Positions 1 to 64,000 of a stretch of 64,000 nucleotides of DNA are shown one piece after another. A program made the translations under genes and the position numbers. The stretch lies in the IMG/VR virus record IMGVR_UViG_3300033067_001533; one strand, given 5' to 3'. The notes under the pieces are model-generated. The model was not told the origin of the DNA. It did no database searches and was given only the letters and a program-made list of their open reading frames with translations. Numbering within the stretch: position 1 is the first letter of the stretch; each line of letters begins with the position of its first letter. The DNA comes from a virus.

Positions 1-220
1 ACCATCTATTTATCCAATTAATAGTTTTTATTAATTTTTGCTCTAGTAAATAATCCTGCTCTGTCAATAAATTTTCACCACAATTTGGGCATGGCGCATT
101 AATAAAGGCTGCGCTATTATTTTCGATTTCTTCAGAATATGGAATTACATAATCACATGATTCATTATCGCATTGGATTGATATTTCTCTTCTGGTTTCA
201 ATTAATTTTCGTTTCATAAT
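1..220 (-). CDS. Partial Cys-rich (zinc-ribbon-like) protein; start codon at about 218-220, ORF runs off the window start
   Basis: Hand translation of the minus strand gives MKRKLIETRREISIQCDNESCDYVIPYSEEIENNSAAFINAPCPNCGENLL... with no stop before position 1; CxxC...CxxC pattern. Confidence 0.4.
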   Translation of the reverse strand, partial: MMKRKLIETRREISIQCDNESCDYVIPYSEEIENNSAAFINAPCPNCGENLLTEQDYLLEQKLIKTINWINRW

Positions 221-227
221 TTTCTTA

Positions 228-305
228 GTTTAATTATAGTGTAAATATAACTATTATATTTGACTGGTGAAAACTTTAAGTGTTAAATTTGTGTTAAAGT
301 TTACT
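228..305 (-). promoter_or_regulatory. conserved phage promoter element (core + TTAACA-repeat upstream module)
   Basis: ttatagtgtaaatataactattatatttgactggtgaaaactttaagtgttaaatttgtgttaaag. Confidence 0.5.
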
Positions 306-491
306 TAAATTCTTTAGGGTATAATATTTTGTACCTCCTAGTTATGCACCATTTTGCATACATTAACGGAATTCCCCAAAATGAATCTGATACTGGTTTT
401 ACAAATCTATGTCCATTATAATCTCCAGCCAATAAATAACTACCCATATGTGTAGTCGTGGTCTATTTCCCACTTAATAATTCCATCCATA

Positions 492-1412
492 TTACGCTTG
501 TTCTTTATATGTGTTAATTAATTCACCAATTTTGTTTAAAATAAATCTTTGAGAATTGTGTTCTTTTGCTTTAACATCTAAATTAAAAACAGAAGATTGC
601 AAATGCATCAATTGAGTCAATAAGTTTCCAACCGTTGCATCATTTACTTTCTTTTTAGATTGTTTTGCGATATGAAAACTAATTAGGTCTTCTAACTTCT
701 TGCGATTATCATTCATTCTGTCAATACATTTCTCGTAAGTATTGATAATTGCAAGGTTTGAAGTTTTATCAAAATCTTCCATTCCACCTACATATGAGCC
801 ATCGATTTTAACAAATCTCAAACCAGAATGTGTAGGAATATCGATTCTGCTCTTGTCAATTCCATAACTTTCACAAACTTCAAAGAATAATTCATTGTTG
901 TTTGGTGTAAATTTACAATTGGTTTCAAACACATGTTTAGCGTCCATTGAATGTAACGGTAGAATGTTTTTATAAGCACTTACAGGATATTCGATGATTT
1001 CGAATTCCAAGTTATGAACCTCTTCAACACTTTCATAAATTGCTTTATGTGTTCTAAAGAAACGTACAGCAAATATCTCATCTTCTAATGTAGCATAATC
1101 ATAATCATATTGCCCAGAATCTTCATCATATTCTCGAGTCGAATTAATCTTTTCAAGAATCTTATTGTATTCACTTAAACCAATGGTGGTCATGTCTTCT
1201 ACATTATCATAACCAATCAATTTTCGACTAGTATTTTTATATGTAATAGTTTCTGGTTTTTCAGAAATTGTAATCAGATCTGCACCATTTGAAGTACCTC
1301 TTAGGGCATCTACTAATGGTTTACCGTTAACAATAAGAGTTTTGTTATAGATAGTTTTAACGACATATAACCCTGTTTGGGAATCGTAACCTACTTTAAT
1401 TGAATTTTCCAT
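492..1412 (-). CDS. hypothetical protein (306 aa)
   Basis: Long ORF in the track; promoter motif immediately upstream (1425-1497). Confidence 0.5.
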   Translation of the reverse strand: MENSIKVGYDSQTGLYVVKTIYNKTLIVNGKPLVDALRGTSNGADLITISEKPETITYKNTSRKLIGYDNVEDMTTIGLSEYNKILEKINSTREYDEDSGQYDYDYATLEDEIFAVRFFRTHKAIYESVEEVHNLEFEIIEYPVSAYKNILPLHSMDAKHVFETNCKFTPNNNELFFEVCESYGIDKSRIDIPTHSGLRFVKIDGSYVGGMEDFDKTSNLAIINTYEKCIDRMNDNRKKLEDLISFHIAKQSKKKVNDATVGNLLTQLMHLQSSVFNLDVKAKEHNSQRFILNKIGELINTYKEQA

Positions 1413-1424
1413 GATATTTTTGTT

Positions 1425-1497
1425 TTAATTTGATATGTAAAAATAACTACAATCTTTGACTGGTGAAAACTTTAAATGTTAAAACTTTGTTAAAATT
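1425..1497 (-). promoter_or_regulatory. conserved promoter element (TTAACA-repeat module) upstream of 492..1412
   Basis: gatatgtaaaaataactacaatctttgactggtgaaaactttaaatgttaaaactttgttaaaatt. Confidence 0.5.
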
Positions 1498-1498
1498 A

Positions 1499-1732
1499 TT
1501 AATAATTTAGAATCTGTACTATTCTCGAGTTATATGCTCCAAAATATTCTACAATAACGAACTGGGTGTCTTTGTACCCTTTGTGTTTCCATCTAAGAAA
1601 ATCAACCATAATCAAGCAACTTTCATAATCTTCAAAAAGATGGGGTCTTGGGCCAGTTTTACCTCGACCTACTTTCTGCAATTGACCCGAATTGTATTGA
1701 TACAATCTAAAATCTCTTTTAATAGTTTCCAT
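1499..1732 (-). CDS. hypothetical protein
   Basis: ORF track; compact spacing with neighbours. Confidence 0.4.
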   Translation of the reverse strand: METIKRDFRLYQYNSGQLQKVGRGKTGPRPHLFEDYESCLIMVDFLRWKHKGYKDTQFVIVEYFGAYNSRIVQILNY

Positions 1733-1741
1733 TTTCAGAAA

Positions 1742-2050
1742 TTAATATGAAATCCTGTCTTTAGGAACTTCAAGCCCATTTAGTGCGTTTAATAAAACTT
1801 GCACACCATCTTCTGGATTTGGTCTATTAGGACCTGCACATCTCATTGAAAATTGTTCATCATTAATATTTGTTCTCCCGGTAGAAGTGGCAGATACAGA
1901 CTTCATAAACCATGGATTTCTACTAGGATGCATTGTTAAAATTGCATACCATTGATTGTTACTGCATTGTACAAGCGTACCTTCAACACTCGTAGTTGAC
2001 TTTAATGGTTTAGTTTTAATTACTGTAATCGCTACTTTTTCAGTTGACAT
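1742..2050 (-). CDS. hypothetical protein
   Basis: ORF track; promoter motif directly upstream (2062-2133). Confidence 0.45.
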   Translation of the reverse strand: MSTEKVAITVIKTKPLKSTTSVEGTLVQCSNNQWYAILTMHPSRNPWFMKSVSATSTGRTNINDEQFSMRCAGPNRPNPEDGVQVLLNALNGLEVPKDRISY

Positions 2051-2061
2051 ATATTGTTTGT

Positions 2062-2133
2062 TTAAATTATAGTGTAAATATAACTATTATATTTGAATGG
2101 TGAAAACTTTATTTTAAGAAGTTATTAACAATT
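2062..2133 (-). promoter_or_regulatory. conserved promoter element (GTTATTAACA module) upstream of 1742..2050
   Basis: ttatagtgtaaatataactattatatttgaatggtgaaaactttattttaagaagttattaacaattg. Confidence 0.5.
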
Positions 2134-2686
2134 GTAAAATCTTTTCTTTAATACCACTCTGTTTAATACCTTCACTGCTTCTCGGGGTTAGGACAAAGTT
2201 TTTTAATCCATGCCCTCCATTTGCTTCAGGACTCATGTTTAAATCATCAACTGCTACCCACTCTTTAATTTGAGGATTGTCCTTTAAGTACCTTTCAATC
2301 TCTACGATTCTTTTGCGCTCCATCCATCTCTTCCACATAAATAGGTCATTTGCATCTGGATCGAATTCATGCATATTTGGAGTAATTGCGATTGGGCGTT
2401 TAATAATACCCTGTGCCTCATAATAGTCTCCCAATTCATCTAGGGTAGCATGTAGTTTCCAATCAGAACTTACAACAATTTCAGCACCAGTCTCTCTAAG
2501 TATCTCGTTTAATATCTTGATTGCCTTTTTATCGAAATCATCAAATCGGATTTCTACAGGTGCCAGTTTTAAGTCCGGACTAGCTTCTGGATTCTCAGAA
2601 CGATATTTAGACCATTTCTTTGCCCTGCCACCCCAATTATTGTAGAGACATATTACTCCATCATTATCTAGAAATAAAATTTTCAT
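2114..2686 (-). CDS. HAD-superfamily hydrolase (phosphatase/5'-nucleotidase-like)
   Basis: N-terminus MKILFLDNDGVI matches HAD motif I (hhhDxDG[TV]); later VVSSDWK-like segment. Confidence 0.45.
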   Translation of the reverse strand: MKILFLDNDGVICLYNNWGGRAKKWSKYRSENPEASPDLKLAPVEIRFDDFDKKAIKILNEILRETGAEIVVSSDWKLHATLDELGDYYEAQGIIKRPIAITPNMHEFDPDANDLFMWKRWMERKRIVEIERYLKDNPQIKEWVAVDDLNMSPEANGGHGLKNFVLTPRSSEGIKQSGIKEKILQLLITS

Positions 2687-2706
2687 GTTTTGATTTTTAT
2701 GAATGT

Positions 2707-3639
2707 CTATCTTCCTCTATGAGTATTAAGTGCGTTTGTAGATTCCTGTTCATTTAGATAAATTTTTTCTAATAAATTATTTTCATGTACAAAATGAACA
2801 GCATTTTCTCTAATCTGATTTTTACCCTTTTGAATATAACATATTGCATCATATTCATTATATTTCATTTTTGGATATTGTTCCTTAACTTCACGGTTTT
2901 TATCTTCATTGAATTTAATGTCATATCCCCTACCTAATGCCAAATCTAAAACCATCTGTAAATTCTTAGATTCGTCGGTAAATTGTGAATCGTATTTATT
3001 ACCCTTGTCTCTGTCAGATGCAAAATAATTTTCTTTAACAATTTTATTTTGAATAGGATATGATTTAACATTATAAGTTCCATCAGGATCTTCATATGCA
3101 AAGAACGCTCTTTCAGGAGTTTCTTTAATATGATAAAACTTCTTTGGTGTGCGATCATAATATGATGAATATGTCCTAACATAACTATATGTTGCAATAT
3201 TAAATGTACCTAAATACACCATTACGTTACCATGCTTACATATTGCACTGATTACTCGATCTCCTGGAATTAATGCCCTAACACCATAGGTTTTAGCATC
3301 CTCCTTCTCCTTTTTATCATGTAACATTTCCATATAGTCGAGGGTATCTGCTCTGACAAGAACCATCGAACCACCTACCATCACCTGTTCAACAAATGTA
3401 ATTGGATTCTTAATGACACCATATTCTAATTGAATTTTATCCAATGGTAATTGATGGAAATCAACCCAAATATCCTTTGGTAAATCTGGGTGGCTTAATT
3501 GAAATCCTAGTTGGCTCCAACTTATGATTTTTACACCGGTCATTGGGTCATTTTTAAAAGGAACCGTATTTTTGTCCTTTGTTTTACGCACTCTCAATCC
3601 AATATGCACGTCCTTTAATATCCTATAATTACAATTCAT
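2707..3639 (-). CDS. hypothetical protein (310 aa)
   Basis: ORF track; no recognisable motif. Confidence 0.45.
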   Translation of the reverse strand: MNCNYRILKDVHIGLRVRKTKDKNTVPFKNDPMTGVKIISWSQLGFQLSHPDLPKDIWVDFHQLPLDKIQLEYGVIKNPITFVEQVMVGGSMVLVRADTLDYMEMLHDKKEKEDAKTYGVRALIPGDRVISAICKHGNVMVYLGTFNIATYSYVRTYSSYYDRTPKKFYHIKETPERAFFAYEDPDGTYNVKSYPIQNKIVKENYFASDRDKGNKYDSQFTDESKNLQMVLDLALGRGYDIKFNEDKNREVKEQYPKMKYNEYDAICYIQKGKNQIRENAVHFVHENNLLEKIYLNEQESTNALNTHRGR

Positions 3640-3668
3640 CTTTAATTGTTTATATTAGTTCCGGAATA

Positions 3669-4163
3669 CTATTCCTCAAAGTTTTCGTTAAACACTTTGT
3701 TAATTCTATCAAGATTGTCTTGGTACTCTTTTCTTTTTCTTTCCAATTCAATTTCCGCAGCGTTTTCAATTGCCCAAAGTCTTTCAAACATATCTCCAAT
3801 ATCCTCTGCTATATTGTTAATGTTGATGCCATCCAAATCAACATACCCTGTCATTACATACTTATATCTAAATAAATTAATAGGATATGGTATGAATATC
3901 ATTAACATCTGTAAACCAAATTCGCCTGCATAATCTAACTCCCATTTTCTTATGAAGTAACTACCACTAAGATCTGATTTTTCTAACTGATAAATTGGAG
4001 TTGCCTTTGTTTTAAACCTTTTCCGCTTAGGTAATTTAATGTTAATCGCAATCCTATCATACCAATCAAAATGCTGCAACATTAGATGAAAAACACCAAA
4101 TACCATCCACACTATCAAGAGGGTTATAACTGTACCCAACAAATATACTAATAATTCTTCCAT
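3669..4163 (-). CDS. membrane protein (N-terminal TM helix)
   Basis: Hydrophobic N-terminus LLVYLLGTVITLLIVWMVFGVF. Confidence 0.4.
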   Translation of the reverse strand: MEELLVYLLGTVITLLIVWMVFGVFHLMLQHFDWYDRIAINIKLPKRKRFKTKATPIYQLEKSDLSGSYFIRKWELDYAGEFGLQMLMIFIPYPINLFRYKYVMTGYVDLDGININNIAEDIGDMFERLWAIENAAEIELERKRKEYQDNLDRINKVFNENFEE

Positions 4164-4168
4164 AATTT

Positions 4169-4570
4169 TTATTTTTTAACGATTTCTATTAATTTTTTTA
4201 AACATTCAATTTCTGCTTCTTCGTAGTTTTTAAAAGCTGCATAGGGTACAACATCAACAACAAGTTCTTTTTTGGTAGTATCTGGAATTGTTCTACCACA
4301 TGGAATGTATATTGTATTGCTCTCAACTGTTTTTGATGTAACCCATGTGGATAAATTATACTTCTCTCTAAACCATCTAAATGCTTGTGAGAATGTTGGA
4401 GCTTGAATTAATCTCAATAAATGTAAAGACATATTTCCATTGCTTTCCCATTTAAAGCAAAGTTCTTCCTCGGTGGAATAAAATGCCGCGCAATGCTCTC
4501 TAAATCCCAACCATTTCAAATCCAATGCGTGTTCGTAGGGTATAAATTCCTTTTCCATATTATCTAACAC
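4169..4570 (-). CDS. hypothetical protein, paralog of 41112..41528
   Basis: Shares MEKEFIPYE...APTFSQAFRWFREKYNL...YEEAE(I/L)ECLKKLIEIVK with the second copy. Confidence 0.5.
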   Translation of the reverse strand: MLDNMEKEFIPYEHALDLKWLGFREHCAAFYSTEEELCFKWESNGNMSLHLLRLIQAPTFSQAFRWFREKYNLSTWVTSKTVESNTIYIPCGRTIPDTTKKELVVDVVPYAAFKNYEEAEIECLKKLIEIVKK

Positions 4571-4787
4571 GTATTAAAGTTGATTTAATGCTTTTATACT
4601 GTTGTATAAGTTTACCCCTAATATGTCCTTGTATACTATGCGTAAGTGTGCCTTCTGCTTTTATCTTTGCTTCGTAAAAATCAATTAGACGCCTTGCCCT
4701 AACGATCTGACTGACACTCGTACAAGATTCAAAAACCTTGACAATCCAAATTTCAATGTCATTTGGTGTGTTACTTTCTGCTGCCAT
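4560..4787 (-). CDS. hypothetical protein
   Basis: ORF track; 4-codon overlap with downstream gene. Confidence 0.35.
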   Translation of the reverse strand: MAAESNTPNDIEIWIVKVFESCTSVSQIVRARRLIDFYEAKIKAEGTLTHSIQGHIRGKLIQQYKSIKSTLIRVR

Positions 4788-4969
4788 TTCTATCTAATTT
4801 TATTTTAAAAAGTTTGTAATGATTTCAAAGCGTTTTCCATCTAAATGATTTGTTGCAAAATAATATGCTTCATCATAATTTTGAAAACTTGCAACATCAT
4901 TTTGAAAGATTTCAATGCCATCGAAATAAAACGGGATTACTGTATAAATTACCATAAGTTCTTTGTTTT

Positions 4970-5040
4970 TAATTATAATGTAAATATAACTACAATATTT
5001 AAACCAGTAAATTTAAAAGTGTTAAAACTTTGTTAAATTT
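4970..5040 (-). promoter_or_regulatory. conserved promoter element (TTAACA-repeat module)
   Basis: ataatgtaaatataactacaatatttaaaccagtaaatttaaaagtgttaaaactttgttaaatttt. Confidence 0.45.
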
Positions 5041-5249
5041 TAGAAACACCCTCTTGCTCTTGCCCGTCTTACTGCTTCTCTGTCACGTTGCATTTCTTCC
5101 ATCCAACCACATCTAGTCTCAGCATATGCAATACCTTTATCCCATTCAAGGATATACTGATGTTGTCTTGCAAGCTGTTCAATATATTCCTTTGACCTTT
5201 GACTACCGTCACTTTCTCTCATCATTCTTACAAAATCACTAGATACCAT
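5040..5249 (-). CDS. hypothetical protein
   Basis: ORF track. Confidence 0.35.
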   Translation of the reverse strand: MVSSDFVRMMRESDGSQRSKEYIEQLARQHQYILEWDKGIAYAETRCGWMEEMQRDREAVRRARARGCF

Positions 5250-5408
5250 CGCTTAAAAAAGTTTACTATTAAGATATTGAATTTCTTTAATAGTATAACA
5301 TTGGTCATCTAGTCCCTTTGCTCTACCTAATAGTTCAAAAAATCGTCTGTGTGATATTTTATTTAATAAACATTGTTTACCATTCAAGTAAACCTTTAAA
5401 ATTCTAAT

Positions 5409-5576
5409 CATAACTTATTTTTAAGAGATTCATTTCTTTGTTCTGCTGCTTTAGCAAAATCATAATTATACAGAGCCTTTTCGGTACAATCTACACATAA
5501 TCCATCGAACATGTCTCTATTGACAGTTAATTGCTCTGTTAAACAGCCACTACACACTAAAATAGTATTTTCCATA
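5409..5576 (-). CDS. small zinc-ribbon protein (~55 aa, not in ORF track)
   Basis: Hand translation MENTILVCSGCLTEQLTVNRDMFDGLCVDCTEK...; CxxC x2. Confidence 0.3.
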
Positions 5577-5578
5577 TC

Positions 5579-6319
5579 TTATTTCTTTCTGTATCTTTCT
5601 AAACATGCTCCAATTTCGATGTCAGTTTTACCTGATTCTTTCATACCTAAGCACATTCTTGCAATTGAATAAACCTCTTCTACATCATAAAGTCTTGCAG
5701 CTTGCCATTTAGCACCCATTTCAAAAATATCAGCATCATTTTTATTCATATAATTTGAATCTAATATTCTTTTTTTAGCTTCTTCAAGTGTTTCTTGTTT
5801 AGGTTGGTTTAATTGAACTTCATTTAACTTTGGGTCACTAACACCATTACTTCCTATACAACCATTAGTTTCTTCTTTTGGAATGATTATATAGTAAATG
5901 TATTCTCTTGATGTAAGTTGTATCATATTAAACATTTTCATAACTTCAACCTCCTCACAACTCGGATTCTTAACAAACCATTCAAGGAACTCATCATCAA
6001 TAGCTTGTACACCATCAGAGATTAATTCTTGGTCTGTTGTTAGGATGATTTTTAAAGAATATTTATGATTAATAAATGTATATTCATTATTAACTCTAAT
6101 TGTAAAATCATCATTGTACATTATACCTGTTTGAAGTACTTTGCAAACCTCACCTTCATATAATACATAATCCCCTTTTTTAATTTCTTCATCAGAAGTG
6201 ATGCAGATGTTTTGGGGATTTGAACTTGAATAGTAATTACTTGTTAATACTAAGGTATCTTCTCTATTTATCAATAACCTACTTGGTTTATCTGTTGATA
6301 ATATGTGTATGTTTTTCAT
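5579..6319 (-). CDS. hypothetical protein, member of MKNIH(I/V)LSTDKPSR paralog family (3 copies in window)
   Basis: Shares MKNIHILSTDKPSR...ITSDEEIKKGDY...KIILTT..LI.DGVQAIDDEFLEWFVKNPSCEEVEV with 32417..33238 and 43582..44343. Confidence 0.5.
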   Translation of the reverse strand: MKNIHILSTDKPSRLLINREDTLVLTSNYYSSSNPQNICITSDEEIKKGDYVLYEGEVCKVLQTGIMYNDDFTIRVNNEYTFINHKYSLKIILTTDQELISDGVQAIDDEFLEWFVKNPSCEEVEVMKMFNMIQLTSREYIYYIIIPKEETNGCIGSNGVSDPKLNEVQLNQPKQETLEEAKKRILDSNYMNKNDADIFEMGAKWQAARLYDVEEVYSIARMCLGMKESGKTDIEIGACLERYRKK

Positions 6320-6323
6320 AGTT

Positions 6324-6506
6324 TTAAGTTAGTGATTTTAAATATGCTATTGCAGCTTCTTTGTCTGTGAAAGTATCACCGGCTTCGTGAAACTCTCCGC
6401 CATATAAAGGAGTTTCATAACATTGAAATACCCCTTCTGAAATTTGCCTTACTTCGCCATAAGTTTCATGTCCGAAATAATGTTCATATACTATGTTTTT
6501 CACCAT
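6324..6506 (-). CDS. hypothetical protein
   Basis: ORF track. Confidence 0.35.
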   Translation of the reverse strand: MVKNIVYEHYFGHETYGEVRQISEGVFQCYETPLYGGEFHEAGDTFTDKEAAIAYLKSLT

Positions 6507-6778
6507 TATTTAATGTTTGATTTTGGATATGCGTTAGTAATAGAATGTTTGTCTATTGCAACTGAAGTTTGAACTCCAGAACTGGTTCTAAATCCATACA
6601 CCAATGCTTTTTCGCCATTCACATCTATTCTTGCAGCTTCGCCAGCGGCTTGTAATGCAGCTTTCACATGCATGTCTGCAAATTCAACCATCAATGCATA
6701 GACTTCGTTAGGTGTATAGTCACCTGCTAAATATCCATCACTTTCTTTTAATACAAATTCTTTTGCTGATAGTGCCAT
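6506..6778 (-). CDS. hypothetical protein
   Basis: ORF track. Confidence 0.4.
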   Translation of the reverse strand: MALSAKEFVLKESDGYLAGDYTPNEVYALMVEFADMHVKAALQAAGEAARIDVNGEKALVYGFRTSSGVQTSVAIDKHSITNAYPKSNIK

Positions 6779-6782
6779 AGTC

Positions 6783-7034
6783 TTATAAGTTTTTTAATTT
6801 AAAGTCAGCTAGGGTACCGACTATCTCAAATTCAACCTCCCCACCAAACGGAAGTCCCTCAAATAGTTCTTCCCTGTCATATTCATATTTTCTAGATAGG
6901 TCATGATAGTATCTGACATCAAGTTCATTTACACTTAGTACTGCAAATAGGTTTTGCCCATTTACGGTTTGATGCAAATCTACAATGTCATTGTCTCTCA
7001 TTTGCCGCCCGTTTTTATCAAATATTTGTCTCAT
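6783..7034 (-). CDS. hypothetical protein
   Basis: ORF track; promoter motif upstream (7050-7120). Confidence 0.4.
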   Translation of the reverse strand: MRQIFDKNGRQMRDNDIVDLHQTVNGQNLFAVLSVNELDVRYYHDLSRKYEYDREELFEGLPFGGEVEFEIVGTLADFKLKNL

Positions 7035-7049
7035 TTTTATGTCTATTTA

Positions 7050-7120
7050 ATATTATAGTGTAAATATAACTAAAAGTTTCGACCCGTGAAAACTTTTTAC
7101 CAATTATTTGCAAAAAAGGT
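7050..7120 (-). promoter_or_regulatory. conserved promoter element upstream of 6783..7034
   Basis: attatagtgtaaatataactaaaagtttcgacccgtgaaaactttttacc. Confidence 0.45.
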
Positions 7121-7599
7121 CAAAAATATGCCTCTCCACTTGATAAATATTTAAAAATATACTAATTAATCATGGCTAAAACCTCTACCTCAGTTCTTGT
7201 AAAAGAAAAACCAAAAAAAGTACGTAAAGGCGTGCATGCAAAAACCAAGTCTTCTAAAAACAAAGGTTCTCAAAACTACAAAAAGACCTACAAGGGTCAG
7301 GGCAAATAATTTCCACTTGGGTGGCTGTTGTTGTAGGGATTTTTAAATATCTAGACAATATGATACTACAGCACATATTGAAATAGTCACTTGTTATTTC
7401 ATGCGTCATTCGATGGCTTGGATAGTCGGTTGGGTATTCATCAAAGCATTGGAGGGTTACAGTTATTATAAATAGTCTGTGGCCCTCTGATCCATTCTGA
7501 TGGAATCTGTGAGACCCGTGTCGGGCAGGTAACCAGGAGACCGGTCCCGGTAGACCCTTAAAAAATAAAATTTCCAAAAATCTCCTGAGAACTCTGACA

Positions 7600-7640
7600 A
7601 AATAAAAAAGACTCTAATTTCTTAGAGCCTTTGATTCATT
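7600..7640 (-). terminator. rho-independent terminator downstream of 7656..7949
   Basis: Minus strand: CTCTAA-gaaa-TTAGAG hairpin followed by TTTTTTATTTT. Confidence 0.4.
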
Positions 7641-7655
7641 ACATTTTAATATCTA

Positions 7656-7949
7656 TTAGATAGAACCTGGACGTAACACATGAATTGCCTGTGCAATCAT
7701 CACCGAATCCCGAACTGTCAATGCTCCGGCTGCTTGTGCTTGACTAGCTGCCTGAATTAAAACATTCAATGCTCCTTCTGGTTTCATTGTTAGAATTTCT
7801 TCAAAAATTGGAGTGAATGGTTCCTCTTCAGTTTGCCATGCTTTTCTAGCAATTTCAGTTGCTGCAGGCCCTGCAGCTCCAGCTTCTCTAACTTGCTCTT
7901 CTAGCTGTTCGTTTAATTTCTTTTCTAAAGCTTCGTTTACTTGTGACAT
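7656..7949 (-). CDS. hypothetical Ala/Glu-rich protein
   Basis: ORF track. Confidence 0.4.
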   Translation of the reverse strand: MSQVNEALEKKLNEQLEEQVREAGAAGPAATEIARKAWQTEEEPFTPIFEEILTMKPEGALNVLIQAASQAQAAGALTVRDSVMIAQAIHVLRPGSI

Positions 7950-8006
7950 AATTATTTGGTTTAATGATTATAAAATTATTATATTGTATTCTTTAAATTT
8001 GTTTCA

Positions 8007-8903
8007 TTACAATGATTTTAACATTGCAATTAGGTCGGGTTGTGGTGCCATGTCTGATTTGTCCTTGCGTGTTGATGTATGGCTTAACATACCTTTAACA
8101 TTACCTTTAAATGCTGCATCCTTATAGTCGAATGCAACTGATGGGGTTTCTGTTTTTAACCATTCCACCAATCCCTTTTTAATGTCTATTCCATCTCGAT
8201 CTGCAATAAATAAAATTAATTCCCTTAGTGATTCTATCTGAGCTGCTGAGTATTTATGATAGTATCTAAATCCTCTAAATTCAAATCCTAAATCACATAC
8301 TTGATCGGGATGAACAATTGCGCCCGAATATGTTTTAAAAATGGAGCCGACCTTTGTCAGTGGACCGAAATTACAAACTTCAATTCCAACTGAATTAGTA
8401 TGCATGTGCTGAGAACCATTCTTGCCTAGGTGATTTGCATATGCACCATCAGGTAAGCATTTTACAATTACCCCATCATGTTTTGTTTCTTTGCCATTAA
8501 CTGAAGGTCCACCAATTAGAAACTCTGTTGCAATTCTACCTCTAGTGTCATCGTTCCACTGTTTTGCTGTTGCAAATGGATTTGCTGCACCTGCAGTATG
8601 ATGTAAAAATAAGTACTCTGGTTTATTTGGACCTGAAAAATATTCATCATTATCCAAATACGCTAATTCAAACTGAGGCACTGTGATTTCAGTATCTAAA
8701 TGCTCCTCTAATGATTCTTTGAAAATGGCGCGCTGGGTAGTAGGTCCTACAAGTCCATCCATTTTTAAGCCATGGCTACCTTGAAAGTTTCTTACAGCCT
8801 GTTCGGTTTTTGGTCCGAAGTTTCCATCTGCCTTTAATCCTAATGCTTTTTGTAATAATTTGACATCTTCTCCCTTGTCTCCTCTTTTTAATAAACTTCT
8901 CAT
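8007..8903 (-). CDS. endolysin: peptidoglycan-binding domain + N-acetylmuramoyl-L-alanine amidase (amidase_2/PGRP fold)
   Basis: N-terminal LLQKALGLKADGNFGPKTEQAVRNFQ is PG_binding_1-like; FLHHTAGAANP resembles the amidase_2 HHT(A/S) zinc-ligand motif. Confidence 0.65.
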   Translation of the reverse strand: MRSLLKRGDKGEDVKLLQKALGLKADGNFGPKTEQAVRNFQGSHGLKMDGLVGPTTQRAIFKESLEEHLDTEITVPQFELAYLDNDEYFSGPNKPEYLFLHHTAGAANPFATAKQWNDDTRGRIATEFLIGGPSVNGKETKHDGVIVKCLPDGAYANHLGKNGSQHMHTNSVGIEVCNFGPLTKVGSIFKTYSGAIVHPDQVCDLGFEFRGFRYYHKYSAAQIESLRELILFIADRDGIDIKKGLVEWLKTETPSVAFDYKDAAFKGNVKGMLSHTSTRKDKSDMAPQPDLIAMLKSL

Positions 8904-9319
8904 ATTATTTTATTTAAATTATCTATACATTCCTGTACTTGATTATATATTGCCGCTTGATTTTTGTGTTCTAGTACACATTTATAAATAACCTTATTAG
9001 ATTGTAAATGTCTTAATTCACATCGTAATGTATATTTTGGTTTTTTAAGTAATAATGGCTGAAGGTGAGTAACTTGCCATATCTGTGATTTGGCGTCACC
9101 TACAAATCCACATTCTGTTTTTACATATGCTGTTAGGGAATATTCATCTCCCCTAATATCTGCAAATTGTTGTAATTCTTTAATACCATTTGCAATTAAA
9201 TAAAGCCGATATGCTGTATGGTAATTTGAATCAAGGACCTCTTTAAGGGTCCTTGATTCAAACTTTTTAGATATGTATGGATTATTTAGTCGAATTATAC
9301 CTGCTATTAATTCTGTCAT
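8900..9319 (-). CDS. hypothetical protein
   Basis: ORF track. Confidence 0.4.
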   Translation of the reverse strand: MTELIAGIIRLNNPYISKKFESRTLKEVLDSNYHTAYRLYLIANGIKELQQFADIRGDEYSLTAYVKTECGFVGDAKSQIWQVTHLQPLLLKKPKYTLRCELRHLQSNKVIYKCVLEHKNQAAIYNQVQECIDNLNKII

Positions 9320-9638
9320 ATTTATATTAAAAATTAATCCTGACTTACACTTCTGTTTTTATCGTCATCTTCTGACTTTTTTGTTCTAAATTGATATAGT
9401 GGTCCTCTGCCTCCAATAGTTGAAGAGCTTTCATTAACTATTTCGGCAACTGGTTTTGTTGGAACCTCTTTAATTACTTCCTTTACTACTTCAACTGGTT
9501 TTTCAACGTGTATTGTTTTAATTTCAGGTTCAGTTTCCACATTAGATATTACGTCAATTTCATATGGAAGTTCATCAAGACCATCTCCGACAGTTGCATC
9601 AAGTTCTGACTTTAATTCAACTTCATCGCCAATAGGTT

Positions 9639-10160
9639 CTAGTTTAGTTTTTTTTTTGGATGATTAATTTCTTCTGAAATCACATCTAAATCTTCAACTC
9701 TGATTGGATCTGTGTCACTCTCCGGTTTAATATAATCTACTAATGATTTAATAAATCCTAATGCTACAAGCGGTAAGATTGCTCCTGAAACTGCAGCCAA
9801 TAATCTTTTTTGAGCGATTGGTTCCCATTCTACCAGATTAAATAATTCAACCCAACCTTGATAATCTTTAATATGCACATATGCATAGTACATGTTACCC
9901 TGCATTTGCATTGCAGTAATTACAATGAATAAGGACCATACCATGGTTTTATTCATTTTGTCAAGGGTAATTAATGCTGCAAGAGATGCTGCTGCTCCTA
10001 ATTCAAATCCAATCGCAAGTGAAATAGCTAACCAATCAGGATTTGACAATTTAAAAAAGTCAATTACGTGAATAGTTGAGATAATACTCACTAATAGGTA
10101 CAAGGATACAAATGTTCCAATTATAAAAGCATTAACTGCCTTACTCTTTGATGTCTTCAT
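9639..10160 (-). CDS. membrane protein with ~4 TM helices (holin-like candidate)
   Basis: Four hydrophobic stretches; close to the endolysin. Confidence 0.3.
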   Translation of the reverse strand: MKTSKSKAVNAFIIGTFVSLYLLVSIISTIHVIDFFKLSNPDWLAISLAIGFELGAAASLAALITLDKMNKTMVWSLFIVITAMQMQGNMYYAYVHIKDYQGWVELFNLVEWEPIAQKRLLAAVSGAILPLVALGFIKSLVDYIKPESDTDPIRVEDLDVISEEINHPKKKLN

Positions 10161-10355
10161 TGTTTTCTTTATTTTTATAAAATACTCTATTAACTAAAAG
10201 ATCTGGATTGTTTAATTCTTGCTCTCGGCCTTTACAACCACAATCATTATAGCCAAGTAGTTGTGCGATTTTATCGGCAGCAACATCAGCCTTTAAGATT
10301 TTAGCAACTTTGGCAATATCACTGCCAAACCCTTCTGATCTTTTTTCAATAGCCA

Positions 10356-10643
10356 TTATTTAGATTCTAAATCTTTTATTTCTTTTTCAATTTGTGTTTG
10401 TCTTTGTACATCTAGAATTCTTCTATCAGTTGCCTGAATCATTCTTTTCTCAGCCTTTAATCCTTCAATTCTAAGATCAGTTGCTGTTGGTAAAGAATCG
10501 ATTGTAAGTTTTTCTTTACGGATTTCTTTTTTAACTATCGTTAATTCCGAATCAATTGAACAAGATTTGAACCACGTTAATAATAGAAGTACTAAGATTA
10601 ATTTAGTGCCATGTTTTTCTAGAAATAAATTTAATTTTTCCAT
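10356..10643 (-). CDS. N-terminal TM / lipobox-like + coiled-coil protein (spanin-like candidate)
   Basis: LVLLLLTWFKSC hydrophobic/Cys N-terminus followed by charged coiled-coil-like segment. Confidence 0.25.
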   Translation of the reverse strand: MEKLNLFLEKHGTKLILVLLLLTWFKSCSIDSELTIVKKEIRKEKLTIDSLPTATDLRIEGLKAEKRMIQATDRRILDVQRQTQIEKEIKDLESK

Positions 10644-10674
10644 AATTTGTTTATTTTTAATTTTTACTATATAT

Positions 10675-11745
10675 TTATCTATTGTTTATTTCATTGATTT
10701 TTTCAGGTGTTAATGCCTTTAAAAATTCAACAAATAATTTGATACAATTTTTAACGTCAGCTTTATTGGCCATTTCGCATGTAGTGTGCATATATTTTAA
10801 TGGAGTTGCCAAAATTGCAGTTGGTGTATTTTCTAAAAAGAATGCCATTGTATCGTTTCCATAAGATCCTACTGTTAGTTGAACTGGAATCTTTTTCTCT
10901 CCTGCAACCTCTCTTAACATTTTGTTAATTTTTCTATGGTTTTGTGCAGTATACTCTAAACATGGACCTTTTCCTCCAACATTATCACCATCTTTTGCCT
11001 TGTCGATTTTAGGTGTATTTGTATTGTGACAAACATCATGCACCAACGCCAAATCTGCCTTTAATTTTTTAGCAATCATTTTAGCACCATATAAACCAAC
11101 CTCTTCTTGTACTGAATTTACAACATGTAAATTATATGGTAATGCAATTCCTTCTTCTACTATTTTTCTTAAAGCCTCTGCAATAATATAACCACCGATT
11201 TTATTATCTAATGAGCGCCCTACATAATAATCTCCAATCTCTTCTAATTGAGTATCGAATGTAATTAAGTTCCCAATCTCCACGCCTGCCTCTATAACAG
11301 CTTCTTTATCTTTAAGACCCATATCAACCCATAGCTCTTGTTGTTCATATCCTCTTGATGTATATTCATCTCTAGTATGTATTGCAGGCCATCCAAAAAG
11401 TCCTCGCAATTTCTTGCCATCATGTGTATGGATAATTACAGTTTTTGAAGGTGCAATCATATTATCTGAACCGCCATGTCTTTTTACTCTGATCATTCCA
11501 TCACTTTCAATGTGTGTAATAATCCATGCAATTTCATCACAATGCGCTTCAATTACAACATTGTATTTGGAATCTTCGGTATGTACTGTTTCAAGTGTTG
11601 CAACTGCAGTTCCGTATGCATCAACAGATACCCTATGTACCAGTGGTCTTACATAATCAATCCATATTTTTTGACCTTCAGTCTCTTGTGCAACTGGCGA
11701 GTATGCATTTAAATAATTGTAGAGAAATTTACGATTTGCTTTCAT
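10675..11745 (-). CDS. M42-family metallo-aminopeptidase (FrvX/CelM-like)
   Basis: 356 aa with IEAHCDEIAW (HxDE metal site) and overall M42 layout. Confidence 0.65.
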   Translation of the reverse strand: MKANRKFLYNYLNAYSPVAQETEGQKIWIDYVRPLVHRVSVDAYGTAVATLETVHTEDSKYNVVIEAHCDEIAWIITHIESDGMIRVKRHGGSDNMIAPSKTVIIHTHDGKKLRGLFGWPAIHTRDEYTSRGYEQQELWVDMGLKDKEAVIEAGVEIGNLITFDTQLEEIGDYYVGRSLDNKIGGYIIAEALRKIVEEGIALPYNLHVVNSVQEEVGLYGAKMIAKKLKADLALVHDVCHNTNTPKIDKAKDGDNVGGKGPCLEYTAQNHRKINKMLREVAGEKKIPVQLTVGSYGNDTMAFFLENTPTAILATPLKYMHTTCEMANKADVKNCIKLFVEFLKALTPEKINEINNR

Positions 11746-11746
11746 T

Positions 11747-12400
11747 TTAAAAATTTGTTTCGTTAGTTTTATATTTGTTGTGATATTCTACGATTTTATC
11801 TCTGGCCTCTAATGCAGTATCTACTATTCTAAACAATCCTAAGTCCTTTTCGCTAATCATTCCGTTTTCAACAGCAGTATCTTTTAACCATTGGATTAAT
11901 CCACTCCAATATTCCTTACCAACGAGTACAATAGGATATTTAATGTTATGTCCACATTGTGCAAGTGTAACTGCTTCAAAAAATTCATCAAGAGTTCCAA
12001 GACCTCCTGGAAATACTACAAAGCCTTGTGAATATTTAAGGAACATTACCTTTCTTGTAAAGAAGTATCTACATTCAACCCCAAGGTCAACATACTGATT
12101 CATTCCAGCTTCGAACGGTAATTCAATACCAATTCCAATGGATTTACCACGAGACTCCTTAGCACCTTGGTTTGCAGCTTGCATAATACCTGGACCTCCT
12201 CCTGTAATTACACCAAATCCTTCTCCACTAATTAATGAACCAAATTTTCTTGCCTCTTCATACCATTTACTTCCCTCCTCTGTTCTTGCACTTCCAAATA
12301 CTGAAATACATGCATCAAGTTCGCTAAATATATCAAATCCTTTTGTAAATTCTCCCTGGATTCTTAAAATCTGCCAGGCATCTTCCGCTTTATTTATCAT
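11747..12400 (-). CDS. LOG-family protein (Rossmann-fold nucleotide-binding; cytokinin riboside 5'-monophosphate phosphoribohydrolase-like / nucleotide N-glycosidase)
   Basis: VITGGGPGIMQAANQGA and VVFPGGLGTLDEFFEA match the LOG GGGxGxM and PGGxGTxxE motifs. Confidence 0.75.
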   Translation of the reverse strand: MINKAEDAWQILRIQGEFTKGFDIFSELDACISVFGSARTEEGSKWYEEARKFGSLISGEGFGVITGGGPGIMQAANQGAKESRGKSIGIGIELPFEAGMNQYVDLGVECRYFFTRKVMFLKYSQGFVVFPGGLGTLDEFFEAVTLAQCGHNIKYPIVLVGKEYWSGLIQWLKDTAVENGMISEKDLGLFRIVDTALEARDKIVEYHNKYKTNETNF

Positions 12401-13133
12401 TATATTGTTTTAATCGTTTCATAAATTCTTTAAAATAGTGTTTCATATCATTGTATGTCATTTTAAATATCTGTGGTTTATCTTCGGTTTCAGATGCCAT
12501 CCAAATTTCGCAACCCTGTGGAACAATTCCAGTTCTCTCAAAGAATGCAACTGAATATCCTGCAACCTGTATAAAATAATCTTCAATCCACTCATCTCGT
12601 TTGGGCTTTCTACTATTTTTATAATCAATAATTAAAACTCCTCTATCATGCGTTCTTGAAGCATTATCCAATGTACCTGCATATCCACGCTTTGACCATA
12701 TAAATTTTTCAGCAGCAAGTACCTCTTCAATTCTATCAAAAAATTCATCATGATGATTCCAAAACTTCATGAAAAATTCCCATCCTGCATTTAACCAAAC
12801 ATCTCCTAATGGATCAGCATTAAACTGATTAATCTCTTCATCTGTTGATGCAATATTCTTTAACTCATGTAAACGTTCAGTTGGAGTACCCTTAAGACCT
12901 TTATACAATTCAATAAGTCGATGCATAATTGTACCTCTGTTCATTGATAGATTTGAGATTCTGTCTGCCTCTTCATGTCCAACCTTGTTTCTCCATTCAT
13001 CAAGACCTCTCTTGTCTTTGGTTTCTCCTAAGATTGTTGTCATACTTGGAAAAACTCCAACCAGTTCTCCATCAACTGTAACCTTATAATGTCTTAATCC
13101 ATTAATTTCAACACGTTCAATATGTTCGCTCAT
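12390..13133 (-). CDS. putative PD-(D/E)xK-fold nuclease
   Basis: GTLDNASR...VLIIDYK resembles the D...(D/E)xK catalytic core; weak. Confidence 0.35.
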   Translation of the reverse strand: MSEHIERVEINGLRHYKVTVDGELVGVFPSMTTILGETKDKRGLDEWRNKVGHEEADRISNLSMNRGTIMHRLIELYKGLKGTPTERLHELKNIASTDEEINQFNADPLGDVWLNAGWEFFMKFWNHHDEFFDRIEEVLAAEKFIWSKRGYAGTLDNASRTHDRGVLIIDYKNSRKPKRDEWIEDYFIQVAGYSVAFFERTGIVPQGCEIWMASETEDKPQIFKMTYNDMKHYFKEFMKRLKQYNDK

Positions 13134-13555
13134 ATAAAGGATTCAATTATCCATTTAAACATAAATACTGATAGAGTGATAATACCAGCAAATGTAATAT
13201 TTCTTAAAAATGAAATTAAATTAAAATAATCGTTCTCAGGATAGAGAACAACCAAGAATTGGTCTGTATTTGGAATTTTACTTATTTCAGGATATGATAG
13301 ATCTGAGAGACCATATTTCATTAAGACCTCATTTATAGGTCCAAGTTCCTGAAAAACAATAGATTGTTGTATCATTTCGGGTTGAGTTCTAAACTCTTCT
13401 TTGATTGAAAGAACCCCATAGATTCTGCCAATCCAATCAACTCTTAAATTTGCAGCATTAAGTTCAGGTTCAATACTTTTTACTGCTTTGTAGTATTTTC
13501 TTGTAATCCACGCCTCTTTAATAAATCGAGGCCAAAATAGTAATATATCTTTCAT
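13130..13555 (-). CDS. hypothetical protein with C-terminal TM
   Basis: ORF track. Confidence 0.4.
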   Translation of the reverse strand: MKDILLFWPRFIKEAWITRKYYKAVKSIEPELNAANLRVDWIGRIYGVLSIKEEFRTQPEMIQQSIVFQELGPINEVLMKYGLSDLSYPEISKIPNTDQFLVVLYPENDYFNLISFLRNITFAGIITLSVFMFKWIIESFI

Positions 13556-13607
13556 GTTAACGTAATTTAGTATTTATATTAAAAGTAGAGAGTTTGTTTC
13601 ATAAAAA

Positions 13608-13636
13608 ATGGGACCGAAGTCCCATTAGTGTGTTGA
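13608..13636 (-). terminator. rho-independent terminator ending the tRNA cluster 1 transcript
   Basis: Minus strand GGGAC-TTCG-GTCCC followed by ATTTTTTAT. Confidence 0.55.
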
Positions 13637-13791
13637 TTAGAAGGTCACCGATATCACCTTCAGTGGTAACTTTATATACCTGTAATAGTATAAAGGTTTC
13701 GAGTTGTTTTACGTCTCGTTCTGAAAGACATGACTACTAAGTAATCCCGCACGATGTTACTTTGCCTTGAACGCGATTCGGTTTTAAGAAG

Positions 13792-13863
13792 CGGTCTATG
13801 AGAGAATCGAACTCTCATCTCTACCGTGACAGGGTAGCATCCTAGCCGTTGAACGAATAGACC
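13792..13863 (-). tRNA. tRNA-Asp (GTC)
   Basis: Hand-folded cloverleaf: acceptor GGTCTAT/ATAGACC, anticodon stem CTACC/GGTAG with loop CTGTCAC, T arm GAGAG-TTCGATT-CTCTC. Confidence 0.75.
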
Positions 13864-13867
13864 ATGG

Positions 13868-13952
13868 CGGAAGATGTAGGATTCGAACCTACGGTACCTT
13901 GCAGTACAACAGTTTTCAAGACTGCCGCGATCGACCACTCTGCCAATCTTCC
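13868..13952 (-). tRNA. tRNA-Ser (TGA), type II
   Basis: Acceptor GGAAGAT/ATCTTCC, anticodon loop CTTGAAA, long variable arm, T arm GTAGG-TTCGAAT-CCTAC. Confidence 0.7.
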
Positions 13953-13960
13953 ATTTATAG

Positions 13961-14040
13961 TACCCAGGGCGGGACTTGAACCCGCAAGCTTTCGCACACG
14001 AGTTTAAGTCGTGCATGTTTACCAGTTTCATCACCTGGGT
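13961..14040 (-). tRNA. tRNA-Leu (TAA), type II
   Basis: Acceptor ACCCAGG/CCTGGGT, anticodon stem CACGA/TCGTG loop CTTAAAC, long variable arm, T arm GCGGG-TTCAAGT-CCCGC. Confidence 0.7.
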
Positions 14041-14121
14041 GGTTTAATATTTACAGGATAACTTTGTTTGAGTTTGCAGATCAATTTTGTTAATTTGCTG
14101 AACGTATCCTTTAAAATATCG

Positions 14122-14193
14122 TGGAGGATAGGAGATTCGAACTCCTGTCTCCGCCGTGCAAGGGCGGTGCTAAGCCATCTCAGCTAATCCCCC
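14122..14193 (-). tRNA. tRNA-Ala (TGC) with G3:U70
   Basis: Acceptor GGGGGAT/ATCCTCC (G3-U70 identity pair), anticodon stem CCGCC/GGCGG loop CTTGCAC, T arm AGGAG-TTCGAAT-CTCCT. Confidence 0.75.
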
Positions 14194-14254
14194 AATAACA
14201 GGTTCCATTTTCCTTTGACTAGTGTGTCTACCAATTTCACCACTCTCCAACAAG

Positions 14255-14345
14255 TTGGGAGGTAGGACTCGAACCTACACGTCTTTCGACACCAGTTTCT
14301 CTTATAGAATTTTAATTGCTGTAAGGAACCTTTAACGATTTAATA
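14255..14345 (-). tRNA. tRNA-like element (canonical T arm GTAGG-TTCGAGT-CCTAC, but no standard 5' acceptor/D arm found); possible pseudogene or atypical tRNA
   Basis: T arm plus 3' CTCCCAAC; upstream part could not be folded into a cloverleaf. Confidence 0.3.
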
Positions 14346-14577
14346 TGTATAAGAACATTGATAGTATATATCATTTAAAATTTTGCGATATGAGAAACTA
14401 GCCTATTCCATTTAAAACTCATATCACTTCGGAATCCAACCGCTCTAATCTCAAGTTCAGCTTTAGAACTACTGCTTATCGTTATTGACTAGTGACCTTT
14501 ATCTATATATTTGTCCACCACTTTAGCGCCAGAGTGAATAAGTCGTTAACGCCTACTCGAACAGTTTTTTAAATCAA

Positions 14578-14754
14578 TTAGGCTTTTTTAGCCTCAGATA
14601 CTTTAACTCTTACGTCTTGCGCTAAGTTTTTAATAGTTTGCATTGCCTTACGAACACGAGTTCCAGCTGCACCATTTCCTTTTTCTTCAAATTTAGCTGC
14701 ATCTTCTCTAACTGAATCTACTGCCGCTGCGATTTGGTTTAATAAATCTTCCAT
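14578..14754 (-). CDS. histone H1-like (Hc1-type) small DNA-binding protein, 58 aa (below ORF-track cutoff)
   Basis: Hand translation MEDLLNQIAAAVDSVREDAAKFEEKGNGAAGTRVRKAMQTIKNLAQDVRVKVSEAKKA; KGN-AA--RVRK core resembles Hc1/Bacteroidota histone H1 N-terminal domain. Confidence 0.5.
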   Translation of the reverse strand: MEDLLNQIAAAVDSVREDAAKFEEKGNGAAGTRVRKAMQTIKNLAQDVRVKVSEAKKA

Positions 14755-14832
14755 TGTTTTTGTTTTAAATTAGTATTATTATGATTATTATATAGGTGAA
14801 ACTTGTATTGTTTCAATTATTTTTTAGTATTT

Positions 14833-15078
14833 TTATGATGTTTTCCAAACATGTTTTGTTTTTGTACCATCGACATATGTTGCTATGATTTTTTCATCTT
14901 TGTTTTCGGCATATGCCTTGATAGTTCTAATGTAGGCCGTTGGGTTTTTTACATCAGTATACACCTTAACTCTATTTTCGTAATGAACTTCAACTGTACT
15001 GCCGCCTTCAGTTAGTGACAATTCATTGGTTCTATATTCTCTACCAACTATGAATTTATTATTGCTTTCCATTTTCAA
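14833..15078 (-). CDS. hypothetical protein
   Basis: ORF track. Confidence 0.4.
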   Translation of the reverse strand: MKMESNNKFIVGREYRTNELSLTEGGSTVEVHYENRVKVYTDVKNPTAYIRTIKAYAENKDEKIIATYVDGTKTKHVWKTS

Positions 15079-15301
15079 TTACTTTTTTAATTCTATTAAA
15101 TAATTTTTCAAGGTCTTCAATTCCATTTATAGACCATTTGTCGGTTTTAAGAATAAAGAAACAATCATTATCTCGATCAATACCTAATGAACTTTTTGCT
15201 TCTATTTCCAAGAATTCATATTCATCTTGATCTGATAAACAATTTGCATCTTGTGAAAATCTAAAGGTTGCTTCCTCTAATAATGTACCTTGCTCTTCCA
15301 T
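15059..15301 (-). CDS. hypothetical acidic protein
   Basis: ORF track. Confidence 0.4.
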   Translation of the reverse strand: MEEQGTLLEEATFRFSQDANCLSDQDEYEFLEIEAKSSLGIDRDNDCFFILKTDKWSINGIEDLEKLFNRIKKVIENGKQ

Positions 15302-15308
15302 AATTATT

Positions 15309-15911
15309 CTATTTAAATTGATCTTTTTGTTTCAATATATGGTGTAATGGTATTAAATTATTTTCAGATTCAAATCGTTCTGGATGCCATTGCACTGCCC
15401 AAATATTTAATTTACTATCTTCAATTCCTTCTGGTATATTTCCACCATCAACCGATCTGTATGTGACTTTAAAATTCTTTGCAACCTTGTGACAATATTG
15501 ATGATGTCTACTATTAACCATAAATGTATTGCCAAATTCATCCTGTACCCTATGATATTGTGATACTCTTTCTCCATGGTCATCGTCATCCTCAAATGAA
15601 TCCAATCTATGTGATTCTGTGATAGTGTTATTTAAACTTTTAACAATACCACCAAAATAAACATTTAAGATTTGCATACCCCGACAGATACCAATAATTG
15701 GTTGGCCATTTTCAATAGCGCTTCGTATCCAACTAAATTCTTGCATGTCTCTCTTTCGATTAATACCAACATCTGCACCACCACATAGAAGTAATGGTTG
15801 ATTTATTACCTTGATGTTTGGATTTAATAGAGTGTGACTGATATCATATCTATTTAGCCACTGTATGTATTGTTCTAATTCAATAGAACCCTTTGGAGGC
15901 GCTATAAACAT
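15309..15911 (-). CDS. class I glutamine amidotransferase-like / C26 gamma-glutamyl hydrolase-like protein
   Basis: IIGICRGMQILNV (nucleophile Cys in G-x-C-x-G-x-Q) and WAVQWHPE (His/Glu of triad). Confidence 0.65.
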   Translation of the reverse strand: MFIAPPKGSIELEQYIQWLNRYDISHTLLNPNIKVINQPLLLCGGADVGINRKRDMQEFSWIRSAIENGQPIIGICRGMQILNVYFGGIVKSLNNTITESHRLDSFEDDDDHGERVSQYHRVQDEFGNTFMVNSRHHQYCHKVAKNFKVTYRSVDGGNIPEGIEDSKLNIWAVQWHPERFESENNLIPLHHILKQKDQFK

Positions 15912-16123
15912 TATTTTTTCTTTTTATCCTGTCCTGGCTCTTCTAATATTCTTAAATAAGACTCTTTATCGCTGATACAATCTTCACAATATGGTGCATA
16001 ATATTCATCGTGATTTGTTGCAACTCCTCTGTGCATTTTTCTTACAACAGTATACATTTCCTTAGTGACAAATTCATCTAAACAATTTGTGCATACGGTG
16101 GTTCTTACTACTCTCTTTGCCAT
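15911..16123 (-). CDS. small zinc-ribbon protein
   Basis: CTNC ... CEDC pairs. Confidence 0.4.
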   Translation of the reverse strand: MAKRVVRTTVCTNCLDEFVTKEMYTVVRKMHRGVATNHDEYYAPYCEDCISDKESYLRILEEPGQDKKKK

Positions 16124-16128
16124 CTTAA

Positions 16129-16371
16129 TTATTTTGTATAATTTCTATCTAATAAATCATGCCATGTTAAAACTCCAACCAGATGTGGAAGTGAACTTGA
16201 ATCAGTATGCATTTCCCAATCTCCATCAAAGTTTGTGAATTGTATTTGATAAAAGTTTTCATGAATAGTTACTATACACTTTTCATTTGCCCATTTATTG
16301 ATACCTACGTTTTTAAATGAGTTTCTTTCTAAGAAAGAATCTACATAAGGATTAATAATCTCTTCTGCCAT
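16129..16371 (-). CDS. hypothetical protein
   Basis: ORF track. Confidence 0.4.
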   Translation of the reverse strand: MAEEIINPYVDSFLERNSFKNVGINKWANEKCIVTIHENFYQIQFTNFDGDWEMHTDSSSLPHLVGVLTWHDLLDRNYTK

Positions 16372-17266
16372 CGTAAACTGCTTTTACTGTTGGAAATCTT
16401 AATGAAACGGTTCCTTTATCGTTTTGTGTTTCTTCAAAGTACTGTACAACTATTTCCTTTCCAAGAATTTTCTCAGGATGTTCAAAATAATATCTCTTTT
16501 GCTCGTGTGAAAATCCACTACCAACTTGCACTCTATTACCTTTATGTTCTATTACAACATTTCGCATCATCATCTCTTCCACCTCTACACCATCAACAAT
16601 AACTCGATTGATTGCATTTTCAATGTCAACTACAATATATTCTGCGTCGTAAAATTGTTTTACCTTTAAAACATCATTACTACGCTTTCCTTGGTATGGA
16701 GCATCTTTACGCAACATAAGTCCTTCCCATCCGTTTTGTTTTGCTTCAGTAATTTTAACCATTAACATTCTTTCGTCAAGCAGAATTGTTTGTTCTAAAT
16801 AACCAATGTTCTTGAATTCTTTTTCATAGAATAAATTGTCTAATTGAACATTTCTATGTGAAAATGGTCTGGTTCCTTCTTTATTGATAAATTCTTCAAT
16901 TGTTAAAATATCAAACATATAAAAGAAAGGATTTTTAATCGTATGGTCTTTGCGCTTGATTTCTTTAATGATACCTTGGAAATTCTCATTTCCATTCTCA
17001 TCCATCATACAAATTTCGCCATCAATAACCATATTCTTTAGTCCTAATGAAATAATTTCAGCATCTAAATTCTTTAGGGTCATGAATTCATTTCCAGCAC
17101 GTGAAAAATATTTAGGTTCTCCATTCTCATCAATGATACAAATACAGCGACAATTATGTACCAATATATTATTCGCAAAGAAATTTTCATTATCTTCTAT
17201 TTGAAGGTCATATTTATCATAACCTTTATTTAATTTTTTAATTGATTTAATTCTAATATTTTCCAT
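16352..17266 (-). CDS. C-terminal split-intein fragment (IntC, ~38 aa) fused to C-terminal ~266 aa of ATP-dependent DNA ligase (adenylation motifs III-V + OB domain)
   Basis: Starts MENIRIKSIKKLNKGYDKYDLQIEDNENFFANNILVHN|CRC, resembling DnaE-type IntC (…VYDIGVERDHNFALKNGFIASN|C); downstream VIDGEI, FYMFDIL, EGLMLRK, LKVK, LRFPTVK ligase motifs. Confidence 0.75.
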   Translation of the reverse strand: MENIRIKSIKKLNKGYDKYDLQIEDNENFFANNILVHNCRCICIIDENGEPKYFSRAGNEFMTLKNLDAEIISLGLKNMVIDGEICMMDENGNENFQGIIKEIKRKDHTIKNPFFYMFDILTIEEFINKEGTRPFSHRNVQLDNLFYEKEFKNIGYLEQTILLDERMLMVKITEAKQNGWEGLMLRKDAPYQGKRSNDVLKVKQFYDAEYIVVDIENAINRVIVDGVEVEEMMMRNVVIEHKGNRVQVGSGFSHEQKRYYFEHPEKILGKEIVVQYFEETQNDKGTVSLRFPTVKAVYDGRRDY

Positions 17267-18600
17267 AATTTTTCACTATTTAGTTCTTTAATATCCGATT
17301 CCCATAGAACAATAACCTTAAATCCAAATGACTCTATTTGATTATTTCTTTTTTTATCATATTCCCAAATCTCTTTAACCATGATTGCTCCTCCCCATTT
17401 GTGAATAATATCATTTTCTTTATACTTTAAGGGATTTCCATGCCAATAATCTCCATTAATTTCAATTACAACGTTTAAACTTGGAATAATAATATCGGGT
17501 CTAGGATTATATCCATCGACTGTAAAATCATATGTGTTATCTTCAGATGTAAAATCAATACTTAATTCGTTTAATAACGATTCTACTATAATATGAGGTT
17601 TAGATTTTCTTCCTGAGTTAGTATATCTGCCAGGAATACTAACCGCATTTAAAACTCCATATTTTTCAAATATCGTATTAGTTATTTTATCTTTAATTTC
17701 TTTAGATTGAAATACATTACTAACTCCATATTTTTCAATTATAGTGTTATTCCTCTCATGAAATTTATAACTATTTTTGCCTAAAACATTAATATCTCCA
17801 TATTTTTCTAAGCATGTTTCTTTGTATAATGTTCTACACGAATCCATTTTTGAGGCATCTTGTATATTTCTAGTTTCATATCCAAATTCCTTTAGTAAAT
17901 GAATTATATAACCTGCACCTACTCCAGGATAATTAAGCGTTTTTGAAATCTGATATGCCGATAACCCATTAATAAAATACATTTTATACAAATATTCTTT
18001 AGTTATCAAATCTTTATATGATTTAATATAATCTAAAGAAATTTTACATTTTGCAGCATGTCCTTTTAATTGAGGTTTTCTTTCAAATTTTTTACCACAA
18101 ATACACGTAAATTCAAAATTTGAAACATTAATTTCTTTTTTTTGATAAAATTTACATTTATTATGATGTAATCCTTTTCCTATTTTACTACTAAAAGATC
18201 TATCACATCCAATTCCTTCGCACTTATACATAACTAACTTATTTTTATTTAAGTTATATATCTTTAGTCTTCGAGTAAAAAACTAGATGGTAATTAATAA
18301 TTTTTCATCTCCATTTAATTCGTCAGTTCTTCTCCAACATCTTAATTCAGGTAGCCATACTCTATGATTTCCAGTCAATTTTATTTTTTTACCATTTTCT
18401 AATTCAATTTCAAACCATTCTGAATTATTTTCATTAATATCATCTAAATTAACCATCCAATTTTTAATGGTTTTAAATTCTATTTTATTAGAATTAATGT
18501 TGTATGATTTAATTTTGCCTTCAACTTTATTATCTACCACTTCCTTTATAGATATCTTTGTACCATCTTCAAATTCTATAATAGTATCTGCATGTAAACA
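17153..18600 (-). mobile_element. split intein (IntN + free-standing HE gene + IntC) inserted after motif I of the DNA ligase gene ('fractured gene' arrangement)
   Basis: Boundaries computed from ORF-track coordinates: Cys1 of IntN is residue 165 of ORF 18283..19092; HN|C junction is residue 38/39 of ORF 16352..17266. Confidence 0.65.
17230..18231 (-). CDS. free-standing homing endonuclease between the split-intein halves: N-terminal C2H2-like zinc fingers + C-terminal Vsr/DUF559-like PD-(D/E)xK nuclease domain
   Basis: CDRSF..HHNKC and CICGKKF..GHAAKC fingers; VVIEINGDYWHGNP resembles Vsr FV(D/H)GCFWH core; position between IntN and IntC ORFs. Confidence 0.55.
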   Translation of the reverse strand: MYKCEGIGCDRSFSSKIGKGLHHNKCKFYQKKEINVSNFEFTCICGKKFERKPQLKGHAAKCKISLDYIKSYKDLITKEYLYKMYFINGLSAYQISKTLNYPGVGAGYIIHLLKEFGYETRNIQDASKMDSCRTLYKETCLEKYGDINVLGKNSYKFHERNNTIIEKYGVSNVFQSKEIKDKITNTIFEKYGVLNAVSIPGRYTNSGRKSKPHIIVESLLNELSIDFTSEDNTYDFTVDGYNPRPDIIIPSLNVVIEINGDYWHGNPLKYKENDIIHKWGGAIMVKEIWEYDKKRNNQIESFGFKVIVLWESDIKELNSEKLWKILELNQLKN

Positions 18601-19092
18601 TCCATCGAGTTTTCTTGAAACAAACCAAATATCATTATTAAGGTCGACCTTCTTTGCCATTTTCTCATCATAAGAATTTGCCAATGCAACGTCAAATGTT
18701 GGAATCAGTCCAGGAATCACCTTATTAATCATTGAAGTAGTCGATCTGGTTTTAAGGTTTCTATCAATGATATTAAAAATTAACTCCTCATAGTCCTTGT
18801 TTGCCTCTATAAAACCATTAACACAACTAATCGCAAGGTGCCCTGTAATAAATCGATCATTTAAATCATCAAGTAGTGTTGATAAATCTGAATAAGAATA
18901 TTTAACTAAATGTGAATTCTTTTTACAATTTTCTGAAGTAACTCCATATTGTTTAAAAGTATTGTAAGTGTAGTTAAGAGCCTTACATACTGATTCATTA
19001 TCTGCATACTTTTTAAGTATGTTTAATTTGTCAGTGTTTGAATTTGTCTGATTCGACGCATTAACAAAGTCTTGAATGTCTTGTAATTTCAT
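18283..19092 (-). CDS. N-terminal part of ATP-dependent DNA ligase (through KxDG adenylation motif I) fused to N-terminal split-intein fragment (IntN, ~105 aa)
   Basis: ...FVSRKLDG|CLHADTIIEFEDG...: catalytic-lysine motif KLDG followed by Cys1 and CLxxDT (block A); LTGNH (block B); ORF ends ~105 aa after Cys1, the length of known IntN fragments. Confidence 0.75.
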   Translation of the reverse strand: MKLQDIQDFVNASNQTNSNTDKLNILKKYADNESVCKALNYTYNTFKQYGVTSENCKKNSHLVKYSYSDLSTLLDDLNDRFITGHLAISCVNGFIEANKDYEELIFNIIDRNLKTRSTTSMINKVIPGLIPTFDVALANSYDEKMAKKVDLNNDIWFVSRKLDGCLHADTIIEFEDGTKISIKEVVDNKVEGKIKSYNINSNKIEFKTIKNWMVNLDDINENNSEWFEIELENGKKIKLTGNHRVWLPELRCWRRTDELNGDEKLLITI

Positions 19093-19099
19093 ATTGTTT

Positions 19100-19172
19100 T
19101 AATTTAGTATGTAAATATAACTATAAATCATGATATATTAAACCTTTACTTTAAAAAGTTATTAACAATTTT
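19100..19172 (-). promoter_or_regulatory. conserved promoter element (GTTATTAACA module) upstream of the ligase N-fragment gene
   Basis: tagtatgtaaatataactataaatcatgatatattaaacctttactttaaaaagttattaacaatttt. Confidence 0.45.
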
Positions 19173-19709
19173 AAGTATGTTGTGTAGATGACTATTTAAT
19201 GATATTGTTGTGGATTTCTTAACATTCCAAATCTGATAAACCTTAATGTGTTTAAATTTAAATATTTGAGGAAACACCATCAACCTTAAACGTATCCACA
19301 GGATGTTTAGAGACTTCCACCTGATTGATTTAGGTGATGTTGATGTGACAATCACTCCAAGTTTTTTGTCCTCTAAGAGACCCTTACCATCCTTAAATGC
19401 AAACCCATTAATAAAAACTTGGTCAATAAATCCTTCAACTAAAGGAGACAATGATAACCATCTGCTCGGTGAAATTATCCAAATATGTTGAGATGTTTTT
19501 ATCAAATGTCGATATGATTTTGCAAATGCATTATCATTTATTTTAGAAAGATCTCCAATAAAAAATGATGGATTATAACCATCTAAATATAGGTCAACCA
19601 CGTTAACCTGATGGCCATGTCGCTTATAGTTCTGTTGAATGGTTTTTACAAGCTTTGTGTTTTCAAAGGAGTTACGATCAGGATGTGCTATAACTATAAG
19701 ACAATTCAT
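19146..19709 (-). CDS. flavodoxin-like fold NAD(P)H-dependent oxidoreductase (NQO1/MdaB-like)
   Basis: N-terminus MNCLIVIAHPDRNSFENTKL resembles MKxLIVxAHPExxSFN of Flavodoxin_2 family. Confidence 0.45.
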   Translation of the reverse strand: MNCLIVIAHPDRNSFENTKLVKTIQQNYKRHGHQVNVVDLYLDGYNPSFFIGDLSKINDNAFAKSYRHLIKTSQHIWIISPSRWLSLSPLVEGFIDQVFINGFAFKDGKGLLEDKKLGVIVTSTSPKSIRWKSLNILWIRLRLMVFPQIFKFKHIKVYQIWNVKKSTTISLNSHLHNILKIVNNFLK

Positions 19710-19713
19710 TACT

Positions 19714-20046
19714 TTAAAAAAGTTTACTAAAAATATTTAAACAAAACATTTTAAATCTTCCTGGTTTATAACCCCATAACATATTTTCCTTTGTATCTAA
19801 GACCCAATCATATAATGGTGTACTTATATAAAATAAATCCCAATTAGTCCAATGTATCTTAGTTATTTCGACACCGTTTGGTAATCTAAATTCAATTGCT
19901 AAAAGTGAATATGGACGGTGGTCTTTAATTACCTCACAGAATGAAAATCCCCAGCAAGCATCACCATCATGTAAATAAACCTCAAGTAGATTAAACTTAA
20001 GGTTCCATTTTCGGGTGTTCCAACTTATTTTTTGCAATATTCCCAT
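19714..20046 (-). CDS. hypothetical protein
   Basis: ORF track. Confidence 0.4.
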   Translation of the reverse strand: MGILQKISWNTRKWNLKFNLLEVYLHDGDACWGFSFCEVIKDHRPYSLLAIEFRLPNGVEITKIHWTNWDLFYISTPLYDWVLDTKENMLWGYKPGRFKMFCLNIFSKLF

Positions 20047-20047
20047 T

Positions 20048-20728
20048 TTATGCCTTATAACATTGTCTAAGCAACATTACAACATCCATTGCATCTTCAA
20101 CAGCGTTGTGAGTTACAACACCATCGATTCCTGCACGTTTTTTACATTCATCAAGACTTGGAATCGATTCATCATTAATCCAATCAACAAATAGGATTCC
20201 TGGGTCTAATACTCTGCTACGAATTGAAAATACTTGTTTCCATCTAGGTAGTTTTTCTAAGAATTTCTTGTCAAATCCTGCAAAATTCTTACCTGCACAG
20301 TTTAAATAAACCTTTGGCATATTTGAGGTTAGTATTGGATATGGTTTACCGTTTACAATTTTAATTTGTTTATTTAAAAAGTCAGGGTCAACTGGAACCA
20401 ATCCATTATCATAACAAAATTGGAAAAGAGCTTCAACAACCTCATCTTCATGATAGAATTTAGCACCAAAAGATTCCTCAACCTCTTGTTTTAATTCTTC
20501 AGTTCTTGCTTCAGAATAATCCTTTATCGCTTGAATTAAATCCCTATTTAAGTTCAGTGCGAAGATACTTCCGTAAACACTTTCACGTTTAATAACAGCA
20601 TGAAACTTTGGTAACTCTTCAAATGGAAGGGGATTCAAAGTGTCTTCAATTACTGCTCCTATTGAAAGGATTTGATTAAAATCTACATCTAATCCGGTGG
20701 TCTCGACATCGATCGATATATATTTCAT
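20048..20728 (-). CDS. DEDDh 3'-5' exonuclease (oligoribonuclease/RNase T/DnaQ-like)
   Basis: Exo I motif ISIDVETTGLD near N-terminus; Exo III H-x4-D in THNAVEDAMD. Confidence 0.65.
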   Translation of the reverse strand: MKYISIDVETTGLDVDFNQILSIGAVIEDTLNPLPFEELPKFHAVIKRESVYGSIFALNLNRDLIQAIKDYSEARTEELKQEVEESFGAKFYHEDEVVEALFQFCYDNGLVPVDPDFLNKQIKIVNGKPYPILTSNMPKVYLNCAGKNFAGFDKKFLEKLPRWKQVFSIRSRVLDPGILFVDWINDESIPSLDECKKRAGIDGVVTHNAVEDAMDVVMLLRQCYKA

Positions 20729-20730
20729 GT

Positions 20731-20988
20731 TTATCTATTTTGTGGGTTCATTGCATGGTAATTAGCCAATACATATTTTTGTACTCTCCTAGATGCTTTT
20801 GAAGTTCCATTTAACATGGCTTCGTGTGCTTCTTTAAAAGACAAATTAACATATCTTAAATGTCTGTATAATTCTCGGTGAATTGGATATGGTTCGTTTG
20901 ACCATTCATTTCCATCCTCTGATATGTACATTCCTTGTACTTCTCTAATATCAGAAAAATCTGGTGCTGTTCCTGTATAAAATGCCAT
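20731..20988 (-). CDS. hypothetical protein
   Basis: ORF track. Confidence 0.4.
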   Translation of the reverse strand: MAFYTGTAPDFSDIREVQGMYISEDGNEWSNEPYPIHRELYRHLRYVNLSFKEAHEAMLNGTSKASRRVQKYVLANYHAMNPQNR

Positions 20989-21012
20989 AATTATTTTATT
21001 TTAAGTTATATC

Positions 21013-21372
21013 TTAAACCTTTGAAAAGTTTACAAATTCGGTTGCCTTCTTCGCATCATTAAATGTTTTTAATGCGCTGTTAAAAGATACCTTTCTGCCG
21101 CTTTTTGTGGTTAAGTGTTGAAATCCAGAATCTTCAAATCGATCATCAGTTCCCCATACCAAATAGTAGTGATAGCTAATTTCTCCTCTATTATTACGAG
21201 ATGTTTTAAACGACATTTCACCATAATTATGACGATATGTCGACTCGTATGGTTTTTTACTTGACTTTGTCAATGCAATTACCTTTGGTAAATCTTTACC
21301 ATTTTCAGTTCTTTGGAAGCTCATTAAAACTTCTACAATTCCTAAATCTTTGTGACTAATAAATCTTTCCAT
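21013..21372 (-). CDS. hypothetical protein
   Basis: ORF track. Confidence 0.4.
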   Translation of the reverse strand: MERFISHKDLGIVEVLMSFQRTENGKDLPKVIALTKSSKKPYESTYRHNYGEMSFKTSRNNRGEISYHYYLVWGTDDRFEDSGFQHLTTKSGRKVSFNSALKTFNDAKKATEFVNFSKV

Positions 21373-21593
21373 TATTCTTCTAGTTTTTCGTATTTATATT
21401 TACCTTTAATCAGTGAATTTAGTGAAATTCCTTGTGATTTGGCGTTTGCAAATTCTTGATAAACCTCTTCAGGTATCTCAGTGTATCGGTAAGTAGCATG
21501 CACAAAAACCACATAAAGGTTTTTAGACTCATATTCATATGTCGAAGCTTTAATTGTAGACGAATCATAAATATTTGTTTGTGATTTTATCAT
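21372..21593 (-). CDS. small protein, possibly KTSC-domain
   Basis: YVVFVHATYRYTEIPEEVYQEFANAKSQGISLNSLIKGKY resembles KTSC pattern; weak. Confidence 0.3.
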   Translation of the reverse strand: MIKSQTNIYDSSTIKASTYEYESKNLYVVFVHATYRYTEIPEEVYQEFANAKSQGISLNSLIKGKYKYEKLEE

Positions 21594-21807
21594 GCTTGTT
21601 CTGTTTTTTGTAAATGTTTTTCTTTTAACACTTTAACTAAATCTGTGTAGGTTTCTACTGCACTATTTGCATCAACACTTTTTGCCTTAATTAATTGTGA
21701 TGTTTTTACATCTCTAATCATAATAACGTCAACGTCTAATTCAATTGATAATCCTCCGATTATATTTTTCATGTTTATTTAGTTAAATTGTAAATATTAA
21801 GAAATTT

Positions 21808-22227
21808 TTATTGTTTGTCTAAATCTTTTTTAATTTGATTTAAAGATTTTTGAATGTTACTGGTAATATCCTTTTCCATTCTATTTCGCGTATCTTCCAT
21901 TTTATTGTCAAAGGCATCTAATGTTTTATTTAAGATTCTACCTCCAATTGGAATTGTATAACTATATACGTGATTAATAATTTGAATATAACTTGAACTA
22001 ATAATTACGAAAATTTCTTCACTATCTAATTTAATGTATCTCTTACCACTTAGTGGTGACATTAAAAGAACTGAACCTGGTTTTTCAATAAGTTTTTTGC
22101 AAATTAAATACGCTGCAGTTTGTTGACTATCAACCTCTCCTTTAAATGTTGAATCAAATGTTGATTTTCTCCAAATGTAAAATTTTTGTTTAAATCTCTT
22201 AATACGATGCTTTAAATTTACTTTCAT
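21808..22227 (-). CDS. hypothetical protein
   Basis: ORF track. Confidence 0.4.
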   Translation of the reverse strand: MKVNLKHRIKRFKQKFYIWRKSTFDSTFKGEVDSQQTAAYLICKKLIEKPGSVLLMSPLSGKRYIKLDSEEIFVIISSSYIQIINHVYSYTIPIGGRILNKTLDAFDNKMEDTRNRMEKDITSNIQKSLNQIKKDLDKQ

Positions 22228-22231
22228 TTTC

Positions 22232-22438
22232 TTAGATTTTAGTTAGTGGAATCCATTTACCCTCTTTTAATTTATGAGGTATGCCATTAATTGTTTTAAA
22301 TATACTATGTGGATTGATGTGATTTTCATCCAACTTTGCTCTACTTAGTGTATTTTCAAAATCTTCAGCAGTAGTTCTACGTCTTACAATTGAAGGGTCT
22401 ACTTTCTTTTTTCTGCGAGGTCCTGTATAATATGCCAT
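22232..22438 (-). CDS. hypothetical basic protein
   Basis: ORF track. Confidence 0.35.
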   Translation of the reverse strand: MAYYTGPRRKKKVDPSIVRRRTTAEDFENTLSRAKLDENHINPHSIFKTINGIPHKLKEGKWIPLTKI

Positions 22439-22472
22439 ATAGATGTTATATAAAAAATTAAACGATTGTTTC

Positions 22473-23117
22473 TTATTCGTGGTGGTCCTTAAATGTAAAC
22501 ATTGATTTGATAGGTTGCTTGTCTAGAATAGAAAGAACCTCGCGTAATTCAATTGGATTAAAATTATTTCCATCAACTCCAACATCCATCATTTTTCCAG
22601 GACCAACTCTTTTGCCCTTTGACAAGTGAACATGTCCATGCAAATGCTTAACACCTTGTCCCATGTCTTGCCAACTTGCAATTGGAAAGTGACATAGCAC
22701 AAATCTGTGTTTTTGGGCTGGTAGGTTTTTTGCCTTTGCCTGCTCAACAATTGTTAAGTAACACATATCATGCACACTTTTAAAAAGTCCTTTGACCCCT
22801 TCTTTATCATTTTTGATATGATGGTCATGGTTGCCTAAAATTAAGTGTACATTTTTACATACAATAAGATTTCTAAACTCTTCTATTTTTTCAAATCCAC
22901 CAAAACTCCAGTCACCTAGGTGAATCAAGATATCATCTTCTCCTACTGTATTGTTTATACCTTCAACAATTGAACTGTTCATCTGATGTAACGTGTTAAA
23001 CTCACGTGTACCTCTTGAACCATCCCATTCCGATATTCCTCTACAGATATTCGTATGATTATAATGTGTATCTGATGTAAAAAATACTCTTTGTCCTTTT
23101 TCTACTACGATTTTCAT
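22473..23117 (-). CDS. calcineurin-like metallophosphoesterase
   Basis: FFTSDTHYNH (DxH), LGDWSFGG (GD), ILGNHDHH (GNH[DE]) motifs. Confidence 0.65.
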   Translation of the reverse strand: MKIVVEKGQRVFFTSDTHYNHTNICRGISEWDGSRGTREFNTLHQMNSSIVEGINNTVGEDDILIHLGDWSFGGFEKIEEFRNLIVCKNVHLILGNHDHHIKNDKEGVKGLFKSVHDMCYLTIVEQAKAKNLPAQKHRFVLCHFPIASWQDMGQGVKHLHGHVHLSKGKRVGPGKMMDVGVDGNNFNPIELREVLSILDKQPIKSMFTFKDHHE

Positions 23118-23128
23118 TGTTCTTATTT

Positions 23129-23329
23129 TTAGTATAAACTTTCATGGGCTTTGATAGAGATAAATTCTCCATCTTCATTTAAAACGTCCAATTCATCATC
23201 TGTCATTTCGCGATCTTCATAATCTGCCGATTCAATATATGCATCACAAAAATCGGGGTAATCTTGCATATCTAAACCTCCGATTAAAACGTTACTAATT
23301 TTACTGTAATCTAATTTAATGTTTGCCAT
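23129..23329 (-). CDS. hypothetical acidic protein
   Basis: ORF track. Confidence 0.35.
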   Translation of the reverse strand: MANIKLDYSKISNVLIGGLDMQDYPDFCDAYIESADYEDREMTDDELDVLNEDGEFISIKAHESLY

Positions 23330-23341
23330 AATGTACTTATT

Positions 23342-23420
23342 TTAATTTGATATGTAAATATAACTATAATATTTGAACCATGAAAACTTTTTTACAATTA
23401 TTTTCAAAAGTTATTAACAG
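23342..23420 (-). promoter_or_regulatory. conserved promoter element (GTTATTAACAG module)
   Basis: ttgatatgtaaatataactataatatttgaaccatgaaaacttttttacaattattttcaaaagttattaacag. Confidence 0.5.
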
Positions 23421-23469
23421 AAAAAAGTCCCTTATAAGGGACTTTTGATATATTTTTATGTATGTTTTA

Positions 23470-24315
23470 TTATTTGATACCAATCATTGTATTCGATTTA
23501 TCTCCTAACATTGTTACTGGTAATTTACCATTCCATTTATTAATCCATTCAAGTTGAAGCAACATTGGGGTAATAGTTTGTTGTTTTAATCTATTTGCCT
23601 CGGCTTCAGCCTTTGCAGATGCCAACATTGCAGCAGCATTACCATTAGCCGTTGCGACTTTAATTTTTGCCTGTGCCTCTGCAGTTTTAACCTCATTCTC
23701 TGCTCTTAATGCTGATTGTACTGCATTGTTTTTAGCTTCAATAGATCTTTTAAAAGTTTCAGGATAAATTAAATTTGATGTAAATTGATTAATTACAAAT
23801 CCTTCTTTAAGTAATTGTCCCTCTAATAATCTTCGAACTTCTACCTCAAATACAGCACGGTTAGAAATTAATTCGTCTGCTGTATATTTATTAGTAGCTA
23901 AACGAAATGCGTCATATACTGCTGTCTTTAAGAAACCTTCTTCAATTTCTGGCAAAGATCTACGATATTTAGCGAAGATTGCAGGTACTTTTTCTGCTTT
24001 AACCGAATAGTTCATAATAGGTGAAACACTGAATTCAGAACCATCCTTGCTATTTACAATAAATGAATTATCTGCATCTGCTGTTTTCTTATATTCCTTA
24101 TGTTGAATATACGTTGGAAACTCATAAATTTTTGTGGAAATTGGATTATAAAATACAACTCCAGTACATGCAGTCACATCATCTACTCCTTTACCACTTC
24201 CATAAAGATTAACCTTTACACCCACATGTCCGGCATCAATACGTTCACATGAATTTACTAAAAAACTTAATACTCCTAATACAGCAAGAATTGCTAAAAT
24301 TGATTTAATTCTCAT
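23470..24315 (-). CDS. SPFH/Band-7 (prohibitin/HflK-like) membrane protein
   Basis: N-terminal TM, central SPFH-like region, C-terminal Ala-rich coiled coil KTAEAQAKIKVATANGNAAAMLASAKAEAEANRLKQQ. Confidence 0.65.
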   Translation of the reverse strand: MRIKSILAILAVLGVLSFLVNSCERIDAGHVGVKVNLYGSGKGVDDVTACTGVVFYNPISTKIYEFPTYIQHKEYKKTADADNSFIVNSKDGSEFSVSPIMNYSVKAEKVPAIFAKYRRSLPEIEEGFLKTAVYDAFRLATNKYTADELISNRAVFEVEVRRLLEGQLLKEGFVINQFTSNLIYPETFKRSIEAKNNAVQSALRAENEVKTAEAQAKIKVATANGNAAAMLASAKAEAEANRLKQQTITPMLLQLEWINKWNGKLPVTMLGDKSNTMIGIK

Positions 24316-24535
24316 TTTGATTTGATTTTGAATTGTTAAACATTGAATAAATTGCGTATCCTATAGCACCGATACATACTGTGTAAATAAAGAATCCTAC
24401 AAAAAATGAAACATCACTGGGATATGTCATTAAAAAATTTGCAAGGTCTATTGCCTTGATTGTAATAACTCCAATGATAAACCAAATGTAAAATTTGAGA
24501 AATTTGTCATAGAAGTCTTTTAGTTTTTCTTTCAT
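24305..24535 (-). CDS. small 2-TM membrane protein (NfeD-like partner of the SPFH protein?)
   Basis: Two hydrophobic helices; 11-nt overlap with the SPFH gene. Confidence 0.3.
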   Translation of the reverse strand: MKEKLKDFYDKFLKFYIWFIIGVITIKAIDLANFLMTYPSDVSFFVGFFIYTVCIGAIGYAIYSMFNNSKSNQNEN

Positions 24536-24547
24536 TAATTTATGTTT

Positions 24548-24625
24548 AAGATTATAGTGTAAATATAACTAAATATTTTGATGTGTAAAAATTTAAAATG
24601 TTAAATTTATGTTAAATTATAAAAA
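24548..24625 (-). promoter_or_regulatory. conserved promoter element (TTAAA/TTAACA-repeat module)
   Basis: attatagtgtaaatataactaaatattttgatgtgtaaaaatttaaaatgttaaatttatgttaaattat. Confidence 0.45.
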
Positions 24626-24735
24626 TTCTTCATTGTCAATTTCGATAATGTTTTTATCTTCTTTAGGCTGTGATTTATACAGATGGTAAAAAAGCCAACC
24701 CCATATACATATTGATGCCAATATAATAAAAATCC

Positions 24736-25371
24736 CTAATCCCACCATCGTTCGATATTTTCTTCCATTAATTTAAACAATAACTTATTGGCTCGGTTAT
24801 GATTAATTTGCCCAATGTTCATTGCAATGATTTGCTTGTCATCTTCTCTATTTTCTCTATTAAAAGGACCTTCGCCATTTATTACTCTTTTGTATATCAA
24901 TGGATATTTCTTAAAGAAATCATCAAAGTTCTCTTCTAATAAACGAGATTCCCATGAGCTATAACCCTCTTTTCCAGGTACATCTTCAAACCAATGTTTC
25001 GTTTTATGATAATCAAAGTACTCTGAACTGTAAAAATCATCTTGTACCTTTTTCATTAATCGAACACATGTCATCATGATTTCAGCATCTCTCTTGGCTC
25101 TCGTATGAATATCTCGCTCTCCAATATATTTAGACTGTGCCTTGATTTTATGCATCATAATTTCAAAGATGTAGTGAGAATCCCAATTACGATCTTTCCA
25201 AATGATAGGAAACCAATAAATTAAGTTCTTCATACCTGTTCTAAACATCTTATGATAATACTTACCTTCGTTGACCCACCATGTTGGGATAAATCTAAGC
25301 TTTCTTACAATCCAAGATTCTTTTTCTCGTTCTTCGGCCCATTGGTCGAATATGTCTTTTTCTGGTTCCAT
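24736..25371 (-). CDS. hypothetical protein (Trp-rich)
   Basis: ORF track. Confidence 0.4.
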   Translation of the reverse strand: MEPEKDIFDQWAEEREKESWIVRKLRFIPTWWVNEGKYYHKMFRTGMKNLIYWFPIIWKDRNWDSHYIFEIMMHKIKAQSKYIGERDIHTRAKRDAEIMMTCVRLMKKVQDDFYSSEYFDYHKTKHWFEDVPGKEGYSSWESRLLEENFDDFFKKYPLIYKRVINGEGPFNRENREDDKQIIAMNIGQINHNRANKLLFKLMEENIERWWD

Positions 25372-25376
25372 GCTAA

Positions 25377-26087
25377 TTATATAAATGTTATTTCGTTTGT
25401 TTCAGGGTTCCAATCAAATGTAACTGGTTTGTTTACATAATCATATCTTTCATTTAAAATACTTGCATTAAAGAAATGCGTGCCATTATGAAATTTATAA
25501 CCATAACTTCCATGTATATGTCCAAATACATGAATCTTTGGTGGTTGTGCATCTACCTTTTCTCTAAGCAATGCACAACCTAAATGTCCTTCATTATATG
25601 GAGGTCCGCTTACATCTAAATGGTCTTGCGGAGGTCCATGTGTAATAAGGATATCAGTATCTTCTGGAATTGCCTCCCATTTTGACATTAATCCGGGACC
25701 ACCCTTTGGTAAGTTAAACGCCCAATCATAAAACCAGGGTTGCCATGGGCTTCCATATATTTTAATCATGGTTTCATCGTTAAATTGGCCATCATCGCCT
25801 ATTTTAATCCATGAATCTTGTAAATATGTTATTAACTTATATGAGTTAACAATCGCCATTGCTCTTTCCGGAAAATCCTCAAACATATGGTCATGATTAC
25901 CTGCAATAAAAATTTTTGAATTGTAATTTTGTTCGTCAAACCACTTGCAAAAATCTTTAATATCTTCTAAATTTCTACCCGAATTCATAAGATCTCCGGC
26001 ATGGATTAATATATCTCCACCTGGTAAATCTCCGTCAAGTTCCCAATGTTTCGTATGAGTGTCAGATATTAAGGTAATTCTTTGCAT
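25377..26087 (-). CDS. calcineurin-like metallophosphoesterase
   Basis: LISDTHTKH (DxH), HAGDLMN (GD), IAGNHDH (GNHD) motifs. Confidence 0.65.
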   Translation of the reverse strand: MQRITLISDTHTKHWELDGDLPGGDILIHAGDLMNSGRNLEDIKDFCKWFDEQNYNSKIFIAGNHDHMFEDFPERAMAIVNSYKLITYLQDSWIKIGDDGQFNDETMIKIYGSPWQPWFYDWAFNLPKGGPGLMSKWEAIPEDTDILITHGPPQDHLDVSGPPYNEGHLGCALLREKVDAQPPKIHVFGHIHGSYGYKFHNGTHFFNASILNERYDYVNKPVTFDWNPETNEITFI

Positions 26088-26088
26088 T

Positions 26089-26565
26089 TTAATTTATATT
26101 TTTTAATTCGCTTCTTAATCGACCTATTGCTGCTTCCAATGTATTATAGACTGGAATGTTAAATCTACTACAAACAATATCTACATTTCCTTTACGATAA
26201 AAATCATCTGGGCAACATACAATCATTTTTTCTAGATTTGCATATAATCCAAGTTCTAATAGACTAATTGGACTCTTGGTTTCTGGTGAAAAGTACATGA
26301 AAATTAGGTCAGATTTATCAAGATGGTCTAATTCCCAATTAACTTGATAGTTAAATTCAGGGTTAGATTCCTTTTGTTCCCATGAACTGTCCCAATCATC
26401 TCTACGAGGATTAAAGAAAGTTAAATCGTTGCGATCTTTAAATAGCTGTGGAATCATTGCTTGCCAATCTTCGGCTTTTCCCATTTCGATAGAACCTGCT
26501 AAAAATATTTTAATACTTTTATCAGAATATACTCGGTTTTTTGGTTCTGGTTTAATTACTTCCAT
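26089..26565 (-). CDS. nucleoside 2-deoxyribosyltransferase-like protein
   Basis: KIFLAGSIEMG resembles the (Y/F)LAGP(F/L) N-terminal motif of the NDT/DNPH1 family; directly downstream of NAMPT. Confidence 0.4.
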   Translation of the reverse strand: MEVIKPEPKNRVYSDKSIKIFLAGSIEMGKAEDWQAMIPQLFKDRNDLTFFNPRRDDWDSSWEQKESNPEFNYQVNWELDHLDKSDLIFMYFSPETKSPISLLELGLYANLEKMIVCCPDDFYRKGNVDIVCSRFNIPVYNTLEAAIGRLRSELKNIN

Positions 26566-28031
26566 TATGCTTGCTTTAAACGTTCACGAATTTCAGTTAG
26601 GGTGGTTTGATTTTCAAATTGACCATTTATATAAATTGCCTGCAGTGCTCCTCCTGTTCCATTTTCAATGTCCCATTGCACTTTATCAAAAAGTTTAAAT
26701 GTACCATCTTCCATTTTCTTAACAAATAATAATCCAGTTGCTGATTTTTTAGTTCCATCATCAGTGATTGGATCTTTAAAGATTTCTCTTCCTTCACCGT
26801 TAACTTCTACATAGGTTGCTTTCATTGCAAATCCAAAAGTATCTCTTGTGTTAAATTGATATGTAAAACTTCCAATACCTAATACAACGTTAGTACTTGC
26901 GAAACCTTTGGCTTCTAATCTTCTACAAATCTCATCGGCTCTATCAATTGTGATTGAATCTCCATAGATAGCCCCGATGTGAGAGTCAAGAACTTTATAA
27001 CCTTGTTCGTTGATAGTTCCGCCAAATACATCCCAAAGTAATTCAATAACACCTTTTTCTTCTGGAGTTATAGATTTTCTTAAAGGATGCCATTTAGTAC
27101 CGCAAAGAATATCGACTGGGTCACCGCTATCAGGGCGAATAACCAATTTACCATCACGGGCTAAGATTTCTTCTTTAAGAGTTACAACATGTTCAGTACA
27201 AACTCTCCAAAGATCCCATGTGTCCGAGACTACGCTTAAAATTCCGGTTGGATAGGTATCTAATAATCTTCGGAATGTTTCTATCTCATCTTCTTTACCT
27301 CCAGCACACATTACAGAATGTTCAGTGGCATTGACAGAACCCGCAACAGCACCTTCAGCGCCATAGTACTTTCTTGCACCATAGATTGCTGGTAAACTAT
27401 CGGTTCCCATAAAACTTGTTAAGTGAGCAACCCCTGATGAGATTACAGCATCAACACTATCCATACCTCTCATTGAAAAATCATGTCCTTGCCAATCAAT
27501 AAACCAACCTTTTTCTGCATCTGTTTTTTCTTGCCATTTAGTTAATACCTTACGATATGTATGTGCAATTGTGGCAGAAGTCATTGGTTTCCATAATAGG
27601 TTAGAGATAATAGTCTCCAAGTAATTTGTAATCCAATAAAAATCTGGATGTGTATTGTAAATTGTCAAAACCGGTACCTTAATAGGCACTAAACTACCCT
27701 CTGGAAGTGCCTTAACGACAATTGGTAAATAACCTAAATCGTGTAGAGCTTCAAAGTGACTTACATCATAATCTGAACCTAAGTACATTGACAACTCTGC
27801 TTTCATTTCGCCGCAAACTTCAGCCTTTGGTTTACTAAAAAATTCATTAGCAAATGCTTCGTGAATTTGTTTGATTACCATTTGTTGGCCAAAAGAGACT
27901 AATTGGTCACACCCTTTAGGTGCATACTTGTTACTTCTTGGTGTGAAGTTTGAATAAACTAAAGTTGTTCCTTTAGGATATTGTTGGTGATGGCCACATT
28001 TATAGCCGTCAGTAAGAAATAATGGATTCAT
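26565..28031 (-). CDS. nadV: nicotinamide phosphoribosyltransferase (NAMPT/NadV family; a Namat-like alternative cannot be excluded)
   Basis: 488 aa; N-terminus NPLFLTDGYKCGHHQQYPKGT matches NAMPT N-terminal substrate-binding segment (…TDSYKVTHYKQYPP…). Confidence 0.8.
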   Translation of the reverse strand: MNPLFLTDGYKCGHHQQYPKGTTLVYSNFTPRSNKYAPKGCDQLVSFGQQMVIKQIHEAFANEFFSKPKAEVCGEMKAELSMYLGSDYDVSHFEALHDLGYLPIVVKALPEGSLVPIKVPVLTIYNTHPDFYWITNYLETIISNLLWKPMTSATIAHTYRKVLTKWQEKTDAEKGWFIDWQGHDFSMRGMDSVDAVISSGVAHLTSFMGTDSLPAIYGARKYYGAEGAVAGSVNATEHSVMCAGGKEDEIETFRRLLDTYPTGILSVVSDTWDLWRVCTEHVVTLKEEILARDGKLVIRPDSGDPVDILCGTKWHPLRKSITPEEKGVIELLWDVFGGTINEQGYKVLDSHIGAIYGDSITIDRADEICRRLEAKGFASTNVVLGIGSFTYQFNTRDTFGFAMKATYVEVNGEGREIFKDPITDDGTKKSATGLLFVKKMEDGTFKLFDKVQWDIENGTGGALQAIYINGQFENQTTLTEIRERLKQA

Positions 28032-28047
28032 AATTTGTTTGTTTTAA

Positions 28048-28130
28048 TTTTGATATGTAAATATAATCAATTTATTTTGATTCCGAAAACATTTTTTAAT
28101 TTATTTTCAAAAAGTTATTAGCAATTACCA
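28048..28130 (-). promoter_or_regulatory. conserved promoter element (GTTATTAGCA module) upstream of NAMPT
   Basis: ttgatatgtaaatataatcaatttattttgattccgaaaacattttttaatttattttcaaaaagttattagcaatt. Confidence 0.45.
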
Positions 28131-28613
28131 GTCACTAGAACTTGAGCTTCCTGAATCATAAGAAGATCCTGAATCATAAGCGTATGAATCTGAACTGCTA
28201 GATGAACTATCACTCCAATCTCCTCCAGACCCTCCGCCGGAGAAATCTCCACCTCCAAAACCTCCATCAAAACCAGGATCTTTTGAATTGGGATCGCTGT
28301 CATTTAATGCATCTCCAGCGATTGCTCCAAAAATATCTCCACCAACTAAGGCGCCAGCAACCGTAGAATCTGTTACAGCAGCAACTGCCATTGAAGTTAA
28401 GAAATTTGATTCATCTTCTCTAGCTTTTTTACGGGAACTTTCATAGATTTCATCGCGACGAATGCGCTCTGCTTCTACGATTTCTCTCATACGTTTTTCT
28501 TTATCAATAGTATTAGTACCAGAAATTCCATTAGGAGTGTAATATGATTCTTTCATTTGTAAACCTTGAGGTTCTACTTCTGTAATTCCGAATAATCTTT
28601 TAAACCAATTCAT
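28125..28613 (-). CDS. hypothetical protein with Gly/Ser/Asp-rich low-complexity C-terminal tail
   Basis: FGGGDFSGGGSGGDWSDSSSSSSDSYAYDSGSSYDSGSSSSSDW tail. Confidence 0.4.
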   Translation of the reverse strand: MNWFKRLFGITEVEPQGLQMKESYYTPNGISGTNTIDKEKRMREIVEAERIRRDEIYESSRKKAREDESNFLTSMAVAAVTDSTVAGALVGGDIFGAIAGDALNDSDPNSKDPGFDGGFGGGDFSGGGSGGDWSDSSSSSSDSYAYDSGSSYDSGSSSSSDW

Positions 28614-28616
28614 ATC

Positions 28617-28859
28617 TTATTTGTTAAATGCTTTTAAATAAATTGCTTGTTGTCTAATTCCAAATTCTCTGGTAAGAACGTTTGCTGGCATCTCATCTTT
28701 CATGAAATAATTTAAGCCAATAATCATTTTTTCCGCATCGAATTTACGTTCTCTTCCCTGAATCATTCCTTCAGGATCTGCCAGTTTATTAATAATAAAA
28801 GCCAAAGCTTCTGCTGTTTCAGCTTGATTAACCATTTGCCATGTTTCTAACTCTGTCAT
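28617..28859 (-). CDS. hypothetical protein
   Basis: ORF track; promoter motif upstream (28872-28935). Confidence 0.4.
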   Translation of the reverse strand: MTELETWQMVNQAETAEALAFIINKLADPEGMIQGRERKFDAEKMIIGLNYFMKDEMPANVLTREFGIRQQAIYLKAFNK

Positions 28860-28871
28860 AATTTATATGGT

Positions 28872-28935
28872 TTTAATTATGGTGTAAATATAATTATTTC
28901 GGGTGAACCGTGAAAATTTATTTGCAATTATTTTT
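28872..28935 (-). promoter_or_regulatory. conserved promoter element
   Basis: ttatggtgtaaatataattatttcgggtgaaccgtgaaaatttatttgcaatt. Confidence 0.45.
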
Positions 28936-29063
28936 TATTTTTTTTACGTTTGTATAAACTTTTTAATTTAGTTGCATCTATTTTTTCATGAGTACTTACG
29001 TGACTGAACATAAGTATCGCAAATGTAATGCACAAAGCTCCAACAGATATTAATATTACTTCC
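28925..29063 (-). CDS. small single-TM protein (~45 aa, below ORF-track cutoff)
   Basis: Hand translation MEVILISVGALCITFAILMFSHVSTHEKIDATKLKSLYKRKKNKK. Confidence 0.25.
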
Positions 29064-29066
29064 ATA

Positions 29067-29522
29067 TTACATTTCTACTAATTCATTAACGATCATTTTA
29101 ACTGTTCCGATGTCTGCACGACCTTGATATTTCTTATTAAATTCTCCAATAGTTTTACCAACAAGCGCCTGAGGATTTTTAATAGTTACTGAAAAATCCT
29201 GTAGAATTTCTTTAAGCGCTAGCGTAATTTCTTGCTCACTCATTTGTGCAGGCATATAGTTTCTAAGAACTTGTACTTCTTTAGTTTCTTTAAGCGCTAA
29301 TTCTGGTCTATTTGCCAAATCATACATTTTAATAGATTCCTCGCGCTGCTTGATTGCTTTATTAATGATTTTAATAATTTCTTCGTCAGTTGCAACCCAA
29401 GTTCCATTATTCTTTTCGGCATTCGTGATTGCCGCTTTAATACTATTAAGTGCCATTTTGGCTACTTCATCCTTTGCTTTCATTGCAGTTATAAAATCTG
29501 CGTTTATTTGTTCTCTAATCAT
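29067..29522 (-). CDS. GatB/YqeY-domain protein
   Basis: 151 aa; AMKAKDEVAKMALNSIKAAITNAEK... and C-terminal LALKEILQDF pattern typical of YqeY-like proteins. Confidence 0.55.
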   Translation of the reverse strand: MIREQINADFITAMKAKDEVAKMALNSIKAAITNAEKNNGTWVATDEEIIKIINKAIKQREESIKMYDLANRPELALKETKEVQVLRNYMPAQMSEQEITLALKEILQDFSVTIKNPQALVGKTIGEFNKKYQGRADIGTVKMIVNELVEM

Positions 29523-29764
29523 AATCCTTTTTCTTTTTTAAATATTTCTAATAGTTCTTTTGCTGTAAAGTAATCTCTTTTTATTAAGTGAAAATACTTT
29601 GCTTTTTGGCTTAATATTTTTTGCATTTGAGTACAACTAAGTGCCATCCACTCTGCAAACTCAATAGCGTAATCATCTGCTATTTCAACACAATTTTCTG
29701 CGTTATCTTCTCTGTTTGCATATTGATGGTCACAATAGCCTATAAACTTTTCTTTTAGTGTCAT
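29519..29764 (-). CDS. hypothetical protein
   Basis: ORF track. Confidence 0.35.
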   Translation of the reverse strand: MTLKEKFIGYCDHQYANREDNAENCVEIADDYAIEFAEWMALSCTQMQKILSQKAKYFHLIKRDYFTAKELLEIFKKEKGL

Positions 29765-29768
29765 CTTC

Positions 29769-29975
29769 TTAATTTTTTCTAATTCCGGTTACCATAATAT
29801 ATTTAAACATTCCACTCTTTTTAAAGAAGTGTTGGATAAAAGTTACCTCATATGTTATAAATCCACTATCGCTTTCCATGGTTATGGATTCATCAATTAA
29901 CGGCTTTTCAACTTCACACATGAAATCATGTTCTAAAACACCTTTATTCATTAAAATAAATCTACACTTCGTCAT
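29769..29975 (-). CDS. hypothetical protein
   Basis: ORF track. Confidence 0.35.
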   Translation of the reverse strand: MTKCRFILMNKGVLEHDFMCEVEKPLIDESITMESDSGFITYEVTFIQHFFKKSGMFKYIMVTGIRKN

Positions 29976-31014
29976 CCCATCTTTTTTTAGTAATTACTTT
30001 TCCGTTTTTGTCGTAATATTTTACTTTGCTTTCATCGTATGGTTCAACATCCTTTACGAATACCCATGAGCTTTGTTTTACGTTATGTGTTCCACCACTC
30101 CAGTCTCCATAGATTTCAACTTCGCCTTCTCTAATACCAATTACGGTAAATGGCGCAGCATCTGCTGGAAAATAGACTAAGTCACCTAATTTAGGACTAT
30201 GTGGTACAGTACTTTGTTCAACATCTATATTTCCTTTTGAATTGCTTAATAAGCCAGATAAAAAGAATGGATCCTGTGTAAAGATTGGAGTATGAATTTC
30301 TTGCCATTTGTTTCTGGTAAAAGTTCCATTATCATTTGTTGTTATAACTTCTACTTTGGCAATTACTGCTCCTCTTTTCTTACGAAAATCACAATCATTC
30401 CAATTAATTCCTTTCTGAAAGATCATCTCTTGCATTTGATCAGTTTTAACACCATGGAGTTCTTTAGTACTATAAAGACTTTGAGCAACTGAAGAGATTG
30501 AATTTCTTACAGCATCTTGTTGTCTCCAGATAAAATAGTTTTTAACCTCATCAATAAATGGAATTTGAAATGCTCTAGCGTCGAATTCTGCCATTTTAAA
30601 TGTTTCAATATCATGGTGGAATGAAAAAGAACCATCAGTTCTAGCAATTCTCTTCAACCTAAGTTTATTAAATTCTGCAGTGGCCATAGAAGCTGCAACT
30701 GATACCATTTTCTGTAGGTTATTGTCAAACCATGCATGAGTTCCTAACTCATCAAAGTCTGTTAGGACTAAACTAATCTCATCTGATTGTACATAACCGA
30801 ATTTAGCACCTTGGATGTTTTTACATAGATATGCTGTAGTTGCATTCATGTCTTCAATAAGACCCTCATCAAATGGTCTCTCTAATCCTTTCGTGTAGGT
30901 GTGAAAGGCTTTTCCGTCAATACGGATAATTGTAAATGTTCTCCTTGGGAGTTTGATCCTGGTTCTATCTTCGTAGAACTCTTTCATGCGATCGCCTAAT
31001 GCATCGTTTTTCAT
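29962..31014 (-). CDS. tRNA(His) guanylyltransferase (Thg1)-like protein with ~100-aa C-terminal extension
   Basis: DRMKEFYEDRTRIKLPRRTFTIIRIDGKAFHTYTKGLERPFDEGL...AKFGYVQSDEISLVL matches Thg1 N-terminal catalytic region (…VVRIDG+AFH+F…PFD..…QSDEIS). Confidence 0.75.
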   Translation of the reverse strand: MKNDALGDRMKEFYEDRTRIKLPRRTFTIIRIDGKAFHTYTKGLERPFDEGLIEDMNATTAYLCKNIQGAKFGYVQSDEISLVLTDFDELGTHAWFDNNLQKMVSVAASMATAEFNKLRLKRIARTDGSFSFHHDIETFKMAEFDARAFQIPFIDEVKNYFIWRQQDAVRNSISSVAQSLYSTKELHGVKTDQMQEMIFQKGINWNDCDFRKKRGAVIAKVEVITTNDNGTFTRNKWQEIHTPIFTQDPFFLSGLLSNSKGNIDVEQSTVPHSPKLGDLVYFPADAAPFTVIGIREGEVEIYGDWSGGTHNVKQSSWVFVKDVEPYDESKVKYYDKNGKVITKKRWDDEV

Positions 31015-31079
31015 AATATATGTTATTGCGCAACCGTCGTTAGTTGGATGCTGGTTTATAAGTATTATATTAAATACTT

Positions 31080-31883
31080 TTATTTTGTTTCAGTTTTCCA
31101 TTTAGGGTCAAACCAAAATGTTCTACCATTTCTATCAACAACTTTACTTGAGCCTGGTCTACTGTAACAAATCATAAATTCTGACCATGAACTCATTTCT
31201 GATTCTTTACTGAATGGATTTTCCCAATCCTTTAACTGCCCACATCCTAATTTATATGCTTGCATTGGAGCCCATCTACATAGTTGATATATCTCAGGAT
31301 TACTTTGTAATGCTTCTCTTGCACTAATAAATGGATTTACATTAACCCTATATAAGATTTCAGCACGTAAATAATTGCCGATACCATTAAAGTATTTTTG
31401 ATTCATTAATGCCTCACAAATAGGTTTATCAAAATCTTTTTTATGTAGATTAGATTTGATATTTCTAACAAAGTTTTGAAACTCAAGTGTTGGATCTGGT
31501 CCTCTATTATCTGACCATTCCTCTGCAAACTTCCATTTGCCAAATCTGCGAACATCTACAAAACTTAAGGTATGGCCATCTGTACTATAAAATTTAAGAT
31601 GTGCATGTTTTGCTTCTTTGCCAGTTTCAGTGAGTTGAAAATGCCCTGACATTCCCATTGTCATTCGAATAGGTACATACATATATGGTGCAGCTTCATT
31701 TTCATAAAGATACATAACAATTTCTTTACCTTTACTTTTAGCCTTAATCTTAAATTTAGAATATGGCGCTGGAAATTCAATACCTTTATGTGTGGGATTC
31801 TTTTCTATTTTAAAGAATTCTCTACCTTCGGATGCTGCATTAATATATTCTGAAGTTAATCTTAATTCTGCTAATTCTGGCAT
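31080..31883 (-). CDS. Fpg/Nei-family DNA glycosylase/AP lyase
   Basis: N-terminal MPELAEL (canonical MPELPEV with Pro2/Glu3 catalytic residues); H2TH-like FNGIGNYLRAEILYRVNVNPF. Confidence 0.65.
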   Translation of the reverse strand: MPELAELRLTSEYINAASEGREFFKIEKNPTHKGIEFPAPYSKFKIKAKSKGKEIVMYLYENEAAPYMYVPIRMTMGMSGHFQLTETGKEAKHAHLKFYSTDGHTLSFVDVRRFGKWKFAEEWSDNRGPDPTLEFQNFVRNIKSNLHKKDFDKPICEALMNQKYFNGIGNYLRAEILYRVNVNPFISAREALQSNPEIYQLCRWAPMQAYKLGCGQLKDWENPFSKESEMSSWSEFMICYSRPGSSKVVDRNGRTFWFDPKWKTETK

Positions 31884-32054
31884 ATTCTATCTTAATTTAT
31901 TTTTGGCATATAGGTTGTTTGCGATTCTTTTAAAACTACCATCTCTAACTCCAACTTCCGCTGTGAATTTTGCAAATCGTGTTGTAGTTGTAAAGATACC
32001 TGTGTCACTTACAATAAATCCCATTTTTACCATTAATGCTTCTATCATGTTCCT

Positions 32055-32312
32055 TTAAATTAAGTCTTCTTTATCAATATAAGTCTCTGTTGAAAATCCG
32101 GAGTAATCGCTGAATTTATATTTTGAAACTCGAATTTTATCTTGTTTAAAACCTAAAATAGTTCCATAATAAGGTTCTAACTTATTTTTATTTGTTTTGT
32201 ATTTAACTGGATCGCCAATTTTCAATGATGGTTCTGTGTTAATTGATAAACTCATCGATATTAATGTACATCCTTTGCCTAAAATTATACCTTCAGAAGA
32301 TGATTTTGCCAT
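32055..32312 (-). CDS. hypothetical protein
   Basis: ORF track. Confidence 0.4.
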   Translation of the reverse strand: MAKSSSEGIILGKGCTLISMSLSINTEPSLKIGDPVKYKTNKNKLEPYYGTILGFKQDKIRVSKYKFSDYSGFSTETYIDKEDLI

Positions 32313-32416
32313 GTTTATTTCTTTTTAGATTGTTTTTTATATAATGACACTGATGTTCGTAATAAATTACACCATATTATAACGATTAGACAGGAGATAA
32401 TTAATGTTATCATATC

Positions 32417-33238
32417 TTATTTCTTTTTAATCTGTTGAAACCAACTAACAACTCTGTAAGGTTTGGTTGGATTTGTTTTTACATATTCTATTAAAATATT
32501 TTCAACCTCTTCCTCACTATACTTATTCTTGTCTTGTTCTTGTTGCCATTTAATTATTTCTTTACAAACTGCCATCATTAACTTTCCATTTGGAGTTGTA
32601 TGGTCAAATATCTTTGTATCTTCTCTTGTTTCATAACCAAAACTTGGAGCTAATTTCTCATAAGTGTTATGAAATAAAACAGCTAATTCAAGTGTTTCTT
32701 GTTTAAAGACTTTAGTGTTTAAGCTTCTTGATAAAATATTAGGATGGTTTATAGCTTCTTCTTTTGGAATGATTATTTTTAAAGATTGTTCATAATCATT
32801 TTTAAAATATCCTTTGCCAATTCGCACAAACTCACAACTTGGATTCTTAACAAACCATTCTAAAAACTCATCGTCAATATCTTGTACACCATCTTCGATT
32901 AGTTCTACGTTGGTTGTTAGGATTATTTTTAATTCTGTTTTTTGTACTCCTAAAACTTCTTCTTTTGTTGTTAATTGTCTTATAACAGGATAAGCGTTTT
33001 TGAATATGTCAAATACCCAATCTCCAATTTTAATTTCTTCATCAGAAGTAATGTAGATGTTATGTGGTTTAAAGCTATTATTTAATGCTTTTTCTAAACC
33101 CCAAAAATCAGCACCGCTAACTTTTCCATCATTAATAAACATTCCATCAATTTCTTTTTGAATACAGAATGATTTTAGTGTAGAGTTATATAATACTCTA
33201 CTTGGTTTGTCTGTTGATAATACATGAATGTTTTTCAT
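32417..33238 (-). CDS. hypothetical protein, MKNIH(I/V)LSTDKPSR paralog family copy 2
   Basis: MKNIHVLSTDKPSRVL...ITSDEEIKIGDWV...KIILTTNVELIEDGVQDIDDEFLEWFVKNPSCEFV. Confidence 0.5.
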   Translation of the reverse strand: MKNIHVLSTDKPSRVLYNSTLKSFCIQKEIDGMFINDGKVSGADFWGLEKALNNSFKPHNIYITSDEEIKIGDWVFDIFKNAYPVIRQLTTKEEVLGVQKTELKIILTTNVELIEDGVQDIDDEFLEWFVKNPSCEFVRIGKGYFKNDYEQSLKIIIPKEEAINHPNILSRSLNTKVFKQETLELAVLFHNTYEKLAPSFGYETREDTKIFDHTTPNGKLMMAVCKEIIKWQQEQDKNKYSEEEVENILIEYVKTNPTKPYRVVSWFQQIKKK

Positions 33239-33249
33239 AATTTATTTGT

Positions 33250-33320
33250 TTTAATTAGATATGTAAATATAACTATAATAATTGACAATAAAAAACTTTA
33301 AGCAACTATTTTTAAATATT
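33250..33320 (-). promoter_or_regulatory. conserved promoter element
   Basis: ttagatatgtaaatataactataataattgacaataaaaaactttaagcaactatttttaaatattttt. Confidence 0.4.
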
Positions 33321-33321
33321 T

Positions 33322-33510
33322 TTATACTTCAGCATATAACTGTATTAAGTTTAAACCGCCGCCTGTCATATACTTCCCGTACTTATCATCAAACTTTCCA
33401 CTATCAACAAAATTCTCGTCTTGCATGTCTTTGTAAAACTGATCTACTAAGTCAATAGGAACTACATACCAATGGCATGAATTATCTTGAATTGCTTTTA
33501 CTTTTTTCAT
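33322..33510 (-). CDS. hypothetical protein
   Basis: ORF track; promoter motifs on both sides. Confidence 0.35.
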   Translation of the reverse strand: MKKVKAIQDNSCHWYVVPIDLVDQFYKDMQDENFVDSGKFDDKYGKYMTGGGLNLIQLYAEV

Positions 33511-33514
33511 AATT

Positions 33515-33590
33515 TATTTGTTTTAATTAGATATGTAAATATAAACAAAAAACTCCAGACTAAAAAATCCGGAGTGTTAATATTTTGTTA
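33515..33590 (-). promoter_or_regulatory. promoter core fused to terminator-like hairpin variant (ACTCC...GGAGT)
   Basis: ttagatatgtaaatataaacaaaaaactccagactaaaaaatccggagtgttaatattttgtt. Confidence 0.4.
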
Positions 33591-33821
33591 AATTTTTTCA
33601 AGTTCAAATCTAAATTGTTCTTTGTCCTTTTTCCAAATCCTTTCTAATCTTTTCATTTCTTTAATAAAGATTGGATGATTATCAGAACTCATTTTACCAT
33701 ATCTAGTTTCAAGAGCATCAAACGCTTCACCTCTCATTGTAGTCCATTCTTTCATACAACCAGAACAAATTCTTCGATTGTCAAAGATATTCTTTTCACG
33801 ACATCTAGTACAGGTTCTCAT
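33588..33821 (-). CDS. small zinc-ribbon protein
   Basis: CTRC...CSGC. Confidence 0.4.
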   Translation of the reverse strand: MRTCTRCREKNIFDNRRICSGCMKEWTTMRGEAFDALETRYGKMSSDNHPIFIKEMKRLERIWKKDKEQFRFELEKI

Positions 33822-34181
33822 TCTGTTCGGTTTGCGTTATTTTCTAAATCATGTAATGTATGACAATTGTTGCAGTATATTAAAACGCGATCGTATGGTA
33901 AATTAGTATCATCACTTATCTCTTCAACTATCTCATAGTCAAACATGTCGTTTTGACCGCAGTTTCCACAGATAATATGTAATTTTGCATTTGCCATAGT
34001 TACTCAATTATACCTTGAACAACAGTTGTAGAAACTGGAAATGCCCATAACAGTTTATTTGTTTTTCCATATTCTCCTGCCCAAAAACAATATGAATAAC
34101 CTTCAATTGTCATTTCTCGACATTCGATAGTTCGTCTCCAAACTTCGTTTTCTATCCTGCATGTTATTTTATATTGTGCCA

Positions 34182-34760
34182 TTATTTAAACATGGTTTGT
34201 AATGTTGCTACATATGCAGCGTTTTTAAATGGATTTCCTTCAGTTTCTTTTGCTGCACCTATAAATAATTCTCTTGCCTTTACAATACCATGATATTTCA
34301 TAATTAAAGTTGCTACACTTGGAACAGTTTTAGGCATCTCTTCCCCATGTTCTTCAATAATTTTATCAACTTCGATCTTAATCTGCTCAATGTAAGTTGG
34401 TTTTAAATTATCTAATGCTTCTTCTAACATTTCAGCGAAGTATGTACCGCCATTATAGAATTGCCCAATAAATGAAAGGCTTCCATCACTATTTCTGTTA
34501 AGTTTCATGAAGTATTCTTCGTCAGAACTTTCTTCATGGTCAATGACTCTATAAAGATTCTCACCGTGAATAAAATACTCTTCATTTTGAACACTTCCAA
34601 ATTTAGATTCATATTCATCAAAAGCATCTCTAAAATCTTCTTGCCAATCTTCACCTAACACAATATTATGTCGGGCTGCAATGGCTCTGCAAGTCTCTTC
34701 TAAACTTTTTTCATGTTTAACTGGATAAAGTTTTCCTGTGTGAAATTCTGTTCTACTCAT
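34182..34760 (-). CDS. hypothetical protein
   Basis: ORF track. Confidence 0.4.
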   Translation of the reverse strand: MSRTEFHTGKLYPVKHEKSLEETCRAIAARHNIVLGEDWQEDFRDAFDEYESKFGSVQNEEYFIHGENLYRVIDHEESSDEEYFMKLNRNSDGSLSFIGQFYNGGTYFAEMLEEALDNLKPTYIEQIKIEVDKIIEEHGEEMPKTVPSVATLIMKYHGIVKARELFIGAAKETEGNPFKNAAYVATLQTMFK

Positions 34761-35047
34761 TATATGATTGTGTGTTTGTGTTTTAAATTAAAGTGAATAA
34801 CTCTCATGTGCTTAGGAAATCCCTGTATTGGGTACATTTTAACGTTCAATTCAGTGTTTTTAAACCAACCTATGGGTGCATACAACTTGTGCCAAATCTC
34901 ATAAACCTTTTCTATTAAATGGTCCTGTGAATTATTTGAAGCATCTTCATCAAATACAAAATGATCTGTAACAATTACATTGCCGCAGTCAAGTAACTGA
35001 TCAATTGCATAATTTGCAATTCTTGTTGTTCTACCACTTCGTCTCAT
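34760..35047 (-). CDS. hypothetical protein
   Basis: ORF track. Confidence 0.4.
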   Translation of the reverse strand: MRRSGRTTRIANYAIDQLLDCGNVIVTDHFVFDEDASNNSQDHLIEKVYEIWHKLYAPIGWFKNTELNVKMYPIQGFPKHMRVIHFNLKHKHTII

Positions 35048-35204
35048 TATTCTTCGTCTCTTTGATTAAATCCAGTTGCTCGTGCTAAAATAAAAAATGG
35101 GATTACTATGGCATAAAATTGCCATTGCATAAATGATATATGGCCAAAACATGCCAATGAAAAACCTAACCATAAAGGCGCTACTAATTTATATGATTTC
35201 ATAC

Positions 35205-35720
35205 TTATGGTTTATAAATTACTACTGACACTTTCATGTCTTTTAATTCTGTTTGAATAATCTTCTTAATTCTGTTCCAATCTCCGCCAGCCAATCCAGC
35301 TCCAATCTTTGGCAATCCAATATGTTTACCTTCAAATTGAAAATTGATCTTACGCATACAAAGAGTTAATGCCTCATAGTCTAATGGTTTTGAAACTCCA
35401 TCAGTATGATTTCTACCATAACGAAATTGAGTGTATGAATTTACAACCACTAATTCAGGCTCATTCAATTTATTGTCTGCTCTATCTAAAGACCAAATTG
35501 AATTTTTTCCAAGAACAAATGTTTTCCAATCAATGCAACCTAGTTTTTCAATTGTTGCACCCCAGGTTTCCATTTCAAATGTATTAACTCCAAATGCTTT
35601 TGCCATTTGCGGAGCTATTCCAGCTCCCATATTTGACAAACAATTACAGCCATGTGTGATTACATCAAATTCTCCCTGTTTTGCTAGTGCAATTAAATCA
35701 CCTTCTATTTCTTGATACAT
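35205..35720 (-). CDS. Macro-domain protein (ADP-ribose binding/hydrolase)
   Basis: GDLIALAKQGEFDVITHGCNCLSNMGAGIAPQMAKAF matches Macro-domain N-terminal core (…VNAAN..L.GGGVAGAI…). Confidence 0.65.
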   Translation of the reverse strand: MYQEIEGDLIALAKQGEFDVITHGCNCLSNMGAGIAPQMAKAFGVNTFEMETWGATIEKLGCIDWKTFVLGKNSIWSLDRADNKLNEPELVVVNSYTQFRYGRNHTDGVSKPLDYEALTLCMRKINFQFEGKHIGLPKIGAGLAGGDWNRIKKIIQTELKDMKVSVVIYKP

Positions 35721-35721
35721 C

Positions 35722-36228
35722 TTATGCTAATCTAAAGTTATTTAAAAATCTTCTTAAGAATACAATTCTTTGTGCTTCTTGTTCTGAATCACTGAATTTC
35801 ATTGTCCAGTTCCAATATTCAGCGCTATTTGGTACTCCATTTAAATAATATGGTCCATCATAATCTGGCCAAGCAACTTTATCAAAAACTCTGTCATCGA
35901 CTAAGAAAACTACTGCAGTTAATTGGTCACCTAAATCTGGCTCAAAGAAACTACTGAATTGAACACCCTCGTCTGATAATAATTGTCTGTGATTATTTAA
36001 AGAACCTACATGATTATTATTTTCATCGTATCTTGTGTTCGTAGTACCGCCATTTAAAATGATAAATGTTTTATCTTCTCTGGCCCATTTTTGATACGCT
36101 TCAGTACTACCAAATTCTAATCCATATTCAACAACAGCATGGCCGAATTGAATTCCTTGTTGGATTGGGCTTAAATTATAAGGGACCAGGCCATACATTC
36201 TATAAGTTCTATCCTTCATTTGTTTCAA
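35722..36228 (-). CDS. hypothetical protein (weak resemblance to PTH2-type peptidyl-tRNA hydrolase AQ..HA motif)
   Basis: SPIQQGIQFGHAV segment; weak. Confidence 0.25.
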   Translation of the reverse strand: MKQMKDRTYRMYGLVPYNLSPIQQGIQFGHAVVEYGLEFGSTEAYQKWAREDKTFIILNGGTTNTRYDENNNHVGSLNNHRQLLSDEGVQFSSFFEPDLGDQLTAVVFLVDDRVFDKVAWPDYDGPYYLNGVPNSAEYWNWTMKFSDSEQEAQRIVFLRRFLNNFRLA

Positions 36229-36362
36229 ATTTTGTAGAGTCTAATTCGGCATAAACTTCCACTGATTGTAACTCATATCTAGAGCCTAAAATTGGGTCTT
36301 GTACCAATATTAATTGGTCTACTGTTTCTGTGGTCATTGGTGTTTGTTTTTCGTTGCTCATC

Positions 36363-36575
36363 TTATATTAATTTTAAAAATTTTAATTCTTCTACTGCTG
36401 CTTCAAATGCTTCTTGCCATGTTCGATATAAATACCATTCTCTGACCTGAATCAGTTCATAATTTCCAAAGTGTTCATATTTATATATGTCAAATGCAAA
36501 TTTAGGAGCACTTGTTCTATCTAAACCAATTTCTATAACAAAGCCTAATGTGGCTAATGAATCTATAGTGTACAT
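36363..36575 (-). CDS. hypothetical protein
   Basis: ORF track. Confidence 0.35.
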   Translation of the reverse strand: MYTIDSLATLGFVIEIGLDRTSAPKFAFDIYKYEHFGNYELIQVREWYLYRTWQEAFEAAVEELKFLKLI

Positions 36576-37453
36576 TATATTACTTTAAATGCGGTTGTAT
36601 GTGTTTTTTCTTCATATTCATTATCGGCAATATCTCTATAAGAATTTGTAGTGTAAATATGTTCGAAGTTGCGTGATAATTCTTTAAAACCAGCACTAAA
36701 TATTCCATGGGTTACTACCAAATAAATTTTGGCATCTGCTCTCTGTGCTTTGATTGCTTTGGCAAGTTCGTTAAATGTTCTACCGCCATCACAAATATCA
36801 TCAATGATTACATATTGTAAATCATCGCCAACCAATCCTGGTAAGTCTGGAATCTCAGTTTTAAGAATGTTACCAGTTCTCATGTCTCTAACCTTATTTG
36901 CGGTAACGACATTTTGAATTTGAAATTTCTTAGCAACGTCGAAGATTTTTTTGTATGCTCCAGCATCTGGGCTTACTAAGCAAATTCTCTCTTTCGCATC
37001 TTTCTTATTGTCGATTTCTGTAAGTGCGTATTTAACTACGGTGTGATTATCTAATTTCTCGTAGTTATTTAAACATGCCTCTAAGACATCTGAATGAGGA
37101 TCTAATGTAATTACCGTTACAAAATTTAGGGAATTGATAATCGGACAAATTACTTGTTTTAAATAATTAACTCCACCATCAACAAATTTACGGTCTGAAC
37201 GAGCTCCTATAAAATATGGAACGTAAAGAGCAATTTCTCTGTTTGGTTTAATATTTCTGATTGCAGCTGTTGCACAAATGATCAGTTCTAAGTCCTTAAA
37301 ACTATTTAAACGTGAACTGATTTTCACAGCATCATCATATACTACTAAGTCATTCCAATCAATAAGATCTATTGTTTGTTGACCATCTGGAAATTGACTA
37401 ATTTTGTATTTAATCTGTGATTTTTCTAGATTAACCAAGTCTAATGTTATCAT
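36575..37453 (-). CDS. prs: ribose-phosphate pyrophosphokinase (PRPP synthetase) family protein; could alternatively be an ADP-ribose pyrophosphokinase-type homolog
   Basis: VITLDPHSD (DLHS-like), LVSPDAGAYKK, and PRPP-binding loop VIIDDICDGGRTF. Confidence 0.75.
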   Translation of the reverse strand: MITLDLVNLEKSQIKYKISQFPDGQQTIDLIDWNDLVVYDDAVKISSRLNSFKDLELIICATAAIRNIKPNREIALYVPYFIGARSDRKFVDGGVNYLKQVICPIINSLNFVTVITLDPHSDVLEACLNNYEKLDNHTVVKYALTEIDNKKDAKERICLVSPDAGAYKKIFDVAKKFQIQNVVTANKVRDMRTGNILKTEIPDLPGLVGDDLQYVIIDDICDGGRTFNELAKAIKAQRADAKIYLVVTHGIFSAGFKELSRNFEHIYTTNSYRDIADNEYEEKTHTTAFKVI

Positions 37454-37469
37454 AATTTTTATTGTTTTA

Positions 37470-37550
37470 AATTATATGTAAATATAAACAAAAGTTTCGA
37501 TATATAAAAATATTTAACTAATTATTTTTCAAACTTATTAACAGTTATTC
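37470..37550 (-). promoter_or_regulatory. conserved promoter core (variant) + CTTATTAACAG module upstream of PRPP synthetase
   Basis: aattatatgtaaatataaacaaaagtttcgatatataaaaatatttaactaattatttttcaaacttattaacag. Confidence 0.4.
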
Positions 37551-37890
37551 TTGCAGCAACTCTAGTTCCCATTGCAGTTTCATCAATTGACCATTCAAAT
37601 AGATCGCTTCTCATAATCTCATCACAGATTTCTCGTTTTAATCCCATTTTAACAGTGTTTAATGCAAAATCAGAGTCAATTTTACCATACATTCTTTCGT
37701 ATTGTGACATTATCTTTTCAGATTTTATAGTCACTGGATGTCCCTGTTTGGTACTGTATATGGTTCCAACATAATATGTGTCATTCTTGCTTTTAATGAA
37801 AGCACTGAATGGAAATAAAATACCAATCGTTCTTTTAAGAGATTCGATCGCTGGTTTAAAATCTAACTTTTTATCTAAAAATGATGCCAT
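37522..37890 (-). CDS. hypothetical protein
   Basis: ORF track. Confidence 0.4.
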   Translation of the reverse strand: MASFLDKKLDFKPAIESLKRTIGILFPFSAFIKSKNDTYYVGTIYSTKQGHPVTIKSEKIMSQYERMYGKIDSDFALNTVKMGLKREICDEIMRSDLFEWSIDETAMGTRVAARITVNKFEK

Positions 37891-37892
37891 AA

Positions 37893-38321
37893 TTAACTTC
37901 TATATATGCATTCTTTATTCTTATAAATACTTAACACACTTCCCTGGCCATGTGTGATTGCAAATTGATAGCCATAATAATCATATACTATTGAAGGAAA
38001 ATGATCAGTTAAGTCATCGACCGAGTCAATAAGGTTACCCTCAAAAGATACAAGTTCCCATAGTAGATTGGTAATATGTAATGGTCTTTCAGAATAGGTT
38101 TTATAATGACGAGCATCATAAATCTCCTGTTTCTTTAGAACTCTTTGCATTAATTGGTTGAATTCATCAACTGTCTTAAAATGTTCTTTGATTCGTTGTG
38201 CTCGAGCCCTTTCAATTGCATCTTTTTTAGCAAGTTTCTCAAAATAAATATCCATACTCTTTTGGCCTTCTGGACTTTTCATCCACTCTAATCCCTGTTT
38301 AAGGGTTTCATTTGCATTCAT
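37893..38321 (-). CDS. hypothetical protein
   Basis: ORF track. Confidence 0.4.
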   Translation of the reverse strand: MNANETLKQGLEWMKSPEGQKSMDIYFEKLAKKDAIERARAQRIKEHFKTVDEFNQLMQRVLKKQEIYDARHYKTYSERPLHITNLLWELVSFEGNLIDSVDDLTDHFPSIVYDYYGYQFAITHGQGSVLSIYKNKECIYRS

Positions 38322-38323
38322 AA

Positions 38324-38557
38324 TTATATTTTAAAAAGGTGACATGAATTAACTGATCTTTTGCGAGTTTGTGGTTTGAAAGATTCTTTTATTTCTCCAT
38401 AAGCCCCTGAACGCTCTTCAATATTTGTTAAAGTTACCTTTAGTTCATTTATTTTTTCAACGGTTCCTACTACTATTGTAACATGGCCGCTACTTTGTTG
38501 TGAATATCCATAACGATGTCCAATTTCGATTGGATTTCCTAGTGCATCTGTTGTCAT
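38324..38557 (-). CDS. hypothetical protein
   Basis: ORF track. Confidence 0.35.
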   Translation of the reverse strand: MTTDALGNPIEIGHRYGYSQQSSGHVTIVVGTVEKINELKVTLTNIEERSGAYGEIKESFKPQTRKRSVNSCHLFKI

Positions 38558-38560
38558 AAT

Positions 38561-38848
38561 TTACATTTTAAATCGTTTCAAAACTTTCATTTTATCAATT
38601 TGATATGCCAAATCTTCATAAGATTTAGTAGCATAAATAACTTGATTTGTTTTGGCATCCATCATTACTCTGTCATATTCTCCAGTTTCTTTGCATCTTG
38701 TAACAAAACAGTGGATATTTTTTAGAGCATCTTTATGGAGACCATTATCCGTTTGTGCATAATTTGTATTGATTTTATCATGGAACCATTCATGTGTTCC
38801 AGACTCAAAATATAAGCCATCCATTTCTAAGATTTTGTTTCTACTCAT
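38561..38848 (-). CDS. hypothetical protein
   Basis: ORF track. Confidence 0.35.
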   Translation of the reverse strand: MSRNKILEMDGLYFESGTHEWFHDKINTNYAQTDNGLHKDALKNIHCFVTRCKETGEYDRVMMDAKTNQVIYATKSYEDLAYQIDKMKVLKRFKM

Positions 38849-39156
38849 CGTCTCCGGATTTTGAAGTCCATTGTGGAGTAAATACTAATGCCCATAACGG
38901 CCATCCTGAATTTGTGAAATAGCATGCAAAACCGATTAATGTAAAGAATGCTATAAATACTAATGATATTGAAAAATGTTTCATAGTTATTTTTTTAAGA
39001 ATTTAATAAGAAAGTTAATAACTGTACCAAAGATAATGCTAAACCATACTATTCCCATTTGAAACTTAAGGGTATTAACCTGTTCAAACATATAGAATGG
39101 AATAATTAAGACTTGAATTACCAGAAAAGTAATTAAGATTGCTGCAATAATATTTT

Positions 39157-39477
39157 TCATGATTTTATTTGTTTATTGTTAATTTCTTCTTTTTGAACTT
39201 CTATTAGGTTTTTAATTTCTTTTGGAATAATTACACCGGCAGATTCCATGTCCCTTATAGTTCTAAACATTGCATGATACAATATTCTTCTCTCTTTTTC
39301 TGGAATTTGTTTATCTTCAAATAAACACATCATAAAGACAAACATTTCAAAGTTTTTTCTAGATTCTTTATCACATATGCTTACGTTTATTTTTTTTAAT
39401 TCTTTAAAAGCAAAGACCGCGCAAATAGGAAATACTACTATAATAATGAATGATACTATTATGTTTAAATATTCCAT
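39157..39477 (-). CDS. membrane protein (N-terminal TM)
   Basis: IVSFIIIVVFPICAVFAF. Confidence 0.35.
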   Translation of the reverse strand: MEYLNIIVSFIIIVVFPICAVFAFKELKKINVSICDKESRKNFEMFVFMMCLFEDKQIPEKERRILYHAMFRTIRDMESAGVIIPKEIKNLIEVQKEEINNKQIKS

Positions 39478-39485
39478 GTTTGTCT

Positions 39486-39890
39486 TTATTTATTAATGAT
39501 TACGTGAAATTTTTTGTCTGAAGATGCTATTAAATCATCAACATATGCCTGAGCTTCTTCATTTGAATCAAAGTACATTCCCAAAGTATGCCTGTAACTT
39601 AAATAAATTACAACATGTGCTTTATTATGAATACGAAATGGTAATACTTTGAGCCAATCATAACCTTCAAAATGCGTTGATTGTTTTCTTTGATGTGGAT
39701 ATCGATCCATGCCATCTCCTTTGATGTAGTCATTCCAACCTGCTGGAATTTCAGGTTCCATACCGTATTTAAATCCTAAAAATGTTTTAGGACGTGCTGG
39801 AATTGAATCCATCCATCTCCATGATGTTTCTGTTTCATGTGTTATAGTAATTGACTGTACTTTGTCTAATTCGAAATAATATTTTTTCAT
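39486..39890 (-). CDS. hypothetical protein
   Basis: ORF track. Confidence 0.4.
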   Translation of the reverse strand: MKKYYFELDKVQSITITHETETSWRWMDSIPARPKTFLGFKYGMEPEIPAGWNDYIKGDGMDRYPHQRKQSTHFEGYDWLKVLPFRIHNKAHVVIYLSYRHTLGMYFDSNEEAQAYVDDLIASSDKKFHVIINK

Positions 39891-39900
39891 CTTTTTAATT

Positions 39901-40290
39901 TTAAAGTTCTATTGTGATAAATGTTCTTTGATATTCTATTAATTCAATTCCTTTGAATTTTAAATCTTTTACCCAATCAGATGGTTTAAATGTTAATAAA
40001 CGTTCTTTGATTACTTGAACCTGTTCTTTAGTAGGTTCTGAATCAAAGTAAATTACTACATCATGCGAGGTTGCTCCTTCATTTTGAGAACCTAAACCTA
40101 CAGGTCTTCTGGTTCCATTATCATCAGCTGGAGTATCAATTGATTGTTCAAATATTTCGGTGATTTCTTCATCTACATATTCTTTTCCGACTTCACATTC
40201 TCCAACAATTCCTGTTAAGTGAGCGCATAATTCGCGTTCAAAGTTACCAGCGTATTGGTTTGTTTTAATTACTATTGAATAGTTTGACAT
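39901..40290 (-). CDS. hypothetical protein
   Basis: ORF track. Confidence 0.4.
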   Translation of the reverse strand: MSNYSIVIKTNQYAGNFERELCAHLTGIVGECEVGKEYVDEEITEIFEQSIDTPADDNGTRRPVGLGSQNEGATSHDVVIYFDSEPTKEQVQVIKERLLTFKPSDWVKDLKFKGIELIEYQRTFITIEL

Positions 40291-40292
40291 TT

Positions 40293-40862
40293 TTATTTTT
40301 CTTTACGGGGTTCAACAAATAATTCTTGTAAAGTACAGAATAACTCATAGTTAGGGTCTGTAACATCTCCAAACCATCCAAGTTCTTGAATGAAGTTTGA
40401 GTTTTCTTTCTTATACATTTCAAACATTCTACTTCCAGTCATTTTAGAATATTGAACGTTTGCGATACGGTCACATAGTTTTACGAACACTGCACCTGGA
40501 GTTTCACGAATTCCTTTATAATAGGCAGCATTTGCACGTTCTTTACGGTTTTTACCTTTCTCATTAGTAACTGCATAAATAATTTCAGCAGCATAGCGTC
40601 CTAAAACTTCTCTAACATCATTGTAAGATACTCTAGTGTCTTCAATTAAATCATGACCCCATGCTCCTAAGATAACTCCATCTCTAAAAGATTCTTCACC
40701 ATCATTAGAATCCGGAAGCAAATATAAATATTTTGCAGCGGTCGCAACTACCATTCTTAAATGGAATTCATATGGAAGATACTCATCATATTTATGATTT
40801 GTATCGGAATGCTGCTTCATAATCCATTTTAATTTACTAGCATTTGACATTGTTTTTTCCAT
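40293..40862 (-). CDS. HD-domain phosphohydrolase of the RelA/SpoT (Mesh1/SAH-like (p)ppGpp hydrolase) type
   Basis: ILGAWGHDLIEDT matches the SpoT/Mesh1 HDxxEDT signature; upstream His-containing helix present. Confidence 0.55.
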   Translation of the reverse strand: MEKTMSNASKLKWIMKQHSDTNHKYDEYLPYEFHLRMVVATAAKYLYLLPDSNDGEESFRDGVILGAWGHDLIEDTRVSYNDVREVLGRYAAEIIYAVTNEKGKNRKERANAAYYKGIRETPGAVFVKLCDRIANVQYSKMTGSRMFEMYKKENSNFIQELGWFGDVTDPNYELFCTLQELFVEPRKEK

Positions 40863-40863
40863 C

Positions 40864-41118
40864 TTAGTAAGTATTAGTGATTTGACTTGTTAATATTCTT
40901 GAATCATCTTCTTGTGATTCTATTCCTAAAGAGATTGATTTACCATAAGCAATTACTTTAATGATAGTTTCTCCGTAACTATCAACTTCTGTTGTAAATC
41001 TTACGAAACCTGCACCGGTGCATCTTTTATTAAATCCAACCATGACACTGTGTTGGATTGCTGCTGAGAATATGATTGCACATCCATCAACTATTACGTA
41101 TTTTGCTGGGCTTAACAT
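40864..41118 (-). CDS. hypothetical protein
   Basis: ORF track. Confidence 0.35.
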   Translation of the reverse strand: MLSPAKYVIVDGCAIIFSAAIQHSVMVGFNKRCTGAGFVRFTTEVDSYGETIIKVIAYGKSISLGIESQEDDSRILTSQITNTY

Positions 41119-41528
41119 GTTTCCTTTGTTTTAACAATTTCTATTAGTTTCTTTAAACATTCAAGTTCTGCTTCTTCGTAAGTTCCGACTTTAGGGTCTT
41201 TGTTAAACTCTTCTAATGTTCTTTGTTTAACATATTCTGTACCTGATAAGGACATATCATAAACATGGCAATCAAATTGTTTTACATTAGGTCTGAATCC
41301 AATAAATCCTTTTAAATTGTATTTCTCTCTAAACCATCTAAATGCTTGCGAGAATGTTGGTGCTATACAAGCTGAAGAACCTTTAGGGTATTGACCTTCT
41401 CCTGAAAAATCAAGTGTTAATATCCATTCATTACCTTGGCGTGTATTATACTGTGCAAGTGTTCTTCTATTAAACCCTAATTCTTTTAAAGCTAATGCTT
41501 CTTCGTAAGGTATAAATTCTTTTTCCAT
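41112..41528 (-). CDS. hypothetical protein, paralog of 4169..4570
   Basis: Shared MEKEFIPYE / APTFSQAFRWFREKYNL / ECLKKLIEIVK blocks. Confidence 0.5.
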   Translation of the reverse strand: MEKEFIPYEEALALKELGFNRRTLAQYNTRQGNEWILTLDFSGEGQYPKGSSACIAPTFSQAFRWFREKYNLKGFIGFRPNVKQFDCHVYDMSLSGTEYVKQRTLEEFNKDPKVGTYEEAELECLKKLIEIVKTKETC

Positions 41529-41529
41529 C

Positions 41530-41868
41530 TTACTTAACCTCTATAATGTTAGGATATTCACTTGCCCATCCAATACGATAACCTGAAGTCTTGATTGTAT
41601 ATGTAGAATCTTGTTTGATTTTACCATATACATCACTTGAATAATAGTTACCTCGTAACATATCATCTTCTAATTTGAATGTACCTTTATCAGTATACAC
41701 AACATAAAATGACGTGATTGTTTTTCCAGATTGTTCTGTGATTCTTTCCTTACCTTCTACCTTTATGGTATGCGTTTCGACATGATTGTATGCCTTAACG
41801 TTAAAATAAATAGCTGCAATGATAAATGCTGCAAATAATCCAATAAATAATTTACCTAGTGTATTCAT
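41530..41868 (-). CDS. membrane-anchored protein (N-terminal TM)
   Basis: LFIGLFAAFIIAAIYF. Confidence 0.4.
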   Translation of the reverse strand: MNTLGKLFIGLFAAFIIAAIYFNVKAYNHVETHTIKVEGKERITEQSGKTITSFYVVYTDKGTFKLEDDMLRGNYYSSDVYGKIKQDSTYTIKTSGYRIGWASEYPNIIEVK

Positions 41869-41883
41869 TTTTATATGTTTTAA

Positions 41884-41952
41884 AATTATAATGTAAATAT
41901 AACTATAATATTTGACCCGTGAAAATTTATTTACAAAAAGTTATTAACAATT
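41884..41952 (-). promoter_or_regulatory. conserved promoter element (GTTATTAACA module)
   Basis: attataatgtaaatataactataatatttgacccgtgaaaatttatttacaaaaagttattaacaatt. Confidence 0.5.
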
Positions 41953-42187
41953 AGTTAATATTTTCTTGATATGATGTTTTACCAACTGTTTGATTTGAGA
42001 TAGTTTCTCCCCTTGAAGTAAAATAGTGATAATCCCCTTTATCAAAGAATCTATAAACTTTGATACTATCCTTTTCAAATAAAAGGGTTGTTTGATGTAA
42101 TTCAGCTGGAGTTTTACTTCCTGCTGTTCTTTCTTCACAAGAAACTAAAAGGAGTCCAATAACTAATAGTGATAATGTTTTTTTCAT
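41951..42187 (-). CDS. small lipoprotein
   Basis: MKKTLSLLVIGLLLVSC signal/lipobox. Confidence 0.45.
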   Translation of the reverse strand: MKKTLSLLVIGLLLVSCEERTAGSKTPAELHQTTLLFEKDSIKVYRFFDKGDYHYFTSRGETISNQTVGKTSYQENIN

Positions 42188-42207
42188 GATTTTAAATGTT
42201 ATGTTTA

Positions 42208-42285
42208 ATTAAAGTGTAAATATAACCATTTCTGGTGACATGAAAAAATTTAATTACATTTATTTTTAAAAAGTTTCCCCGGATG
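42208..42285 (-). promoter_or_regulatory. conserved promoter element (variant)
   Basis: ttaaagtgtaaatataaccatttctggtgacatgaaaaaatttaattacatttatttttaaaaagtttcccc. Confidence 0.4.
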
Positions 42286-42519
42286 TTATTTTACCCTCAG
42301 GCTTAAAGACTTAAGTTATATTGACCTGGTAAAAATTTGTTTCAGTTATATAAATTATCTTTGTGAATAATATGTTAGAGATAGCCTAGAATTTGAAAAG
42401 TATGCAATCCCTGTATACCTCATTTTTAATATTAATACGACAGTGTTATGTTTTACAATAACATTAATGATGTCCTAGAAACACCTAAAAGAACCCATCC
42501 ATGTCTCAGTAGAAGGCAT

Positions 42520-42550
42520 AAAAAAACCAGGCGTATTTACCTGGTTTATA
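42520..42550 (-). terminator. rho-independent terminator downstream of 42559..42951
   Basis: Minus strand ACCAGG-TAAATACG-CCTGGT followed by TTTTTTTTAT. Confidence 0.5.
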
Positions 42551-42558
42551 ATTTGTAT

Positions 42559-42951
42559 CTATTCAAAAGATTCTCGTCCTTCACTATGTTCATCGCATAG
42601 AGTTGCAATCCAACCACCCTTTCTTGATGAGCCAAGTTCACCACATTTTTCACAAGTAATATAGGAAGCCGATTCAGCCAATTGAATACGCTGCCAAACT
42701 TCTTCACTACCACTATTAATATAGAATCGTAGACCTCCAAACTTTTCTTTAACTTGACAAATTTGTTTGTCCCATCCAAGTTCTATTAGGTCTTCAATTA
42801 ATCGTTTGATAATACCATACCAACCTTTATCACATGAAAAAAATCCAGCACTCTTAATTGGAGGTCTATCTGGATAAAATCCATTTTCCAATCCTCCAAT
42901 ACTTTCGAGGAATTGGTTCATTTCCTCATCAGTCATGTAATTATTATTCAT
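42559..42951 (-). CDS. hypothetical protein with Cys4 cluster
   Basis: CEKCG...CDEH; KFGGLRFY block. Confidence 0.4.
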   Translation of the reverse strand: MNNNYMTDEEMNQFLESIGGLENGFYPDRPPIKSAGFFSCDKGWYGIIKRLIEDLIELGWDKQICQVKEKFGGLRFYINSGSEEVWQRIQLAESASYITCEKCGELGSSRKGGWIATLCDEHSEGRESFE

Positions 42952-43139
42952 TATTTCTTATTTAAATGTTCATTAATTGATTTTTGCATCTCTGCAAATG
43001 CTGCTTTGATATTAGGGTCTAATTGCGCATTATACCGCAATCTGGCATCTTGGAAATTCTCAATTGGAGTTGTTGGATATTGCCATGTCCATCTAAAGAA
43101 GGCTCCAGTTGCATCGAAAAAAGCTTTAATCTTTTCCAT
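42951..43139 (-). CDS. hypothetical protein
   Basis: ORF track. Confidence 0.35.
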   Translation of the reverse strand: MEKIKAFFDATGAFFRWTWQYPTTPIENFQDARLRYNAQLDPNIKAAFAEMQKSINEHLNKK

Positions 43140-43552
43140 TATATAGTATGTTCAATTCTTACTCTTACGCAATTTTGAGGTAACCTATTGATATGTCGGT
43201 AATTATTAATGTAACCCATCATATTTGCACTTCCAATTGCATTCGCTGAATGAATCACAACATCAACGACTGGCTTACCGTCCATCCACTGTTCAACCAA
43301 CCATTTCGTGCAATCCATACCTGTCTTTTCGGTAATATTATCATAGTTCAATTCATAGTTATGATAAACGTTTCGTTGCCATTCTCGCATTGCAGTGTCT
43401 CCAAGGTCATGGTCTAATGAAATAAGTTCAATATTTTCCAACCCAATGTATGTTACAACATCAATGAATTGTTCATAGTTTCTCACAACAACCCAATTAG
43501 GGTCTGTTGGGGTTCTTACGTCATCTAAGTATATCTTTGTCTTTTGCATCAT
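43139..43552 (-). CDS. possible cyclic-phosphate-processing receiver-like (cREC-REC) domain protein
   Basis: KIYLDDVRTP.DPNWVVVRNYEQFIDVV...IELISLDHDLG pattern. Confidence 0.35.
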   Translation of the reverse strand: MMQKTKIYLDDVRTPTDPNWVVVRNYEQFIDVVTYIGLENIELISLDHDLGDTAMREWQRNVYHNYELNYDNITEKTGMDCTKWLVEQWMDGKPVVDVVIHSANAIGSANMMGYINNYRHINRLPQNCVRVRIEHTI

Positions 43553-43581
43553 ATTTATTATATGAATTTAATTTGATTTGT

Positions 43582-44343
43582 TTATTTCTTTTTAGATTGT
43601 TCAAACCATTCTTCAAATGTTAAATAATATAAATTTTCTGCATCACTTACTCCAACATTAATTCCAACTCCAAATGCTTCTTTCATATCTTCCTCACTAT
43701 ACATTCTTTCTTGTTGCCATTTAGCACCTTCTATAATTCCGTAAATAACACCTGCTTTAAAACTTGATTCTTCAAAATTATGTGCAATACGTTCAGCAGT
43801 TTCTTCAAGCGTTTCTTGTTTATCAAAATCAATAAACTCATAAGCATTACTTCTATTAGCTAACACTTCTTCTTTAGACATTACGTGTAACTCGTGTTTA
43901 AAATCTTCTTCTTTTGGAATGATTATTTTGTAATAATAAGTTTTGTCTTTTACTAACATAGGGCTATTGTCATCTTCATATTTAATAACCTCGACCTCTT
44001 CACAACTTGGGTTCTTTACAAACCATTCTAAAAACTCATCATCAATAGCTTGTACACCATCTTTGATTAAGTCTACATCTGTTGTTAAAATGATTTTACC
44101 TTTTTCTTTCTTGCGTTCTTTATATTCTGATGCACATGATATATAAGGTTTTTTATCGATTGTAACAGAATATGCAATAAAGTAATCTCCCTCTTTAATT
44201 TCTTCATCAGAAGTGATGTAGATGTTTTGATTAGATATTCCTAAATTTTTAGGGGCAGTTGTCAAATCTCCCAATCTTAGTTTTCCTTCCCAATAGTATA
44301 ACTTACTTTGTTTATCTGTTGGTAATATGTGTACGTTTTTCAT
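43582..44343 (-). CDS. hypothetical protein, MKNIH(I/V)LSTDKPSR paralog family copy 3
   Basis: MKNVHILPTDKQSKL...YITSDEEIKEGDYF...ILTTDVDLIKDGVQAIDDEFLEWFVKNPSCEEVEV. Confidence 0.5.
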   Translation of the reverse strand: MKNVHILPTDKQSKLYYWEGKLRLGDLTTAPKNLGISNQNIYITSDEEIKEGDYFIAYSVTIDKKPYISCASEYKERKKEKGKIILTTDVDLIKDGVQAIDDEFLEWFVKNPSCEEVEVIKYEDDNSPMLVKDKTYYYKIIIPKEEDFKHELHVMSKEEVLANRSNAYEFIDFDKQETLEETAERIAHNFEESSFKAGVIYGIIEGAKWQQERMYSEEDMKEAFGVGINVGVSDAENLYYLTFEEWFEQSKKK

Positions 44344-44347
44344 AATT

Positions 44348-45082
44348 TTATTGTTTAAAGGTTGGCATTAACCACATTCCATCTTTAAAGATTAATTCTA
44401 AAAATCCTGGAATAATCTCATCAACATCCATCAAGAGTCTAAAACTTCTAACTGTATTAAATCTCATCATCTTGTCAATTTCCTCTCTGATTCTTTGGCC
44501 ACTTACTGTTTGTTCAAGTTTCTTTAAGATGTTTGGTTGTTTCATTGCTTCCCATATATCGTCGCTCATCACAAAATCCTTTGTGATTGTAAATCTTAGG
44601 GCTCTTAGGATGCGTAATGGGTCATCCATCATTGTAACGTTAGCATCCATTGGAGTTCTTAGTACGCCAATCTTTAAATCTTCAATACCACCAAAAAGAT
44701 CGATAATGTTTCCATCGATATCTTCTGCAAGCGCATTTAGGGTAAAGTCTCTGCGTAGTAAATCATCTTCAAGAGTACCTAATTCTAAAATAGGTCGGCG
44801 GGTACCTTCAACGTATCCGACCTCTTTACGGGCCATTACAAAATCTGCAACTAATCCAGTAAACTGGTGGTCCTTTGGAAATTTGGCACGAATTGTAAAA
44901 CAATCTGGAGTACTTAAGAATATCTCAAATCCATTAACTGTCATCCAATCTGTCATGATTTCAAATCCGCTCTCTACTGTCCGATTTAAGTCATCTAACA
45001 CAAATGTGAAATCTATGTCCTTTGAGTCAATGCCAAGGAATTTATCCCTGATGCAACCTCCGACGCGATAGATATGTGGCAT
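44348..45082 (-). CDS. tRNA nucleotidyltransferase (CCA-adding enzyme) / poly(A) polymerase head-domain protein
   Basis: HIYRVGGCIRDKFLGIDSKDIDF matches GGxVRDxLLGxxxxDxD class II nucleotidyltransferase motif. Confidence 0.6.
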   Translation of the reverse strand: MPHIYRVGGCIRDKFLGIDSKDIDFTFVLDDLNRTVESGFEIMTDWMTVNGFEIFLSTPDCFTIRAKFPKDHQFTGLVADFVMARKEVGYVEGTRRPILELGTLEDDLLRRDFTLNALAEDIDGNIIDLFGGIEDLKIGVLRTPMDANVTMMDDPLRILRALRFTITKDFVMSDDIWEAMKQPNILKKLEQTVSGQRIREEIDKMMRFNTVRSFRLLMDVDEIIPGFLELIFKDGMWLMPTFKQ

Positions 45083-45408
45083 TAGAATGGAAGATTAAAT
45101 AGGGCACGTGGAGCCCCTACGTTATACATTAATTTCGCAAAGAATTTAAAACCTTTGTATGAAATTCCATCTGCACTTCCAATAGCTCTCATCAAATCAT
45201 TATCTACGAATGCTTGTACAAATCCACCGCCAGGATAACCGACTCCCCATTTTGTACAAAGGATTGAAGTACCGATATTAATGATGTGCGCTTTTTCATC
45301 TTCAGATAATTTTTCTAAAGTTAACCATCCAATAGTACCTCCTGCATTTTCATTAAAATACCCGGTTACTAATTCTTTAACTAATTTTATTTGATTTTCT
45401 GTAGTCAT
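45082..45408 (-). CDS. hypothetical protein
   Basis: ORF track. Confidence 0.4.
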   Translation of the reverse strand: MTTENQIKLVKELVTGYFNENAGGTIGWLTLEKLSEDEKAHIINIGTSILCTKWGVGYPGGGFVQAFVDNDLMRAIGSADGISYKGFKFFAKLMYNVGAPRALFNLPF

Positions 45409-45421
45409 AATATGTTTGTTT

Positions 45422-45500
45422 TAATTATAGTGTAAATATAAACAAAAAAAGCCAAACAAAAAAATGTTTGGCTAATTATTTTCAAAAAGTTATTAACAGT
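45422..45500 (-). promoter_or_regulatory. promoter core + embedded terminator hairpin (GCCAAACA-A7-TGTTTGGC) + GTTATTAACAG module
   Basis: ttatagtgtaaatataaacaaaaaaagccaaacaaaaaaatgtttggctaattattttcaaaaagttattaacag. Confidence 0.5.
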
Positions 45501-45501
45501 A

Positions 45502-45927
45502 TTAGTCTTCGTTAAATGCTACAATATCTGCTGGATTTATTTCTAAAAGTTCCTTCATTGTATAAGTATACATAGATTCATCCGTTGTAAAAATTACATC
45601 TTTAGTTGAAGATATTATCACCTCACTACATGATGATGGATTATAAAGTCTTTTATCACCTTGTGCTTCCATTGGTAGAAAAATATCATCAGTATGCTTA
45701 ATTTCATGCTTCCATTTTTTTTCTGGACATGAATTTACTGGTGAATATATTTTACCGGTAAGAGGACAATTACATGCAGCACAATAATTAAACTTTAGTT
45801 CATCATTGTATGTTTTATGTTCACATCCATCGCATGTTATAGATCTTAACAATGCACGGTCCTTTTGATAATCCGATGGATTCAATGCTGTAATCCATGC
45901 CTTTGCTATTTCTTCTAGTTTTTTCAT
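45502..45927 (-). CDS. Cys-rich hypothetical protein
   Basis: CDGCEH...CAACNC...C. Confidence 0.4.
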   Translation of the reverse strand: MKKLEEIAKAWITALNPSDYQKDRALLRSITCDGCEHKTYNDELKFNYCAACNCPLTGKIYSPVNSCPEKKWKHEIKHTDDIFLPMEAQGDKRLYNPSSCSEVIISSTKDVIFTTDESMYTYTMKELLEINPADIVAFNED

Positions 45928-45939
45928 GTTTAATATAGA

Positions 45940-46182
45940 TTAAAATCCAAATGCCATGATTGCGGCTTTTACTTCTTCCTTTTTAGTTAAAAATTCTTCC
46001 TCAGTTATTTCTGTGAAAAAACCTTCCTCTACTTTAATTACAGTCATTAAGCCGAATGTACTTTCGTCTAATACATTATATACGATTCTTTTGCTATTAG
46101 CATCGTCCCATACAGATAATGACTCCTTTGTTTCAGTGTTAATTTTAATTACACCAATTTCAGATTTTAAATATTTCATCAT
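45940..46182 (-). CDS. hypothetical protein
   Basis: ORF track. Confidence 0.35.
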   Translation of the reverse strand: MMKYLKSEIGVIKINTETKESLSVWDDANSKRIVYNVLDESTFGLMTVIKVEEGFFTEITEEEFLTKKEEVKAAIMAFGF

Positions 46183-46210
46183 AATTTTTATATTTTTATT
46201 TAGTTATTTA

Positions 46211-46597
46211 TTATTGAGCTGCTCCTCCCCCACCACAATCATAATATCCATATACCCAACATGGTTCTGGATAAATTCCACAAGGATCTCCGGGATATGA
46301 TGTACAATAGTATGCTCCTCCACATCCACAGGCAGACGAATTGTATTGATAGCTATAGTAGTATCCACAGTTTCCATCATGGTATCTATAAACTAATGTA
46401 CATCCTTCACAATATTGTGTGTCATAAGACCACGCTGGTGGACAGTTATTATAATTGTAAAATTCGCTCATTGCGTCTTGTGGACTGAATCCAACATGAG
46501 CTGATAAACCTCTTAAGCTTATATTAGAAAGCGGGCGGTTAAGGTGGTTTGCAATTTGCCACATAGTTAATTGCCCAGATCCTGGTAGTGTAGCCAT
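46211..46597 (-). CDS. Cys/Tyr/Gly-rich small protein (locally higher GC)
   Basis: CGYYYSYQYNSSACGCGGAYYCTSYPGDPCGIYPEPCWVYGYYDCGGGG. Confidence 0.3.
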   Translation of the reverse strand: MATLPGSGQLTMWQIANHLNRPLSNISLRGLSAHVGFSPQDAMSEFYNYNNCPPAWSYDTQYCEGCTLVYRYHDGNCGYYYSYQYNSSACGCGGAYYCTSYPGDPCGIYPEPCWVYGYYDCGGGGAAQ

Positions 46598-46673
46598 ATT
46601 ATTAGTATATTTTTATTCTATATATCTATATTATTGTTAAGTATCTGCCACCACACTGAATAATATTATAATA

Positions 46674-47576
46674 TTATTCAACATAATTTGTCTGAGGATC
46701 TTTAGCCCACCAGTTTGTAGAATATAAAACCCCAGATGAAGAACTTTGATTTCTATATGCATTAACGTCTGCAACACTATTTACTTTAATTTCAAATAGA
46801 TTTGGATTATCTGCAGTAATACACATTTGTGGAACTCCATTTCTATTAGCAGCAGTACCTTTAATATTTAAAGATCTTAGGTCACATCCACCTGCCCATA
46901 ACGAAATTAGTCTTGGATTTTTAGAAAGATCTAATGTTTGAATTGGATTTCCACATCTTAAAGCATCTCCTCGTACACTACCAATACAAAGATCCGTAAG
47001 ATTAGGTAACATACTAACATCTAATTCAGTAAGTCTATTTGTCCAAACATAAATTCTTTCTAATTTAGTGTTAAATCTTAGGTCTAACTTTGTAAAACCA
47101 ACTGTTTTACCAAATGGATATGTAGGGTCTTGTGCCTTTGACGAATTATGTTGAAAATTAATTTCAATTAACTCAGTGTTTTGCGATAAATCTATTTCAT
47201 TTACCGGACATTCACTAAGTCCAAGTGACTTTAACTTTTTTAGACTGCGAACATTAATTGTTGTAAAGTCATTGTCCCATAGTGAAAGAAACTCAAGACC
47301 TATAAAGTTTTCAATTCCACTTATATTTTTAATTCTTTTATGTTCAATCCTAAGAGTCGTGATACCTGTAATTCTGCTGGTTAAAACTCTACCATCTAAT
47401 ATATCGTCGTGATTAAGTTGTATCAATGCATTTTCAAAGGCTTGATCGGGAATAAGTGTCCATTCAGGCAATTGCTGAACTGGTGGAGTTTCTGGAACAG
47501 GTTGTACAATTTCATCTGTTGAACATGCTGTAAAAAATAAGGCTGTAATTACTGATAATAGTGATAATTTTTTCAT
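46674..47576 (-). CDS. leucine-rich-repeat lipoprotein (start moved to internal MKKLSLLSVITALFFTAC)
   Basis: Lipobox FTAC after signal peptide; LRR-like LTELDVSMLPNLTDLCIG / LDLSKNPRLISLWAGGCDLRSLNI; promoter motif overlaps the track's N-terminal extension. Confidence 0.55.
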   Translation of the reverse strand: MKKLSLLSVITALFFTACSTDEIVQPVPETPPVQQLPEWTLIPDQAFENALIQLNHDDILDGRVLTSRITGITTLRIEHKRIKNISGIENFIGLEFLSLWDNDFTTINVRSLKKLKSLGLSECPVNEIDLSQNTELIEINFQHNSSKAQDPTYPFGKTVGFTKLDLRFNTKLERIYVWTNRLTELDVSMLPNLTDLCIGSVRGDALRCGNPIQTLDLSKNPRLISLWAGGCDLRSLNIKGTAANRNGVPQMCITADNPNLFEIKVNSVADVNAYRNQSSSSGVLYSTNWWAKDPQTNYVE

Positions 47577-47594
47577 GATTTTTATTTGTTTAAT

Positions 47595-47680
47595 AATTAT
47601 AGTGTAAATATAACTATAATATTTGAACCGTGAAAACTTTTTAACAAATATTTTACACTTTTTTTCCAAAAAGTTTCATA
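47595..47680 (-). promoter_or_regulatory. conserved promoter element upstream of LRR lipoprotein gene (overlaps C-terminus of the peptidase gene)
   Basis: ttatagtgtaaatataactataatatttgaaccgtgaaaactttttaacaaatattttacactttttttccaaaaagtttcat. Confidence 0.5.
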
Positions 47681-48441
47681 AAAAATGTAGAGATACCCTT
47701 TTTATTAGCCCGAGGTACCGTTGAGGGTATTCTTTTAGTTGATGTCATATCATCAATTGATGTCCAAATTTCAAGATGCATGCCAAAATCATTATATGGA
47801 TAAATTGTGTGTCCATCTCCATTCCAATCTGAACCCCATGAATTTCTTAAAATAAATCCCTGTTTATTATACCCAACAACTACAAGCGCATGTCCACCTA
47901 ACATATGTGCTCCTCTTTCACCTTTCCAAAAACTTGCCTCTTCATGATAAACTGGCATTGCAATATATGCAGGTCCATTTTTAATTAGTGCACCTTTAAG
48001 TCCATCGATTGTATTTATTGCAGCATAGCCAAAAATCCTGTGATTTCTTGCATCATCGAGTATTTCTTTGGATAGAGTATTAACGTCCTTGATTGGTTTG
48101 CTATTATAAATCTTTTTGCGAGGAATTCCCCAGCTTTGTAAAAGTCTCATTGTTGTGCGAGGATTCATGCCAGGTTGTGGGGCATTTGGTCTTATATTAT
48201 AGATAAAATATTTTGAAAGCTCTTCGTCTAGTCCATAGTTCATTTTTTCTTGCCACATTTTAATAGCGGCTGCTGCAAAACTCGAACATGGGCCATCTTC
48301 TCCCTGGTCCCATACCTCTGGCATATCCTTTCTATAATCTAATTCAACTGGAAATTTAAGTTCAGGATTAAGTATGCTTTCAATAACAATATCCCTAGTA
48401 TCGAGTGGAGAATTTTCAATATTTAACAATTCAGCTTTCAT
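47653..48441 (-). CDS. papain-like cysteine peptidase (C1 family)
   Basis: DQGEDGPCSSFAAAA (catalytic Cys context), GGHALVVVGY...ILRNSWGSDWNGDGH (His/Asn context). Confidence 0.65.
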   Translation of the reverse strand: MKAELLNIENSPLDTRDIVIESILNPELKFPVELDYRKDMPEVWDQGEDGPCSSFAAAAIKMWQEKMNYGLDEELSKYFIYNIRPNAPQPGMNPRTTMRLLQSWGIPRKKIYNSKPIKDVNTLSKEILDDARNHRIFGYAAINTIDGLKGALIKNGPAYIAMPVYHEEASFWKGERGAHMLGGHALVVVGYNKQGFILRNSWGSDWNGDGHTIYPYNDFGMHLEIWTSIDDMTSTKRIPSTVPRANKKGISTFFMKLFGKKV

Positions 48442-48472
48442 AGTATTTCTATAATTTTAAGATTTATATATC

Positions 48473-48976
48473 TTAAAATAAGAAATCTTTCCATTCCTTT
48501 GGCACATAATCAATAGTCTTCATTAACATCAGATAATGAGGTCTACGTGGCATTGGAATTTCCTTACCATATTCCTCAAGGCTAAGATTTGCCTTTTCAC
48601 CATTACATTTTTTACATGCAGTTACAAGATTCTCCCATGTGTTAGGACCACCTTTACTTTGCGGAATTACGTGGTCAATTGTTAATACCTTTCGATTTGT
48701 TTCTTCACAGTACACACAAGTATATTGGTCTCTTTTAAAAACATTCTCCCTGGTTAATGGCACATTAACGTGTTTAGTGTTAACATACTTAGGTACTCTA
48801 ATAACCGATGGTTTATGCAATACAAGGTCTGGGTTGCAAACTTTAAAGGTTGCATCATAATTATATACTACATCAGCATTACCCTTGTATACAATTGTAA
48901 ATGCCCTAGCACTACTAATAATACTACGAGGAATATAGCTTGAATCCAATACTAATGACTTTGCAAATTTATCCAT
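48473..48976 (-). CDS. HNH endonuclease
   Basis: CVYCEE...LTIDHVIPQSKGGPNTWENLVTACKKCN. Confidence 0.7.
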   Translation of the reverse strand: MDKFAKSLVLDSSYIPRSIISSARAFTIVYKGNADVVYNYDATFKVCNPDLVLHKPSVIRVPKYVNTKHVNVPLTRENVFKRDQYTCVYCEETNRKVLTIDHVIPQSKGGPNTWENLVTACKKCNGEKANLSLEEYGKEIPMPRRPHYLMLMKTIDYVPKEWKDFLF

Positions 48977-49056
48977 AATCTAATTTGGTAATAATTTATA
49001 AATATTACTTCTATTATATGTGTATGGATGTAATTGTTTCAACCTAGGACACTATA

Positions 49057-52000
49057 TTATCCACAGTAAATATAACCATAGATTCCTGTTGCCTTTCCTT
49101 CACTATCAAATATACAATCTTCCATACATTTACCTAAAGTATATGAAGTTACTATTTGTCTTTCTTCATATTGAGGTACTCCATTATCAAAACCGATTAT
49201 AGCATATTCAACCGGTTGTTTCATAGCATATCCTGGTATATCCGATGAACATAACAGATCTCCTCTAAGAACTGGTCCATTTTGATTACATATTTTCATA
49301 CCCTGTAATCCAGAATTGACATCAACAGAATCCCCTAATGAAGCTACTCTCCAGATACCTTTTTGATCCCTGTCTTCTGTTGGTATTTGATTACCAAGTG
49401 AATCTCTATAATGATGAGGTTTTTCCGAATCATCATGTGTTATAGAAAAAATAGCCTCTTCCCATAAAATACCTATGATCGCAGGATCTTTGGCAGTTGA
49501 TGCTTTAACTAATTCATTGTTTTCATCTAATTTAACAAGATCTCCTACTTCTAATTGAGTATCGTTTCTTTTTATGTAAACGTGTGATAATGTTGTCTGT
49601 ATGGATTGTTCCATTCTGGTATTATATTCATCACGGAATGTTCCAAAGTTAGATGATACTGTCCTAAGATCTTCTGAAAAATTTGTAAATCTCGATTCTC
49701 CGATATATATGTCGCCTCTCATTTTAAGAACTGGCCTATACACATCAAATTCATCAAGTGCAGGTTCTACAACAAATAAATCAGTCATTGGACTTCCCTT
49801 TATTGTTGCGCCATCTGAATCAATATCTCCTCTAAATTTTGCATTACCAGCAGCATCAATATAAAAATTCTTGGAATTTATTGCACCTTTGTCCAGATTT
49901 ATACCCATACCTGAATTTGAATATGTGTCCCAATTCGGATTTGCAGCAACAAAATTACCATTCTTTATTATTCCAGTAGTTATTTGACCACCGTTTATAC
50001 TAGTGGATGTTGTTAAATATGTAGAAGTATCTGGCGCTGGACCTTGTGGACCTTGAGCTCCATCCGCACCTTTAATTAAAGCCCATGTATAAAGTGCCGG
50101 ATTAGATGAATCAGCTTCAGTAAAATCAGTATATGTTCCTAAATATAATTTATTAGTAGAATCTGATGTACTAAATCCACTAGTACCTGATGCATTATTA
50201 GCATAAGCAATATGTAAATATGAAGTTTGACCATTAACACCATTGGTACCTGGAATTCCATTTGAACCATTAAGACCATCTGCTCCTTTAACTAATTGCC
50301 ATTTCCATAAAGAACTTCCAGCAGGAGCATCTGCTTGGGTATTATCAACATAGGTACCAATATAAAGTTTTCCGGTGGCATTTTGACTAAAACCTCCGCC
50401 TGATGATGTATCAGCGTATGCTACGTGAAAATATGTAGAAACTCCATCAGCCCCAGGTGCTCCTGGAAGACCATTAGTTCCATTTAATCCATCAGATCCT
50501 TTTATCAAAGTCCATTTATAAAGAGCCGGATTTGTTGAATCAGCTAATGTAAAATCAGTATATGTTCCTAAATAGGTCTTACTGTTAGAATCAGTCGTAC
50601 TAAACCCACTTGTACCTGTTGAATTATTAGCGTATGCAATATGTAAATATGTAGTTTTTCCATCAGTACCATTAGTTCCAGGAATACCATTCTCTCCATC
50701 TACTCCATCAGCTCCTTTAACTAATTGCCATTTCCATAAAGAACTTCCTGCTAGTGCATCTGATAAGGTACTATCAACATATGTACCAATATATAATTTT
50801 CCTTCTGGAGATTGACTAAAACCTCCACCTATTGCTGTATCGGCATACGCTACGTGAAAATATGTAGAAACTCCATCAGCGCCAGGTGCGCCTGGAAGAC
50901 CATCGGATCCATCTAATCCATTAGTACCAGGTGTACCTTGAGGACCGGTTGCTCCTTGTGGACCTTCAGAAAAACTAACAGCACCATTGAATGCAACTTG
51001 ACCATCTATTATAGAAAAAGGTGTTAGTATTTGACCCTGTGGTCCCCCTGTAGATACTTTAAAAGAGTCTGCTGTAAATGCAATTGAACTACCAGTTTCA
51101 TCAGCCCCTAATTTTATACCCGCGACATTACCATTTGCATCTACCTCTATTGTATATTGCGCATTGACTTTATTAGTAAGTGCATCAATATTGGCAGTCA
51201 TGGTTTCTGTTACTGTTGCAGTTTGGTCCCCTAGTTCAGCTATTAGTTCAGTTGTTGAAATTACAGTTGCCTCATTTGCTGTTGCAATGGCAGAATCGAT
51301 TGCAGTCTTAAGAGCTGATGCTTGACTAAACCCTGTGATCGATCCATCTTCTATAGTATATTGTGCTTCTAACGTTGTTACGGATTCTGCAAGCGCCGAG
51401 TTTGCGTCATTTAATGTTGTTAGCGTTTGATTTATGCTTGATATTGCTTCGGTTCTTAATGATTTTTCAGCATCAACGGCATTCGCAATTTCGGTTATAA
51501 ATGAAGAATTTAAATTTGTGATAGATTCTGCAATTGCCTCACTGTCATTTGAAAGCGATGTCAATGTTTGGTTTATATTTGATATTGCCTCAGTTCGCGC
51601 TGCTGCCTCTTCGCCTAATGCGTCTGTAATTTCGCTCGTAAAAGAAGTACCTAAATCCGTAACTGATTGTGCAATTGCCTGATTAGCATTGGATAATGAA
51701 GTTAATGTTTGATTAATATCGGACACTGCCTCAATTCTTGCCAATCTTTCATCACCAATTGCTGTTGCTATTTCAGCTTCAAAGGTTGTATTTAAATTTG
51801 TTAAAGTTTGGGCCATTGCAGATGTTGAATCCGCGAGTGAAGATATTTGATTGGTAACGTTTGATATTGCCTGGGTTCTTGCGTTTGTTTCGATACCCAA
51901 CAAACGTGCTCTTTCAGCAACCTCCTCTAATAATCGATTATCAGTAACAAGACGTCTACCGTTAATCATCATGTTATTACCTGACATGCTTATTGAATTA

Positions 52001-52263
52001 TTGCCAAGATAAATTGTGTTGTTACTTAAGTATAAATCTCTAAATCTATTAGTTTCAGAACCCAAGTCATATACTTCATTTTGATTTGGAATTATATTTG
52101 TTGTAACTTCTCCATTAAAAGATCCTCCGAATCCTCCTTCAAATCCATCAAATAATTGAGAAAATTCGTTAAGTTGCTGATTAATAGAAGCAAAATTTTC
52201 ATTTAAAGTTATTCTTGATAATGATACAGTATCCGTACCTAAGATCGTTTTGATATTGGCCAT
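49057..52263 (-). CDS. large tail-fibre-like structural protein with collagen-like G-x-y tracts and internal ~110-aa repeats
   Basis: GPQGATGPQGTPGTNGLDGSDGLPGAPGADG; thrice-repeated GVSTYFHVAYADT...GKLYIGTYVD... modules; N-terminal ~37-aa coiled-coil repeats (RTEAISNINQTLTSLSN...). Confidence 0.65.
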   Translation of the reverse strand: MANIKTILGTDTVSLSRITLNENFASINQQLNEFSQLFDGFEGGFGGSFNGEVTTNIIPNQNEVYDLGSETNRFRDLYLSNNTIYLGNNSISMSGNNMMINGRRLVTDNRLLEEVAERARLLGIETNARTQAISNVTNQISSLADSTSAMAQTLTNLNTTFEAEIATAIGDERLARIEAVSDINQTLTSLSNANQAIAQSVTDLGTSFTSEITDALGEEAAARTEAISNINQTLTSLSNDSEAIAESITNLNSSFITEIANAVDAEKSLRTEAISSINQTLTTLNDANSALAESVTTLEAQYTIEDGSITGFSQASALKTAIDSAIATANEATVISTTELIAELGDQTATVTETMTANIDALTNKVNAQYTIEVDANGNVAGIKLGADETGSSIAFTADSFKVSTGGPQGQILTPFSIIDGQVAFNGAVSFSEGPQGATGPQGTPGTNGLDGSDGLPGAPGADGVSTYFHVAYADTAIGGGFSQSPEGKLYIGTYVDSTLSDALAGSSLWKWQLVKGADGVDGENGIPGTNGTDGKTTYLHIAYANNSTGTSGFSTTDSNSKTYLGTYTDFTLADSTNPALYKWTLIKGSDGLNGTNGLPGAPGADGVSTYFHVAYADTSSGGGFSQNATGKLYIGTYVDNTQADAPAGSSLWKWQLVKGADGLNGSNGIPGTNGVNGQTSYLHIAYANNASGTSGFSTSDSTNKLYLGTYTDFTEADSSNPALYTWALIKGADGAQGPQGPAPDTSTYLTTSTSINGGQITTGIIKNGNFVAANPNWDTYSNSGMGINLDKGAINSKNFYIDAAGNAKFRGDIDSDGATIKGSPMTDLFVVEPALDEFDVYRPVLKMRGDIYIGESRFTNFSEDLRTVSSNFGTFRDEYNTRMEQSIQTTLSHVYIKRNDTQLEVGDLVKLDENNELVKASTAKDPAIIGILWEEAIFSITHDDSEKPHHYRDSLGNQIPTEDRDQKGIWRVASLGDSVDVNSGLQGMKICNQNGPVLRGDLLCSSDIPGYAMKQPVEYAIIGFDNGVPQYEERQIVTSYTLGKCMEDCIFDSEGKATGIYGYIYCG

Positions 52264-52389
52264 TCGTTGTTGTTTCTTTATTTAATGTTATTTATGTTAT
52301 ATATTTAATTTTTAAATATTAACAGATTTAAATAAGGGGAAATGTTTTTAAATCTTTAAATAAAGAATAAGTATTGATAATAAAAATTA

Positions 52390-52461
52390 GGGTGTTACCG
52401 GGGATCGAACCCTGTTCTCCTGATTCACAGTCAAGCGCTTTACCAATAAGCTAGAAACACC
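52390..52461 (-). tRNA. tRNA-His (GTG)
   Basis: Anticodon stem CTTGA/TCAGG loop CTGTGAA; T arm CAGGG-TTCGATC-CCCGG; discriminator C73; one acceptor mismatch, G-1 status ambiguous. Confidence 0.55.
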
Positions 52462-52820
52462 ATATTGAGAGGTTTAGGTATGGCTCACCTCTCCATGACT
52501 GACATCCTACCTTTACAGTCTAATTTGTACCGACTAGTGGTAACGATCCACTCTGAAAATACTTATGAGATATTTTCGATCACCTGATCAAGTCGGCAAT
52601 TAAGTACCTTGCGTTAGATTTGTCTGTTAAGAGTCGAACTTAACATACCAAAAGACAACGTTACAAATATAAAATGGCCATTCTACAATGTATGTTGGTG
52701 CACCAATTCTCTAACGCTTTATCAGTACTTAGTGGAAAGCAGAAGTCTCGATCTCCATGCCCTAAGGCACGATTCGCTTAGCAAGCGGTCCTGAATCCTA
52801 TTCAGTTTACTTTCCAATTG

Positions 52821-52894
52821 TAGTCAATGGAGGACTCGAACCTCCGACCCTCGCAGTATCAGTGCGATGCTCTAACCAACTGAGCTAATTGACT
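52821..52894 (-). tRNA. tRNA-Ile (GAT)
   Basis: Perfect cloverleaf: AGTCAAT-TA-GCTCAGTTGGTTAGAGC-A-TCGCA-CTGATAC-TGCGA-GGGTC-GGAGGTTCGAGTCCTCC-ATTGACT-A. Confidence 0.8.
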
Positions 52895-53070
52895 ATGTAA
52901 GAGAGACTTTGGGTCTTTCAGGGTTACTGGTTAAATGCAATAAGTGAGCCCTTCCTACTATTAACCCTTTTTCGGAAATTAATACACTCTACCTTTTAAC
53001 TACAGCTTAACTATCTCTCTCATGCGTTCTATCAAAAATGGAAGTTGTTGCGCCTATACCATATATTTGA

Positions 53071-53115
53071 AAGATGGTAGGATTCGAACCTACGTGACCA
53101 CCATTGTCTCATCTT
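53071..53115 (-). tRNA. 45-nt mini tRNA-like element (acceptor-like stem + 3-bp/7-nt hairpin + canonical T arm)
   Basis: AAGATG-A-GACAATGGTGGTC-AC-GTAGGTTCGAATCCTAC-CATCTT. Confidence 0.3.
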
Positions 53116-53121
53116 CCACAG

Positions 53122-53197
53122 TACCTCCAGTGGGAGTCGAACCCACAAAATCTTCTGATCCTAAGTCAGACGGCTTTTCCAGTTTGCCCATGGAGGC
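53122..53197 (-). tRNA. tRNA with anticodon TAG (Leu-CUA reading) but short variable loop
   Basis: Acceptor GCCTCCA/TGGAGGT, anticodon stem TCTGA/TCAGA loop CTTAGGA, T arm GTGGG-TTCGACT-CCCAC; 7-nt variable region atypical for Leu. Confidence 0.4.
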
Positions 53198-53290
53198 ATA
53201 AAGCCAATCCCGTAGATTGGCCGCTCAACTTAAGGTATTGAGTTTGCAAGAATAAATCTTTGACCAGGTCATGCGTCCTATGGGCGCCGA

Positions 53291-53366
53291 CTAGTACCTC
53301 GTAGTAGAATCGAACTACTGCCATTTCCATGTAAAAGAAATACGCTTCCATTACGCCAACGAGGCT
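53291..53366 (-). tRNA. atypical tRNA-like element (canonical acceptor and T arm, no foldable D stem; anticodon loop could read TAC or TTA depending on register)
   Basis: GCCTCGT...AGTAG-TTCGATT-CTACT-ACGAGGT; internal ATTTCTTTTACATGGAAAT ambiguous. Confidence 0.3.
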
Positions 53367-53936
53367 GGTCGACTCCGATTTTTATGTGCACCATACAGAA
53401 CGTTGTCGAAGTAAACTGTGTTTGTACCCCTTGTAGGTAATGCTCCTACTTCCCGATATTAAAAGTATCGTGCTTCACTTTAAAGCCTAAGGGGCTTGCC
53501 TTTTTTAGAGTTTTTGATAGAACAATAGAACCCAAGGACAGAACTACCTATAAAACTATTTGTAATTAAGAGTGTAAAAGGAACGTTTTGCCTAAGACCG
53601 CGGATCCATACAAAACTTAACTTTACCAAAATGTTGATTTGCAACTCATCATTTTGTCAGGTTACTACATATACAGAACCTTTTACTGCTTCTAATAATT
53701 CGCAAGGACAATACAGGATTCGAACCTGTAACTCCGGATCCGTTCCGGTGTTATGTGTCCAACTACACCAATCGCCCAAACTACTTATTTTCCGCTTTTC
53801 TCTTTGTGACTGTAAGGGGACTCGAACCTTAATGATTACTCCAGCGCTACTTTCATCATTTTTAAATTAACCTAGCCTAAAAGGCACCCAGCTTACCGGT
53901 GGGCTGTGCTTCCCTGCACAAGTACAATCGTTTTAG

Positions 53937-54010
53937 TAGCGGGTGGCAGAATCGAACTACCCTTCATTCGGCTTATGAGACCGATAAGTTCACCAGAACT
54001 TTAACCCGCA
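53937..54010 (-). tRNA. tRNA-Met/Ile2 (CAT) copy 1
   Basis: Anticodon stem TCGGT/GCCGA loop CTCATAA; T arm GGTAG-TTCGATT-CTGCC. Confidence 0.55.
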
Positions 54011-54020
54011 ATATATTTTG

Positions 54021-54092
54021 TAGTCAATATAGGACTCGAACCCATACCACTAGAGTCGAAATCTAGCATTCTATCCATTAAACTAATCGACT
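54021..54092 (-). tRNA. tRNA-Arg (TCG)
   Basis: Acceptor AGTCGAT/ATTGACT, anticodon stem CTAGA/TCTAG loop TTTCGAC, T arm ATGGG-TTCGAGT-CCTAT. Confidence 0.65.
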
Positions 54093-54155
54093 AATGCATC
54101 CCGTTACTCGTGCACGAGCCATGGCATTACGGGATCGATGTTTTTCCATATTCTG

Positions 54156-54229
54156 TGGACCAGGCTGGCCTCGAACCAGCGACCTACTGATTATGAGTCA
54201 GGCGCTCTAACCAACTGAGCTACAGGTCC
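54156..54229 (-). tRNA. tRNA-Met/Ile2 (CAT) copy 2
   Basis: Canonical D arm GCTCAGTTGGTTAGAGC, anticodon loop CTCATAA, T arm GCTGG-TTCGAGG-CCAGC. Confidence 0.7.
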
Positions 54230-54430
54230 AATTAAATAATAAACCGTTCCAGACCGAACTATTAGGAACTATTAGGGCTTCTCGGACGAGGTGCACAACC
54301 CACAAAACGGCTATGATATGTTATCTGTTACTTGGCTTCTACCTCTGATTAGAATTATTATACGGGCCTCGAACCCACCTAATTAATGTATGCCTACATT
54401 AACTTTCACAGTATATCAGTTTATTATTTG

Positions 54431-54501
54431 CACAAGTAGAAGGGGTCGAACCTCCATCGTCGGTTTTGGAGACCGGTATGCTACCATTGCACCATACTTG
54501 T
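54431..54501 (-). tRNA. tRNA-Trp (CCA)
   Basis: Acceptor ACAAGTA/TACTTGT, anticodon loop CTCCAAA, T arm GGAGG-TTCGACC-CCTTC. Confidence 0.55.
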
Positions 54502-54506
54502 AATTG

Positions 54507-54587
54507 TGGGACCTGGTGGACTCGAACCACTCCCAAAAGGACGAGATTTACAGTCTCGCTGCCGTATCCGAACGACTTTCAGTTCCC
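54507..54587 (-). tRNA. tRNA-Tyr (GTA), type II
   Basis: Anticodon stem CGAGA/TCTCG loop CTGTAAA, long variable arm, T arm (A)GTGG-TTCGAGT-CCAC(C). Confidence 0.55.
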
Positions 54588-54719
54588 GATTAATTTATTC
54601 TATTCCACATGACCGGACTTTATCAGGATGTGCTTTTTACCTTACAGGATTTGAACCTGTGTCCTTTCGGCTCCCGCCGAATGTTCTTACCAACTACAAC
54701 TAAAGGTTGAATAAATTTG

Positions 54720-54791
54720 CTGGCCCGGAAGGAATCGAACCTTCATAAGATGATTAACAGTCATCCGTAATAACCCTTATACGACAGGCCA
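54720..54791 (-). tRNA. tRNA-Asn (GTT)
   Basis: Acceptor TGGCCTG/CGGGCCA, D stem CGTA/TACG, anticodon stem GATGA/TCATC loop CTGTTAA, T arm GAAGG-TTCGATT-CCTTC. Confidence 0.7.
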
Positions 54792-54949
54792 ATTTACCTC
54801 ATGTGAGGTCACTTATCATTCTATAATACTACTCATAGAAACTAGATTGAGTATCTGCTGATTAAAATGGATTCGAACCATAATCCTGAGTCCCATTTCC
54901 GCGTTAATACCACGTACTCCGTTCCTCTGTGCGCCTTTACACCATAATC

Positions 54950-55008
54950 AATCGTCAGTTTCGAACCTGACAGTTCTAAGTTAATTACTCTTAGAATTTG
55001 TTGCGATT
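54950..55008 (-). tRNA. ~59-nt armless tRNA-like element (T arm GTCAG-TTCGAAA-CTGAC plus one hairpin CTAAG-AGTAATTAA-CTTAG)
   Basis: Hand fold; no D arm and no standard acceptor partner. Confidence 0.25.
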
Positions 55009-55085
55009 AGAGGAATTGAACCTCTAGAGGGTATATCTACCGATACGGCTCATGAGACCGTCTCTGACCACTATCGCAATATAGT
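55005..55085 (-). tRNA. atypical tRNA-like element with CAT anticodon loop (ACGGT-CTCATGA-GCCGT), truncated D region and long variable region; T arm AGAGG-TTCAATT-CCTCT
   Basis: Hand fold. Confidence 0.3.
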
Positions 55086-55816
55086 GTCTTTACATGGGAT
55101 TCGAACCCATACTCTTCCGGGCTTATATGCCGGCGTTCCAAACCACGTTAAACTACGTAAAGCAATCAATTAAAATTACAGAAATTAGTGACGTCAAATC
55201 TCTTTAAGCTATGTGTAATTTTAATCGTTAGGAAGATATTGCTGATCAGGCATCTTCTTTGTAATTATGATTGGATTCGAACCAATTCCAGCTTTACAAT
55301 AAAGAGTATATTTCAACTCAACCTTTGTGAGGTGCCGCCAACAAATGGCCTCATAATCATTTGGAGCAGAGATAGGATTCGAACCTATAACCTAATCCGG
55401 TCGTGTACCGGTTGCACGTCCACTTGTGCTTCAAAGCTCATGTATTTGCGAAGTGAAGGGATTCGAACCCTTTGTCTGTGGCTCCACGACTTTAACCAGA
55501 CCACTTCAAGAGCTGCAGCTCTGTTATACTTAGTGCATTAACCTCATATGCTATTCCCTGTGGCTAGGAAATGTGAGTCTCGATCCGACATTCTCTAAGT
55601 ACCTAATTACATTCGATCCTTTAAAGAGGGACGTATTGCTAGGCAAAACTCTATTGTTGTCAGGACAGGATTCGAACCTGTAAGGATATAACACTTCTTG
55701 CTGTGTTTTCTCCGGCAGTTTCCGTCCGTGAGCAAGAGATTGAGAAGTTCACTCTCAACCAATCATATTGGACTAGACCCCCGTGTATACCAATTGCACC
55801 ACCTGACTAATTTGAT

Positions 55817-55902
55817 GTTGTGGCAGGACTCGAACCTGCATCTCTCTACGCTGGATAAATCCATCTTGAACGTTTGCGACATACCTTTTAATCCACACAA
55901 CA
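55817..55902 (-). tRNA. type-II-like tRNA candidate (isotype undetermined); T arm GCAGG-TTCGAGT-CCTGC, acceptor TGTTGTG/CACAACA
   Basis: Acceptor and T arm clear; anticodon arm not resolved by hand. Confidence 0.3.
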
Positions 55903-55907
55903 AATTG

Positions 55908-55979
55908 TAGCGCCACGGGGAATCGAACCCCGCTTTCTAGGATGAAAACCTAACGTCCTAACCGATAGACGATGGCGCC
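55908..55979 (-). tRNA. tRNA-Glu (TTC)
   Basis: Acceptor GGCGCCA/TGGCGCT, anticodon stem TTAGG/CCTAG loop TTTTCAT, T arm CGGGG-TTCGATT-CCCCG. Confidence 0.65.
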
Positions 55980-56011
55980 ATTTTATTACCAATATGTCAA
56001 ATAACGTTTGT

Positions 56012-56088
56012 TTTAATTATAGTGTAAATATAATTATAATATTTGAACCGTGAAAATTTAAAGTGTTAAAACTTTGTTAAAATTTTTG
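56012..56088 (-). promoter_or_regulatory. conserved promoter element inside tRNA cluster (part of a ~110-nt duplicated unit)
   Basis: ttatagtgtaaatataattataatatttgaaccgtgaaaatttaaagtgttaaaactttgttaaaattt. Confidence 0.5.
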
Positions 56089-56160
56089 AGCGACTAGACA
56101 GGATCGAACTGTCATTTTCAGATTGGAAGTCTGAAGTAATGGCCATTATACGATAGTCGC
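56089..56160 (-). tRNA. tRNA-Gly (TCC)
   Basis: Perfect acceptor GCGACTA/TAGTCGC, anticodon stem TCAGA/TCTGA loop CTTCCAA, T arm GACAG-TTCGATC-CTGTC. Confidence 0.75.
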
Positions 56161-56391
56161 ATTTGGGTAGGACAGAGGCCTTCTGCCTACCGAGACCTCG
56201 TCGTTGAATTGCTTCAGAGCGTACCGAGACACTTTTTAAAAAATAACAGGATGGATTAATACGTGCTCTACCAACTGAGCTACTCCGAACGTGCCACTTA
56301 AGGCGGTGTTCAAAGGCCGGATTCGAACCGACGACCACGAGGTTAACAGCCTAAGTTTTATTATTTGCGGTAACCATCCTTTATATTTTTG

Positions 56392-56464
56392 AGCCTCTTG
56401 TCGGGCTCGAACCAACGACCTGATCATTACAAATGATCTGCTCTACCAACTGAGCTAAAGAGGC
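56392..56464 (-). tRNA. tRNA-Thr (TGT)
   Basis: Acceptor GCCTCTT/AAGAGGC, D arm GCTCAGTTGGTAGAGC, anticodon stem GATCA/TGATC loop TTTGTAA, T arm GTTGG-TTCGAGC-CCGAC. Confidence 0.75.
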
Positions 56465-56524
56465 AAATTGTCGACTTTCTTGGTAGCGGCACCTTTACAC
56501 GGCCGTCGACTCTACTTGTGGTGG

Positions 56525-56600
56525 TCTGGTAGGCAGGATTCGAACCTGCGTGCTCTAGCGTCCAAGGCCAGCGAGATAAACCGGGCTCCTCTACTACCAG
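56525..56600 (-). tRNA. tRNA-Pro (TGG)
   Basis: Acceptor CTGGTAG/CTACCAG, anticodon stem CTGGC/GCTAG loop CTTGGAC, T arm GCAGG-TTCGAAT-CCTGC; enlarged D loop. Confidence 0.55.
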
Positions 56601-56654
56601 TGGTGAAGGGATTATTTTTTTATAGTAGAATTCGCCCATCTCAAAACTACTTTG

Positions 56655-56726
56655 TTACCCGACCAGGACTCGAACCTGGACGAACAGAATCAAAATCTGT
56701 GATGCTAGCCATTACATCATCGGGCA
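56655..56726 (-). tRNA. tRNA-Gln (TTG)
   Basis: D stem GATG/CATC, anticodon stem ACAGA/TCTGT loop TTTTGAT, T arm CCAGG-TTCGAGT-CCTGG. Confidence 0.7.
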
Positions 56727-56734
56727 AATTATTG

Positions 56735-56807
56735 TGGACCCTGTAGGAATCGAACCTACTCCTCTAGTTCTTCAGACTAGCGTACGCACCAGCTATACCA
56801 AAGGTCC
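56735..56807 (-). tRNA. tRNA-Phe (GAA)
   Basis: Acceptor GGACCTT/AGGGTCC, anticodon stem CTAGT/ACTAG loop CTGAAGA, T arm GTAGG-TTCGATT-CCTAC. Confidence 0.7.
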
Positions 56808-56837
56808 ATTTTTATTATCAACATGTCAAATAACGTT

Positions 56838-56918
56838 TGTTCTAAATTGTTATACAAATATAACTATAACGTTTGAACCATGAAAACTTTAAGTGTTAAA
56901 TTTATGTTAAAATTTTCT
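56838..56918 (-). promoter_or_regulatory. conserved promoter element inside tRNA cluster (second copy of the ~110-nt unit)
   Basis: ttgttatacaaatataactataacgtttgaaccatgaaaactttaagtgttaaatttatgttaaaatttt. Confidence 0.5.
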
Positions 56919-56922
56919 TTTG

Positions 56923-56993
56923 AATTCAGTATTGGAATCGAACCAATCTCTCGGAGTTTGCAATCCCGCGCCTAACCACTCGGCCAACTGAAC
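56923..56993 (-). tRNA. tRNA-Cys (GCA)
   Basis: D arm GCCGAGTGGTTAGGC, anticodon loop TTGCAAA, T arm ATTGG-TTCGATT-CCAAT. Confidence 0.5.
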
Positions 56994-57002
56994 ATTTAAA
57001 AT

Positions 57003-57040
57003 CAAAAAAGGACCAATCATTTCTGAGAGGTCCTTTTGAA
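57003..57040. terminator. bidirectional rho-independent terminator between DUF4326 gene and tRNA-Cys
   Basis: AAAAAAGGACC-[14 nt]-GGTCCTTTTGAA: hairpin flanked by A-run and T-run. Confidence 0.45.
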
Positions 57041-57296
57041 TATTATATATGTTAATAGTGCTTAGCTCATACTAACATTTCTTTTTTCAAAAAGACCAAA
57101 CCCCTGTTCCCAATTATAAAAGGGACATATCGTGCCAACCATCCCTAGGGTCGGTTGATTAAAATTAATATGTTTTTGAGTTGTTTGCATTTTTATTATT
57201 TTATTCTTTATAAACAAGAGTATTAATGTTCTTGTGTATATTATATATGTATATATCTTTATGTTTCAGCAAATTTGCACTTTTTTTAAATTATTT

Positions 57297-57590
57297 TTAA
57301 AAAAGTTCATTACCATGTGTCTTTAATAACTTTATGATAATATCGCCATGACATGGACCGGGCTTGCACCAACATCCGAGCGTCTTACCCTTTAGCTCAT
57401 GTAAACTTTCCATCAGTTTACTATTTGCCAATAAATATTTTTCGTATGCTTCAATTGCCTCCTTTACAGTGTTTACTTTAAATTGGGCAAGCGTGCCAGG
57501 TTTATGTGAATATGGATTGCCCCACTTTGATGGTCTGCCGATATACGCATCATAAGGTTCTTTATTTACATGTACAACCTTCATATACAT
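57297..57590 (-). CDS. DUF4326-like protein
   Basis: VHVNKEPYDAYIGRPSKWGNPY...LGCWCKPGPCHGDII matches the GNPF...CWCxPxxCHGD pattern of that family. Confidence 0.45.
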   Translation of the reverse strand: MYMKVVHVNKEPYDAYIGRPSKWGNPYSHKPGTLAQFKVNTVKEAIEAYEKYLLANSKLMESLHELKGKTLGCWCKPGPCHGDIIIKLLKTHGNELF

Positions 57591-57601
57591 TTTTTAATTA
57601 G

Positions 57602-57675
57602 TGACTCGGGAAGGATTCAAACCTTCGACCTACACATTAGAAGTGTGTTGCTCTATTCAGCTGAGCTACCGAGCC
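57602..57675 (-). tRNA. tRNA-Arg (TCT)
   Basis: Acceptor GGCTCGG/CCGAGTC, D arm GCTCAGCTGAATAGAGC, anticodon stem ACACA/TGTGT loop CTTCTAA, T arm GAAGG-TTTGAAT-CCTTC. Confidence 0.7.
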
Positions 57676-57684
57676 TGTTGTTAA

Positions 57685-58038
57685 TTATATATTAACTTCT
57701 ATTTTTGTTTCAAGAGATTTAATGTGTTTGCAATGTCCTCTTCTAAATGAAGATGCTGGACAATTACAATTCCATTGGCCTCTCTTATATGTAACTAAAT
57801 ATTCTGACTTTCCGTTTGATGAAGGTACCCTAAATTCAAGTTCCTTTTGAGATGTTTTAGGTGTCTCTGTGGATACTATCTCGGATTCAATTATTATATC
57901 ATCCGAAAATTCTATATCCTCTCGGGTTGTTCCCTCATCCACATGGATCCATCCTGGACAGACATATAAACCAGTAAGAGTTCTTACTAATGCAAAGTCC
58001 TTGAATACACTATCTCTGGGTATTTTATATTTAGTCAT
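57685..58038 (-). CDS. SWIM-type zinc-finger protein
   Basis: C-terminal CNCPASSFRRGHCKHI (CxCx(n)CxH). Confidence 0.45.
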   Translation of the reverse strand: MTKYKIPRDSVFKDFALVRTLTGLYVCPGWIHVDEGTTREDIEFSDDIIIESEIVSTETPKTSQKELEFRVPSSNGKSEYLVTYKRGQWNCNCPASSFRRGHCKHIKSLETKIEVNI

Positions 58039-58396
58039 TTAAAAAGGTTTTAATAAAATGCTCAAAAACATGTTTAGCAGCTCTTTTATTACCTCTTAAT
58101 TTTTGTTTATAAAACGTGGGTGCATTTCCAAAAGTATAATCGCCACATACTCCATATATTTTATGCATCACCCTATCTCCTGAAATTGAATATTCCTGAG
58201 AATACAAATCCCATACATAATTTCCAAAAGGAATTTTTTTAATTAGGTCAGATGAAGGTCTGCCGGCAGCATCAAATAAGTGTTTAATTTTTTGCCAACT
58301 ATCATCTTCAATCTTAAGTACCCATGTAGATTTACCTTGACCTGAATCTTCTTTAAGTATGTACTTAGGATTATTTTTTGTGTTAATTGTTTCCAT
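58031..58396 (-). CDS. hypothetical protein
   Basis: ORF track. Confidence 0.4.
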   Translation of the reverse strand: METINTKNNPKYILKEDSGQGKSTWVLKIEDDSWQKIKHLFDAAGRPSSDLIKKIPFGNYVWDLYSQEYSISGDRVMHKIYGVCGDYTFGNAPTFYKQKLRGNKRAAKHVFEHFIKTFLND

Positions 58397-58414
58397 TTTT
58401 ATTTAATATTAAGA

Positions 58415-58490
58415 TTAATAATAGTACAAATATAAACAAAAAAAGCCAAACAAAAAAATGTTTGGCCTTTTATTTTTGAAAATAAAATAA
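58415..58490 (-). promoter_or_regulatory. promoter core (GTACAAATATAA variant) + embedded terminator hairpin GCCAAACA-A7-TGTTTGGC
   Basis: aatagtacaaatataaacaaaaaaagccaaacaaaaaaatgtttggccttttatttttgaaaat. Confidence 0.45.
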
Positions 58491-58703
58491 TTATCTTACG
58501 GCCGGTGTAATTTGGTCATTTTGCCCTGGTTCAATAGGTTGAACTGGTTGAAGAGTAGTATCTACTGAAACGGAATCAACTGATGTTGAATCTACGTAAA
58601 CTGCAGTTGTGTCAACTGAAACTTCTTCCGTCGTTGCATTGTTATTTTTACACGATGTCAAAGTTGCTGTAGCAATTAATGCTAAGAAAAGTAATTTTTT
58701 CAT
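58491..58703 (-). CDS. small lipoprotein
   Basis: MKKLLFLALIATATLTSC lipobox. Confidence 0.45.
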   Translation of the reverse strand: MKKLLFLALIATATLTSCKNNNATTEEVSVDTTAVYVDSTSVDSVSVDTTLQPVQPIEPGQNDQITPAVR

Positions 58704-58773
58704 TTTGTTATTTTTTAAGTTTATTTGTTTAACTATAATTATATTGTGTAATTAAGGTTTGTTTCAATTATTT

Positions 58774-59133
58774 TTATTTATTTGGGTATTTTACCATTGT
58801 ATTTCTTGTTAAGCTTTTGTCTGTGTTTTTTACAAAACCTAGACCTTTATAAAATTTCTCTAATCGTGAAACGGATGTTGCTCCAAAATCTTTTGATGGT
58901 GTTAAAAATATCGGTTTATCTTGAGCATCTGCAAAAGCAATAACTAACTCCATTACTTCTGTTCCGATTCCACTTCCTCTTTTTTCTTTAGGTATTTCAA
59001 TTCGTGTAAGTTCAACATAATTTGGTGTATTGAACACATCCAACTTTATTCCAAACTTACCTTCTAAATCTTTAAGGACCATTTCCTCATTTACGAATTC
59101 TTCAAAAAGTTTAATCCTTTGCATTAATTTCAT
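58774..59133 (-). CDS. GNAT-family N-acetyltransferase
   Basis: RGSGIGTEVMELVIAFA matches acetyl-CoA-binding motif A (R/Q-x-x-G-x-G/A). Confidence 0.55.
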   Translation of the reverse strand: MKLMQRIKLFEEFVNEEMVLKDLEGKFGIKLDVFNTPNYVELTRIEIPKEKRGSGIGTEVMELVIAFADAQDKPIFLTPSKDFGATSVSRLEKFYKGLGFVKNTDKSLTRNTMVKYPNK

Positions 59134-59596
59134 CCATTTTTTTCATTGCCCAATCAACTCCTTCGTCTCCTCCCCAAATGAGCCATGCGACATAGCCCCT
59201 ATCGCGCCAGGGAGTTGCCTTAAATTCATCTGCTATCTTTGAATTTTTTCTATGTCGATTAAATTGTGCCATTCTACTAACAACATCTCTGGAAAGCTTT
59301 TCTCCTTTTGCTAATTGATTTGCTCTTTGCCATCCAACTGGAGTACCTGCATCTACCTCATCTCTACCATATTCATCTCTCCAGTCAAGTGCCTTCTTTG
59401 CATTTGCCTTTGCGGCGGCTGGATAATCATTATAAGTTTCTTCTGCCTCTTGCATTAATGTGGGAGAATTATCATGTCCACATTCATGACAAATATAAAT
59501 ATCTTCGCCGCCATCTTCAAGCCTCCATTGCCAACCACAGTTATCACACTCGACTCTATTTGCTGAAAATTCCTCAAATGTTTTTAATTTTTTCAT
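59111..59596 (-). CDS. hypothetical protein with zinc ribbon
   Basis: CDNCG...CHECGH. Confidence 0.4.
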   Translation of the reverse strand: MKKLKTFEEFSANRVECDNCGWQWRLEDGGEDIYICHECGHDNSPTLMQEAEETYNDYPAAAKANAKKALDWRDEYGRDEVDAGTPVGWQRANQLAKGEKLSRDVVSRMAQFNRHRKNSKIADEFKATPWRDRGYVAWLIWGGDEGVDWAMKKMDEINAKD

Positions 59597-60537
59597 TCTA
59601 TCTCAAATCTTTTTGGGTCAAGCTCAAGTGTTTTATTATCCATGTACTTGCTTAATTTACTTAATTCTATATCTGATTTTGATTCAATATCTCTGCCATA
59701 AAAATCAGTAAATAATTGACGATATGCCTGTACTGTTGAATCAAATGGAACTCCAGGTTGACTATTACTTTCAATCACATATAATTTACCATCTTGGTCT
59801 TCCATTACATCAAAACAAATGTATGGTAAGTCTGAAAAAATCTTGCCGAATTTTTCAACAAGTTTTGTAAATTTTTCAGGCATTTTATCTACATTCTTTT
59901 TGATGTATTTAAACATCATTTGTTCATCTCCTTTGCCTTCACCTGATTTTGCCTTGTCATTCATTGGCTGTCTTTCCATCCAAAAGAAGGTTTTACCCTT
60001 AAACGTAATTAATCTATGTTCCGCTGATTTATCAACGTATTCTGAATATACATCAAATTTCGAATGGTCCGCCGCATCCCAATCCTTTTGGTTTTTAAAG
60101 ATTTGAATTCCAAGACCTGAATGTCCCTCTGATGGTTTTGCAATTAGTGGAAATCCAATCTCTAGGGCGTCCTTTTCATTATGTGCAGTTTTTGGAATAT
60201 TTTCATCTCCGTCAACAAGTTTATGAAACTCTGCCTTTGAACCAGACTGCTTAATAAATTCAGGTAAATTGTAAACATTTTCCTTTTTAACCAATCCCTC
60301 ATCTAATAATTTCTGAGTAACTGCTGAATTATACGTTAAAATTGGATAGTCGGGATTAATATCTAATTCCTTATAATTATCGAGTGTTACTTGTATGAAA
60401 AAGTTATCTCCTGCAAAATCCTTATAGGACCACCATCTATGGCCACTCTTTGGATTAATTGCCAAATAAATCTTATGTAAATCTGTATTCTCCGTTTGTT
60501 CAGCAATAAACTGTTCAAATAGTTTAATTTTTTTCAT
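59593..60537 (-). CDS. ATP-grasp-fold enzyme (RimK/glutathione-synthetase-like)
   Basis: GFPLIAKPSEGHSGLGIQIF resembles the ATP-grasp phosphate-binding loop (…VKP..GS.G.GV…). Confidence 0.45.
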   Translation of the reverse strand: MKKIKLFEQFIAEQTENTDLHKIYLAINPKSGHRWWSYKDFAGDNFFIQVTLDNYKELDINPDYPILTYNSAVTQKLLDEGLVKKENVYNLPEFIKQSGSKAEFHKLVDGDENIPKTAHNEKDALEIGFPLIAKPSEGHSGLGIQIFKNQKDWDAADHSKFDVYSEYVDKSAEHRLITFKGKTFFWMERQPMNDKAKSGEGKGDEQMMFKYIKKNVDKMPEKFTKLVEKFGKIFSDLPYICFDVMEDQDGKLYVIESNSQPGVPFDSTVQAYRQLFTDFYGRDIESKSDIELSKLSKYMDNKTLELDPKRFEIE

Positions 60538-60552
60538 ATATCTTATTTATAT

Positions 60553-61095
60553 TTATACACCTCTAAATTCAGCAAAAGGCTTTATATCGCTTCTTCCCGA
60601 TTCAGTGTATATTTTGTATGCCTTTCTTTTATCAGAGGATGTTAATGAATCATATAATGATGTGATTTGTTTTTCATGGGCTAATCCAGAATTGTAAGAC
60701 CTTGAATCATCTGCAAAATGATAGGTACTATCAAATCCTTTAAAGTTTAATGTCCATCTTTCAAGAGGTGAAATTGCAGTTTCCATGAAATATGTCTTTA
60801 TTTCATTTTCTGACTTCTTTTTCTTGTTTAAGTACCACTCCCAATTTCCAAGAAATCTACCAATTTTAAATGCATGTAAAGTGTCTCCTGTTGAAGTTTT
60901 TATTTCAAACTTAATTCCTTTTTTATCATCTGAAACATCATCAATGGATGAAATCCATTTATTGTCAAACGTTGGCATTAAATGTTTTACTTTTAGATTA
61001 AGATCTTTTTCAAGTTCCATTGGCATTTGCTCAGCAGTTTTACCATAATCATTATATGTCTGATATGCCTCAAATGTCATTATTATTTTACTCAT
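60553..61095 (-). CDS. hypothetical protein
   Basis: ORF track. Confidence 0.4.
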   Translation of the reverse strand: MSKIIMTFEAYQTYNDYGKTAEQMPMELEKDLNLKVKHLMPTFDNKWISSIDDVSDDKKGIKFEIKTSTGDTLHAFKIGRFLGNWEWYLNKKKKSENEIKTYFMETAISPLERWTLNFKGFDSTYHFADDSRSYNSGLAHEKQITSLYDSLTSSDKRKAYKIYTESGRSDIKPFAEFRGV

Positions 61096-61129
61096 AATCC
61101 TATGTATTATTTAGTATATTTATCTTTGT

Positions 61130-61200
61130 TTTATAGTACAAATATAATAAAAAATCCCGAGATAAAAAAATCTCAGGATTAAATTTATTGACAACTTAAA
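61130..61200 (-). promoter_or_regulatory. promoter core (GTACAAATATAA variant) + embedded hairpin (CCCGAGAT-A7-ATCTCAGG)
   Basis: tatagtacaaatataataaaaaatcccgagataaaaaaatctcaggattaaatttattgac. Confidence 0.4.
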
Positions 61201-61408
61201 TTGTCGTATGGTTTTTTATTTTATGCTGTTTCTTATAGTCTTCTATAAATCTTTCACCAATTCCAATTTCTTCAATGATGTACTCATTTGCAATCAATGG
61301 TTTTCTTGCATTTCCATTAATAATTCTATCTGGATTTTGTTCATTTTCAAATACTGTCATGTACTTTGTTTTTGAACGCTCTGATTTTCTATATACAACC
61401 ACTATCAC
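61196..61408 (-). CDS. hypothetical protein
   Basis: ORF track. Confidence 0.35.
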   Translation of the reverse strand: MIVVVYRKSERSKTKYMTVFENEQNPDRIINGNARKPLIANEYIIEEIGIGERFIEDYKKQHKIKNHTTI

Positions 61409-62004
61409 TATACGAAAGATTCTTCAATTATTGCTTTACCTCTACGAATTCTATTTTTAATGGTTTGAAGTGGAAGGTTATGTTTTTCAGCAATATCCTC
61501 ATATTTCATATCGTTAATCAATCGGTCAACCACGATACCCTTATACATTTCCTTAAGAGAATCGATTGCCTTAAGAGCATTGCCATATTTTTCCATTAAT
61601 TCATCTTCTTCTTCAAGAAAATCTTGTTCAGTTTTCATTTCATAATCTTCGAATGCACCTTGTAGTCCATTTGAGAATTCGCCAGTTTCATTAATTTCAA
61701 CTCCAAATTCAATTAAAGTATCTAATGATGTTTTTTTGTTTCTAGCACTAATATGGCCAAGAGCGTCGTTAAATGCTATTCTATATAACCACGTTGTAAT
61801 TTGATATTGTGGGTCATATTGATCGATTTTAGTCCATAATTTTGTTAAGGTATTAGTGGCAATATCTTCTGCCATTTCCCTGTCTTTAACTATTTTGTTA
61901 ACATATGTCGTAAGACCTGGTTTAACTTTGTAAAATAATGCTGTAAAATCTGCGTCTGAACGCGTTTGTAAAAAGTTTTCTGTTAGCTCGCGGTAACTTG
62001 CCAT
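61408..62004 (-). CDS. sigma-70-family (ECF-like, regions 2 and 4) RNA polymerase sigma factor; start moved to internal MASYREL
   Basis: Region-2-like YQITTWLYRIAFNDALGHI and region-4 HTH YEDIAEKHNLPLQTIKNRIRRGKAII; promoter motif lies inside the track's N-terminal extension. Confidence 0.65.
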   Translation of the reverse strand: MASYRELTENFLQTRSDADFTALFYKVKPGLTTYVNKIVKDREMAEDIATNTLTKLWTKIDQYDPQYQITTWLYRIAFNDALGHISARNKKTSLDTLIEFGVEINETGEFSNGLQGAFEDYEMKTEQDFLEEEDELMEKYGNALKAIDSLKEMYKGIVVDRLINDMKYEDIAEKHNLPLQTIKNRIRRGKAIIEESFV

Positions 62005-62024
62005 AAATTTGTGTTTTTTGTGAG

Positions 62025-62095
62025 GATTAATTATAATACAAATATAACTAATATTTTTGGTAAATAAAAATATTTTGCAAAAAATATTAGTGTTG
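62025..62095 (-). promoter_or_regulatory. conserved promoter core (ATACAAATATAA variant) upstream of the sigma-factor gene
   Basis: aattataatacaaatataactaatatttttggtaaataaaaatattttgcaaaaaatattagtgttg. Confidence 0.4.
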
Positions 62096-62614
62096 TTCTG
62101 AAACTTCATTGAGTAATTCTACAATTCCCATGACCTCAACTGGTTTAAAATCCCAAAGGTCACATGAGCAATTGATTACTCTATTTTTATGATCGGTTTT
62201 ATAAGCAGTGCTGGGATATCCAATGATTGAATATGTTCCTTTCTTTTTTCCTGGCCATTCATTTAAAGGCCAATATGATAATACAGAGTTTGCCTCAGGA
62301 TGTTCCTCTATTGCATTATATAAATAATCAATATCTACAATTCCCATTATTTCAGCAACATCTTGAGTTGCCTTGTCATACTCTCCTGAAATTACCACAA
62401 TATTGCCATTCAATGATTTAACGATAACTTCAAGTGTTTCCGGATCCCATGCAAAATTTCCAAGCACGTATACGATGTCATCCTTACCAACTACTGAATT
62501 CCATGCGTTGACCATTTGTAGGTCCATATCTTCCACGTCTATAAAGGGTCTTTTATATGCCTTAATGGCACCCTTTCTACCAAATTGTTGGTTTGATGTT
62601 ACAAATACTTTCAT
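62087..62614 (-). CDS. hypothetical protein (possible degenerate metallophosphoesterase-like fold)
   Basis: MKVFVTSNQQFG...VYVLGNFAWD; catalytic DxH/GNH motifs not evident. Confidence 0.25.
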   Translation of the reverse strand: MKVFVTSNQQFGRKGAIKAYKRPFIDVEDMDLQMVNAWNSVVGKDDIVYVLGNFAWDPETLEVIVKSLNGNIVVISGEYDKATQDVAEIMGIVDIDYLYNAIEEHPEANSVLSYWPLNEWPGKKKGTYSIIGYPSTAYKTDHKNRVINCSCDLWDFKPVEVMGIVELLNEVSEQH

Positions 62615-63151
62615 TTATACTATTGCGAATTTTACATTAAAGTTATCCCACAAGTTTTGTAAGAATTTTTGTTCGTTTACTGCAGTAGAACCATTTATGA
62701 TTTTACCATCTAATGATGTATCGATAAACATATACATTACAAAGTCATAAGCTGTTGAATAAATAATTGATTGACCAAATCCCTCACGAAGAGAGGATCC
62801 TCTGTCACCTTTTTTAAATTCAATTGCTATGGTAACTCCTTCACTCTCAACTGTCATATCTGGGCGATTTGCAGTGCCCATAAATTGAATGTTTTTTACG
62901 GTAGTGTTTACGTTACCTTCCCATTTAATCATTGTTCTCGCCTTTTCTTTTGCGAGACCTCTACTAAAGCCCTTTTTTTCAATAACATATTCAGTCAGTT
63001 GCTCTAGTAGGTGAGGATAAATAAATTGCTTTATTTTATCCTCACTCTGAGACTTATAATCAATAGTTTCGAAAATATCACGTGTTGTGATTCCTTCTTG
63101 GATAGCTTCTAGTAGATCTATTCGTTTCTTAGACTTACTTGCTAATTTCAT
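62615..63151 (-). CDS. hypothetical protein (possible PD-(D/E)xK-like core RPDMTVE...IAIEFKKG)
   Basis: Weak motif only. Confidence 0.3.
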   Translation of the reverse strand: MKLASKSKKRIDLLEAIQEGITTRDIFETIDYKSQSEDKIKQFIYPHLLEQLTEYVIEKKGFSRGLAKEKARTMIKWEGNVNTTVKNIQFMGTANRPDMTVESEGVTIAIEFKKGDRGSSLREGFGQSIIYSTAYDFVMYMFIDTSLDGKIINGSTAVNEQKFLQNLWDNFNVKFAIV

Positions 63152-63159
63152 AATGTCTA

Positions 63160-63666
63160 TTATGCTTGTTCTACTTCAACAGTTGGCTTTGAAGCCTTTT
63201 CAATTTCAATGTCTAATTCAGCTAATTCAACATGTCTTTGTTGAACAATTTTATTATCGTCTGCTGTTTGTTTTAGTGCTTCTGTAATTTGTGCACCTAC
63301 ATTCGTTAATAATCTTGTAAATCTACGAGCTGCTTCAATACCAGTTCCATTGATGTTAGTCAATACAGTGTAAAGGGTATTTAATTGCATGCTATTTAAT
63401 AAAACTGTAGTCGTTTTTTCTTTAGAGTTTGCATTAATTTTCTTTTGATCGTTTAATGTGTCAAATAAATTAATTAAGAATGCAGCATTTTTAATATTCC
63501 ATGTATAACTTTTATCAACCTGAGTAAGAATTGCATTTAAATTTGCAGCGTTTTCAATATCTACAGAATATTCTCTAGTTGCTAATTCAGTTTGCAACTC
63601 ATTTACTTCAATTTCTAATTGAGCGCGTAGGTCTTTTAATTCACTAATTGATTTTGATTTTCCCAT
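63160..63666 (-). CDS. hypothetical coiled-coil protein
   Basis: ORF track. Confidence 0.4.
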   Translation of the reverse strand: MGKSKSISELKDLRAQLEIEVNELQTELATREYSVDIENAANLNAILTQVDKSYTWNIKNAAFLINLFDTLNDQKKINANSKEKTTTVLLNSMQLNTLYTVLTNINGTGIEAARRFTRLLTNVGAQITEALKQTADDNKIVQQRHVELAELDIEIEKASKPTVEVEQA

Positions 63667-63685
63667 TGTTTGTCTTTATTTATTG

Positions 63686-64000
63686 TTAAAAATTTTCATT
63701 ATTTATTATACAATCATAATTGATAAAGTTTCCAAACTGCTCACTATCTGCCTGGATTCTACGTTCAATTGTATCATCTTTATCATTTCGTTGATGTAAT
63801 CTTGCTCTTCTAGTTTCTTCTGGAATGTCTAGATAGATTACAAATAATCTTTCACGATATTCATCAGCTAGTAAATTTACAGCTTCTGCGTTTAAAATCA
63901 TTACATCACATCTTTCAAATTCATCCTTTGTTAAGCCATACTTCCAACCATTAAAATCTTGCCATTCAACAAATTCTCCTCTTTCGATCTTAGCGTCAAA
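63686..64000 (-). CDS. guanylate-kinase-like nucleoside monophosphate kinase, partial (N-terminus beyond window end)
   Basis: Reading frame open to position 64000; ...ERGEFVEWQDFNGWKYGLTKDEF resembles GMP kinase (E)GEFLEWAEV.GN.YGT block. Confidence 0.45.
   Translation of the reverse strand, partial: FDAKIERGEFVEWQDFNGWKYGLTKDEFERCDVMILNAEAVNLLADEYRERLFVIYLDIPEETRRARLHQRNDKDDTIERRIQADSEQFGNFINYDCIINNENF

Follow-up and report, generated by a model that had tools for sequence, protein, structure and literature searches.

The 64,000-nt window analysed here, which covers part of a phage genome, carries 22 copies of a repeated element (class 1) that are likely to serve a large virulent Bacteroidota phage as strong early promoters, arranged as cassettes and read by unmodified host RNA polymerase with its primary sigma factor. 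The host is probably a member of the Flavobacteriales, within the Bacteroidota. When the copies were compiled into a 52-nt matrix, it recovered 22 sites on the minus strand, which is the coding strand at these sites, none on the plus strand and none in 50 block shuffles, consistent with the at least 22 copies counted originally. The best conserved 11-mer, TTATATTTRYA, has 22 minus-strand occurrences and a single plus-strand one where 1.29 would be expected, and all copies are intergenic in a window of which 13% is intergenic. The core sequence that had been described, 39 nt long, is present as an exact copy at 47602-47640, but only about 13 copies hold the full core (13 at ≤10 mismatches, 8 at ≤6 mismatches). 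Nor does the element end 10-20 nt before start codons, as had been proposed, since about 21-23 nt separate the end of the 39-nt core from the ATG. Of the 19 tabulated copies with an ORF downstream, 14 have their predicted start site 20-22 nt before the ATG, and the copy at 237 shows a similar distance of ~20 nt. As anticipated, tRNA operons are also preceded by the element, at 56850 (tRNA-Phe) and 56020 (tRNA-Glu), with predicted starts 41-43 nt before the tRNA. Strand specificity, intergenic placement, fixed distance to start codon or tRNA, orthologous conservation and agreement with the Bacteroidota -33/-7 promoter pattern together give good support to the assignment as a promoter family.

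Comparison with the consensus TTTG...TAnnTTTG, which the original prediction had suggested, proved to be the key test, and class 1 matches that grammar. Bacteroidota sigma-A promoters combine a -33 TTTG with a -7 TAnnTTTG at -12 to -5 and initiate 4-5 nt further downstream (PMC6847099, PMC9723704, PMC2483708), and, judged from sequence, the class-1 geometry is the same. All copies share T-13 to T-6 (TTATATTT), A-3 and TTTT at -36 to -33, so that an extended -7 element, TTATATTT(A/G)(C/T)A at -13 to -3 with invariant T-12, A-11 and T-8 to T-6, follows 20 nt downstream of a T-tract (TTTT, often TTTTC) that would stand for the Bacteroidota -33 element. The 20-nt spacer is often CAYGGKTCAAATATTATAG, and five copies match TAnnTTTG exactly. 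Like promoters of the Bacteroidota primary sigma factor (sigma-ABfr), class 1 has TA at -12/-11, TTT at -8 to -6, a T-rich element ~20 nt upstream and AT-rich DNA around -18. In contrast to these promoters, 18 of 23 class-1 copies have A at -5, where a nearly invariant G is reported for F. johnsoniae (PMC6847099), the -33 element is TTTT/TTTC instead of TTTG, the bases T-13, T-10, A-9, A-3 and T-26 C-25 A-24 are additionally invariant, and upstream modules are present that did not turn up in the host genomic DNA sampled. The transcripts would also resemble those of sigma-ABfr promoters, which are leadered, lack Shine-Dalgarno sites and carry A-3 and A-12/-13. The class-1 leader, ~21 nt to the ATG, is A-rich, lacks a Shine-Dalgarno site and contains TAAAA, which has been reported as the consensus ribosome-binding sequence in Flavobacterium (PMC2483708). 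Across the window, a Shine-Dalgarno-like 4-mer precedes only 6 of 118 ORFs, and ORF starts have A at -3 in 79% and at -11 to -13 in 64-69%, which is the Bacteroidota A-3/A-12 signature as described for Flavobacterium and supports the assignment of the host to this phylum.

Upstream of the core, the region from about -70 to -44 can hold a distal module, which is either TTAACA repeats phased 11 bp apart or a palindrome-containing TGTTAATAAC followed by an AT-rich box, TTTTTGAAAATAATTG. Module 1, TTAACA-N5-TTAACA, adjoins the element seven times (0.31 expected), at the following minus-strand sites: 56850..56910 (repeats at -60/-49; tRNA-Phe operon, 43-nt leader), 56020..56080 (tRNA-Glu/Leu operon, 41-nt leader), 33531..33591 (ATG 33510), 24555..24615 (ATG 24535), 4976..5036 (ATG 4955), 1433..1493 (-7 box TATTTTTA; ATG 1412) and 237..297 (ATG near 217, the gene continuing beyond the window). 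Module 2, TGTTAATAAS, adjoins it in six exact occurrences and one variant, again on the minus strand: 45428..45498 (TGTTAATAAC at 45489-45498; ATG 45408), 41889..41949 (module at -60; ATG 41868), 37474..37543 (TGTTAATAAG at -69; ATG 37453 of a phosphoribosyltransferase-domain protein), 28053..28123 (the variant, TGCTAATAAC; ATG 28031 of nicotinamide phosphoribosyltransferase), 23350..23419 (ATG 23329), 19107..19167 (ATG 19092 of a Hint/intein-like protein) and 2070..2130 (ATG 2050). About seven copies have upstream either an AT-rich box alone, as at 7056..7116 (-) (TTTTTGCAAATAATTGG; ATG 7034), or nothing recognisable. Further minus-strand sites lie at 47600..47640, the exact core copy (ATG 47576 of a leucine-rich-repeat protein), 42212..42252 (spacer variant TCATGTCACCAGAAATGG; ATG 42187), 33259..33299 (ATG 33238) and 28880..28920 (ATG 28859). 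Two minus-strand sequences scored below the matrix threshold: a doubtful copy in the tRNA region (52662; 52659..52699), with the TATATTTG box only and no -33 T-tract, and a possible weak copy, TAATATTTACA, at 21786..21826, 14 nt upstream of an ATG.

Four of the 22 copies contain a terminator hairpin. The three hairpins named originally, at 45.4, 58.4 and 61.1 kb, do fold (-13 to -16 kcal/mol, z -4.2 to -5.3); they belong to the module-2 site at 45428 (hairpin 45450-45473) and to the minus-strand sites 58422..58471 (GGCCAAACA-T7-TGTTTGGCC at 58440-58471; ATG 58396) and 61134..61180 (stem 61153-61180; -7 box TATATTTG; ATG 61095). The fourth (CTCCGGA...TCTGGAG), missing from the earlier list, lies at 33.5 kb within the module-1 site at 33531. 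The hairpin had been presented as a third upstream module, with one of three following each copy. While modules 1 and 2 and the three hairpins are real, the rule of one per copy is not: the hairpin sits inside the promoter, where it replaces the -33/spacer part of the core and leaves the distal position free, and it co-occurs with module 1 at 33531 and with module 2 at 45428. The loop of this predicted intrinsic terminator supplies the -33 T-tract and its U-tail occupies the spacer, such that a single 45-nt unit would terminate the upstream transcript and start the next.

Evidence from an unrelated cultured virus bears on which polymerase may read class 1. Applied to Chryseobacterium phage MA9V-2, the window-derived matrix found 33 sites, all on the coding strand with none in shuffles, which include the TTTTCAYATGTCRAAA spacer, the AT box, TTAACA repeats, TGTTAATAAC and hairpin variants as in the window. 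None of the 33 precedes capsid or tail genes. None of the 118 predicted window proteins, the sigma factor included, had a tblastn match in the MA9V-2 genome at E <= 1e-3. MA9V-2 does encode sigma-like proteins of its own, a point against host polymerase as the reader, yet neither of them has a counterpart among the window's proteins or the related loci examined. Occurrence of the class-1 architecture in a phage lacking a homologue of the window's sigma factor points to host RNA polymerase as the likely reader. The modules, moreover, are fixed in position, swap between orthologous promoters and recur in MA9V-2. They were proposed to be class-specific upstream regulator sites, which is possible, but swapping and occurrence in an unrelated phage point to a host factor or contact with the RNA polymerase alpha subunit and not to a regulator of the phage's own.

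The extended design was not found in the host-type DNA searched: the class-1 matrix gave no match of >=8 bits in 80 kb of Flavobacteriales genomic loci, AAAATAGTTGC-N7-TTTTCA matched 120 times in genomes with a -7 box in none, and none of 185,579 genomes contained the 24-mer core. The known host consensus thus does not account for the conserved spacer or the upstream modules, and this leaves some room, if not much, for a reading in which host polymerase needs another phage factor. Such a factor could be a protein that is injected or made very early, a modification of the polymerase, or a sigma-A-like protein whose gene lies outside the window, and its target would be the conserved spacer (TTTTCA..GTCAAA), the TTTACA variant or the upstream modules. 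Conservation far beyond what the host consensus requires, the prevalent A at -5 and the fact that the window shows only part of the genome are consistent with such a factor. There is also precedent in T4, where injected Alt ADP-ribosylates the polymerase alpha subunit and early promoters are favoured. Against it, the detailed design is common to MA9V-2, with which the window shares neither a protein homologue nor a relative of the MA9V-2 sigma-like proteins, and the perfect host-consensus boxes of five copies and the A variant replace one another at orthologous sites.

Host core polymerase carrying the phage's own sigma factor, the reader originally proposed for a phage-specific promoter, is a very unlikely alternative. 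The window does encode a sigma factor, as had been recognised (61408..62004 (-), 198 aa, ECF-type, start ATGGCAAGTTAC conserved in relatives), and both the departure from the host consensus at -5 and the extended conserved spacer, a design not found in sampled host-type genomic DNA, would suit a dedicated reader. However, the sigma gene is itself under a class-1 promoter (62034..62074 (-); -7 box TATATTTG; predicted start 62034, ATG 62004), in the window as well as in 12 related contigs (10 relatives with orthologous promoters, plus L059 and L163), that is, in every examined relative that has the element. TTTGTA and TTTACA interchange among relatives at this promoter. ECF promoters have a -35 box with AAC, which class 1 lacks, and the 33 copies in MA9V-2 occur without a homologue of this sigma factor. 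A second motif, TGAAAC-N16-ATATAA (class 2), fits an ECF sigma much better and co-occurs with sigma homologues.

Class 2 occurs ten times in the window (0.28 expected), always on the minus strand, and orthologous sites retain it although their spacers have diverged. The copies lie at 58739..58766 (promoter-like, ATG 35 nt downstream), 57685..57712 (ending 9 nt before tRNA-Arg; kept in five relatives with a diverged spacer), 57241..57268, 49014..49041 (ATG 37 nt downstream), 42316..42344 (17-nt spacer; upstream of the class-1 promoter at 42212), 31065..31092 (before a Thg1-like gene; conserved in L025), 25377..25404 (conserved in L031), 14788..14815, 13574..13601 (directly 3' of a terminator hairpin; conserved in L027) and 7979..8006. 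In one related contig, L123, a class-2 site lies ~40 nt upstream of a sigma homologue. The motif is absent from the MA9V-2 genome. Because its -35 box is ECF-like, class 2 is more probably the target of the phage sigma factor than class 1. B. subtilis SigW promoters read TGAAAC ... CGTA, and class 2 shares with promoters of this type the TGAAAC -35 box and the fixed 16-nt spacer (PMC5758882), whereas its -10 region is ATATAA and not CGT-containing. The one case directly upstream of a homologous sigma gene is also reminiscent of autoregulated ECF sigma factors, and the 45-nt class-1 element has none of these SigW/ECF promoter features. Overall, class-1 promoters would drive small genes of unknown function, genes for NAD salvage and tRNA maturation, two tRNA operons and the ECF sigma gene, whose product would then probably read TGAAAC-N16-ATATAA as a middle-phase switch.

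It is most improbable that the repeats serve mainly for recombination or mobility, as cassettes that spread and shuffle genes by homologous exchange between copies, with promoter activity secondary. Spacers and upstream modules of orthologous promoters differ among relatives, synteny is lost immediately upstream of the sigma promoter, near-identical cassettes occur in MA9V-2 with no protein in common, and a precedent exists in T4-type phages. BLAST segment ends are enriched 3.2-fold in promoter spans relative to random positions, but just 1.4-fold relative to other intergenic DNA; several indels between the window and relatives end away from promoters, and strict strand specificity with a fixed start-codon distance are properties of promoters. 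Recombination of this kind is compatible with early promoters read by host polymerase and not an alternative to them. An RNA-level element (a processing site, translational enhancer or structured 5' element) can be all but dismissed, for although the conserved block runs on through the leader (ATAATTAAAACAAA) as far as the start codon, the core folds no better than shuffles (z -0.67 and -1.01) and matches no Rfam family, its best conserved bases lie upstream of the predicted transcript start, and the leader features are ordinary Bacteroidota translation-initiation signals.

By analogy of design, the closest counterpart of the class-1 cassette is the promoter-terminator cassette of T4-type phages, the promoter-early stem-loop or PeSL (Arbiol et al. 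2010, PMC2839356; Comeau et al. 2014, PMC4122927). Both are dozens-strong sets of repeated intergenic cassettes, each with a strong host-type early promoter and an AT-rich region upstream, in which a terminator stem-loop may be placed between the two promoter boxes or overlap them. Both also directly precede small genes without known function in variable regions and differ between close relatives. In contrast to PeSLs, class 1 follows the Bacteroidota -33/-7 grammar instead of sigma-70 -35/-10, is not followed by a Shine-Dalgarno site, includes a stem-loop in only 4 of 22 copies and has defined upstream modules (phased TTAACA repeats; TGTTAATAAC). Gene spread and shuffling by homologous exchange between copies has been proposed for PeSLs (PMC2839356, PMC4122927), with inter-copy recombination and mini-circles, whereas only a weak enrichment of segment ends is seen here.

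The T4 promoter system itself offers a second parallel. T4 early promoters have an extended consensus and upstream A/T-rich (UP-like) elements, and its middle class depends on appropriation of sigma-70 by MotA/AsiA. Class 1 resembles the early promoters in being better conserved and probably stronger than those of the host, in being interspersed with a second promoter class in one region, tRNA genes included, and in its presumed place at the top of a temporal cascade, although host phylum and consensus differ. T4 has three promoter classes (PMC6024815). Class 2 differs from the T4 middle class in having a phage ECF-type sigma factor as its candidate reader.

The class-1 element, the ~45-nt cassette that recurs ahead of genes in the window, is a real and highly regular promoter family. 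Its 39-nt core is found as an exact copy at 47602-47640, and all 13 copies with ≤10 mismatches share a single orientation. For the 11-mer TTATATTTRYA there are 22 minus-strand occurrences and a single plus-strand one, with 1.29 expected. A 52-nt matrix made from the copies, applied across the window, returned 22 sites on the coding (minus) strand and none on the opposite strand; 50 shuffles that kept the composition gave none either. Intergenic DNA accounts for 13% of the window, yet it holds every copy. The predicted repeated, gene-proximal element is therefore upheld, its count, strand bias and position lying far above chance by matrix, 11-mer and shuffles alike. Most genes 3′ of the copies lack a Pfam match, and many are small and without assigned function. 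A search of the whole window with the Rfam 15 covariance models at gathering score gave tRNA matches only and none for the element.

The alignment of the copies was anchored at the start site that the Bacteroidota rule predicts, 4-5 nt past the −7 element. Positions T−13 to T−6 (TTATATTT) and A−3 proved fixed, with TA at −12/−11 and TTT at −8 to −6 (TAnnTTT) in 23/23 copies. The dinucleotide at −5/−4 is AC in 18 of the 23 and GT in the remaining 5. In 20-23 of 23 copies a TTTT tract, often TTTTC, lies at −36 to −33, separated from the −7 element by a 20-nt spacer; conservation is also strong at T−26 C−25 A−24, T−19 and T−16, and the complete spacer CAYGGKTCAAATATTATAG is present in only ~12-13 copies. 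The leader past the start site reads ATAATTAAAACAAA or TCAAATTAAAACAAA. The predicted start lies 20-22 nt from the ATG in 14 of 19 tabulated copies that precede ORFs (range 14-39 nt), and ~20 nt from it at the copy at 237, whose gene leaves the window. The copy at 52662 has the box only and is a doubtful member. Two copies precede tRNA-Glu (41 nt) and tRNA-Phe (43 nt) with a conserved leader common to both. At these tRNA-operon promoters (55980-56020 and 56808-56850, minus strand), the ~30-nt leader ACAAACGTTATTTGACATRTTGRTAATAAAA stands between predicted start and first tRNA; it may be a trace of duplication or a processing signal.

Upstream of the core, module 1 (TTAACA-N5-TTAACA) occurs 7 times on the coding strand versus 0.31 expected, with TTAACA at −60 and −49, 11 bp apart, in 7/7 copies. 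Module 2 (TGTTAATAAS, six exact occurrences and one variant) includes the palindrome GTTA-A-TAAC; it sits as TGTTAATAAC at −60 or −69/−70, and an AT-rich box, for example TTTTTGAAAATAATTG, comes after it. The two modules have a half-site in common, TGTTAA being the reverse complement of TTAACA, and on the coding strand of the window neither was found anywhere apart from class-1 promoters. About seven copies have the AT-rich box alone upstream, or nothing recognisable. Among related viral contigs, L013, L015, L033 and L040 show an 11-bp periodic array. As in UP elements, A/T-rich sequence recurs at a fixed helical phase within −40 to −70.

Terminator-like hairpins are embedded in 4/22 copies (33531, 45428, 58422 and 61134), with folding energies of −13.2 to −16.1 kcal/mol and z scores of −4.2 to −5.3. 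The original prediction took the hairpin to be a third, alternative distal module. This part of the anatomy requires revision, since the hairpin spans −45 to −14 of the promoter itself, its T-rich loop coinciding with the −33 T-tract and its T-tail occupying the spacer, and the copy at 33531 has it together with module 1, the one at 45428 together with module 2. RNA folding of the hairpin-free core revealed no structure beyond that of shuffles (z −0.7 and −1.0).

The same design recurs in a cultured phage. A BLAST search with the consensus cassette gave several intergenic matches in the Chryseobacterium indologenes phages MA9V-1 and MA9V-2, and the essentially whole 218-kb genome of MA9V-2 (OR513085.1) was searched. 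The window-derived matrix detected 33 sites, all on the coding strand, with none on the other strand or in shuffles, and every site stands a short way 5′ of an ATG. These sites carry the same TTTTCAYATGTCRAAA spacer as the window and a −7 box of TTAWATTT followed by ACA, GTA or ATA; the AAAATAGTTGC AT box, TTTAACA repeats and hairpin-embedded versions are also represented, and TGTTAATAAC precedes the phage's own sigma-like gene. Among the genes 3′ of the sites are those for both topoisomerase subunits, DNA ligase and a DEAD-box helicase, with many small ORFs besides. No annotated capsid, tail, neck or terminase gene of MA9V-2 is preceded by a class-1-like site; these genes have instead TATAAATA-like upstream sequences, which resemble T4 late promoters. 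Examples are the TATAAATA-like GTTATAAATAA and ATATAAATAAC ahead of virion or late-type genes at OR513085.1 positions 41152, 52092, 64850, 157215 and 170818. We also noted that MA9V2_198 (135 aa) has sigma region 2 only. A tblastn search of the 118 predicted window proteins against MA9V-2 found no match at E ≤ 1e-3. That two phages without a detectable common protein possess it argues that the promoter design is either set by common host machinery or exchanged as a cassette. Literature searches on the motif, on Flavobacteriia phage promoters and on the MA9V phages found no earlier description, and the word 'promoter' is absent from the MA9V-1 paper (PMC10537231).

The promoter grammar provides a clue to the polymerase. 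Primary-sigma promoters of Bacteroidota consist of a −33 TTTG and, 19-21 nt on, a −7 TAnnTTTG at −12 to −5 (PMC6847099, PMC9723704); in F. johnsoniae the former is a weak motif, and the G at −5 is nearly invariant (PMC6847099). Set against this consensus, a comparison that the original prediction had suggested, the class-1 −7 box and its distance to the T-rich upstream element broadly agree. The departures are A at −5 in 18/23 copies and a −33 element without G. G and A interchange at −5 in the orthologous sigma-gene promoter of relatives, and MA9V-2 displays the same mix. Translation signals, which are independent of the promoter grammar, point to a host in the Bacteroidota: a Shine-Dalgarno-like 4-mer precedes only 6/118 window ORFs, G is depleted 5′ of start codons, and A is present at −3 in 79% and at −11 to −13 in 64-69% of ORF starts, the signature described for F. 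johnsoniae. The class-1 leader also contains TAAAA, the reported Flavobacterium ribosome-binding consensus. Overall, class 1 most likely represents early promoters of Bacteroidota type for the host polymerase, some of them equipped with upstream modules or an integral terminator.

One alternative is that class 1 needs a modified polymerase, or a phage factor whose gene lies outside the window. It is retained because of the deviations from consensus and because the design was not found in sampled host-type DNA. A matrix search of 80 kb of Flavobacteriales loci, a small sample, gave no match of ≥8 bits. The combination AAAATAGTTGC-N7-TTTTCA (AT box and TTTTCA) gave at least 120 mostly random matches in genomes, and among the matches listed none had a −7 box at the right distance. 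A 24-mer of the core had 0 matches in 185,579 bacterial genomes, so that neither a prophage nor a host copy turned up. Furthermore, the conserved spacer and upstream modules lie outside every described host consensus. We consider a requirement of this kind rather improbable.

The original prediction instead named the product of the window's own sigma gene (61408-62004, minus strand) as the reader, an assignment that is probably wrong. By sequence comparison the protein is of the ECF type: it scores 61.8 bits against TIGR02937 (cut-off 42.9), its best models are a Bacteroidota ECF subfamily, SigW and RpoE, and its best match among solved structures is SigW. The ORF starts at 62004, and the start ATGGCAAGTTAC is kept in 10 relatives. 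A class-1 promoter precedes the sigma ATG in the window and in 10/10 relatives, and likewise in L059 and L163, so the gene is itself driven by the element, which makes it an unlikely source of the factor required for reading that element. ECF promoters combine an AAC-containing −35 box (GAAC/TGAAAC) with a short −10 box ~16 nt on, whereas class 1 has no AAC at −35 on the coding strand and carries TTTT at −36 to −33 instead. MA9V-2 employs the design without a detectable homologue of any predicted window protein, and the design is independent of the window's ECF sigma. At the orthologous sigma promoter the window has TTTGTA and the relatives TTTACA; since both occupy the same promoter, the two variants belong to one class. 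Spacers and upstream modules at this position vary between relatives, with modules swapped. The closest GenBank homologue of the sigma factor (34% identity) is from the huge phage LR756500; neither motif class is enriched in the 40 kb around it, which at the 22% GC of that genome is uninformative. Finally, a sigma-70-type reading of class 1 was rejected, as TTCAAA lies 20 nt from the downstream TATAAT and TATAAT is absent from the CATATCAAATT variant.

A second motif, TGAAAC-N16-ATATAA (class 2), is a better candidate target of the phage sigma than class 1, on circumstantial grounds. A motif scan located 10 copies, solely on the coding strand (0.28 expected), at 7979-8006, 13574-13601, 14788-14815, 25377-25404, 31065-31092, 42316-42344, 49014-49041, 57241-57268, 57685-57712 and 58739-58766 (minus strand). 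Intergenic regions lacking class 1 frequently harbour it. Box spacing is identical in 9/10 copies, and one copy ends 9 nt 5′ of tRNA-Arg. The boxes are kept at orthologous positions of relatives, with a diverged spacer. SigW-type ECF promoters have TGAAAC as their −35 box (PMC5758882); the motif can also be read as TTGAAA-N18-TATAAT. Class 2 is absent from MA9V-2. Scanning viral contigs with the pattern gave mostly single chance matches and six loci with sigma homologues (34-80% identity). In the most distant of these six, L123, the sigma ATG follows class 2 by ~40 nt, the arrangement of autoregulated ECF sigmas. The preferred reading would extend to a two-step transcription programme of an uncultivated large phage, in which host sigma-A would read early class-1 cassettes, one of them expressing the ECF sigma, and the ECF sigma would next read TGAAAC-N16-ATATAA.

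Other low-GC viral contigs, namely L074 (IMGVR_UViG_3300007722_000420, with 6 class-2 sites in 9.7 kb), L081/L083/L085, L097 and L127, have several class-2 sites just 5′ of ORF starts and also bear TTATATTTACA boxes, with TTAACA or a hairpin on their upstream side. A two-class promoter system therefore seems common across a wider group of uncultivated phages. Within the window, four minus-strand intervals without class 1 or class 2 (52264-52389, 46598-46673, 18232-18282 and 32313-32416) carry ATATATAAC/GATATATAG/TTATATAAAAAAC-like sequence 20-40 nt 5′ of an ATG, for instance that of the 1068-aa tail-fibre-like gene. These sequences may constitute a candidate third, perhaps late, promoter class.

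We take the window, from its gene content, to be an auxiliary or early-type region of a large virulent phage. It comprises 64 kb at ~32% GC, with all credible ORFs and 24 ARAGORN tRNA genes on the minus strand. Genes for NAD salvage and tRNA maturation lie beside the large tRNA set: nicotinamide phosphoribosyltransferase (NAMPT, 26565-28031), a phosphoribosyltransferase-domain, PRPP-synthetase-like protein (36575-37453), a Thg1-like tRNA-His guanylyltransferase (29962-31014) and the head domain of a poly(A)-polymerase/CCA-type nucleotidyltransferase (44348-45082). An M42 peptidase, an ATP-grasp protein, a homing endonuclease, a Hint-domain protein and the sigma factor are also encoded, and most small ORFs have no family match. 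At 17230-19092 the homing-endonuclease-like ORF (DUF7487/Vsr-like) adjoins the ORF with the Hint/intein splicing domain, an arrangement that may mark the insertion of a mobile intein or of an endonuclease. Among 50,697 phage records Megablast with 24 kb of the window found no near match, and protein searches with the 1068-aa and Thg1-like proteins gave distant, uninformative matches only.

More than 24 tRNAs are probably encoded, some of them non-canonical. About ten T-arm-like GGTTCGAATCC motifs lie in tRNA regions (52000-58000 and 14194-14577, minus strand) outside called tRNAs, and Rfam gave weak tRNA matches at 53705-53777 and 53939-54009. Relaxed ARAGORN settings yielded tRNA-Lys(ttt) at ~53424-53495 and tRNA-Leu(gag) with a 62-nt intron at ~55656-55808; a tRNA-Tyr call at 55086-55163 has an odd ATA anticodon. 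Two minus-strand regions, 7254-7655 and 42188-42558, hold unusually long stretches free of coding sequence (246-371 nt) and have no Rfam match. The former contains a GC-rich, possibly structured segment (GGGTCTACCGGGACCGGTCTCC...), and the latter a terminator, a class-2 site and a class-1 promoter in series.

Promoter recognition in Bacteroidota departs from textbook sigma-70 and is known chiefly from a short consensus; for want of strong, defined promoters, the genetic toolkit for Flavobacteriia and their relatives is limited. The class-1 family is useful on both counts, offering 22 natural variants of a compact, regular cassette (upstream module, −33, −7 and 21-nt leader). With dozens more in relatives and the cultured Chryseobacterium phage, these form a natural mutagenesis series that reveals tolerated changes, such as G or A at −5 and terminators within the spacer. 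The two-step programme from sigma-A to ECF sigma is testable and expected for a large virulent phage, hence useful rather than surprising. More speculatively, the TTAACA/TGTTAATAAC modules and spacer could be contact sites for parts of the host polymerase (alpha subunit or a sigma region) or for a host DNA-binding protein, in a portable 'super-promoter' cassette exchanged among unrelated Flavobacteriales phages; we regard this as possible but unlikely. Recognition sites of this kind are so far undescribed in Bacteroidota. If this is correct, they would give the phylum its first promoter determinants of an UP-element-like or extended type, and would take cassette mobility like that of promoter-early stem-loops (PeSLs) beyond the T4 group.

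PeSLs of T4-type phages are the closest described analogue of the class-1 cassette. They number ~50 repeated cassettes per genome, each with a strong host-type early promoter and an AT-rich upstream region, and a terminator stem-loop may be placed over the promoter boxes or between them; PeSLs are found in variable regions, ahead of genes without assigned function, and have been linked to modular shuffling (PMC2839356, PMC4122927). Class 1 likewise consists of repeated intergenic promoters of host type with AT-rich upstream sequence and small genes 3′. The ends of BLAST segments coincide with it 3.2 times as often as with random positions and just 1.4 times as often as with other intergenic DNA, a weak signal of recombination junctions. 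The stem-loop within the promoter is confined to the four hairpin copies, the others being without it. In contrast to the sigma-70 −35/−10 boxes and Shine-Dalgarno sequence of PeSLs, class 1 has −33/−7 elements and no Shine-Dalgarno. Class 1 thus falls outside the PeSLs by its grammar and works like one in its function.

Follow-up and report, generated by a model that had tools for sequence, protein, structure and literature searches.

The question raised by this locus is how an ATP-dependent DNA ligase that is interrupted in an uncultured, low-GC, tRNA-rich phage can give a complete enzyme, and how the interrupting DNA came to be there. Dassa, London, Stoddard, Schueler-Furman and Pietrokovski (2009, NAR 37:2560; PMC2677866) have defined fractured genes, in which a free-standing endonuclease ORF of the GIY-YIG or Vsr-like type lies between the two halves of a split gene, and have described the Vsr-like homing endonuclease (HEN) family and the overlap of the HEN gene with the C-terminal intein half (IntC). 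DNA ligase is one of the eight fractured enzyme types in that report. In this class the N-terminal intein half (IntN) has 88–105 aa and IntC 33–54 aa, the HEN/IntC overlap is common but not universal (6–69 bp in 15 loci), and hairpins precede the HEN start, with the late-promoter element TATAAATA in 10 hairpins. A first-pass annotation of the DNA analysed here (a stretch of 64,000 nucleotides, called the window) had read the locus as a split intein at ligase motif I with a free-standing Vsr-like HEN between the halves and a ligase needing trans-splicing. This structural reading is supported by the present analysis. The further claim that such an arrangement was undescribed for a phage DNA ligase has to be withdrawn, since Dassa et al. 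list one partial DNA-ligase locus. The present locus is a new, complete and well-documented case of an already known class. A probability of about 0.85 is given to the reading that it is a fractured gene with a mobile 1,448-bp split-intein/HEN cassette in ligase motif I, where we infer splicing and cleavage from the sequence.

Organization of the ligase locus

Three minus-strand ORFs are present at the locus, 19092..18283, 18231..17230 and 17266..16352, where they had been reported earlier (Table 1). The first (269 aa) reads ...FVSRKLDG/CLHADTIIEF...KLTGNHRVW...LLITI before its stop codon. The N-extein comprises the N-terminal domain together with the leading half of motif I, up to KLDG with the adenylation lysine K161; Cys1 of the intein is residue 165, followed by blocks A (CLHADT) and B (LTGNH), and the length of about 105 aa first proposed for IntN is exact. 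The HEN ORF has its own start and its own stop and contains VVIEINGDYWHG. The third ORF (304 aa) starts MENIRIKS...NFFANNILVHN/CRCICIID, with Cys39 as the +1 residue. The C-extein begins with this +1 Cys and the Arg of motif I (CRCICII) and continues through motifs III, IV and V to the OB domain with motif VI. The N and HEN ORFs share a frame, with TAG and the 51-nt spacer between them, and the IntC ORF lies one frame off the HEN ORF; the same bases encode the HEN C-terminus (LWKILELNQLKN and the stop) and the IntC start (MENIRIKSIKKL). IntN, HEN and IntC together form the cassette, window 17153-18600, within motif I (KLDG/CR). The locus shows these features of fractured genes: an enzyme split at one point into adjacent co-directional ORFs, intein halves at their ends, a free-standing HEN and an overlap. 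The gene downstream is an 80-aa ORF.

Table 1. Features of the fractured ligase locus, in window coordinates
Feature	Position	Strand	Basis
Ligase N-extein, residues 1-164	18601..19092	-	phrog_114 ATP-dependent DNA ligase, profile positions 86-250, E=3e-23
IntN, 105 aa, and TAG stop at 18283-18285	18283..18600	-	TIGR01445
Spacer, 51 nt, IntN stop to HEN start	18232..18282	-	predicted hairpins
Free-standing HEN gene, 333 aa	17230..18231	-	PF24308, phrog_3339, Vsr fold
HEN/IntC overlap, 37 nt, different frames	17230..17266	-	ORF coordinates
IntC, 38 aa, ending NFFANNILVHN (block G His-Asn)	17153..17266	-	TIGR01443
Ligase C-extein, 266 aa and stop	16352..17152	-	PF01068, PF14743, phrog_114
Left flank tract	18601..18619	-	synonymous differences from empty allele L057
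Right flank tract	17041..17152	-	synonymous differences from empty allele L057

Hairpins are predicted in the spacer (MFE -11.5 kcal/mol, z = -2.6), and in one of them the HEN AUG is base-paired; Dassa et al. (2009) describe hairpins in the 5' UTR of the HEN. In the window-type, L001 and L061 spacers the AUG is paired, in that of L058 partly so, and in that of L002, where the hairpin is absent, it is unpaired. The window shows no enrichment of the conserved spacer motif AAGATATATAA, the late-promoter element TATAAATA has no exact match at this locus, and promoter and terminator scans gave chance-level results only. The hairpin or the overlap might exert translational control.

The split intein and the virtually spliced ligase

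Both intein segments exceed the curated cutoffs of the NCBIfam profiles, a check that had been proposed with the first-pass annotation: IntN scored 39.8 bits against intein_Nterm (TIGR01445, cutoff 24.5) and IntC 26.3 bits against intein_Cterm (TIGR01443, cutoff 15.6). When joined, the two halves match the solved NrdJ-1 intein 8UBS (E=1.6e-11, query residues 17-142) as well as 4O1R (2.6e-6) and 7CFV (4.4e-5), and IntC aligns to the NrdJ-1 IntC in 8UBS. The residues of a class 1 intein are present, namely Cys1 (C165), the block B TxxH (T240-G-N-H243), the terminal His-Asn (H37-N38 of the C ORF) and the +1 residue (C39). C165 and T240-G-N-H243 are invariant among 24 split N-halves, and HN/C is invariant in 8 loci. 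AF2 modelling of the fused halves from the single sequence gave a poor result (pLDDT 51.7), so that a HINT fold of the assembled halves is suggested indirectly, by homology to the solved inteins.

Virtual splicing gives a ligase of 430 aa with the motifs in order (KLDGCR 161, DGE 208, EGLM 307, LKVK 326, RFP 416). Motif I is split between two ORFs, and the set of motifs I, III, IV, V and VI is complete in one chain only after such splicing. The product differs at 3 of 430 aa from P0014, the uninterrupted ligase of a 98–99% identical phage contig that lacks the cassette, and the joined exteins have the same length as uninterrupted alleles. In the virtual splicing, a check that had been proposed earlier, the two exteins thus give a complete ligase. 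The C piece matches Pfam PF01068 (DNA_ligase_A_M) and PF14743 (DNA_ligase_OB_2) above cutoff, which agrees with the first description of its motifs and OB domain, and its match to phrog_114 (positions 250-499, E=8e-45) abuts that of the N-extein exactly. The spliced ligase aligns to 6RAU over residues 48-422, through the KLDG/CRCICII junction, which is also spanned by the alignments to 6RAR and 6DT1. In addition, tblastn gave one-piece alignments to annotated phage ligases over 95–99% of the length. Among cultured phages, the closest ligases come from Bacillus siphophages (about 31–33% identity).

The endonuclease

The N-terminal part of the HEN holds two beta-beta-alpha units that resemble zinc fingers (about residues 2-26 and 41-62). 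A helical region of DUF7487 repeats follows, and then a C-terminal nuclease domain of the Vsr/EDxHD type at about residues 205-330. Two C2H2-like fingers and a Vsr/DUF559-like core had been noticed earlier; in the profile search PF24308 was matched above cutoff, and the Vsr and DUF559 matches fell below it. The protein also matches phrog_3339, 'homing endonuclease'. Its AF2 model (pLDDT 91.9) gave 1CW0 and 1VSR (Vsr) and 3R3P (I-Bth0305I) as the top three Foldseek matches, each with probability 1.00 and with a TM-score normalised to the target of 0.55–0.65, and no other match at E<=1e-3. Taylor et al. (2011; PMC3239194) have described I-Bth0305I, PDB 3R3P, as the prototype of the EDxHD homing endonuclease family, in which a Glu sits at the position of Vsr Phe62 and the catalytic motif further comprises a metal-binding Asp, a His acting as general base and an adjacent Asp. 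The model thus predicts that the C-terminal nuclease domain shares its fold with I-Bth0305I and E. coli Vsr; sequence identity to 3R3P is only 18%. The EDxHD catalytic set is kept, with Asp/His/Asp as D246, H264 and D292 and the family-specific Glu as E257. D246, E257, H264 and D292 were mapped onto Vsr D51, F62, H69 and D97 by eye, from the alignment and from Dassa et al. (2009). All 73 homologues share D246, E257 and H264, while D261 and D292 are at least 90% conserved.

In both I-Bth0305I and the HEN the DNA-binding region is N-terminal and the nuclease C-terminal. I-Bth0305I, the product of a group I intron in recA, carries N-terminal NUMOD/HTH motifs, whereas the HEN comes from a free-standing ORF flanked by the intein halves and shows two zinc-finger-like units and DUF7487 'KYG' repeats in that part; no NUMOD family was found among its profile matches. 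The zinc-finger-like units and repeats may be the functional equivalent of the NUMOD/HTH region. JGI names homologues of the HEN as Vsr very-short-patch repair enzymes, and this assignment was considered and rejected (TIGR00632 36.4 bits against a cutoff of 97.85; PF03852 19.0 against 27). The HEN is related to Vsr in its predicted fold, yet by its profile scores it is not a Vsr repair enzyme.

Empty sites, related loci and mobility

Ten viral contigs were found without the intein. In these, a single frame runs from residue 164 straight into the first residue of the C-extein, and the close relatives have a native Cys at +1. One of them, L057, is 98–99% identical to the window over 14 kb and misses exactly window 17153-18600. 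The DNA at the empty junction reads GTGAGCCGTAAATTGGACGGC/TGTCGTTGTATTTGTATC. The same three proteins as in the window are encoded in four independent assemblies (NCBI GCA_050655955.1 and three Logan runs). The three-ORF layout is also found in L001, L002, L058, L061, L067, L069 and L071, with spacers of 43–70 nt, and the relative frames of the N, HEN and IntC ORFs vary (3,3,2 in the window, 3,2,1 in L001 and 3,1,3 in L002). HEN/IntC overlaps of 8–37 nt occur in eleven other loci, including 37, 37, 28, 28, 31, 8, 23 and 20 nt. At least 24 clusters of N-halves were obtained, of 267–305 aa and with identity down to 51%, and no internal stops occur in about 24 N-halves or 8 C-halves. Other states of the site were also observed. 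L068, in another lineage, has a contiguous classical intein at the same KxDG/CR site with a LAGLIDADG domain and not a Vsr-like one. L066 has both halves and no HEN. L060 carries its HEN on the opposite strand, and the 2.2 kb up to the contig end contain no C-half; the C-half has possibly moved away from the locus.

All five parts of the locus are under purifying selection, with dN/dS of 0.05–0.30 overall, 0.05–0.16 for the exteins and intein halves (IntN 0.12–0.16) and 0.11–0.30 for the HEN. The occupied alleles are distributed over three extein sub-clades, and the nearest relatives of each are empty. Between the window and L063 the exteins are 75–81% identical in nucleotides with pS of 0.58–0.68, whereas IntN, HEN and IntC are 98.7, 97.1 and 99.1% identical with pS of 0–0.07; the cassette has spread horizontally as a unit. 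In 262 of 276 pairs conservation is higher in IntN than in the N-extein. This could come in part from weak constraint on the ligase N-terminal domain, a reading opposed by the synonymous-site contrast between the window and L063.

The flanks of the cassette were compared with the near-isogenic L057. On the left, ten synonymous differences are packed into the final 19 nt of the N-extein and none occurs in the preceding 473 nt, and 29 nt of this flank are identical to the occupied allele L065. On the right, the initial 112 nt of the C-extein contain nine synonymous differences and the 686 nt beyond them 5. At +69..+112 the window departs from both L057 and L065, so the true donor of the cassette is unsampled. 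Tracts of this type are expected from co-conversion. Because cassette identity far exceeds extein identity and synonymous changes cluster at the insertion point, the sequences point to recent homing of the cassette. The tracts could in principle also reflect loss of the cassette by conversion off an empty allele rather than gain.

Alternative explanations

A single continuous ligase with a classical intein and an in-frame endonuclease, disrupted by a spurious stop and a spurious frameshift, would also give three ORFs. The shared frame of the N and HEN ORFs, only TAG and 51 nt apart, the one-frame difference between HEN and IntC and the contiguous intein of the L068 lineage at the same site all suit this artefact. 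Its probability is nevertheless negligible: the L068 intein has the wrong type of endonuclease domain, all 24 N-halves stop at one split point, L066 has the halves alone, and the seven loci named above keep the layout with different frames, spacers and overlaps (8–37 nt). The single frame broken by an indel, which the first-pass annotation had named as fatal to its reading, is not found, as four assemblies agree on the layout and frames differ between loci. It is also highly improbable that the HEN landed in an intein-bearing ligase and left decaying pseudogenes, with the phage using the host ligase. Homing endonuclease insertions can inactivate genes, and L060 indicates that some loci may be degenerate; but exteins and intein halves keep their low dN/dS across alleles with saturated synonymous sites, the halves are free of internal stops, and every splicing residue and ligase motif is invariant.

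Two further explanations accept a working locus. In one, the intein halves are a high-affinity dimerisation handle and the ligase acts as a two-chain complex without splicing. Such assembly is reported for a phage enzyme fragmented by a homing endonuclease gene, Aeh1 NrdA, where other interaction domains are used (PMC3045599). In the ligase, however, a 143-residue HINT domain would then separate G164 from C165 within motif I (KxDGxR), where adenylation takes place. Cys1, the block-B T/H, the terminal HN and the +1 Cys are invariant down to 51% identity, and mere association is disfavoured because it would not require invariant splicing residues. NrdJ-1, the closest solved relative, also comes from a fractured-gene locus. 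A complex without splicing is decidedly unlikely. The other explanation holds that the cassette is a vertically inherited relic whose HEN no longer homes, and that its patchiness reflects repeated precise loss, for instance by recombination with empty alleles. Presence and absence alone cannot be polarised, L066 has lost the HEN and kept the split intein, and the L002 HEN is only 55% identical where the L002 intein halves are 79–84% identical, so the cassette has not always evolved as one block. Vertical descent, on the other hand, cannot give cassette pS of 0–0.07 between alleles with extein pS of 0.42–0.68. The derived left-flank codons of the window (TCA AGA ... CTC) adjoin the cassette and are common to another occupied allele, and the HEN shows the constraint given above with invariant catalytic residues. 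A relic is unlikely.

Proposed mechanism and significance

In the mobile fractured-gene reading, the ligase would be translated as two polypeptides, of which N-extein+IntN (predicted 31.1 kDa) carries the adenylation lysine and IntC+C-extein (35.8 kDa) the rest of the nucleotidyltransferase and the OB domains; neither is expected to be active alone. IntN (12.39 kDa) and IntC (4.58 kDa) would pair to form a HINT domain of class 1, in which Cys1, the Thr and His of block B, the His-Asn at the end of IntC and the native +1 Cys would carry out trans-splicing. The ligase released would have a predicted mass of 49.95 kDa and the same sequence as an uninterrupted allele would encode. The HEN would cut uninterrupted ligase alleles of co-infecting relatives near the DNA coding for motif I, and recombinational repair would then copy the whole cassette with short flanks into the cut allele.

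The locus agrees with the class of Dassa et al. (2009) in its Vsr-like HEN, IntN of 105 aa, IntC of 38 aa and 37-nt overlap, and shares its host enzyme type, DNA ligase, with their Lake Gatun locus. That locus was not among their five fully assembled ones, whereas the present one is complete. The Lake Gatun ligase is closest to that of phage Felix 01 and has a 5'-3' exonuclease gene downstream; here the nearest ligases are those of Bacillus siphophages and the 80-aa ORF follows. The KxDG/CR site holds near-isogenic occupied and empty phages, a 97–99% identical cassette in exteins 19–25% diverged in nucleotides, a LAGLIDADG intein and a HEN-less split intein, and there is a somewhat better than even chance that it is a natural system showing the whole fractured-gene life cycle at once. 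If the HEN is active, this would be the first population-level demonstration found of a split intein and a free-standing Vsr-like HEN homing as one unit, and the site would offer a direct test of Dassa's model for the origin of split inteins. As a by-product, the locus adds a further natural split intein of the NrdJ-1-like kind, in which the native +1 residue is Cys.

Relation to other split inteins

The best solved-structure match of the ligase intein is the NrdJ-1 split intein (PDB 8UBS/9OMB), one of the fractured-gene inteins of Dassa et al. (2009). Both have the C-terminal motif ...YDxQ...NFFANDILVHN and the same charge pattern, with a negative IntN and a positive IntC N-terminus; outside the conserved blocks similarity is only moderate. 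The host gene is a class II ribonucleotide reductase for NrdJ-1 and a ligase here. NrdJ-1 is an efficient trans-splicing intein with Ser as its +1 residue, where the ligase intein has Cys. The cyanobacterial DnaE split inteins (Npu/Ssp; PDB 4KL5, 2KEQ) are likewise naturally split class-1 inteins, divided between blocks B and F, with an IntN of about 100 aa, an IntC of about 36 aa and a +1 Cys, and their sequence similarity to the ligase intein is weak but detectable (E about 6e-3). In the genome the two DnaE halves are widely separated and have no accompanying endonuclease, whereas the ligase intein halves are adjacent, with a putatively active HEN between them. L066, the relative without a HEN, is a step towards the DnaE arrangement.

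Anatomy of the split ligase locus

The ligase locus of this virus consists of three consecutive minus-strand ORFs, whose coordinates, like the 105-aa and 38-aa lengths of the split-intein halves (IntN and IntC) and the +1 Cys, agree exactly with the first-pass annotation. A Vsr-like homing endonuclease gene (HEN) separates the ORF in which the ligase N-extein is followed by IntN from the ORF in which IntC precedes the C-extein, and its 3' end overlaps the IntC ORF start by 37 nt in a different frame. The intein assignment was checked against NCBIfam profiles, where IntN scored 39.8 bits with intein_Nterm (cutoff 24.5) and IntC 26.3 bits with intein_Cterm (cutoff 15.6). When joined and compared with solved inteins, the two halves matched NrdJ-1 (8UBS, E=1.6e-11) and, more weakly, the DnaB, DnaX, Npu DnaE and gp41-1 inteins. 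An AF2 model of the fused halves, built without an alignment, had a pLDDT of 51.7 and was too low for use. Calculated masses are 31.1 kDa for the N-extein + IntN polypeptide, 35.8 kDa for IntC + C-extein and 38.7 kDa for HEN, with 12.39 kDa for IntN and 4.58 kDa for IntC. A tblastn search with all five parts detected the intein, HEN and ligase only once in the window.

Features of the ligase locus, of related contigs and of the remaining window
Feature	Position	Strand	Description
N-extein + IntN ORF	19092..18283	-	269 aa; ...NDIWFVSRKLDG/CLHADTIIEFEDG...KIKLTGNHRVWLPELRCWRRTDELNGDEKLLITI, then stop
HEN ORF	18231..17230	-	333 aa; begins after TAG and a 51-nt spacer
HEN residues 1-62	18046-18231		zinc-finger-like units, CxxxxC...HxxxC and CxC...HxxxC spacing
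IntC + C-extein ORF	17266..16352	-	304 aa; starts MENIRIKSIKKLNKGYDKYDLQIEDNENFFANNILVHN/CRCICIIDENGE...
Cassette (IntN + HEN + IntC)	17153-18600	-	1,448 bp, inside ligase motif I (KLDG/CR)
tRNA cluster	13791-14193	-	one of two clusters
tRNA cluster	52390-57675	-	one of two clusters
tRNA-Tyr	55086-55163		odd call, anticodon ATA
Auxiliary metabolism gene	26565-28031		nicotinamide phosphoribosyltransferase
Auxiliary metabolism gene	36575-37453		ribose-phosphate pyrophosphokinase
Auxiliary metabolism gene	29962-31014		Thg1-like
Auxiliary metabolism gene	59593-60537		RimK-like
L057 extra ORF	L057 3657-4040		113 aa; no family match
L057 extra ORF	L057 6192-6497		103 aa; weak DUF2500 match, below cutoff
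Split-intein ligase without HEN	L066:1-1386		Ga0070747_1014666; N-half ends 438, C-half starts 478
Contiguous-intein ligase	L068:1-2238		Ga0075122_10019070; single ORF, >=745 aa
Ligase N-extein + IntN, last 8 kb of a 187-kb contig	L060:4001-8026		JGI 3300037086 Ga0334812_000017

The C piece scored above cutoff for Pfam DNA_ligase_A_M and DNA_ligase_OB_2. In the PHROG ligase profile phrog_114 the N piece covers positions 86-250 and the C piece 250-499, so that the two meet at one profile position. Joined in silico, the exteins form a complete ligase: the virtual spliced product of 430 aa (49.95 kDa) contains the motifs KLDGCR (161), DGE (208), EGLM (307), LKVK (326) and RFP (416) and differs by 3 residues from P0014, an uninterrupted ligase. 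It aligned in one piece with annotated ligases of cultured phages over 95-99% of its own length at about 31-33% identity, and alignments with the solved ligases 6RAU/6RAR and T4 ligase 6DT1 also cross the junction. In ten viral contigs (L003-L012) the ligase is uninterrupted, and its reading frame passes straight from residue 164 of the N-extein to residue 1 of the C-extein. These empty alleles read KLDG/CRCICII at the junction in close relatives and KLDG/VRC in the most distant, and the +1 splicing Cys is therefore native to this ligase clade. Because the split places the adenylation lysine on one polypeptide and the motif-I arginine and other motifs on the second, ligase activity should depend strictly on splicing. 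Window positions 15000-21000 gave no megablast match among 50,697 phage records, which indicates a phage without a close cultured relative.

The middle gene

The first-pass annotation had described the middle ORF as Vsr-like with two finger units, and the structural model, Foldseek matches and conserved residues agree with this description. By profile, HEN scored above cutoff for DUF7487 and below cutoff for Vsr and DUF559, and the PHROG families that it matched carry homing endonuclease annotation. The AlphaFold model (pLDDT 91.9) consists, from N- to C-terminus, of two beta-beta-alpha zinc-finger-like units, a helical repeat region and an alpha/beta domain. Among solved structures, Foldseek at E<=1e-3 returned only E. 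coli Vsr (1CW0, 1VSR) and the catalytic domain of I-Bth0305I (3R3P), each with probability 1.00; a search of the PDB by sequence gave only marginal Vsr matches (E about 0.1), with 3R3P not among them. Across 73 aligned HEN homologues D246, E257 and H264 were invariant and D261 and D292 nearly so. Mapped by eye, the conserved residues correspond to the catalytic Asp/His/Asp of Vsr plus the extra invariant Glu that marks the Vsr-like/EDxHD family (Dassa et al., 2009, PMC2677866; Taylor et al., 2011, PMC3239194).

JGI records annotate the middle gene as a Vsr repair enzyme and its homologues as 'G:T-mismatch repair endonuclease', a name that is not to be taken literally since HEN falls below the curated Vsr thresholds. 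The N-half is recorded as 'hypothetical protein' or 'intein/homing endonuclease', and neither ligase piece carries a ligase name, so that the ligase would be missed in functional inventories of such phages. The number of fingers varies within one HEN lineage, with two in the window and one in the related loci L001 and L002, whose HENs (296 and 295 aa) lack the first finger and start at the second unit. Finger number might be related to the breadth of the target site.

Assembly artefact or genuine split

The N and HEN ORFs share one frame and the HEN and IntC ORFs are one frame apart, so a contiguous intein broken by an assembly error or frameshift had to be excluded. Five lines of evidence rule out this alternative, which the first-pass annotation had itself raised as a sequencing indel in one continuous frame. 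Four assemblies made independently (NCBI GCA_050655955.1 and Logan SRR32380194, SRR32380190 and SRR31616043) contain the exact C-half protein, with the same three-ORF neighbourhood wherever the contig extends far enough. The same three parts occur in other relative frames in L001 (about 83% aa identity; frames 3,2,1) and L002 (about 79%; 3,1,3), compared with 3,3,2 in the window; the spacer measures 50 nt in L001 and 43 nt in L002, the HEN/IntC overlap 37 and 28 nt, and IntC of L002 starts with TTG. A large protein database contained at least 24 clusters of 267-305-aa proteins consisting of ligase N-extein and IntN, with identity down to 51%, every one of which stops at the identical split point, and the top 120 matches included no long contiguous-intein ligase. 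The layout is repeated among different neighbour genes in L058/L059 and L061, whose exteins are 42-48% identical. Finally, when the window, L001 and L002 were compared by the Nei-Gojobori method, dN/dS was 0.05-0.12 for the exteins, 0.12-0.16 for IntN, 0.07-0.10 for IntC and 0.11-0.30 for HEN, and all five parts are thus maintained as proteins. A genuinely split gene is the reading that these data support.

Mobility of the cassette

A neighbour-joining tree built from extein DNA assigns the three occupied alleles on viral contigs to three sub-clades, in each of which the nearest relatives are empty alleles. L002 shares 94.5-94.7% identity with the empty alleles L005 and L006, rising to 99-100% near the site. 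The contig encoding P0014 (L057), obtained from another sample (SRR28031032), is collinear with window 8668-23369 at 98-99% identity apart from three indels, one of which is exactly the 1,448-bp cassette. The empty site of L057 reads …GTGAGCCGTAAATTGGACGGC/TGTCGTTGTATTTGTATCATT…, and the window flanks, with the intein removed, read …GTTTCAAGAAAACTCGATGGA/TGTCGC…. The N-extein matches L057 throughout 473 nt and then, over its final 19 nt, carries 10 synonymous mismatches, among them codon-family switches (TCA/AGC for Ser, AGA/CGT for Arg); in the C-extein 9 synonymous mismatches fall within the first 112 nt and 5 within the following 686 nt. Such a pattern would be expected if short donor flanks had been co-converted with the cassette. 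The left flank of the window cassette, unusual as it is, is identical to that of the occupied allele L065 over 29 nt. Positions +69..+112 of the C-extein match neither L057 nor L065, and the true donor is therefore unsampled.

A cassette so much younger than its host gene cannot result from vertical inheritance. Between the window and the occupied locus L063 the exteins are 75.2% and 80.8% identical in nucleotides (pS 0.68 and 0.58), compared with 98.7% for IntN, 97.1% for HEN and 99.1% for IntC (pS 0.035, 0.067 and 0). The same contrast exists between the window and L064, and IntN was conserved above the N-extein in 262 of 276 pairs of 24 N-halves. The comparisons show that the whole IntN-HEN-IntC unit was recently transferred between diverged ligase alleles, evidence that extends the proposal of the first-pass annotation. 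L057 also has two small extra ORFs, absent from the window (at about 19714-19725 and about 16129-16135), which are perhaps additional small cassettes of a mobile or accessory kind.

Other states of the ligase site

A metagenome scan revealed several states of the same KxDG/CR site in very divergent ligases. The three-part cassette with a Vsr-like HEN occurs in L067, L069 and L071, with ligases 27-43% identical to that of the window and overlaps of 8-23 nt; some of them are short 'MKLPxLxK...' ligases whose N-halves measure 194-226 aa. In L066 the ligase is split by an intein without HEN; the 39-nt spacer begins like the window-type spacer and leads directly to the start of IntC, as if the HEN ORF had been cleanly deleted. 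In L068 a classical contiguous intein at KLDG/CR carries an in-frame LAGLIDADG domain (LAGLIDADG_2, PF03161; residues 232-407, E=1.9e-17) and a related C-terminal block, NYFANGILVHN. With the empty alleles, the site is thus found in four states, and inteins evidently occupy motif I of the ligase widely among uncultured phages.

L060 encodes an N-half (P0115, 51% identical) and a DUF7487/Vsr-like HEN on the opposite strand (4890-5783), and neither IntC nor a ligase C-half was found in the remaining 2.2 kb of the contig. The 80 loci of the metagenome scan did not include this contig. Either the C-half lies elsewhere in the genome, as in cyanobacterial dnaE genes, which are split with their halves apart, or the locus has decayed. 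The IntC motif ...YDxxVxDNHNFFANxILVHN, followed by Cys or Ser, heads a large phage intein family in many host genes, assigned by eye. In L074-L145, IntC-like peptides with this motif precede exteins that by eye look RNR-like, helicase-like, DnaE-PHP-like, terminase-like and RNA-ligase-like. In the majority the in-frame upstream stretch is 33-55 aa, so that they appear split, and in some it is 220-570 aa, so that they appear contiguous.

Expression signals

A Shine-Dalgarno-like core precedes 4 of the 68 window ORFs and leaders are A-rich, from which we infer a host that does not rely on Shine-Dalgarno-led initiation, such as one of the Bacteroidota. The missing Shine-Dalgarno before the HEN and IntC ORFs was accordingly rejected as a sign against translation; both starts resemble all others in the window. 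Folding predictions for the IntN-HEN spacer gave a hairpin that pairs the HEN AUG in L001, L061 and the window (z = -2.6), a partial one in L058 and none in L002; its resemblance to the hairpins of Dassa et al. is suggestive only. The conserved HEN/IntC overlap fits the idea of Dassa et al. (PMC2677866) that the invading element provides the start of the downstream half, and translation of the two ORFs may be coupled. The conserved spacer motif AAGATATATAA was rejected as a phage promoter (10 window matches, 7.8 expected), and scans of window 16000-19500 for sigma-70 promoters and intrinsic terminators were at chance level.

Relation to earlier reports

The structural interpretation of the first-pass annotation is supported throughout except for its novelty: the arrangement had been held to be undescribed for a phage DNA ligase, and this is wrong. 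Dassa et al. (2009, PMC2677866) have reported 26 metagenomic loci of such 'fractured genes' in eight enzyme types, 'DNA Ligase' included; their paper already covers the family of Vsr-like HENs, an overlap of 6-69 bp, hairpins and the size ranges of the halves. Their one ligase locus, from Lake Gatun, resembles the ligase of phage Felix 01 most closely and is followed downstream by a 5'-3' exonuclease gene; it lies outside the five fully assembled loci, whereas the window locus is complete. Taylor et al. (2011, PMC3239194) have characterised I-Bth0305I, the family prototype, and a 2025 preprint names Dassa et al. as the only report of Vsr-like HENs with split inteins. Finding again an arrangement published in 2009 is not a discovery. 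Complete ligase examples and evidence of spread seem to be absent from the searchable literature. The ligase intein is absent from the 50,697 GenBank records of the phage genome collection, where the nearest IntN relatives are in UvsX-like recombinase and helicase genes (27-40% identity).

Trans-splicing would reconstitute the ligase and the Vsr-like endonuclease would home the cassette, an overall picture to which we assign a probability of about 0.85. The contigs show the locus anatomy and the horizontal spread; splicing chemistry and nuclease activity we infer from sequence. In the proposed history a free-standing endonuclease would have invaded an intein, the split intein would then have spread, and the endonuclease would later have been lost. 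Matched empty and occupied alleles and several site states in public data make this history testable, and the locus is of interest chiefly for its evidence of mobility at population level and for the series of states at one site. Protein engineers make wide use of natural split inteins from this family (NrdJ-1, gp41-1), and a new one with different native extein residues (G/CRC) could have practical interest.

Remaining window

All window ORFs of at least 180 aa lie on the minus strand, with a nested TTG ORF as the sole exception. The 24 tRNA genes include two tRNA-Met, three tRNA-Leu and two tRNA-Arg. Among the auxiliary genes, the nicotinamide phosphoribosyltransferase match is strong (E=1e-196), the RimK-like match is weak, and the Thg1-like gene is a tRNA-His guanylyltransferase homologue. 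Taken together, these genes point to a module for NAD+ salvage and to repair of tRNA in a phage rich in tRNA genes.

Follow-up and report, generated by a model that had tools for sequence, protein, structure and literature searches.

The 64 kb stretch of phage DNA analysed here (the window) encodes, with a probability that we put at roughly 80% from its sequence, a dispersed NAD+ reconstitution pathway of the NARP1-AP type. It carries genes for Adps and Namat, the two enzymes of NARP1, together with a Macro-domain protein and a conserved PF15891 partner gene. These genes extend NARP1, and probably NARP1-AP, to a lineage of large phages that is abundant, uncultured and rich in tRNAs. The locus is a further example of the already described Adps and Namat pathway and involves no new mechanism.

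Organization of the locus

The four open reading frames on which the initial annotation had built its proposal of an NAD+ and nucleotide salvage set are present at exactly the coordinates it gave, all on the minus strand (Table 1). Within the window adps and namat are separated by 8,544 nt and 21 ORFs, and the Macro gene is separated from adps by 3 ORFs and from namat by 17. A scan for promoters and terminators that might point to co-regulation of adps and namat returned matches at chance level. The 64 kb covered are part of a genome that probably exceeds 200 kb, and the source lineage consists of low-GC (about 32%), tRNA-rich, large, uncultured phages whose relatives lie on contigs of 160–290 kb; IMG/VR yielded more than 300 related stretches.

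Table 1. Features of the window discussed in the text.
Feature	Coordinates	Strand	Description
adps, ADP-ribose pyrophosphokinase (Prs-like), first NARP1 enzyme	36575..37453	−	292 aa; Pfam Pribosyltran/Pribosyl_synth
PTH2-fold protein (predicted), between adps and the Macro gene	35722..36228	−	168 aa; phrog_3668; AF2 model and Foldseek
Macro-domain protein, probable Adpp of NARP1-AP	35205..35720	−	171 aa; phrog_335
namat, nicotinamide ADP-ribose transferase (Nampt-like), second NARP1 enzyme	26565..28031	−	488 aa; PRK09198
PF15891 nucleoside 2-deoxyribosyltransferase-like gene	26089..26565	−	158 aa; Nuc_deoxyri_tr2
Class I GATase/Peptidase_C26	15309..15911		
LOG enzyme	11747..12400		Lysine_decarbox 116 bits
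Kinase fragment	about 63689–64000	−	runs off the window end; Guanylate_kin 19.6 bits, below cutoff

Assignment of Adps and Namat

Judged by its sequence, the Prs-like protein is Adps and has no housekeeping Prs identity. It falls under every NCBIfam Prs cutoff (TIGR01251 gives 83 bits where 113 are required, and the equivalog models are missed by far) and scores 118 bits against the tested Adps of Vibrio phage Gary versus 48.6 bits against the best Prs in the PDB, more than twice its score to any solved Prs. In a neighbour-joining tree of 12 Adps-type and 7 cellular Prs sequences, the Adps clade that includes it was split from cellular Prs in 198/200 bootstraps; this tree and the corresponding Namat tree are neighbour-joining analyses of small, hand-picked samples and not full maximum-likelihood analyses. 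The substrate-binding and catalytic residues defined for ICP1 Adps (PMC13586617) align throughout, with F18/R87/F92/H121/D161/K185 corresponding to F21/R85/F90/H120/D163/K187 of the window protein and D212–D216/S220/F221 to D218–D222/T226/F227. The contacts to the ADPR adenine (F18, R87 and F92 in ICP1), the catalytic Lys185 and the PP loop are thereby kept, and the loop itself (DDICDGGRTF) is identical in Bas63, where E. coli Prs has DDMIDTGGTL. Also present are the DPHS signature and the K-V-R-D..TG hairpin (KxRD..TG), and identity to homologues from known carriers is 32–41%. At 292 aa against 312–318 aa in cellular Prs, the alignment lacks the C-terminal alpha11–alpha12 of Prs, its regulatory and filament module (the …AE.I.R…S.S..F helix). 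A housekeeping ribose-phosphate diphosphokinase was considered for this gene and rejected on the NCBIfam thresholds and on the change of the Prs ribose-5-phosphate loop from DTGGT to DGGRT.

The NAMPT-like protein is likewise assigned to Namat. It matches PRK09198 at 558 bits and NAPRTase at 145 bits, and scores 540 bits against the solved Namat (PDB 9w5x/9w5w) versus 228–240 bits against Xanthomonas and mammalian Nampt; its identity is 48–59% to Namat (48–55% to homologues from known carriers) and 33–36% to Nampt/NadV. The Namat clade that includes it was separated from Nampt/NadV in 200/200 neighbour-joining bootstraps. The selectivity clamp of Namat enzymes (PMC12774641) has two elements: an SCH motif, GS-X-Phi1-X-Phi2-X-Phi3-TRD in which X is aromatic, and a lengthened SCL that offers Arg, Lys or Tyr at a stacking position. 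Residues 387–397 of the window protein, GSFTYQFNTRD, fit the motif exactly, and its SCL loop is long (PRSNKYAPKG), with K35 followed by Y36 in the Lys-plus-aromatic arrangement of Bas63. This clamp replaces the GG[AG]LLQ...RD signature and the short SRGGKF loop of Nampt; all five Nampt controls showed GG[AG]LLQ...RD and SRGG[KRE][FY]. The Nampt-like catalytic core, which comprises nicotinamide stacking, an Asp, the catalytic His and the equivalents of Arg306/Asp308, is kept (D8, Y10, F185, R188, D211, H238, R299 and D301). The PDB entries 9w5x and 9w5w use SPbetaL1 Namat numbering. The initial annotation had proposed that phylogenies against canonical Prs and NadV would decide whether the two proteins are of the Adps and Namat types; the placements, together with the published motif and residue signatures, bear this out for both.

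A classical salvage route, NARP2-like or housekeeping, would have the Prs-like enzyme make PRPP and the NAMPT-like enzyme make NMN, which a phage or host Nmnat would adenylylate, boosting NAD+ during infection. In favour of such a route, both proteins are members of the Prs and NAMPT superfamilies, Namat still makes some NMN from PRPP in vitro (PMC12774641), and PHROGs are blind to the types, with E. coli Prs falling in phrog_619 and KVP40-like Nampt in phrog_448. We nevertheless consider this route improbable: both proteins lie outside the canonical clades, the Nampt signature and loop have given way to the Namat clamp, and the Prs-like protein has DGGRT for DTGGT and is missing the C-terminal helices of Prs. 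No Nmnat, CTP_transf_like, NadR, PnuC or Nudix protein was found among the scanned ORFs of the 64 kb window (most ORFs of at least 130 aa). In published data, moreover, no phage carries both pathways and 94% of the genomes with a NARP2 Nampt encode Nmnat.

Linkage across related phages

What the sequences show directly is family membership, gene linkage across relatives, and the presence of the residues that published work assigns to substrate binding and catalysis. Fifty loci of IMG/VR relatives extend 9 kb or more upstream, and in all of them (50/50) Adps and Namat are no more than 10 kb apart, with gaps of 0–9.4 kb; the co-occurrence is not due to chance. The two genes are at most 100 nt apart in 11/68 loci and their order is inverted in 5. 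This linkage bears on a different account, namely that a large phage has simply scattered auxiliary genes of nucleotide metabolism here, with no pathway joining the ends of the 11-kb interval. In its favour are the 21 unrelated ORFs between adps and namat, the chance-level promoter and terminator scan, which gave no sign of an operon, and the LOG enzyme, the GATase and the kinase fragment, which the initial annotation had listed as lying nearby and for which we found no link to the pathway. The persistence of the Adps and Namat pairing through such extensive rearrangement argues against it, as do the signatures specific to coupled ADPR-PP chemistry in both proteins, and we regard such a scatter as highly improbable.

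The Macro-domain protein

The Macro protein scores 17.9 bits against Pfam Macro, under the gathering score, but matches phrog_335 at 6.7e-45 and macro domains in the PDB as well. By direct comparison its closest characterized relative is the tested Gary Adpp (30% identity over the full length, E 2e-18), an ADPR-1''-phosphatase described in bioRxiv 10.64898/2026.01.28.702374. Both share the motifs HxCNC..MGxGIA and GLPxIGxGLAGGDW and, together with a "phosphatase" of Pseudomonas phage K8, a common PHROG (335) and profile region. From these sequence relationships the protein is likely Adpp, which would make NARP1-AP the pathway type, and the earlier suggestion that the Macro domain supplies an extra ADP-ribose-processing step agrees with that system, described in 2026, in which Adpp is homologous to the window protein over its full length. 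With identity to Gary Adpp at just 30%, the substrate specificity is a proposal from homology. A TARG1- or DarG-like activity is also possible on sequence, since the family profile reaches 3e-13 against TARG1/OARD1 and 5e-7 against DarG macro domains, matches no poorer than the one to Poa1p (1.9e-5, full length).

The core of NARP1 could be present with the Macro protein standing outside it, either as a DarG/TARG1-like glycohydrolase acting against DarT-type toxins or as an enzyme for Appr-1''-P from phage tRNA repair. Besides the profile matches, this is favoured by the DarG macro domain being the sole NCBIfam match, by surroundings that are tRNA-related (a PTH2-fold protein, a Thg1-like protein, YqeY and 24 tRNAs), by the distance of 3 ORFs from adps and 17 from namat, and by the absence of the gene from about half of the relatives. 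Where the gene does occur (near Adps in 23/50 relatives), it always lies within or beside the Adps–Namat interval, and Macro genes stand beside 15% of published NARP1 operons (bioRxiv 10.64898/2026.01.28.702374). These points, with the relationship to Gary Adpp, make a role outside the pathway rather unlikely, though a serious alternative.

A conserved PF15891 partner of Namat

The deoxyribosyltransferase-like protein belongs to Nuc_deoxyri_tr2 (PF15891, 124 bits) and matches the uncharacterized PDB entry 4mcj at E 1.7e-30. Its adjacency to the NAMPT-like gene, noted in the initial annotation, proved to be an overlap, the start of the gene overlapping the namat stop by 1 base; as read from the sequence, the two are translationally coupled. 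It is moreover the most conserved companion of Namat in the lineage, occurring in 57/80 loci of Namat relatives at a median distance of 262 nt and on either side. In the reciprocal search, 43 of 47 loci with the deoxyribosyltransferase-like gene had Namat and 40 of the 47 also had Adps. In Tunturiibacter phage Tunturi_5, it forms a single fusion with an ART-PolyVal ADP-ribosyltransferase. We found no paper describing a PF15891 partner of NARP1.

The protein is probably a further accessory enzyme. More tentatively, its sequence and genomic position would allow a third kind of NARP1 "feeder", after Adpp and RyDEP (an RyR-domain glycosidase), which we consider possible. It would then act as a glycosidase or base-exchange enzyme on a non-canonical NAD+-derived product, with a cyclic-ADPR-type Thoeris signal, another ADPR conjugate or NMN/NR as candidate substrates, and release ADPR or nicotinamide usable by Adps and Namat. 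RyDEP offers a precedent for such a conversion of a non-canonical NAD-derived molecule to ADPR: in mycobacteriophage DyoEdafos this NARP1-adjacent glycosidase converts 2'/3'cADPR to ADPR (bioRxiv 10.64898/2026.05.28.727677). Unlike in that system, an RyR-domain protein was not detected in the window, and PF15891 is a different fold family. If true, a PF15891 feeder would widen the range of defences that the pathway can beat. The conserved partner gene gives the NAD+ arms race a concrete candidate for yet another extension.

Proposed pathway and comparison with known systems

Activities and an anti-defence effect are proposed by analogy with the homologues tested in SPbetaL1, Bas63, ICP1 and Gary. 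A host defence (Thoeris, DSR1/2, SIR2-HerA, SEFIR or similar) would cleave NAD+ to ADP-ribose and nicotinamide; Adps would pyrophosphorylate ADPR at its 1'' position with the beta-gamma pyrophosphate of ATP, forming ADPR-PP, and Namat would combine ADPR-PP with nicotinamide to give NAD+ directly. The Macro protein, most likely as Adpp, would dephosphorylate ADPR-1''-P at the 1'' position. This compound arises from NAD+ phosphorolysis by RES-domain (aRES) proteins and could in that way enter the pathway too.

NARP1 (Adps and Namat) is known from Bacillus phage SPbetaL1, E. coli phage Bas63 and Vibrio phage ICP1 (Osterman et al., 2024, bioRxiv 10.1101/2024.02.11.579819; PMC12774641; PMC13586617), and both window enzymes share its clades and its catalytic, ADPR/ATP-binding and adenine-clamp residues. 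The NARP1-AP system of Gary (Adps-Adpp-Namat) is likewise resembled in that both enzymes are accompanied by a Macro protein that shares the PHROG and the motif set of the Gary Adpp. NARP2 of Vibrio phage KVP40 (Nampt and Nmnat) also restores NAD+ with a NAMPT-superfamily enzyme and nicotinamide, but the window enzyme sits in the other clade (200/200) without the Nampt motif, and Nmnat was not found in the scanned window. Neither the PnuC-like transporter nor the NadR-like enzyme of NARP3 was found in the scanned 64 kb.

What sets the locus apart, to a modest degree, is its layout. Published surveys define NARP1 by adjacency, with Namat within ten genes (the genes usually forming one operon) and Macro within two, and report it in 4.3% of phages. 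Here adps and namat form no operon and lie 8.5 kb and 21 ORFs apart, while the Macro gene, which is the fourth gene after adps in the window and contiguous with its partners in Gary, misses the two-gene rule. NARP1 genes may thus scatter over nearly 10 kb; surveys defined by adjacency therefore miss loci like this one, and 4.3% is likely an underestimate. Detection by clade or motif (GS-X-Phi-X-Phi-X-Phi-TRD of Namat, the DDICDGG loop of Adps) would recover scattered loci. Apart from the scatter and the PF15891 partner, the locus adds an unsurprising case to an anti-defence system that is already described.

Other neighbouring genes

The LOG and class I GATase families reported in the initial annotation were recovered in place, through Lysine_decarbox and Peptidase_C26. 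The GMP-kinase fragment does lie at the window edge, but its family assignment is weak, the Guanylate_kin match being sub-cutoff. The 168-aa protein had no Pfam or PDB sequence match and resembles the phrog_3668 "hydrolase" (3.6e-15). Its AF2 model, computed with an alignment, reached pLDDT 85, and the best Foldseek matches were MJ0051, AF2095 and Bit1 (E about 1e-4, probability 1.0). The model suggests that it probably has the PTH2 (peptidyl-tRNA hydrolase 2) fold and is a tRNA-related neighbour outside the pathway; the gene is found in 18/50 relatives.

NAD+-related genes of the window

In NARP1, Adps (a Prs homologue) makes ADPR-PP from ADPR and ATP, and Namat (a Nampt homologue) makes NAD+ from ADPR-PP and nicotinamide; this two-enzyme phage pathway overcomes Thoeris, DSR1/2, SIR2-HerA and SEFIR (bioRxiv 10.1101/2024.02.11.579819). 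A 2026 preprint describes NARP1-AP, in which Adpp, a Macro-domain ADPR-1''-phosphate phosphatase, opens NARP1 to the product of RES-domain NAD+ phosphorolysis; the operon used for the test comes from Vibrio phage Gary, where Adps, Adpp and Namat are contiguous (bioRxiv 10.64898/2026.01.28.702374). NARP2 combines a PRPP-preferring Nampt with Nmnat, and NARP3 a PnuC-like with a NadR-like protein.

The four NAD-related ORFs of the initial annotation were all recovered; they lie on the minus strand, as do almost all genes of this low-GC (~32%) window. The analysis supports a NARP1 system in an uncultured large-phage lineage, probably of the NARP1-AP type; enzyme activities and anti-defence effect of the window genes are those we infer from homologues. 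A scan of most window ORFs of at least 130 aa, in 64 kb of a genome of probably >200 kb, found no Nmnat, NadR, PnuC or Nudix protein, and NARP2 and NARP3 are therefore without support within the 64-kb window. The LOG enzyme and GATase listed earlier as nearby items are present, and the kinase fragment at the edge gave only a weak guanylate-kinase match. All three were set aside as pathway parts, as neither linkage nor chemistry joins them to it.

Features of the window
Feature	Coordinates	Strand	Length	Evidence or remark
LOG enzyme	11747-12400			confirmed
tRNA array	13791-14193	minus		one of two arrays
GATase/Peptidase_C26	15309-15911			confirmed
Ligase, intein C-part and ligase domains	16352-17266	minus		
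Ligase locus, DUF7487	17230-18231	minus		
Ligase, Hint/intein N-part	18283-19092	minus		whole locus 16352-19092
Calcineurin-like metallophosphoesterase	22473-23117			
Calcineurin-like metallophosphoesterase	25377-26087			directly downstream of DRT-like gene
DRT-like (PF15891 nucleoside 2-deoxyribosyltransferase-like)	26089-26565	minus	158 aa	124 bits
NAMPT family (Namat)	26565-28031	minus	488 aa	full-length; PRK09198 558 bits
Fpg/Nei-family DNA glycosylase	31080-31883			Neil1-type DNA-binding domain; between two halves of NAD module
Macro-domain protein	35205-35720	minus	171 aa	phrog_335 'phosphatase' 6.7e-45; PDB macro domains match
PTH2-fold protein	35722-36228	minus	168 aa	AF2 pLDDT 85 with alignment (single-sequence pLDDT 50, not usable); Foldseek matches MJ0051, AF2095, Bit1
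Prs-like (Adps)	36575-37453	minus	292 aa	under every curated Prs threshold
tRNA-maintenance/repair genes	2114-2686, 29067-29522, 29962-31014, 35722-36228, 44348-45082			interleaved with NAD genes
Leucine-rich-repeat protein and papain-family cysteine protease	46674-48441			overlapping
Collagen-repeat protein	49057-52263		1,068 aa	upstream (coding strand) of the preceding pair
tRNA array	52390-57675	minus		one of two arrays
tRNA-Tyr, anticodon ATA	55086-55163			odd call

Assignment of Adps and Namat

PHROG families do not tell Adps and Namat from Prs and Nampt, respectively: phrog_619 is also hit by E. coli Prs (193 bits) and phrog_448 by a KVP40-like Nampt (548 bits). The assignment was therefore made by trees and motifs, using the residue-level discriminators available from structures of Namat (PMC12774641) and Adps (PMC13586617).

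By sequence, the Prs-like protein is an Adps and not a canonical Prs. It scored 83 bits against TIGR01251 (cutoff 113) and 33-71 bits against the Prs equivalog models (cutoffs 296-536), and direct comparison gave 118 bits and 33% identity with the tested Gary Adps versus 48.6 bits with the best solved Prs. A bootstrapped neighbour-joining tree (200 replicates) was built from 7 cellular Prs or Prs-like proteins and 12 Adps-type proteins, all of the latter adjacent or close to a Namat: those of the window, two close relatives, Lbo-JY46, Gary, ICP1, Bas63, phages of Staphylococcus, Bacillus, Pseudomonas and Mycobacterium, and a Persicobacter plasmid. The two groups were split in 198/200 replicates. 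Residues of ICP1 Adps map onto window F21, R85 and F90 (ADPR adenine contacts), H120 and D163, and the essential Lys185 corresponds to K187. The PP loop, D218-D219-I220-C221-D222-G223-G224-R225-T226-F227, is identical to that of Bas63, with DDICDGG common to the aligned Adps sequences, where E. coli Prs has DDMIDTGGTL. The Adps sequences also carry DPHS in place of the DLHA of Prs and K-x-R-D..TG-x-I in place of its DKRRPR.N, and lack the conserved C-terminal helix of Prs; the window protein fits the Adps pattern at all points. Its nearest cultured relative is the Adps of Leptolyngbya phage Lbo-JY46 (44% identity), and metagenomic contigs of at most 243 kb encode >100 close homologues (75-100% identity).

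The NAMPT-like protein is likewise a Namat rather than a NadV. It matched PDB 9w5x/9w5w with 540 bits, versus 228-240 bits for Xanthomonas and mammalian Nampt, and the numbering of these entries and their motif G390-S391-F392...Y396...T398-R399-D400 agree with the published SPbetaL1 Namat. Eleven Namat-type proteins, the window's included, separated from five Nampt/NadV controls (among them a KVP40-like phage Nampt and a Ralstonia NadV adjoining a NadM-Nudix gene) in 200/200 replicates. Placement against canonical Prs and NadV, the check proposed with the initial annotation, thus came out for the Adps and Namat clades in both trees. Residues 387-397 read GSFTYQFNTRD, an instance of the published GS-X-Phi1-X-Phi2-X-Phi3-TRD, where all five controls have GG[AG]LLQ...RD. 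In place of the short SRGGKF of Nampt controls, the window protein has a long SCL loop, PRSNKYAPKG, whose order, Lys35 then Tyr36, is the Bas63-type arrangement of PMC12774641. The catalytic core common to Nampt-like enzymes is intact. A tblastn search over phage genomes gave two identity bands, 42-55% for known NARP1 carriers and ~30% for T4-like or KVP40-like NadV.

The Macro protein as a likely Adpp

The Macro gene had been proposed as an extra step in handling ADP-ribose derivatives. Its Pfam Macro match is weak (17.9 bits, under cutoff), and the protein can be aligned over its whole length with Adpp of Gary, the tested enzyme (30% identity, E 2e-18), and with the "phosphatase" adjoining Namat in Pseudomonas phage K8. 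The three proteins have the motifs HxCNC..MGxGIA and GLPxIGxGLAGGDW in common and match one and the same phrog_335 region. The Macro family profile also matches yeast Poa1p along its whole length (E 1.9e-5); BT1257 and the macro domains of TARG1/OARD1 and DarG score equally or higher, which makes a de-ADP-ribosylating role the main rival. Against this reading stand the full-length Gary alignment, the common motifs and the shared phrog_335 region; by sequence comparison the protein is thus likely, though not certainly, an Adpp, because the profile retrieves these other macro domains as well. The "phosphatase" adjoining Namat in Bacillus phage ALPS is not a Macro protein and was left out of the comparison.

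Layout and linkage

The NARP1 study places Namat at most 10 genes away for 97% of Adps genes (bioRxiv 10.1101/2024.02.11.579819). In the window adps and namat are separated by 8,544 nt and 21 ORFs, mostly unrelated to NAD, and the Macro gene comes fourth after adps; the system therefore falls outside both published adjacency criteria, ten genes at most for Namat and two for Macro.

Linkage was assessed in 80 IMG/VR loci with a Namat 70-84% identical to the window's. Adps lay at most 10 kb from Namat in 50/50 loci with enough upstream sequence, which argues for a functional pair and not for coincidence. Gaps ranged from 0 to 9,372 nt (at most 100 nt in 11 loci, 0.1-1 kb in 25, 1-5 kb in 24 and >5 kb in 8), and the order was inverted in 5 loci. 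The window is thus the dispersed end of a continuum made by insertions into an ancestral operon, and such layouts mean that adjacency-based surveys miss NARP1 systems of this kind. Near Adps/Namat, a Macro gene was found in 23/50 relatives and the PTH2-fold gene in 18/50; the metallophosphoesterase adjoining the DRT-like gene lay at most 10 kb from Namat in only 14/64. A NADAR gene occurs in 8/50, in some inside the Adps-Namat interval (e.g. L012:12223-12699, a relative's locus; 166 bits), and could be a further module accessory related to ADP-ribose; none was found in the window.

Promoter and terminator counts over 25.3-37.7 kb equalled shuffle expectation (63 vs 61; 5 vs 4.6), with only one decent minus-strand terminator-like hairpin (33575-33552), and so allow no operon inference. 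Megablast of the 12-kb region gave no match in 50,697 phage records, and there is no close cultured relative of the phage among them. None of the genes around Adps and Namat in Lbo-JY46 is homologous to the DRT-like, Macro or 168-aa protein of the window.

A PF15891 partner of Namat

The start of the DRT-like gene overlaps the stop of namat, and this gene is the most conserved companion of Namat in relatives: 57/80 loci have it, with a median distance of 262 nt from Namat, between Adps and Namat in 22 and downstream in 35. Reciprocally, a search of viral contigs with the DRT-like family profile yielded 47 loci flanked by 6 kb or more on either side; Namat was present in 43, with Adps as well in 40, some of them in lineages with a Namat of only 48-54% identity to that of the window. 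Near the DRT-like genes of an Alishewanella phage and Lactobacillus phage 3-521 (tblastn), and of Brevundimonas phage Gurke and Tunturiibacter phage Tunturi_5 (deposited annotation), no Adps or Namat was found within 4-5 kb each side; the link is demonstrated in the environmental lineage only.

The nearest solved homologue of the DRT-like protein is 4mcj, itself uncharacterised. Conserved motifs include KSPIxLLELG, and E104 would be the nucleophile, by analogy with nucleoside deoxyribosyltransferases and DNPH1. In the literature searched, no paper names NARP1 together with a deoxyribosyltransferase, and the tightly linked PF15891 partner of Namat is undescribed there. RyDEP, a NARP1-adjacent glycosidase, supplies ADPR to the pathway (bioRxiv 10.64898/2026.05.28.727677); with this precedent, a role of the DRT-like protein as a third feeder enzyme of NARP1 is plausible but unproven. 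The new aspects, the dispersed layout and the PF15891 partner, are modest.

In 3-521 a gene for a PnuC-type transporter of nicotinamide riboside/NMN is found 4 kb away from the DRT-like gene (L110:372-1166 and 4977-5558). Tunturi_5 gp225 (L111:3986-7774; 1,262 aa), annotated as MutT/NUDIX and adjoining the portal gene, fuses a PF15891 DRT-like domain to an ART-PolyVal ADP-ribosyltransferase.

Other observations

Plasmid matches came up in the searches. The unannotated record of Persicobacter sp. JZB09 plasmid 3 (L021:5157-7470), from a Bacteroidota host, has an Adps-like gene (277 aa) next to one for Namat (489 aa); no Namat from a cultured organism is closer to that of the window (57-59% identity). 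Two Bacillus thuringiensis records (H134/H137, each 235,425 bp) hold Prs-like and Namat-like (51% identity) matches ~14 kb apart by coordinates, possibly a further dispersed NARP1 carried by a plasmid or prophage.

The window has 24 tRNA genes in its two arrays, which account for the GC rise at 50-58 kb. Its tRNA-maintenance/repair proteins comprise HAD_SAK_2, YqeY, Thg1-like (with a long C-terminal extension), PTH2-fold and PolyA_pol/CCA-adding-type nucleotidyltransferase members, with the PTH2-fold, Thg1-like and YqeY genes, like that for the Fpg/Nei glycosylase, among those between adps and namat. An ATP-dependent DNA ligase is apparently split into three ORFs by an intein-like element, and the collagen-repeat protein is probably a fibre.
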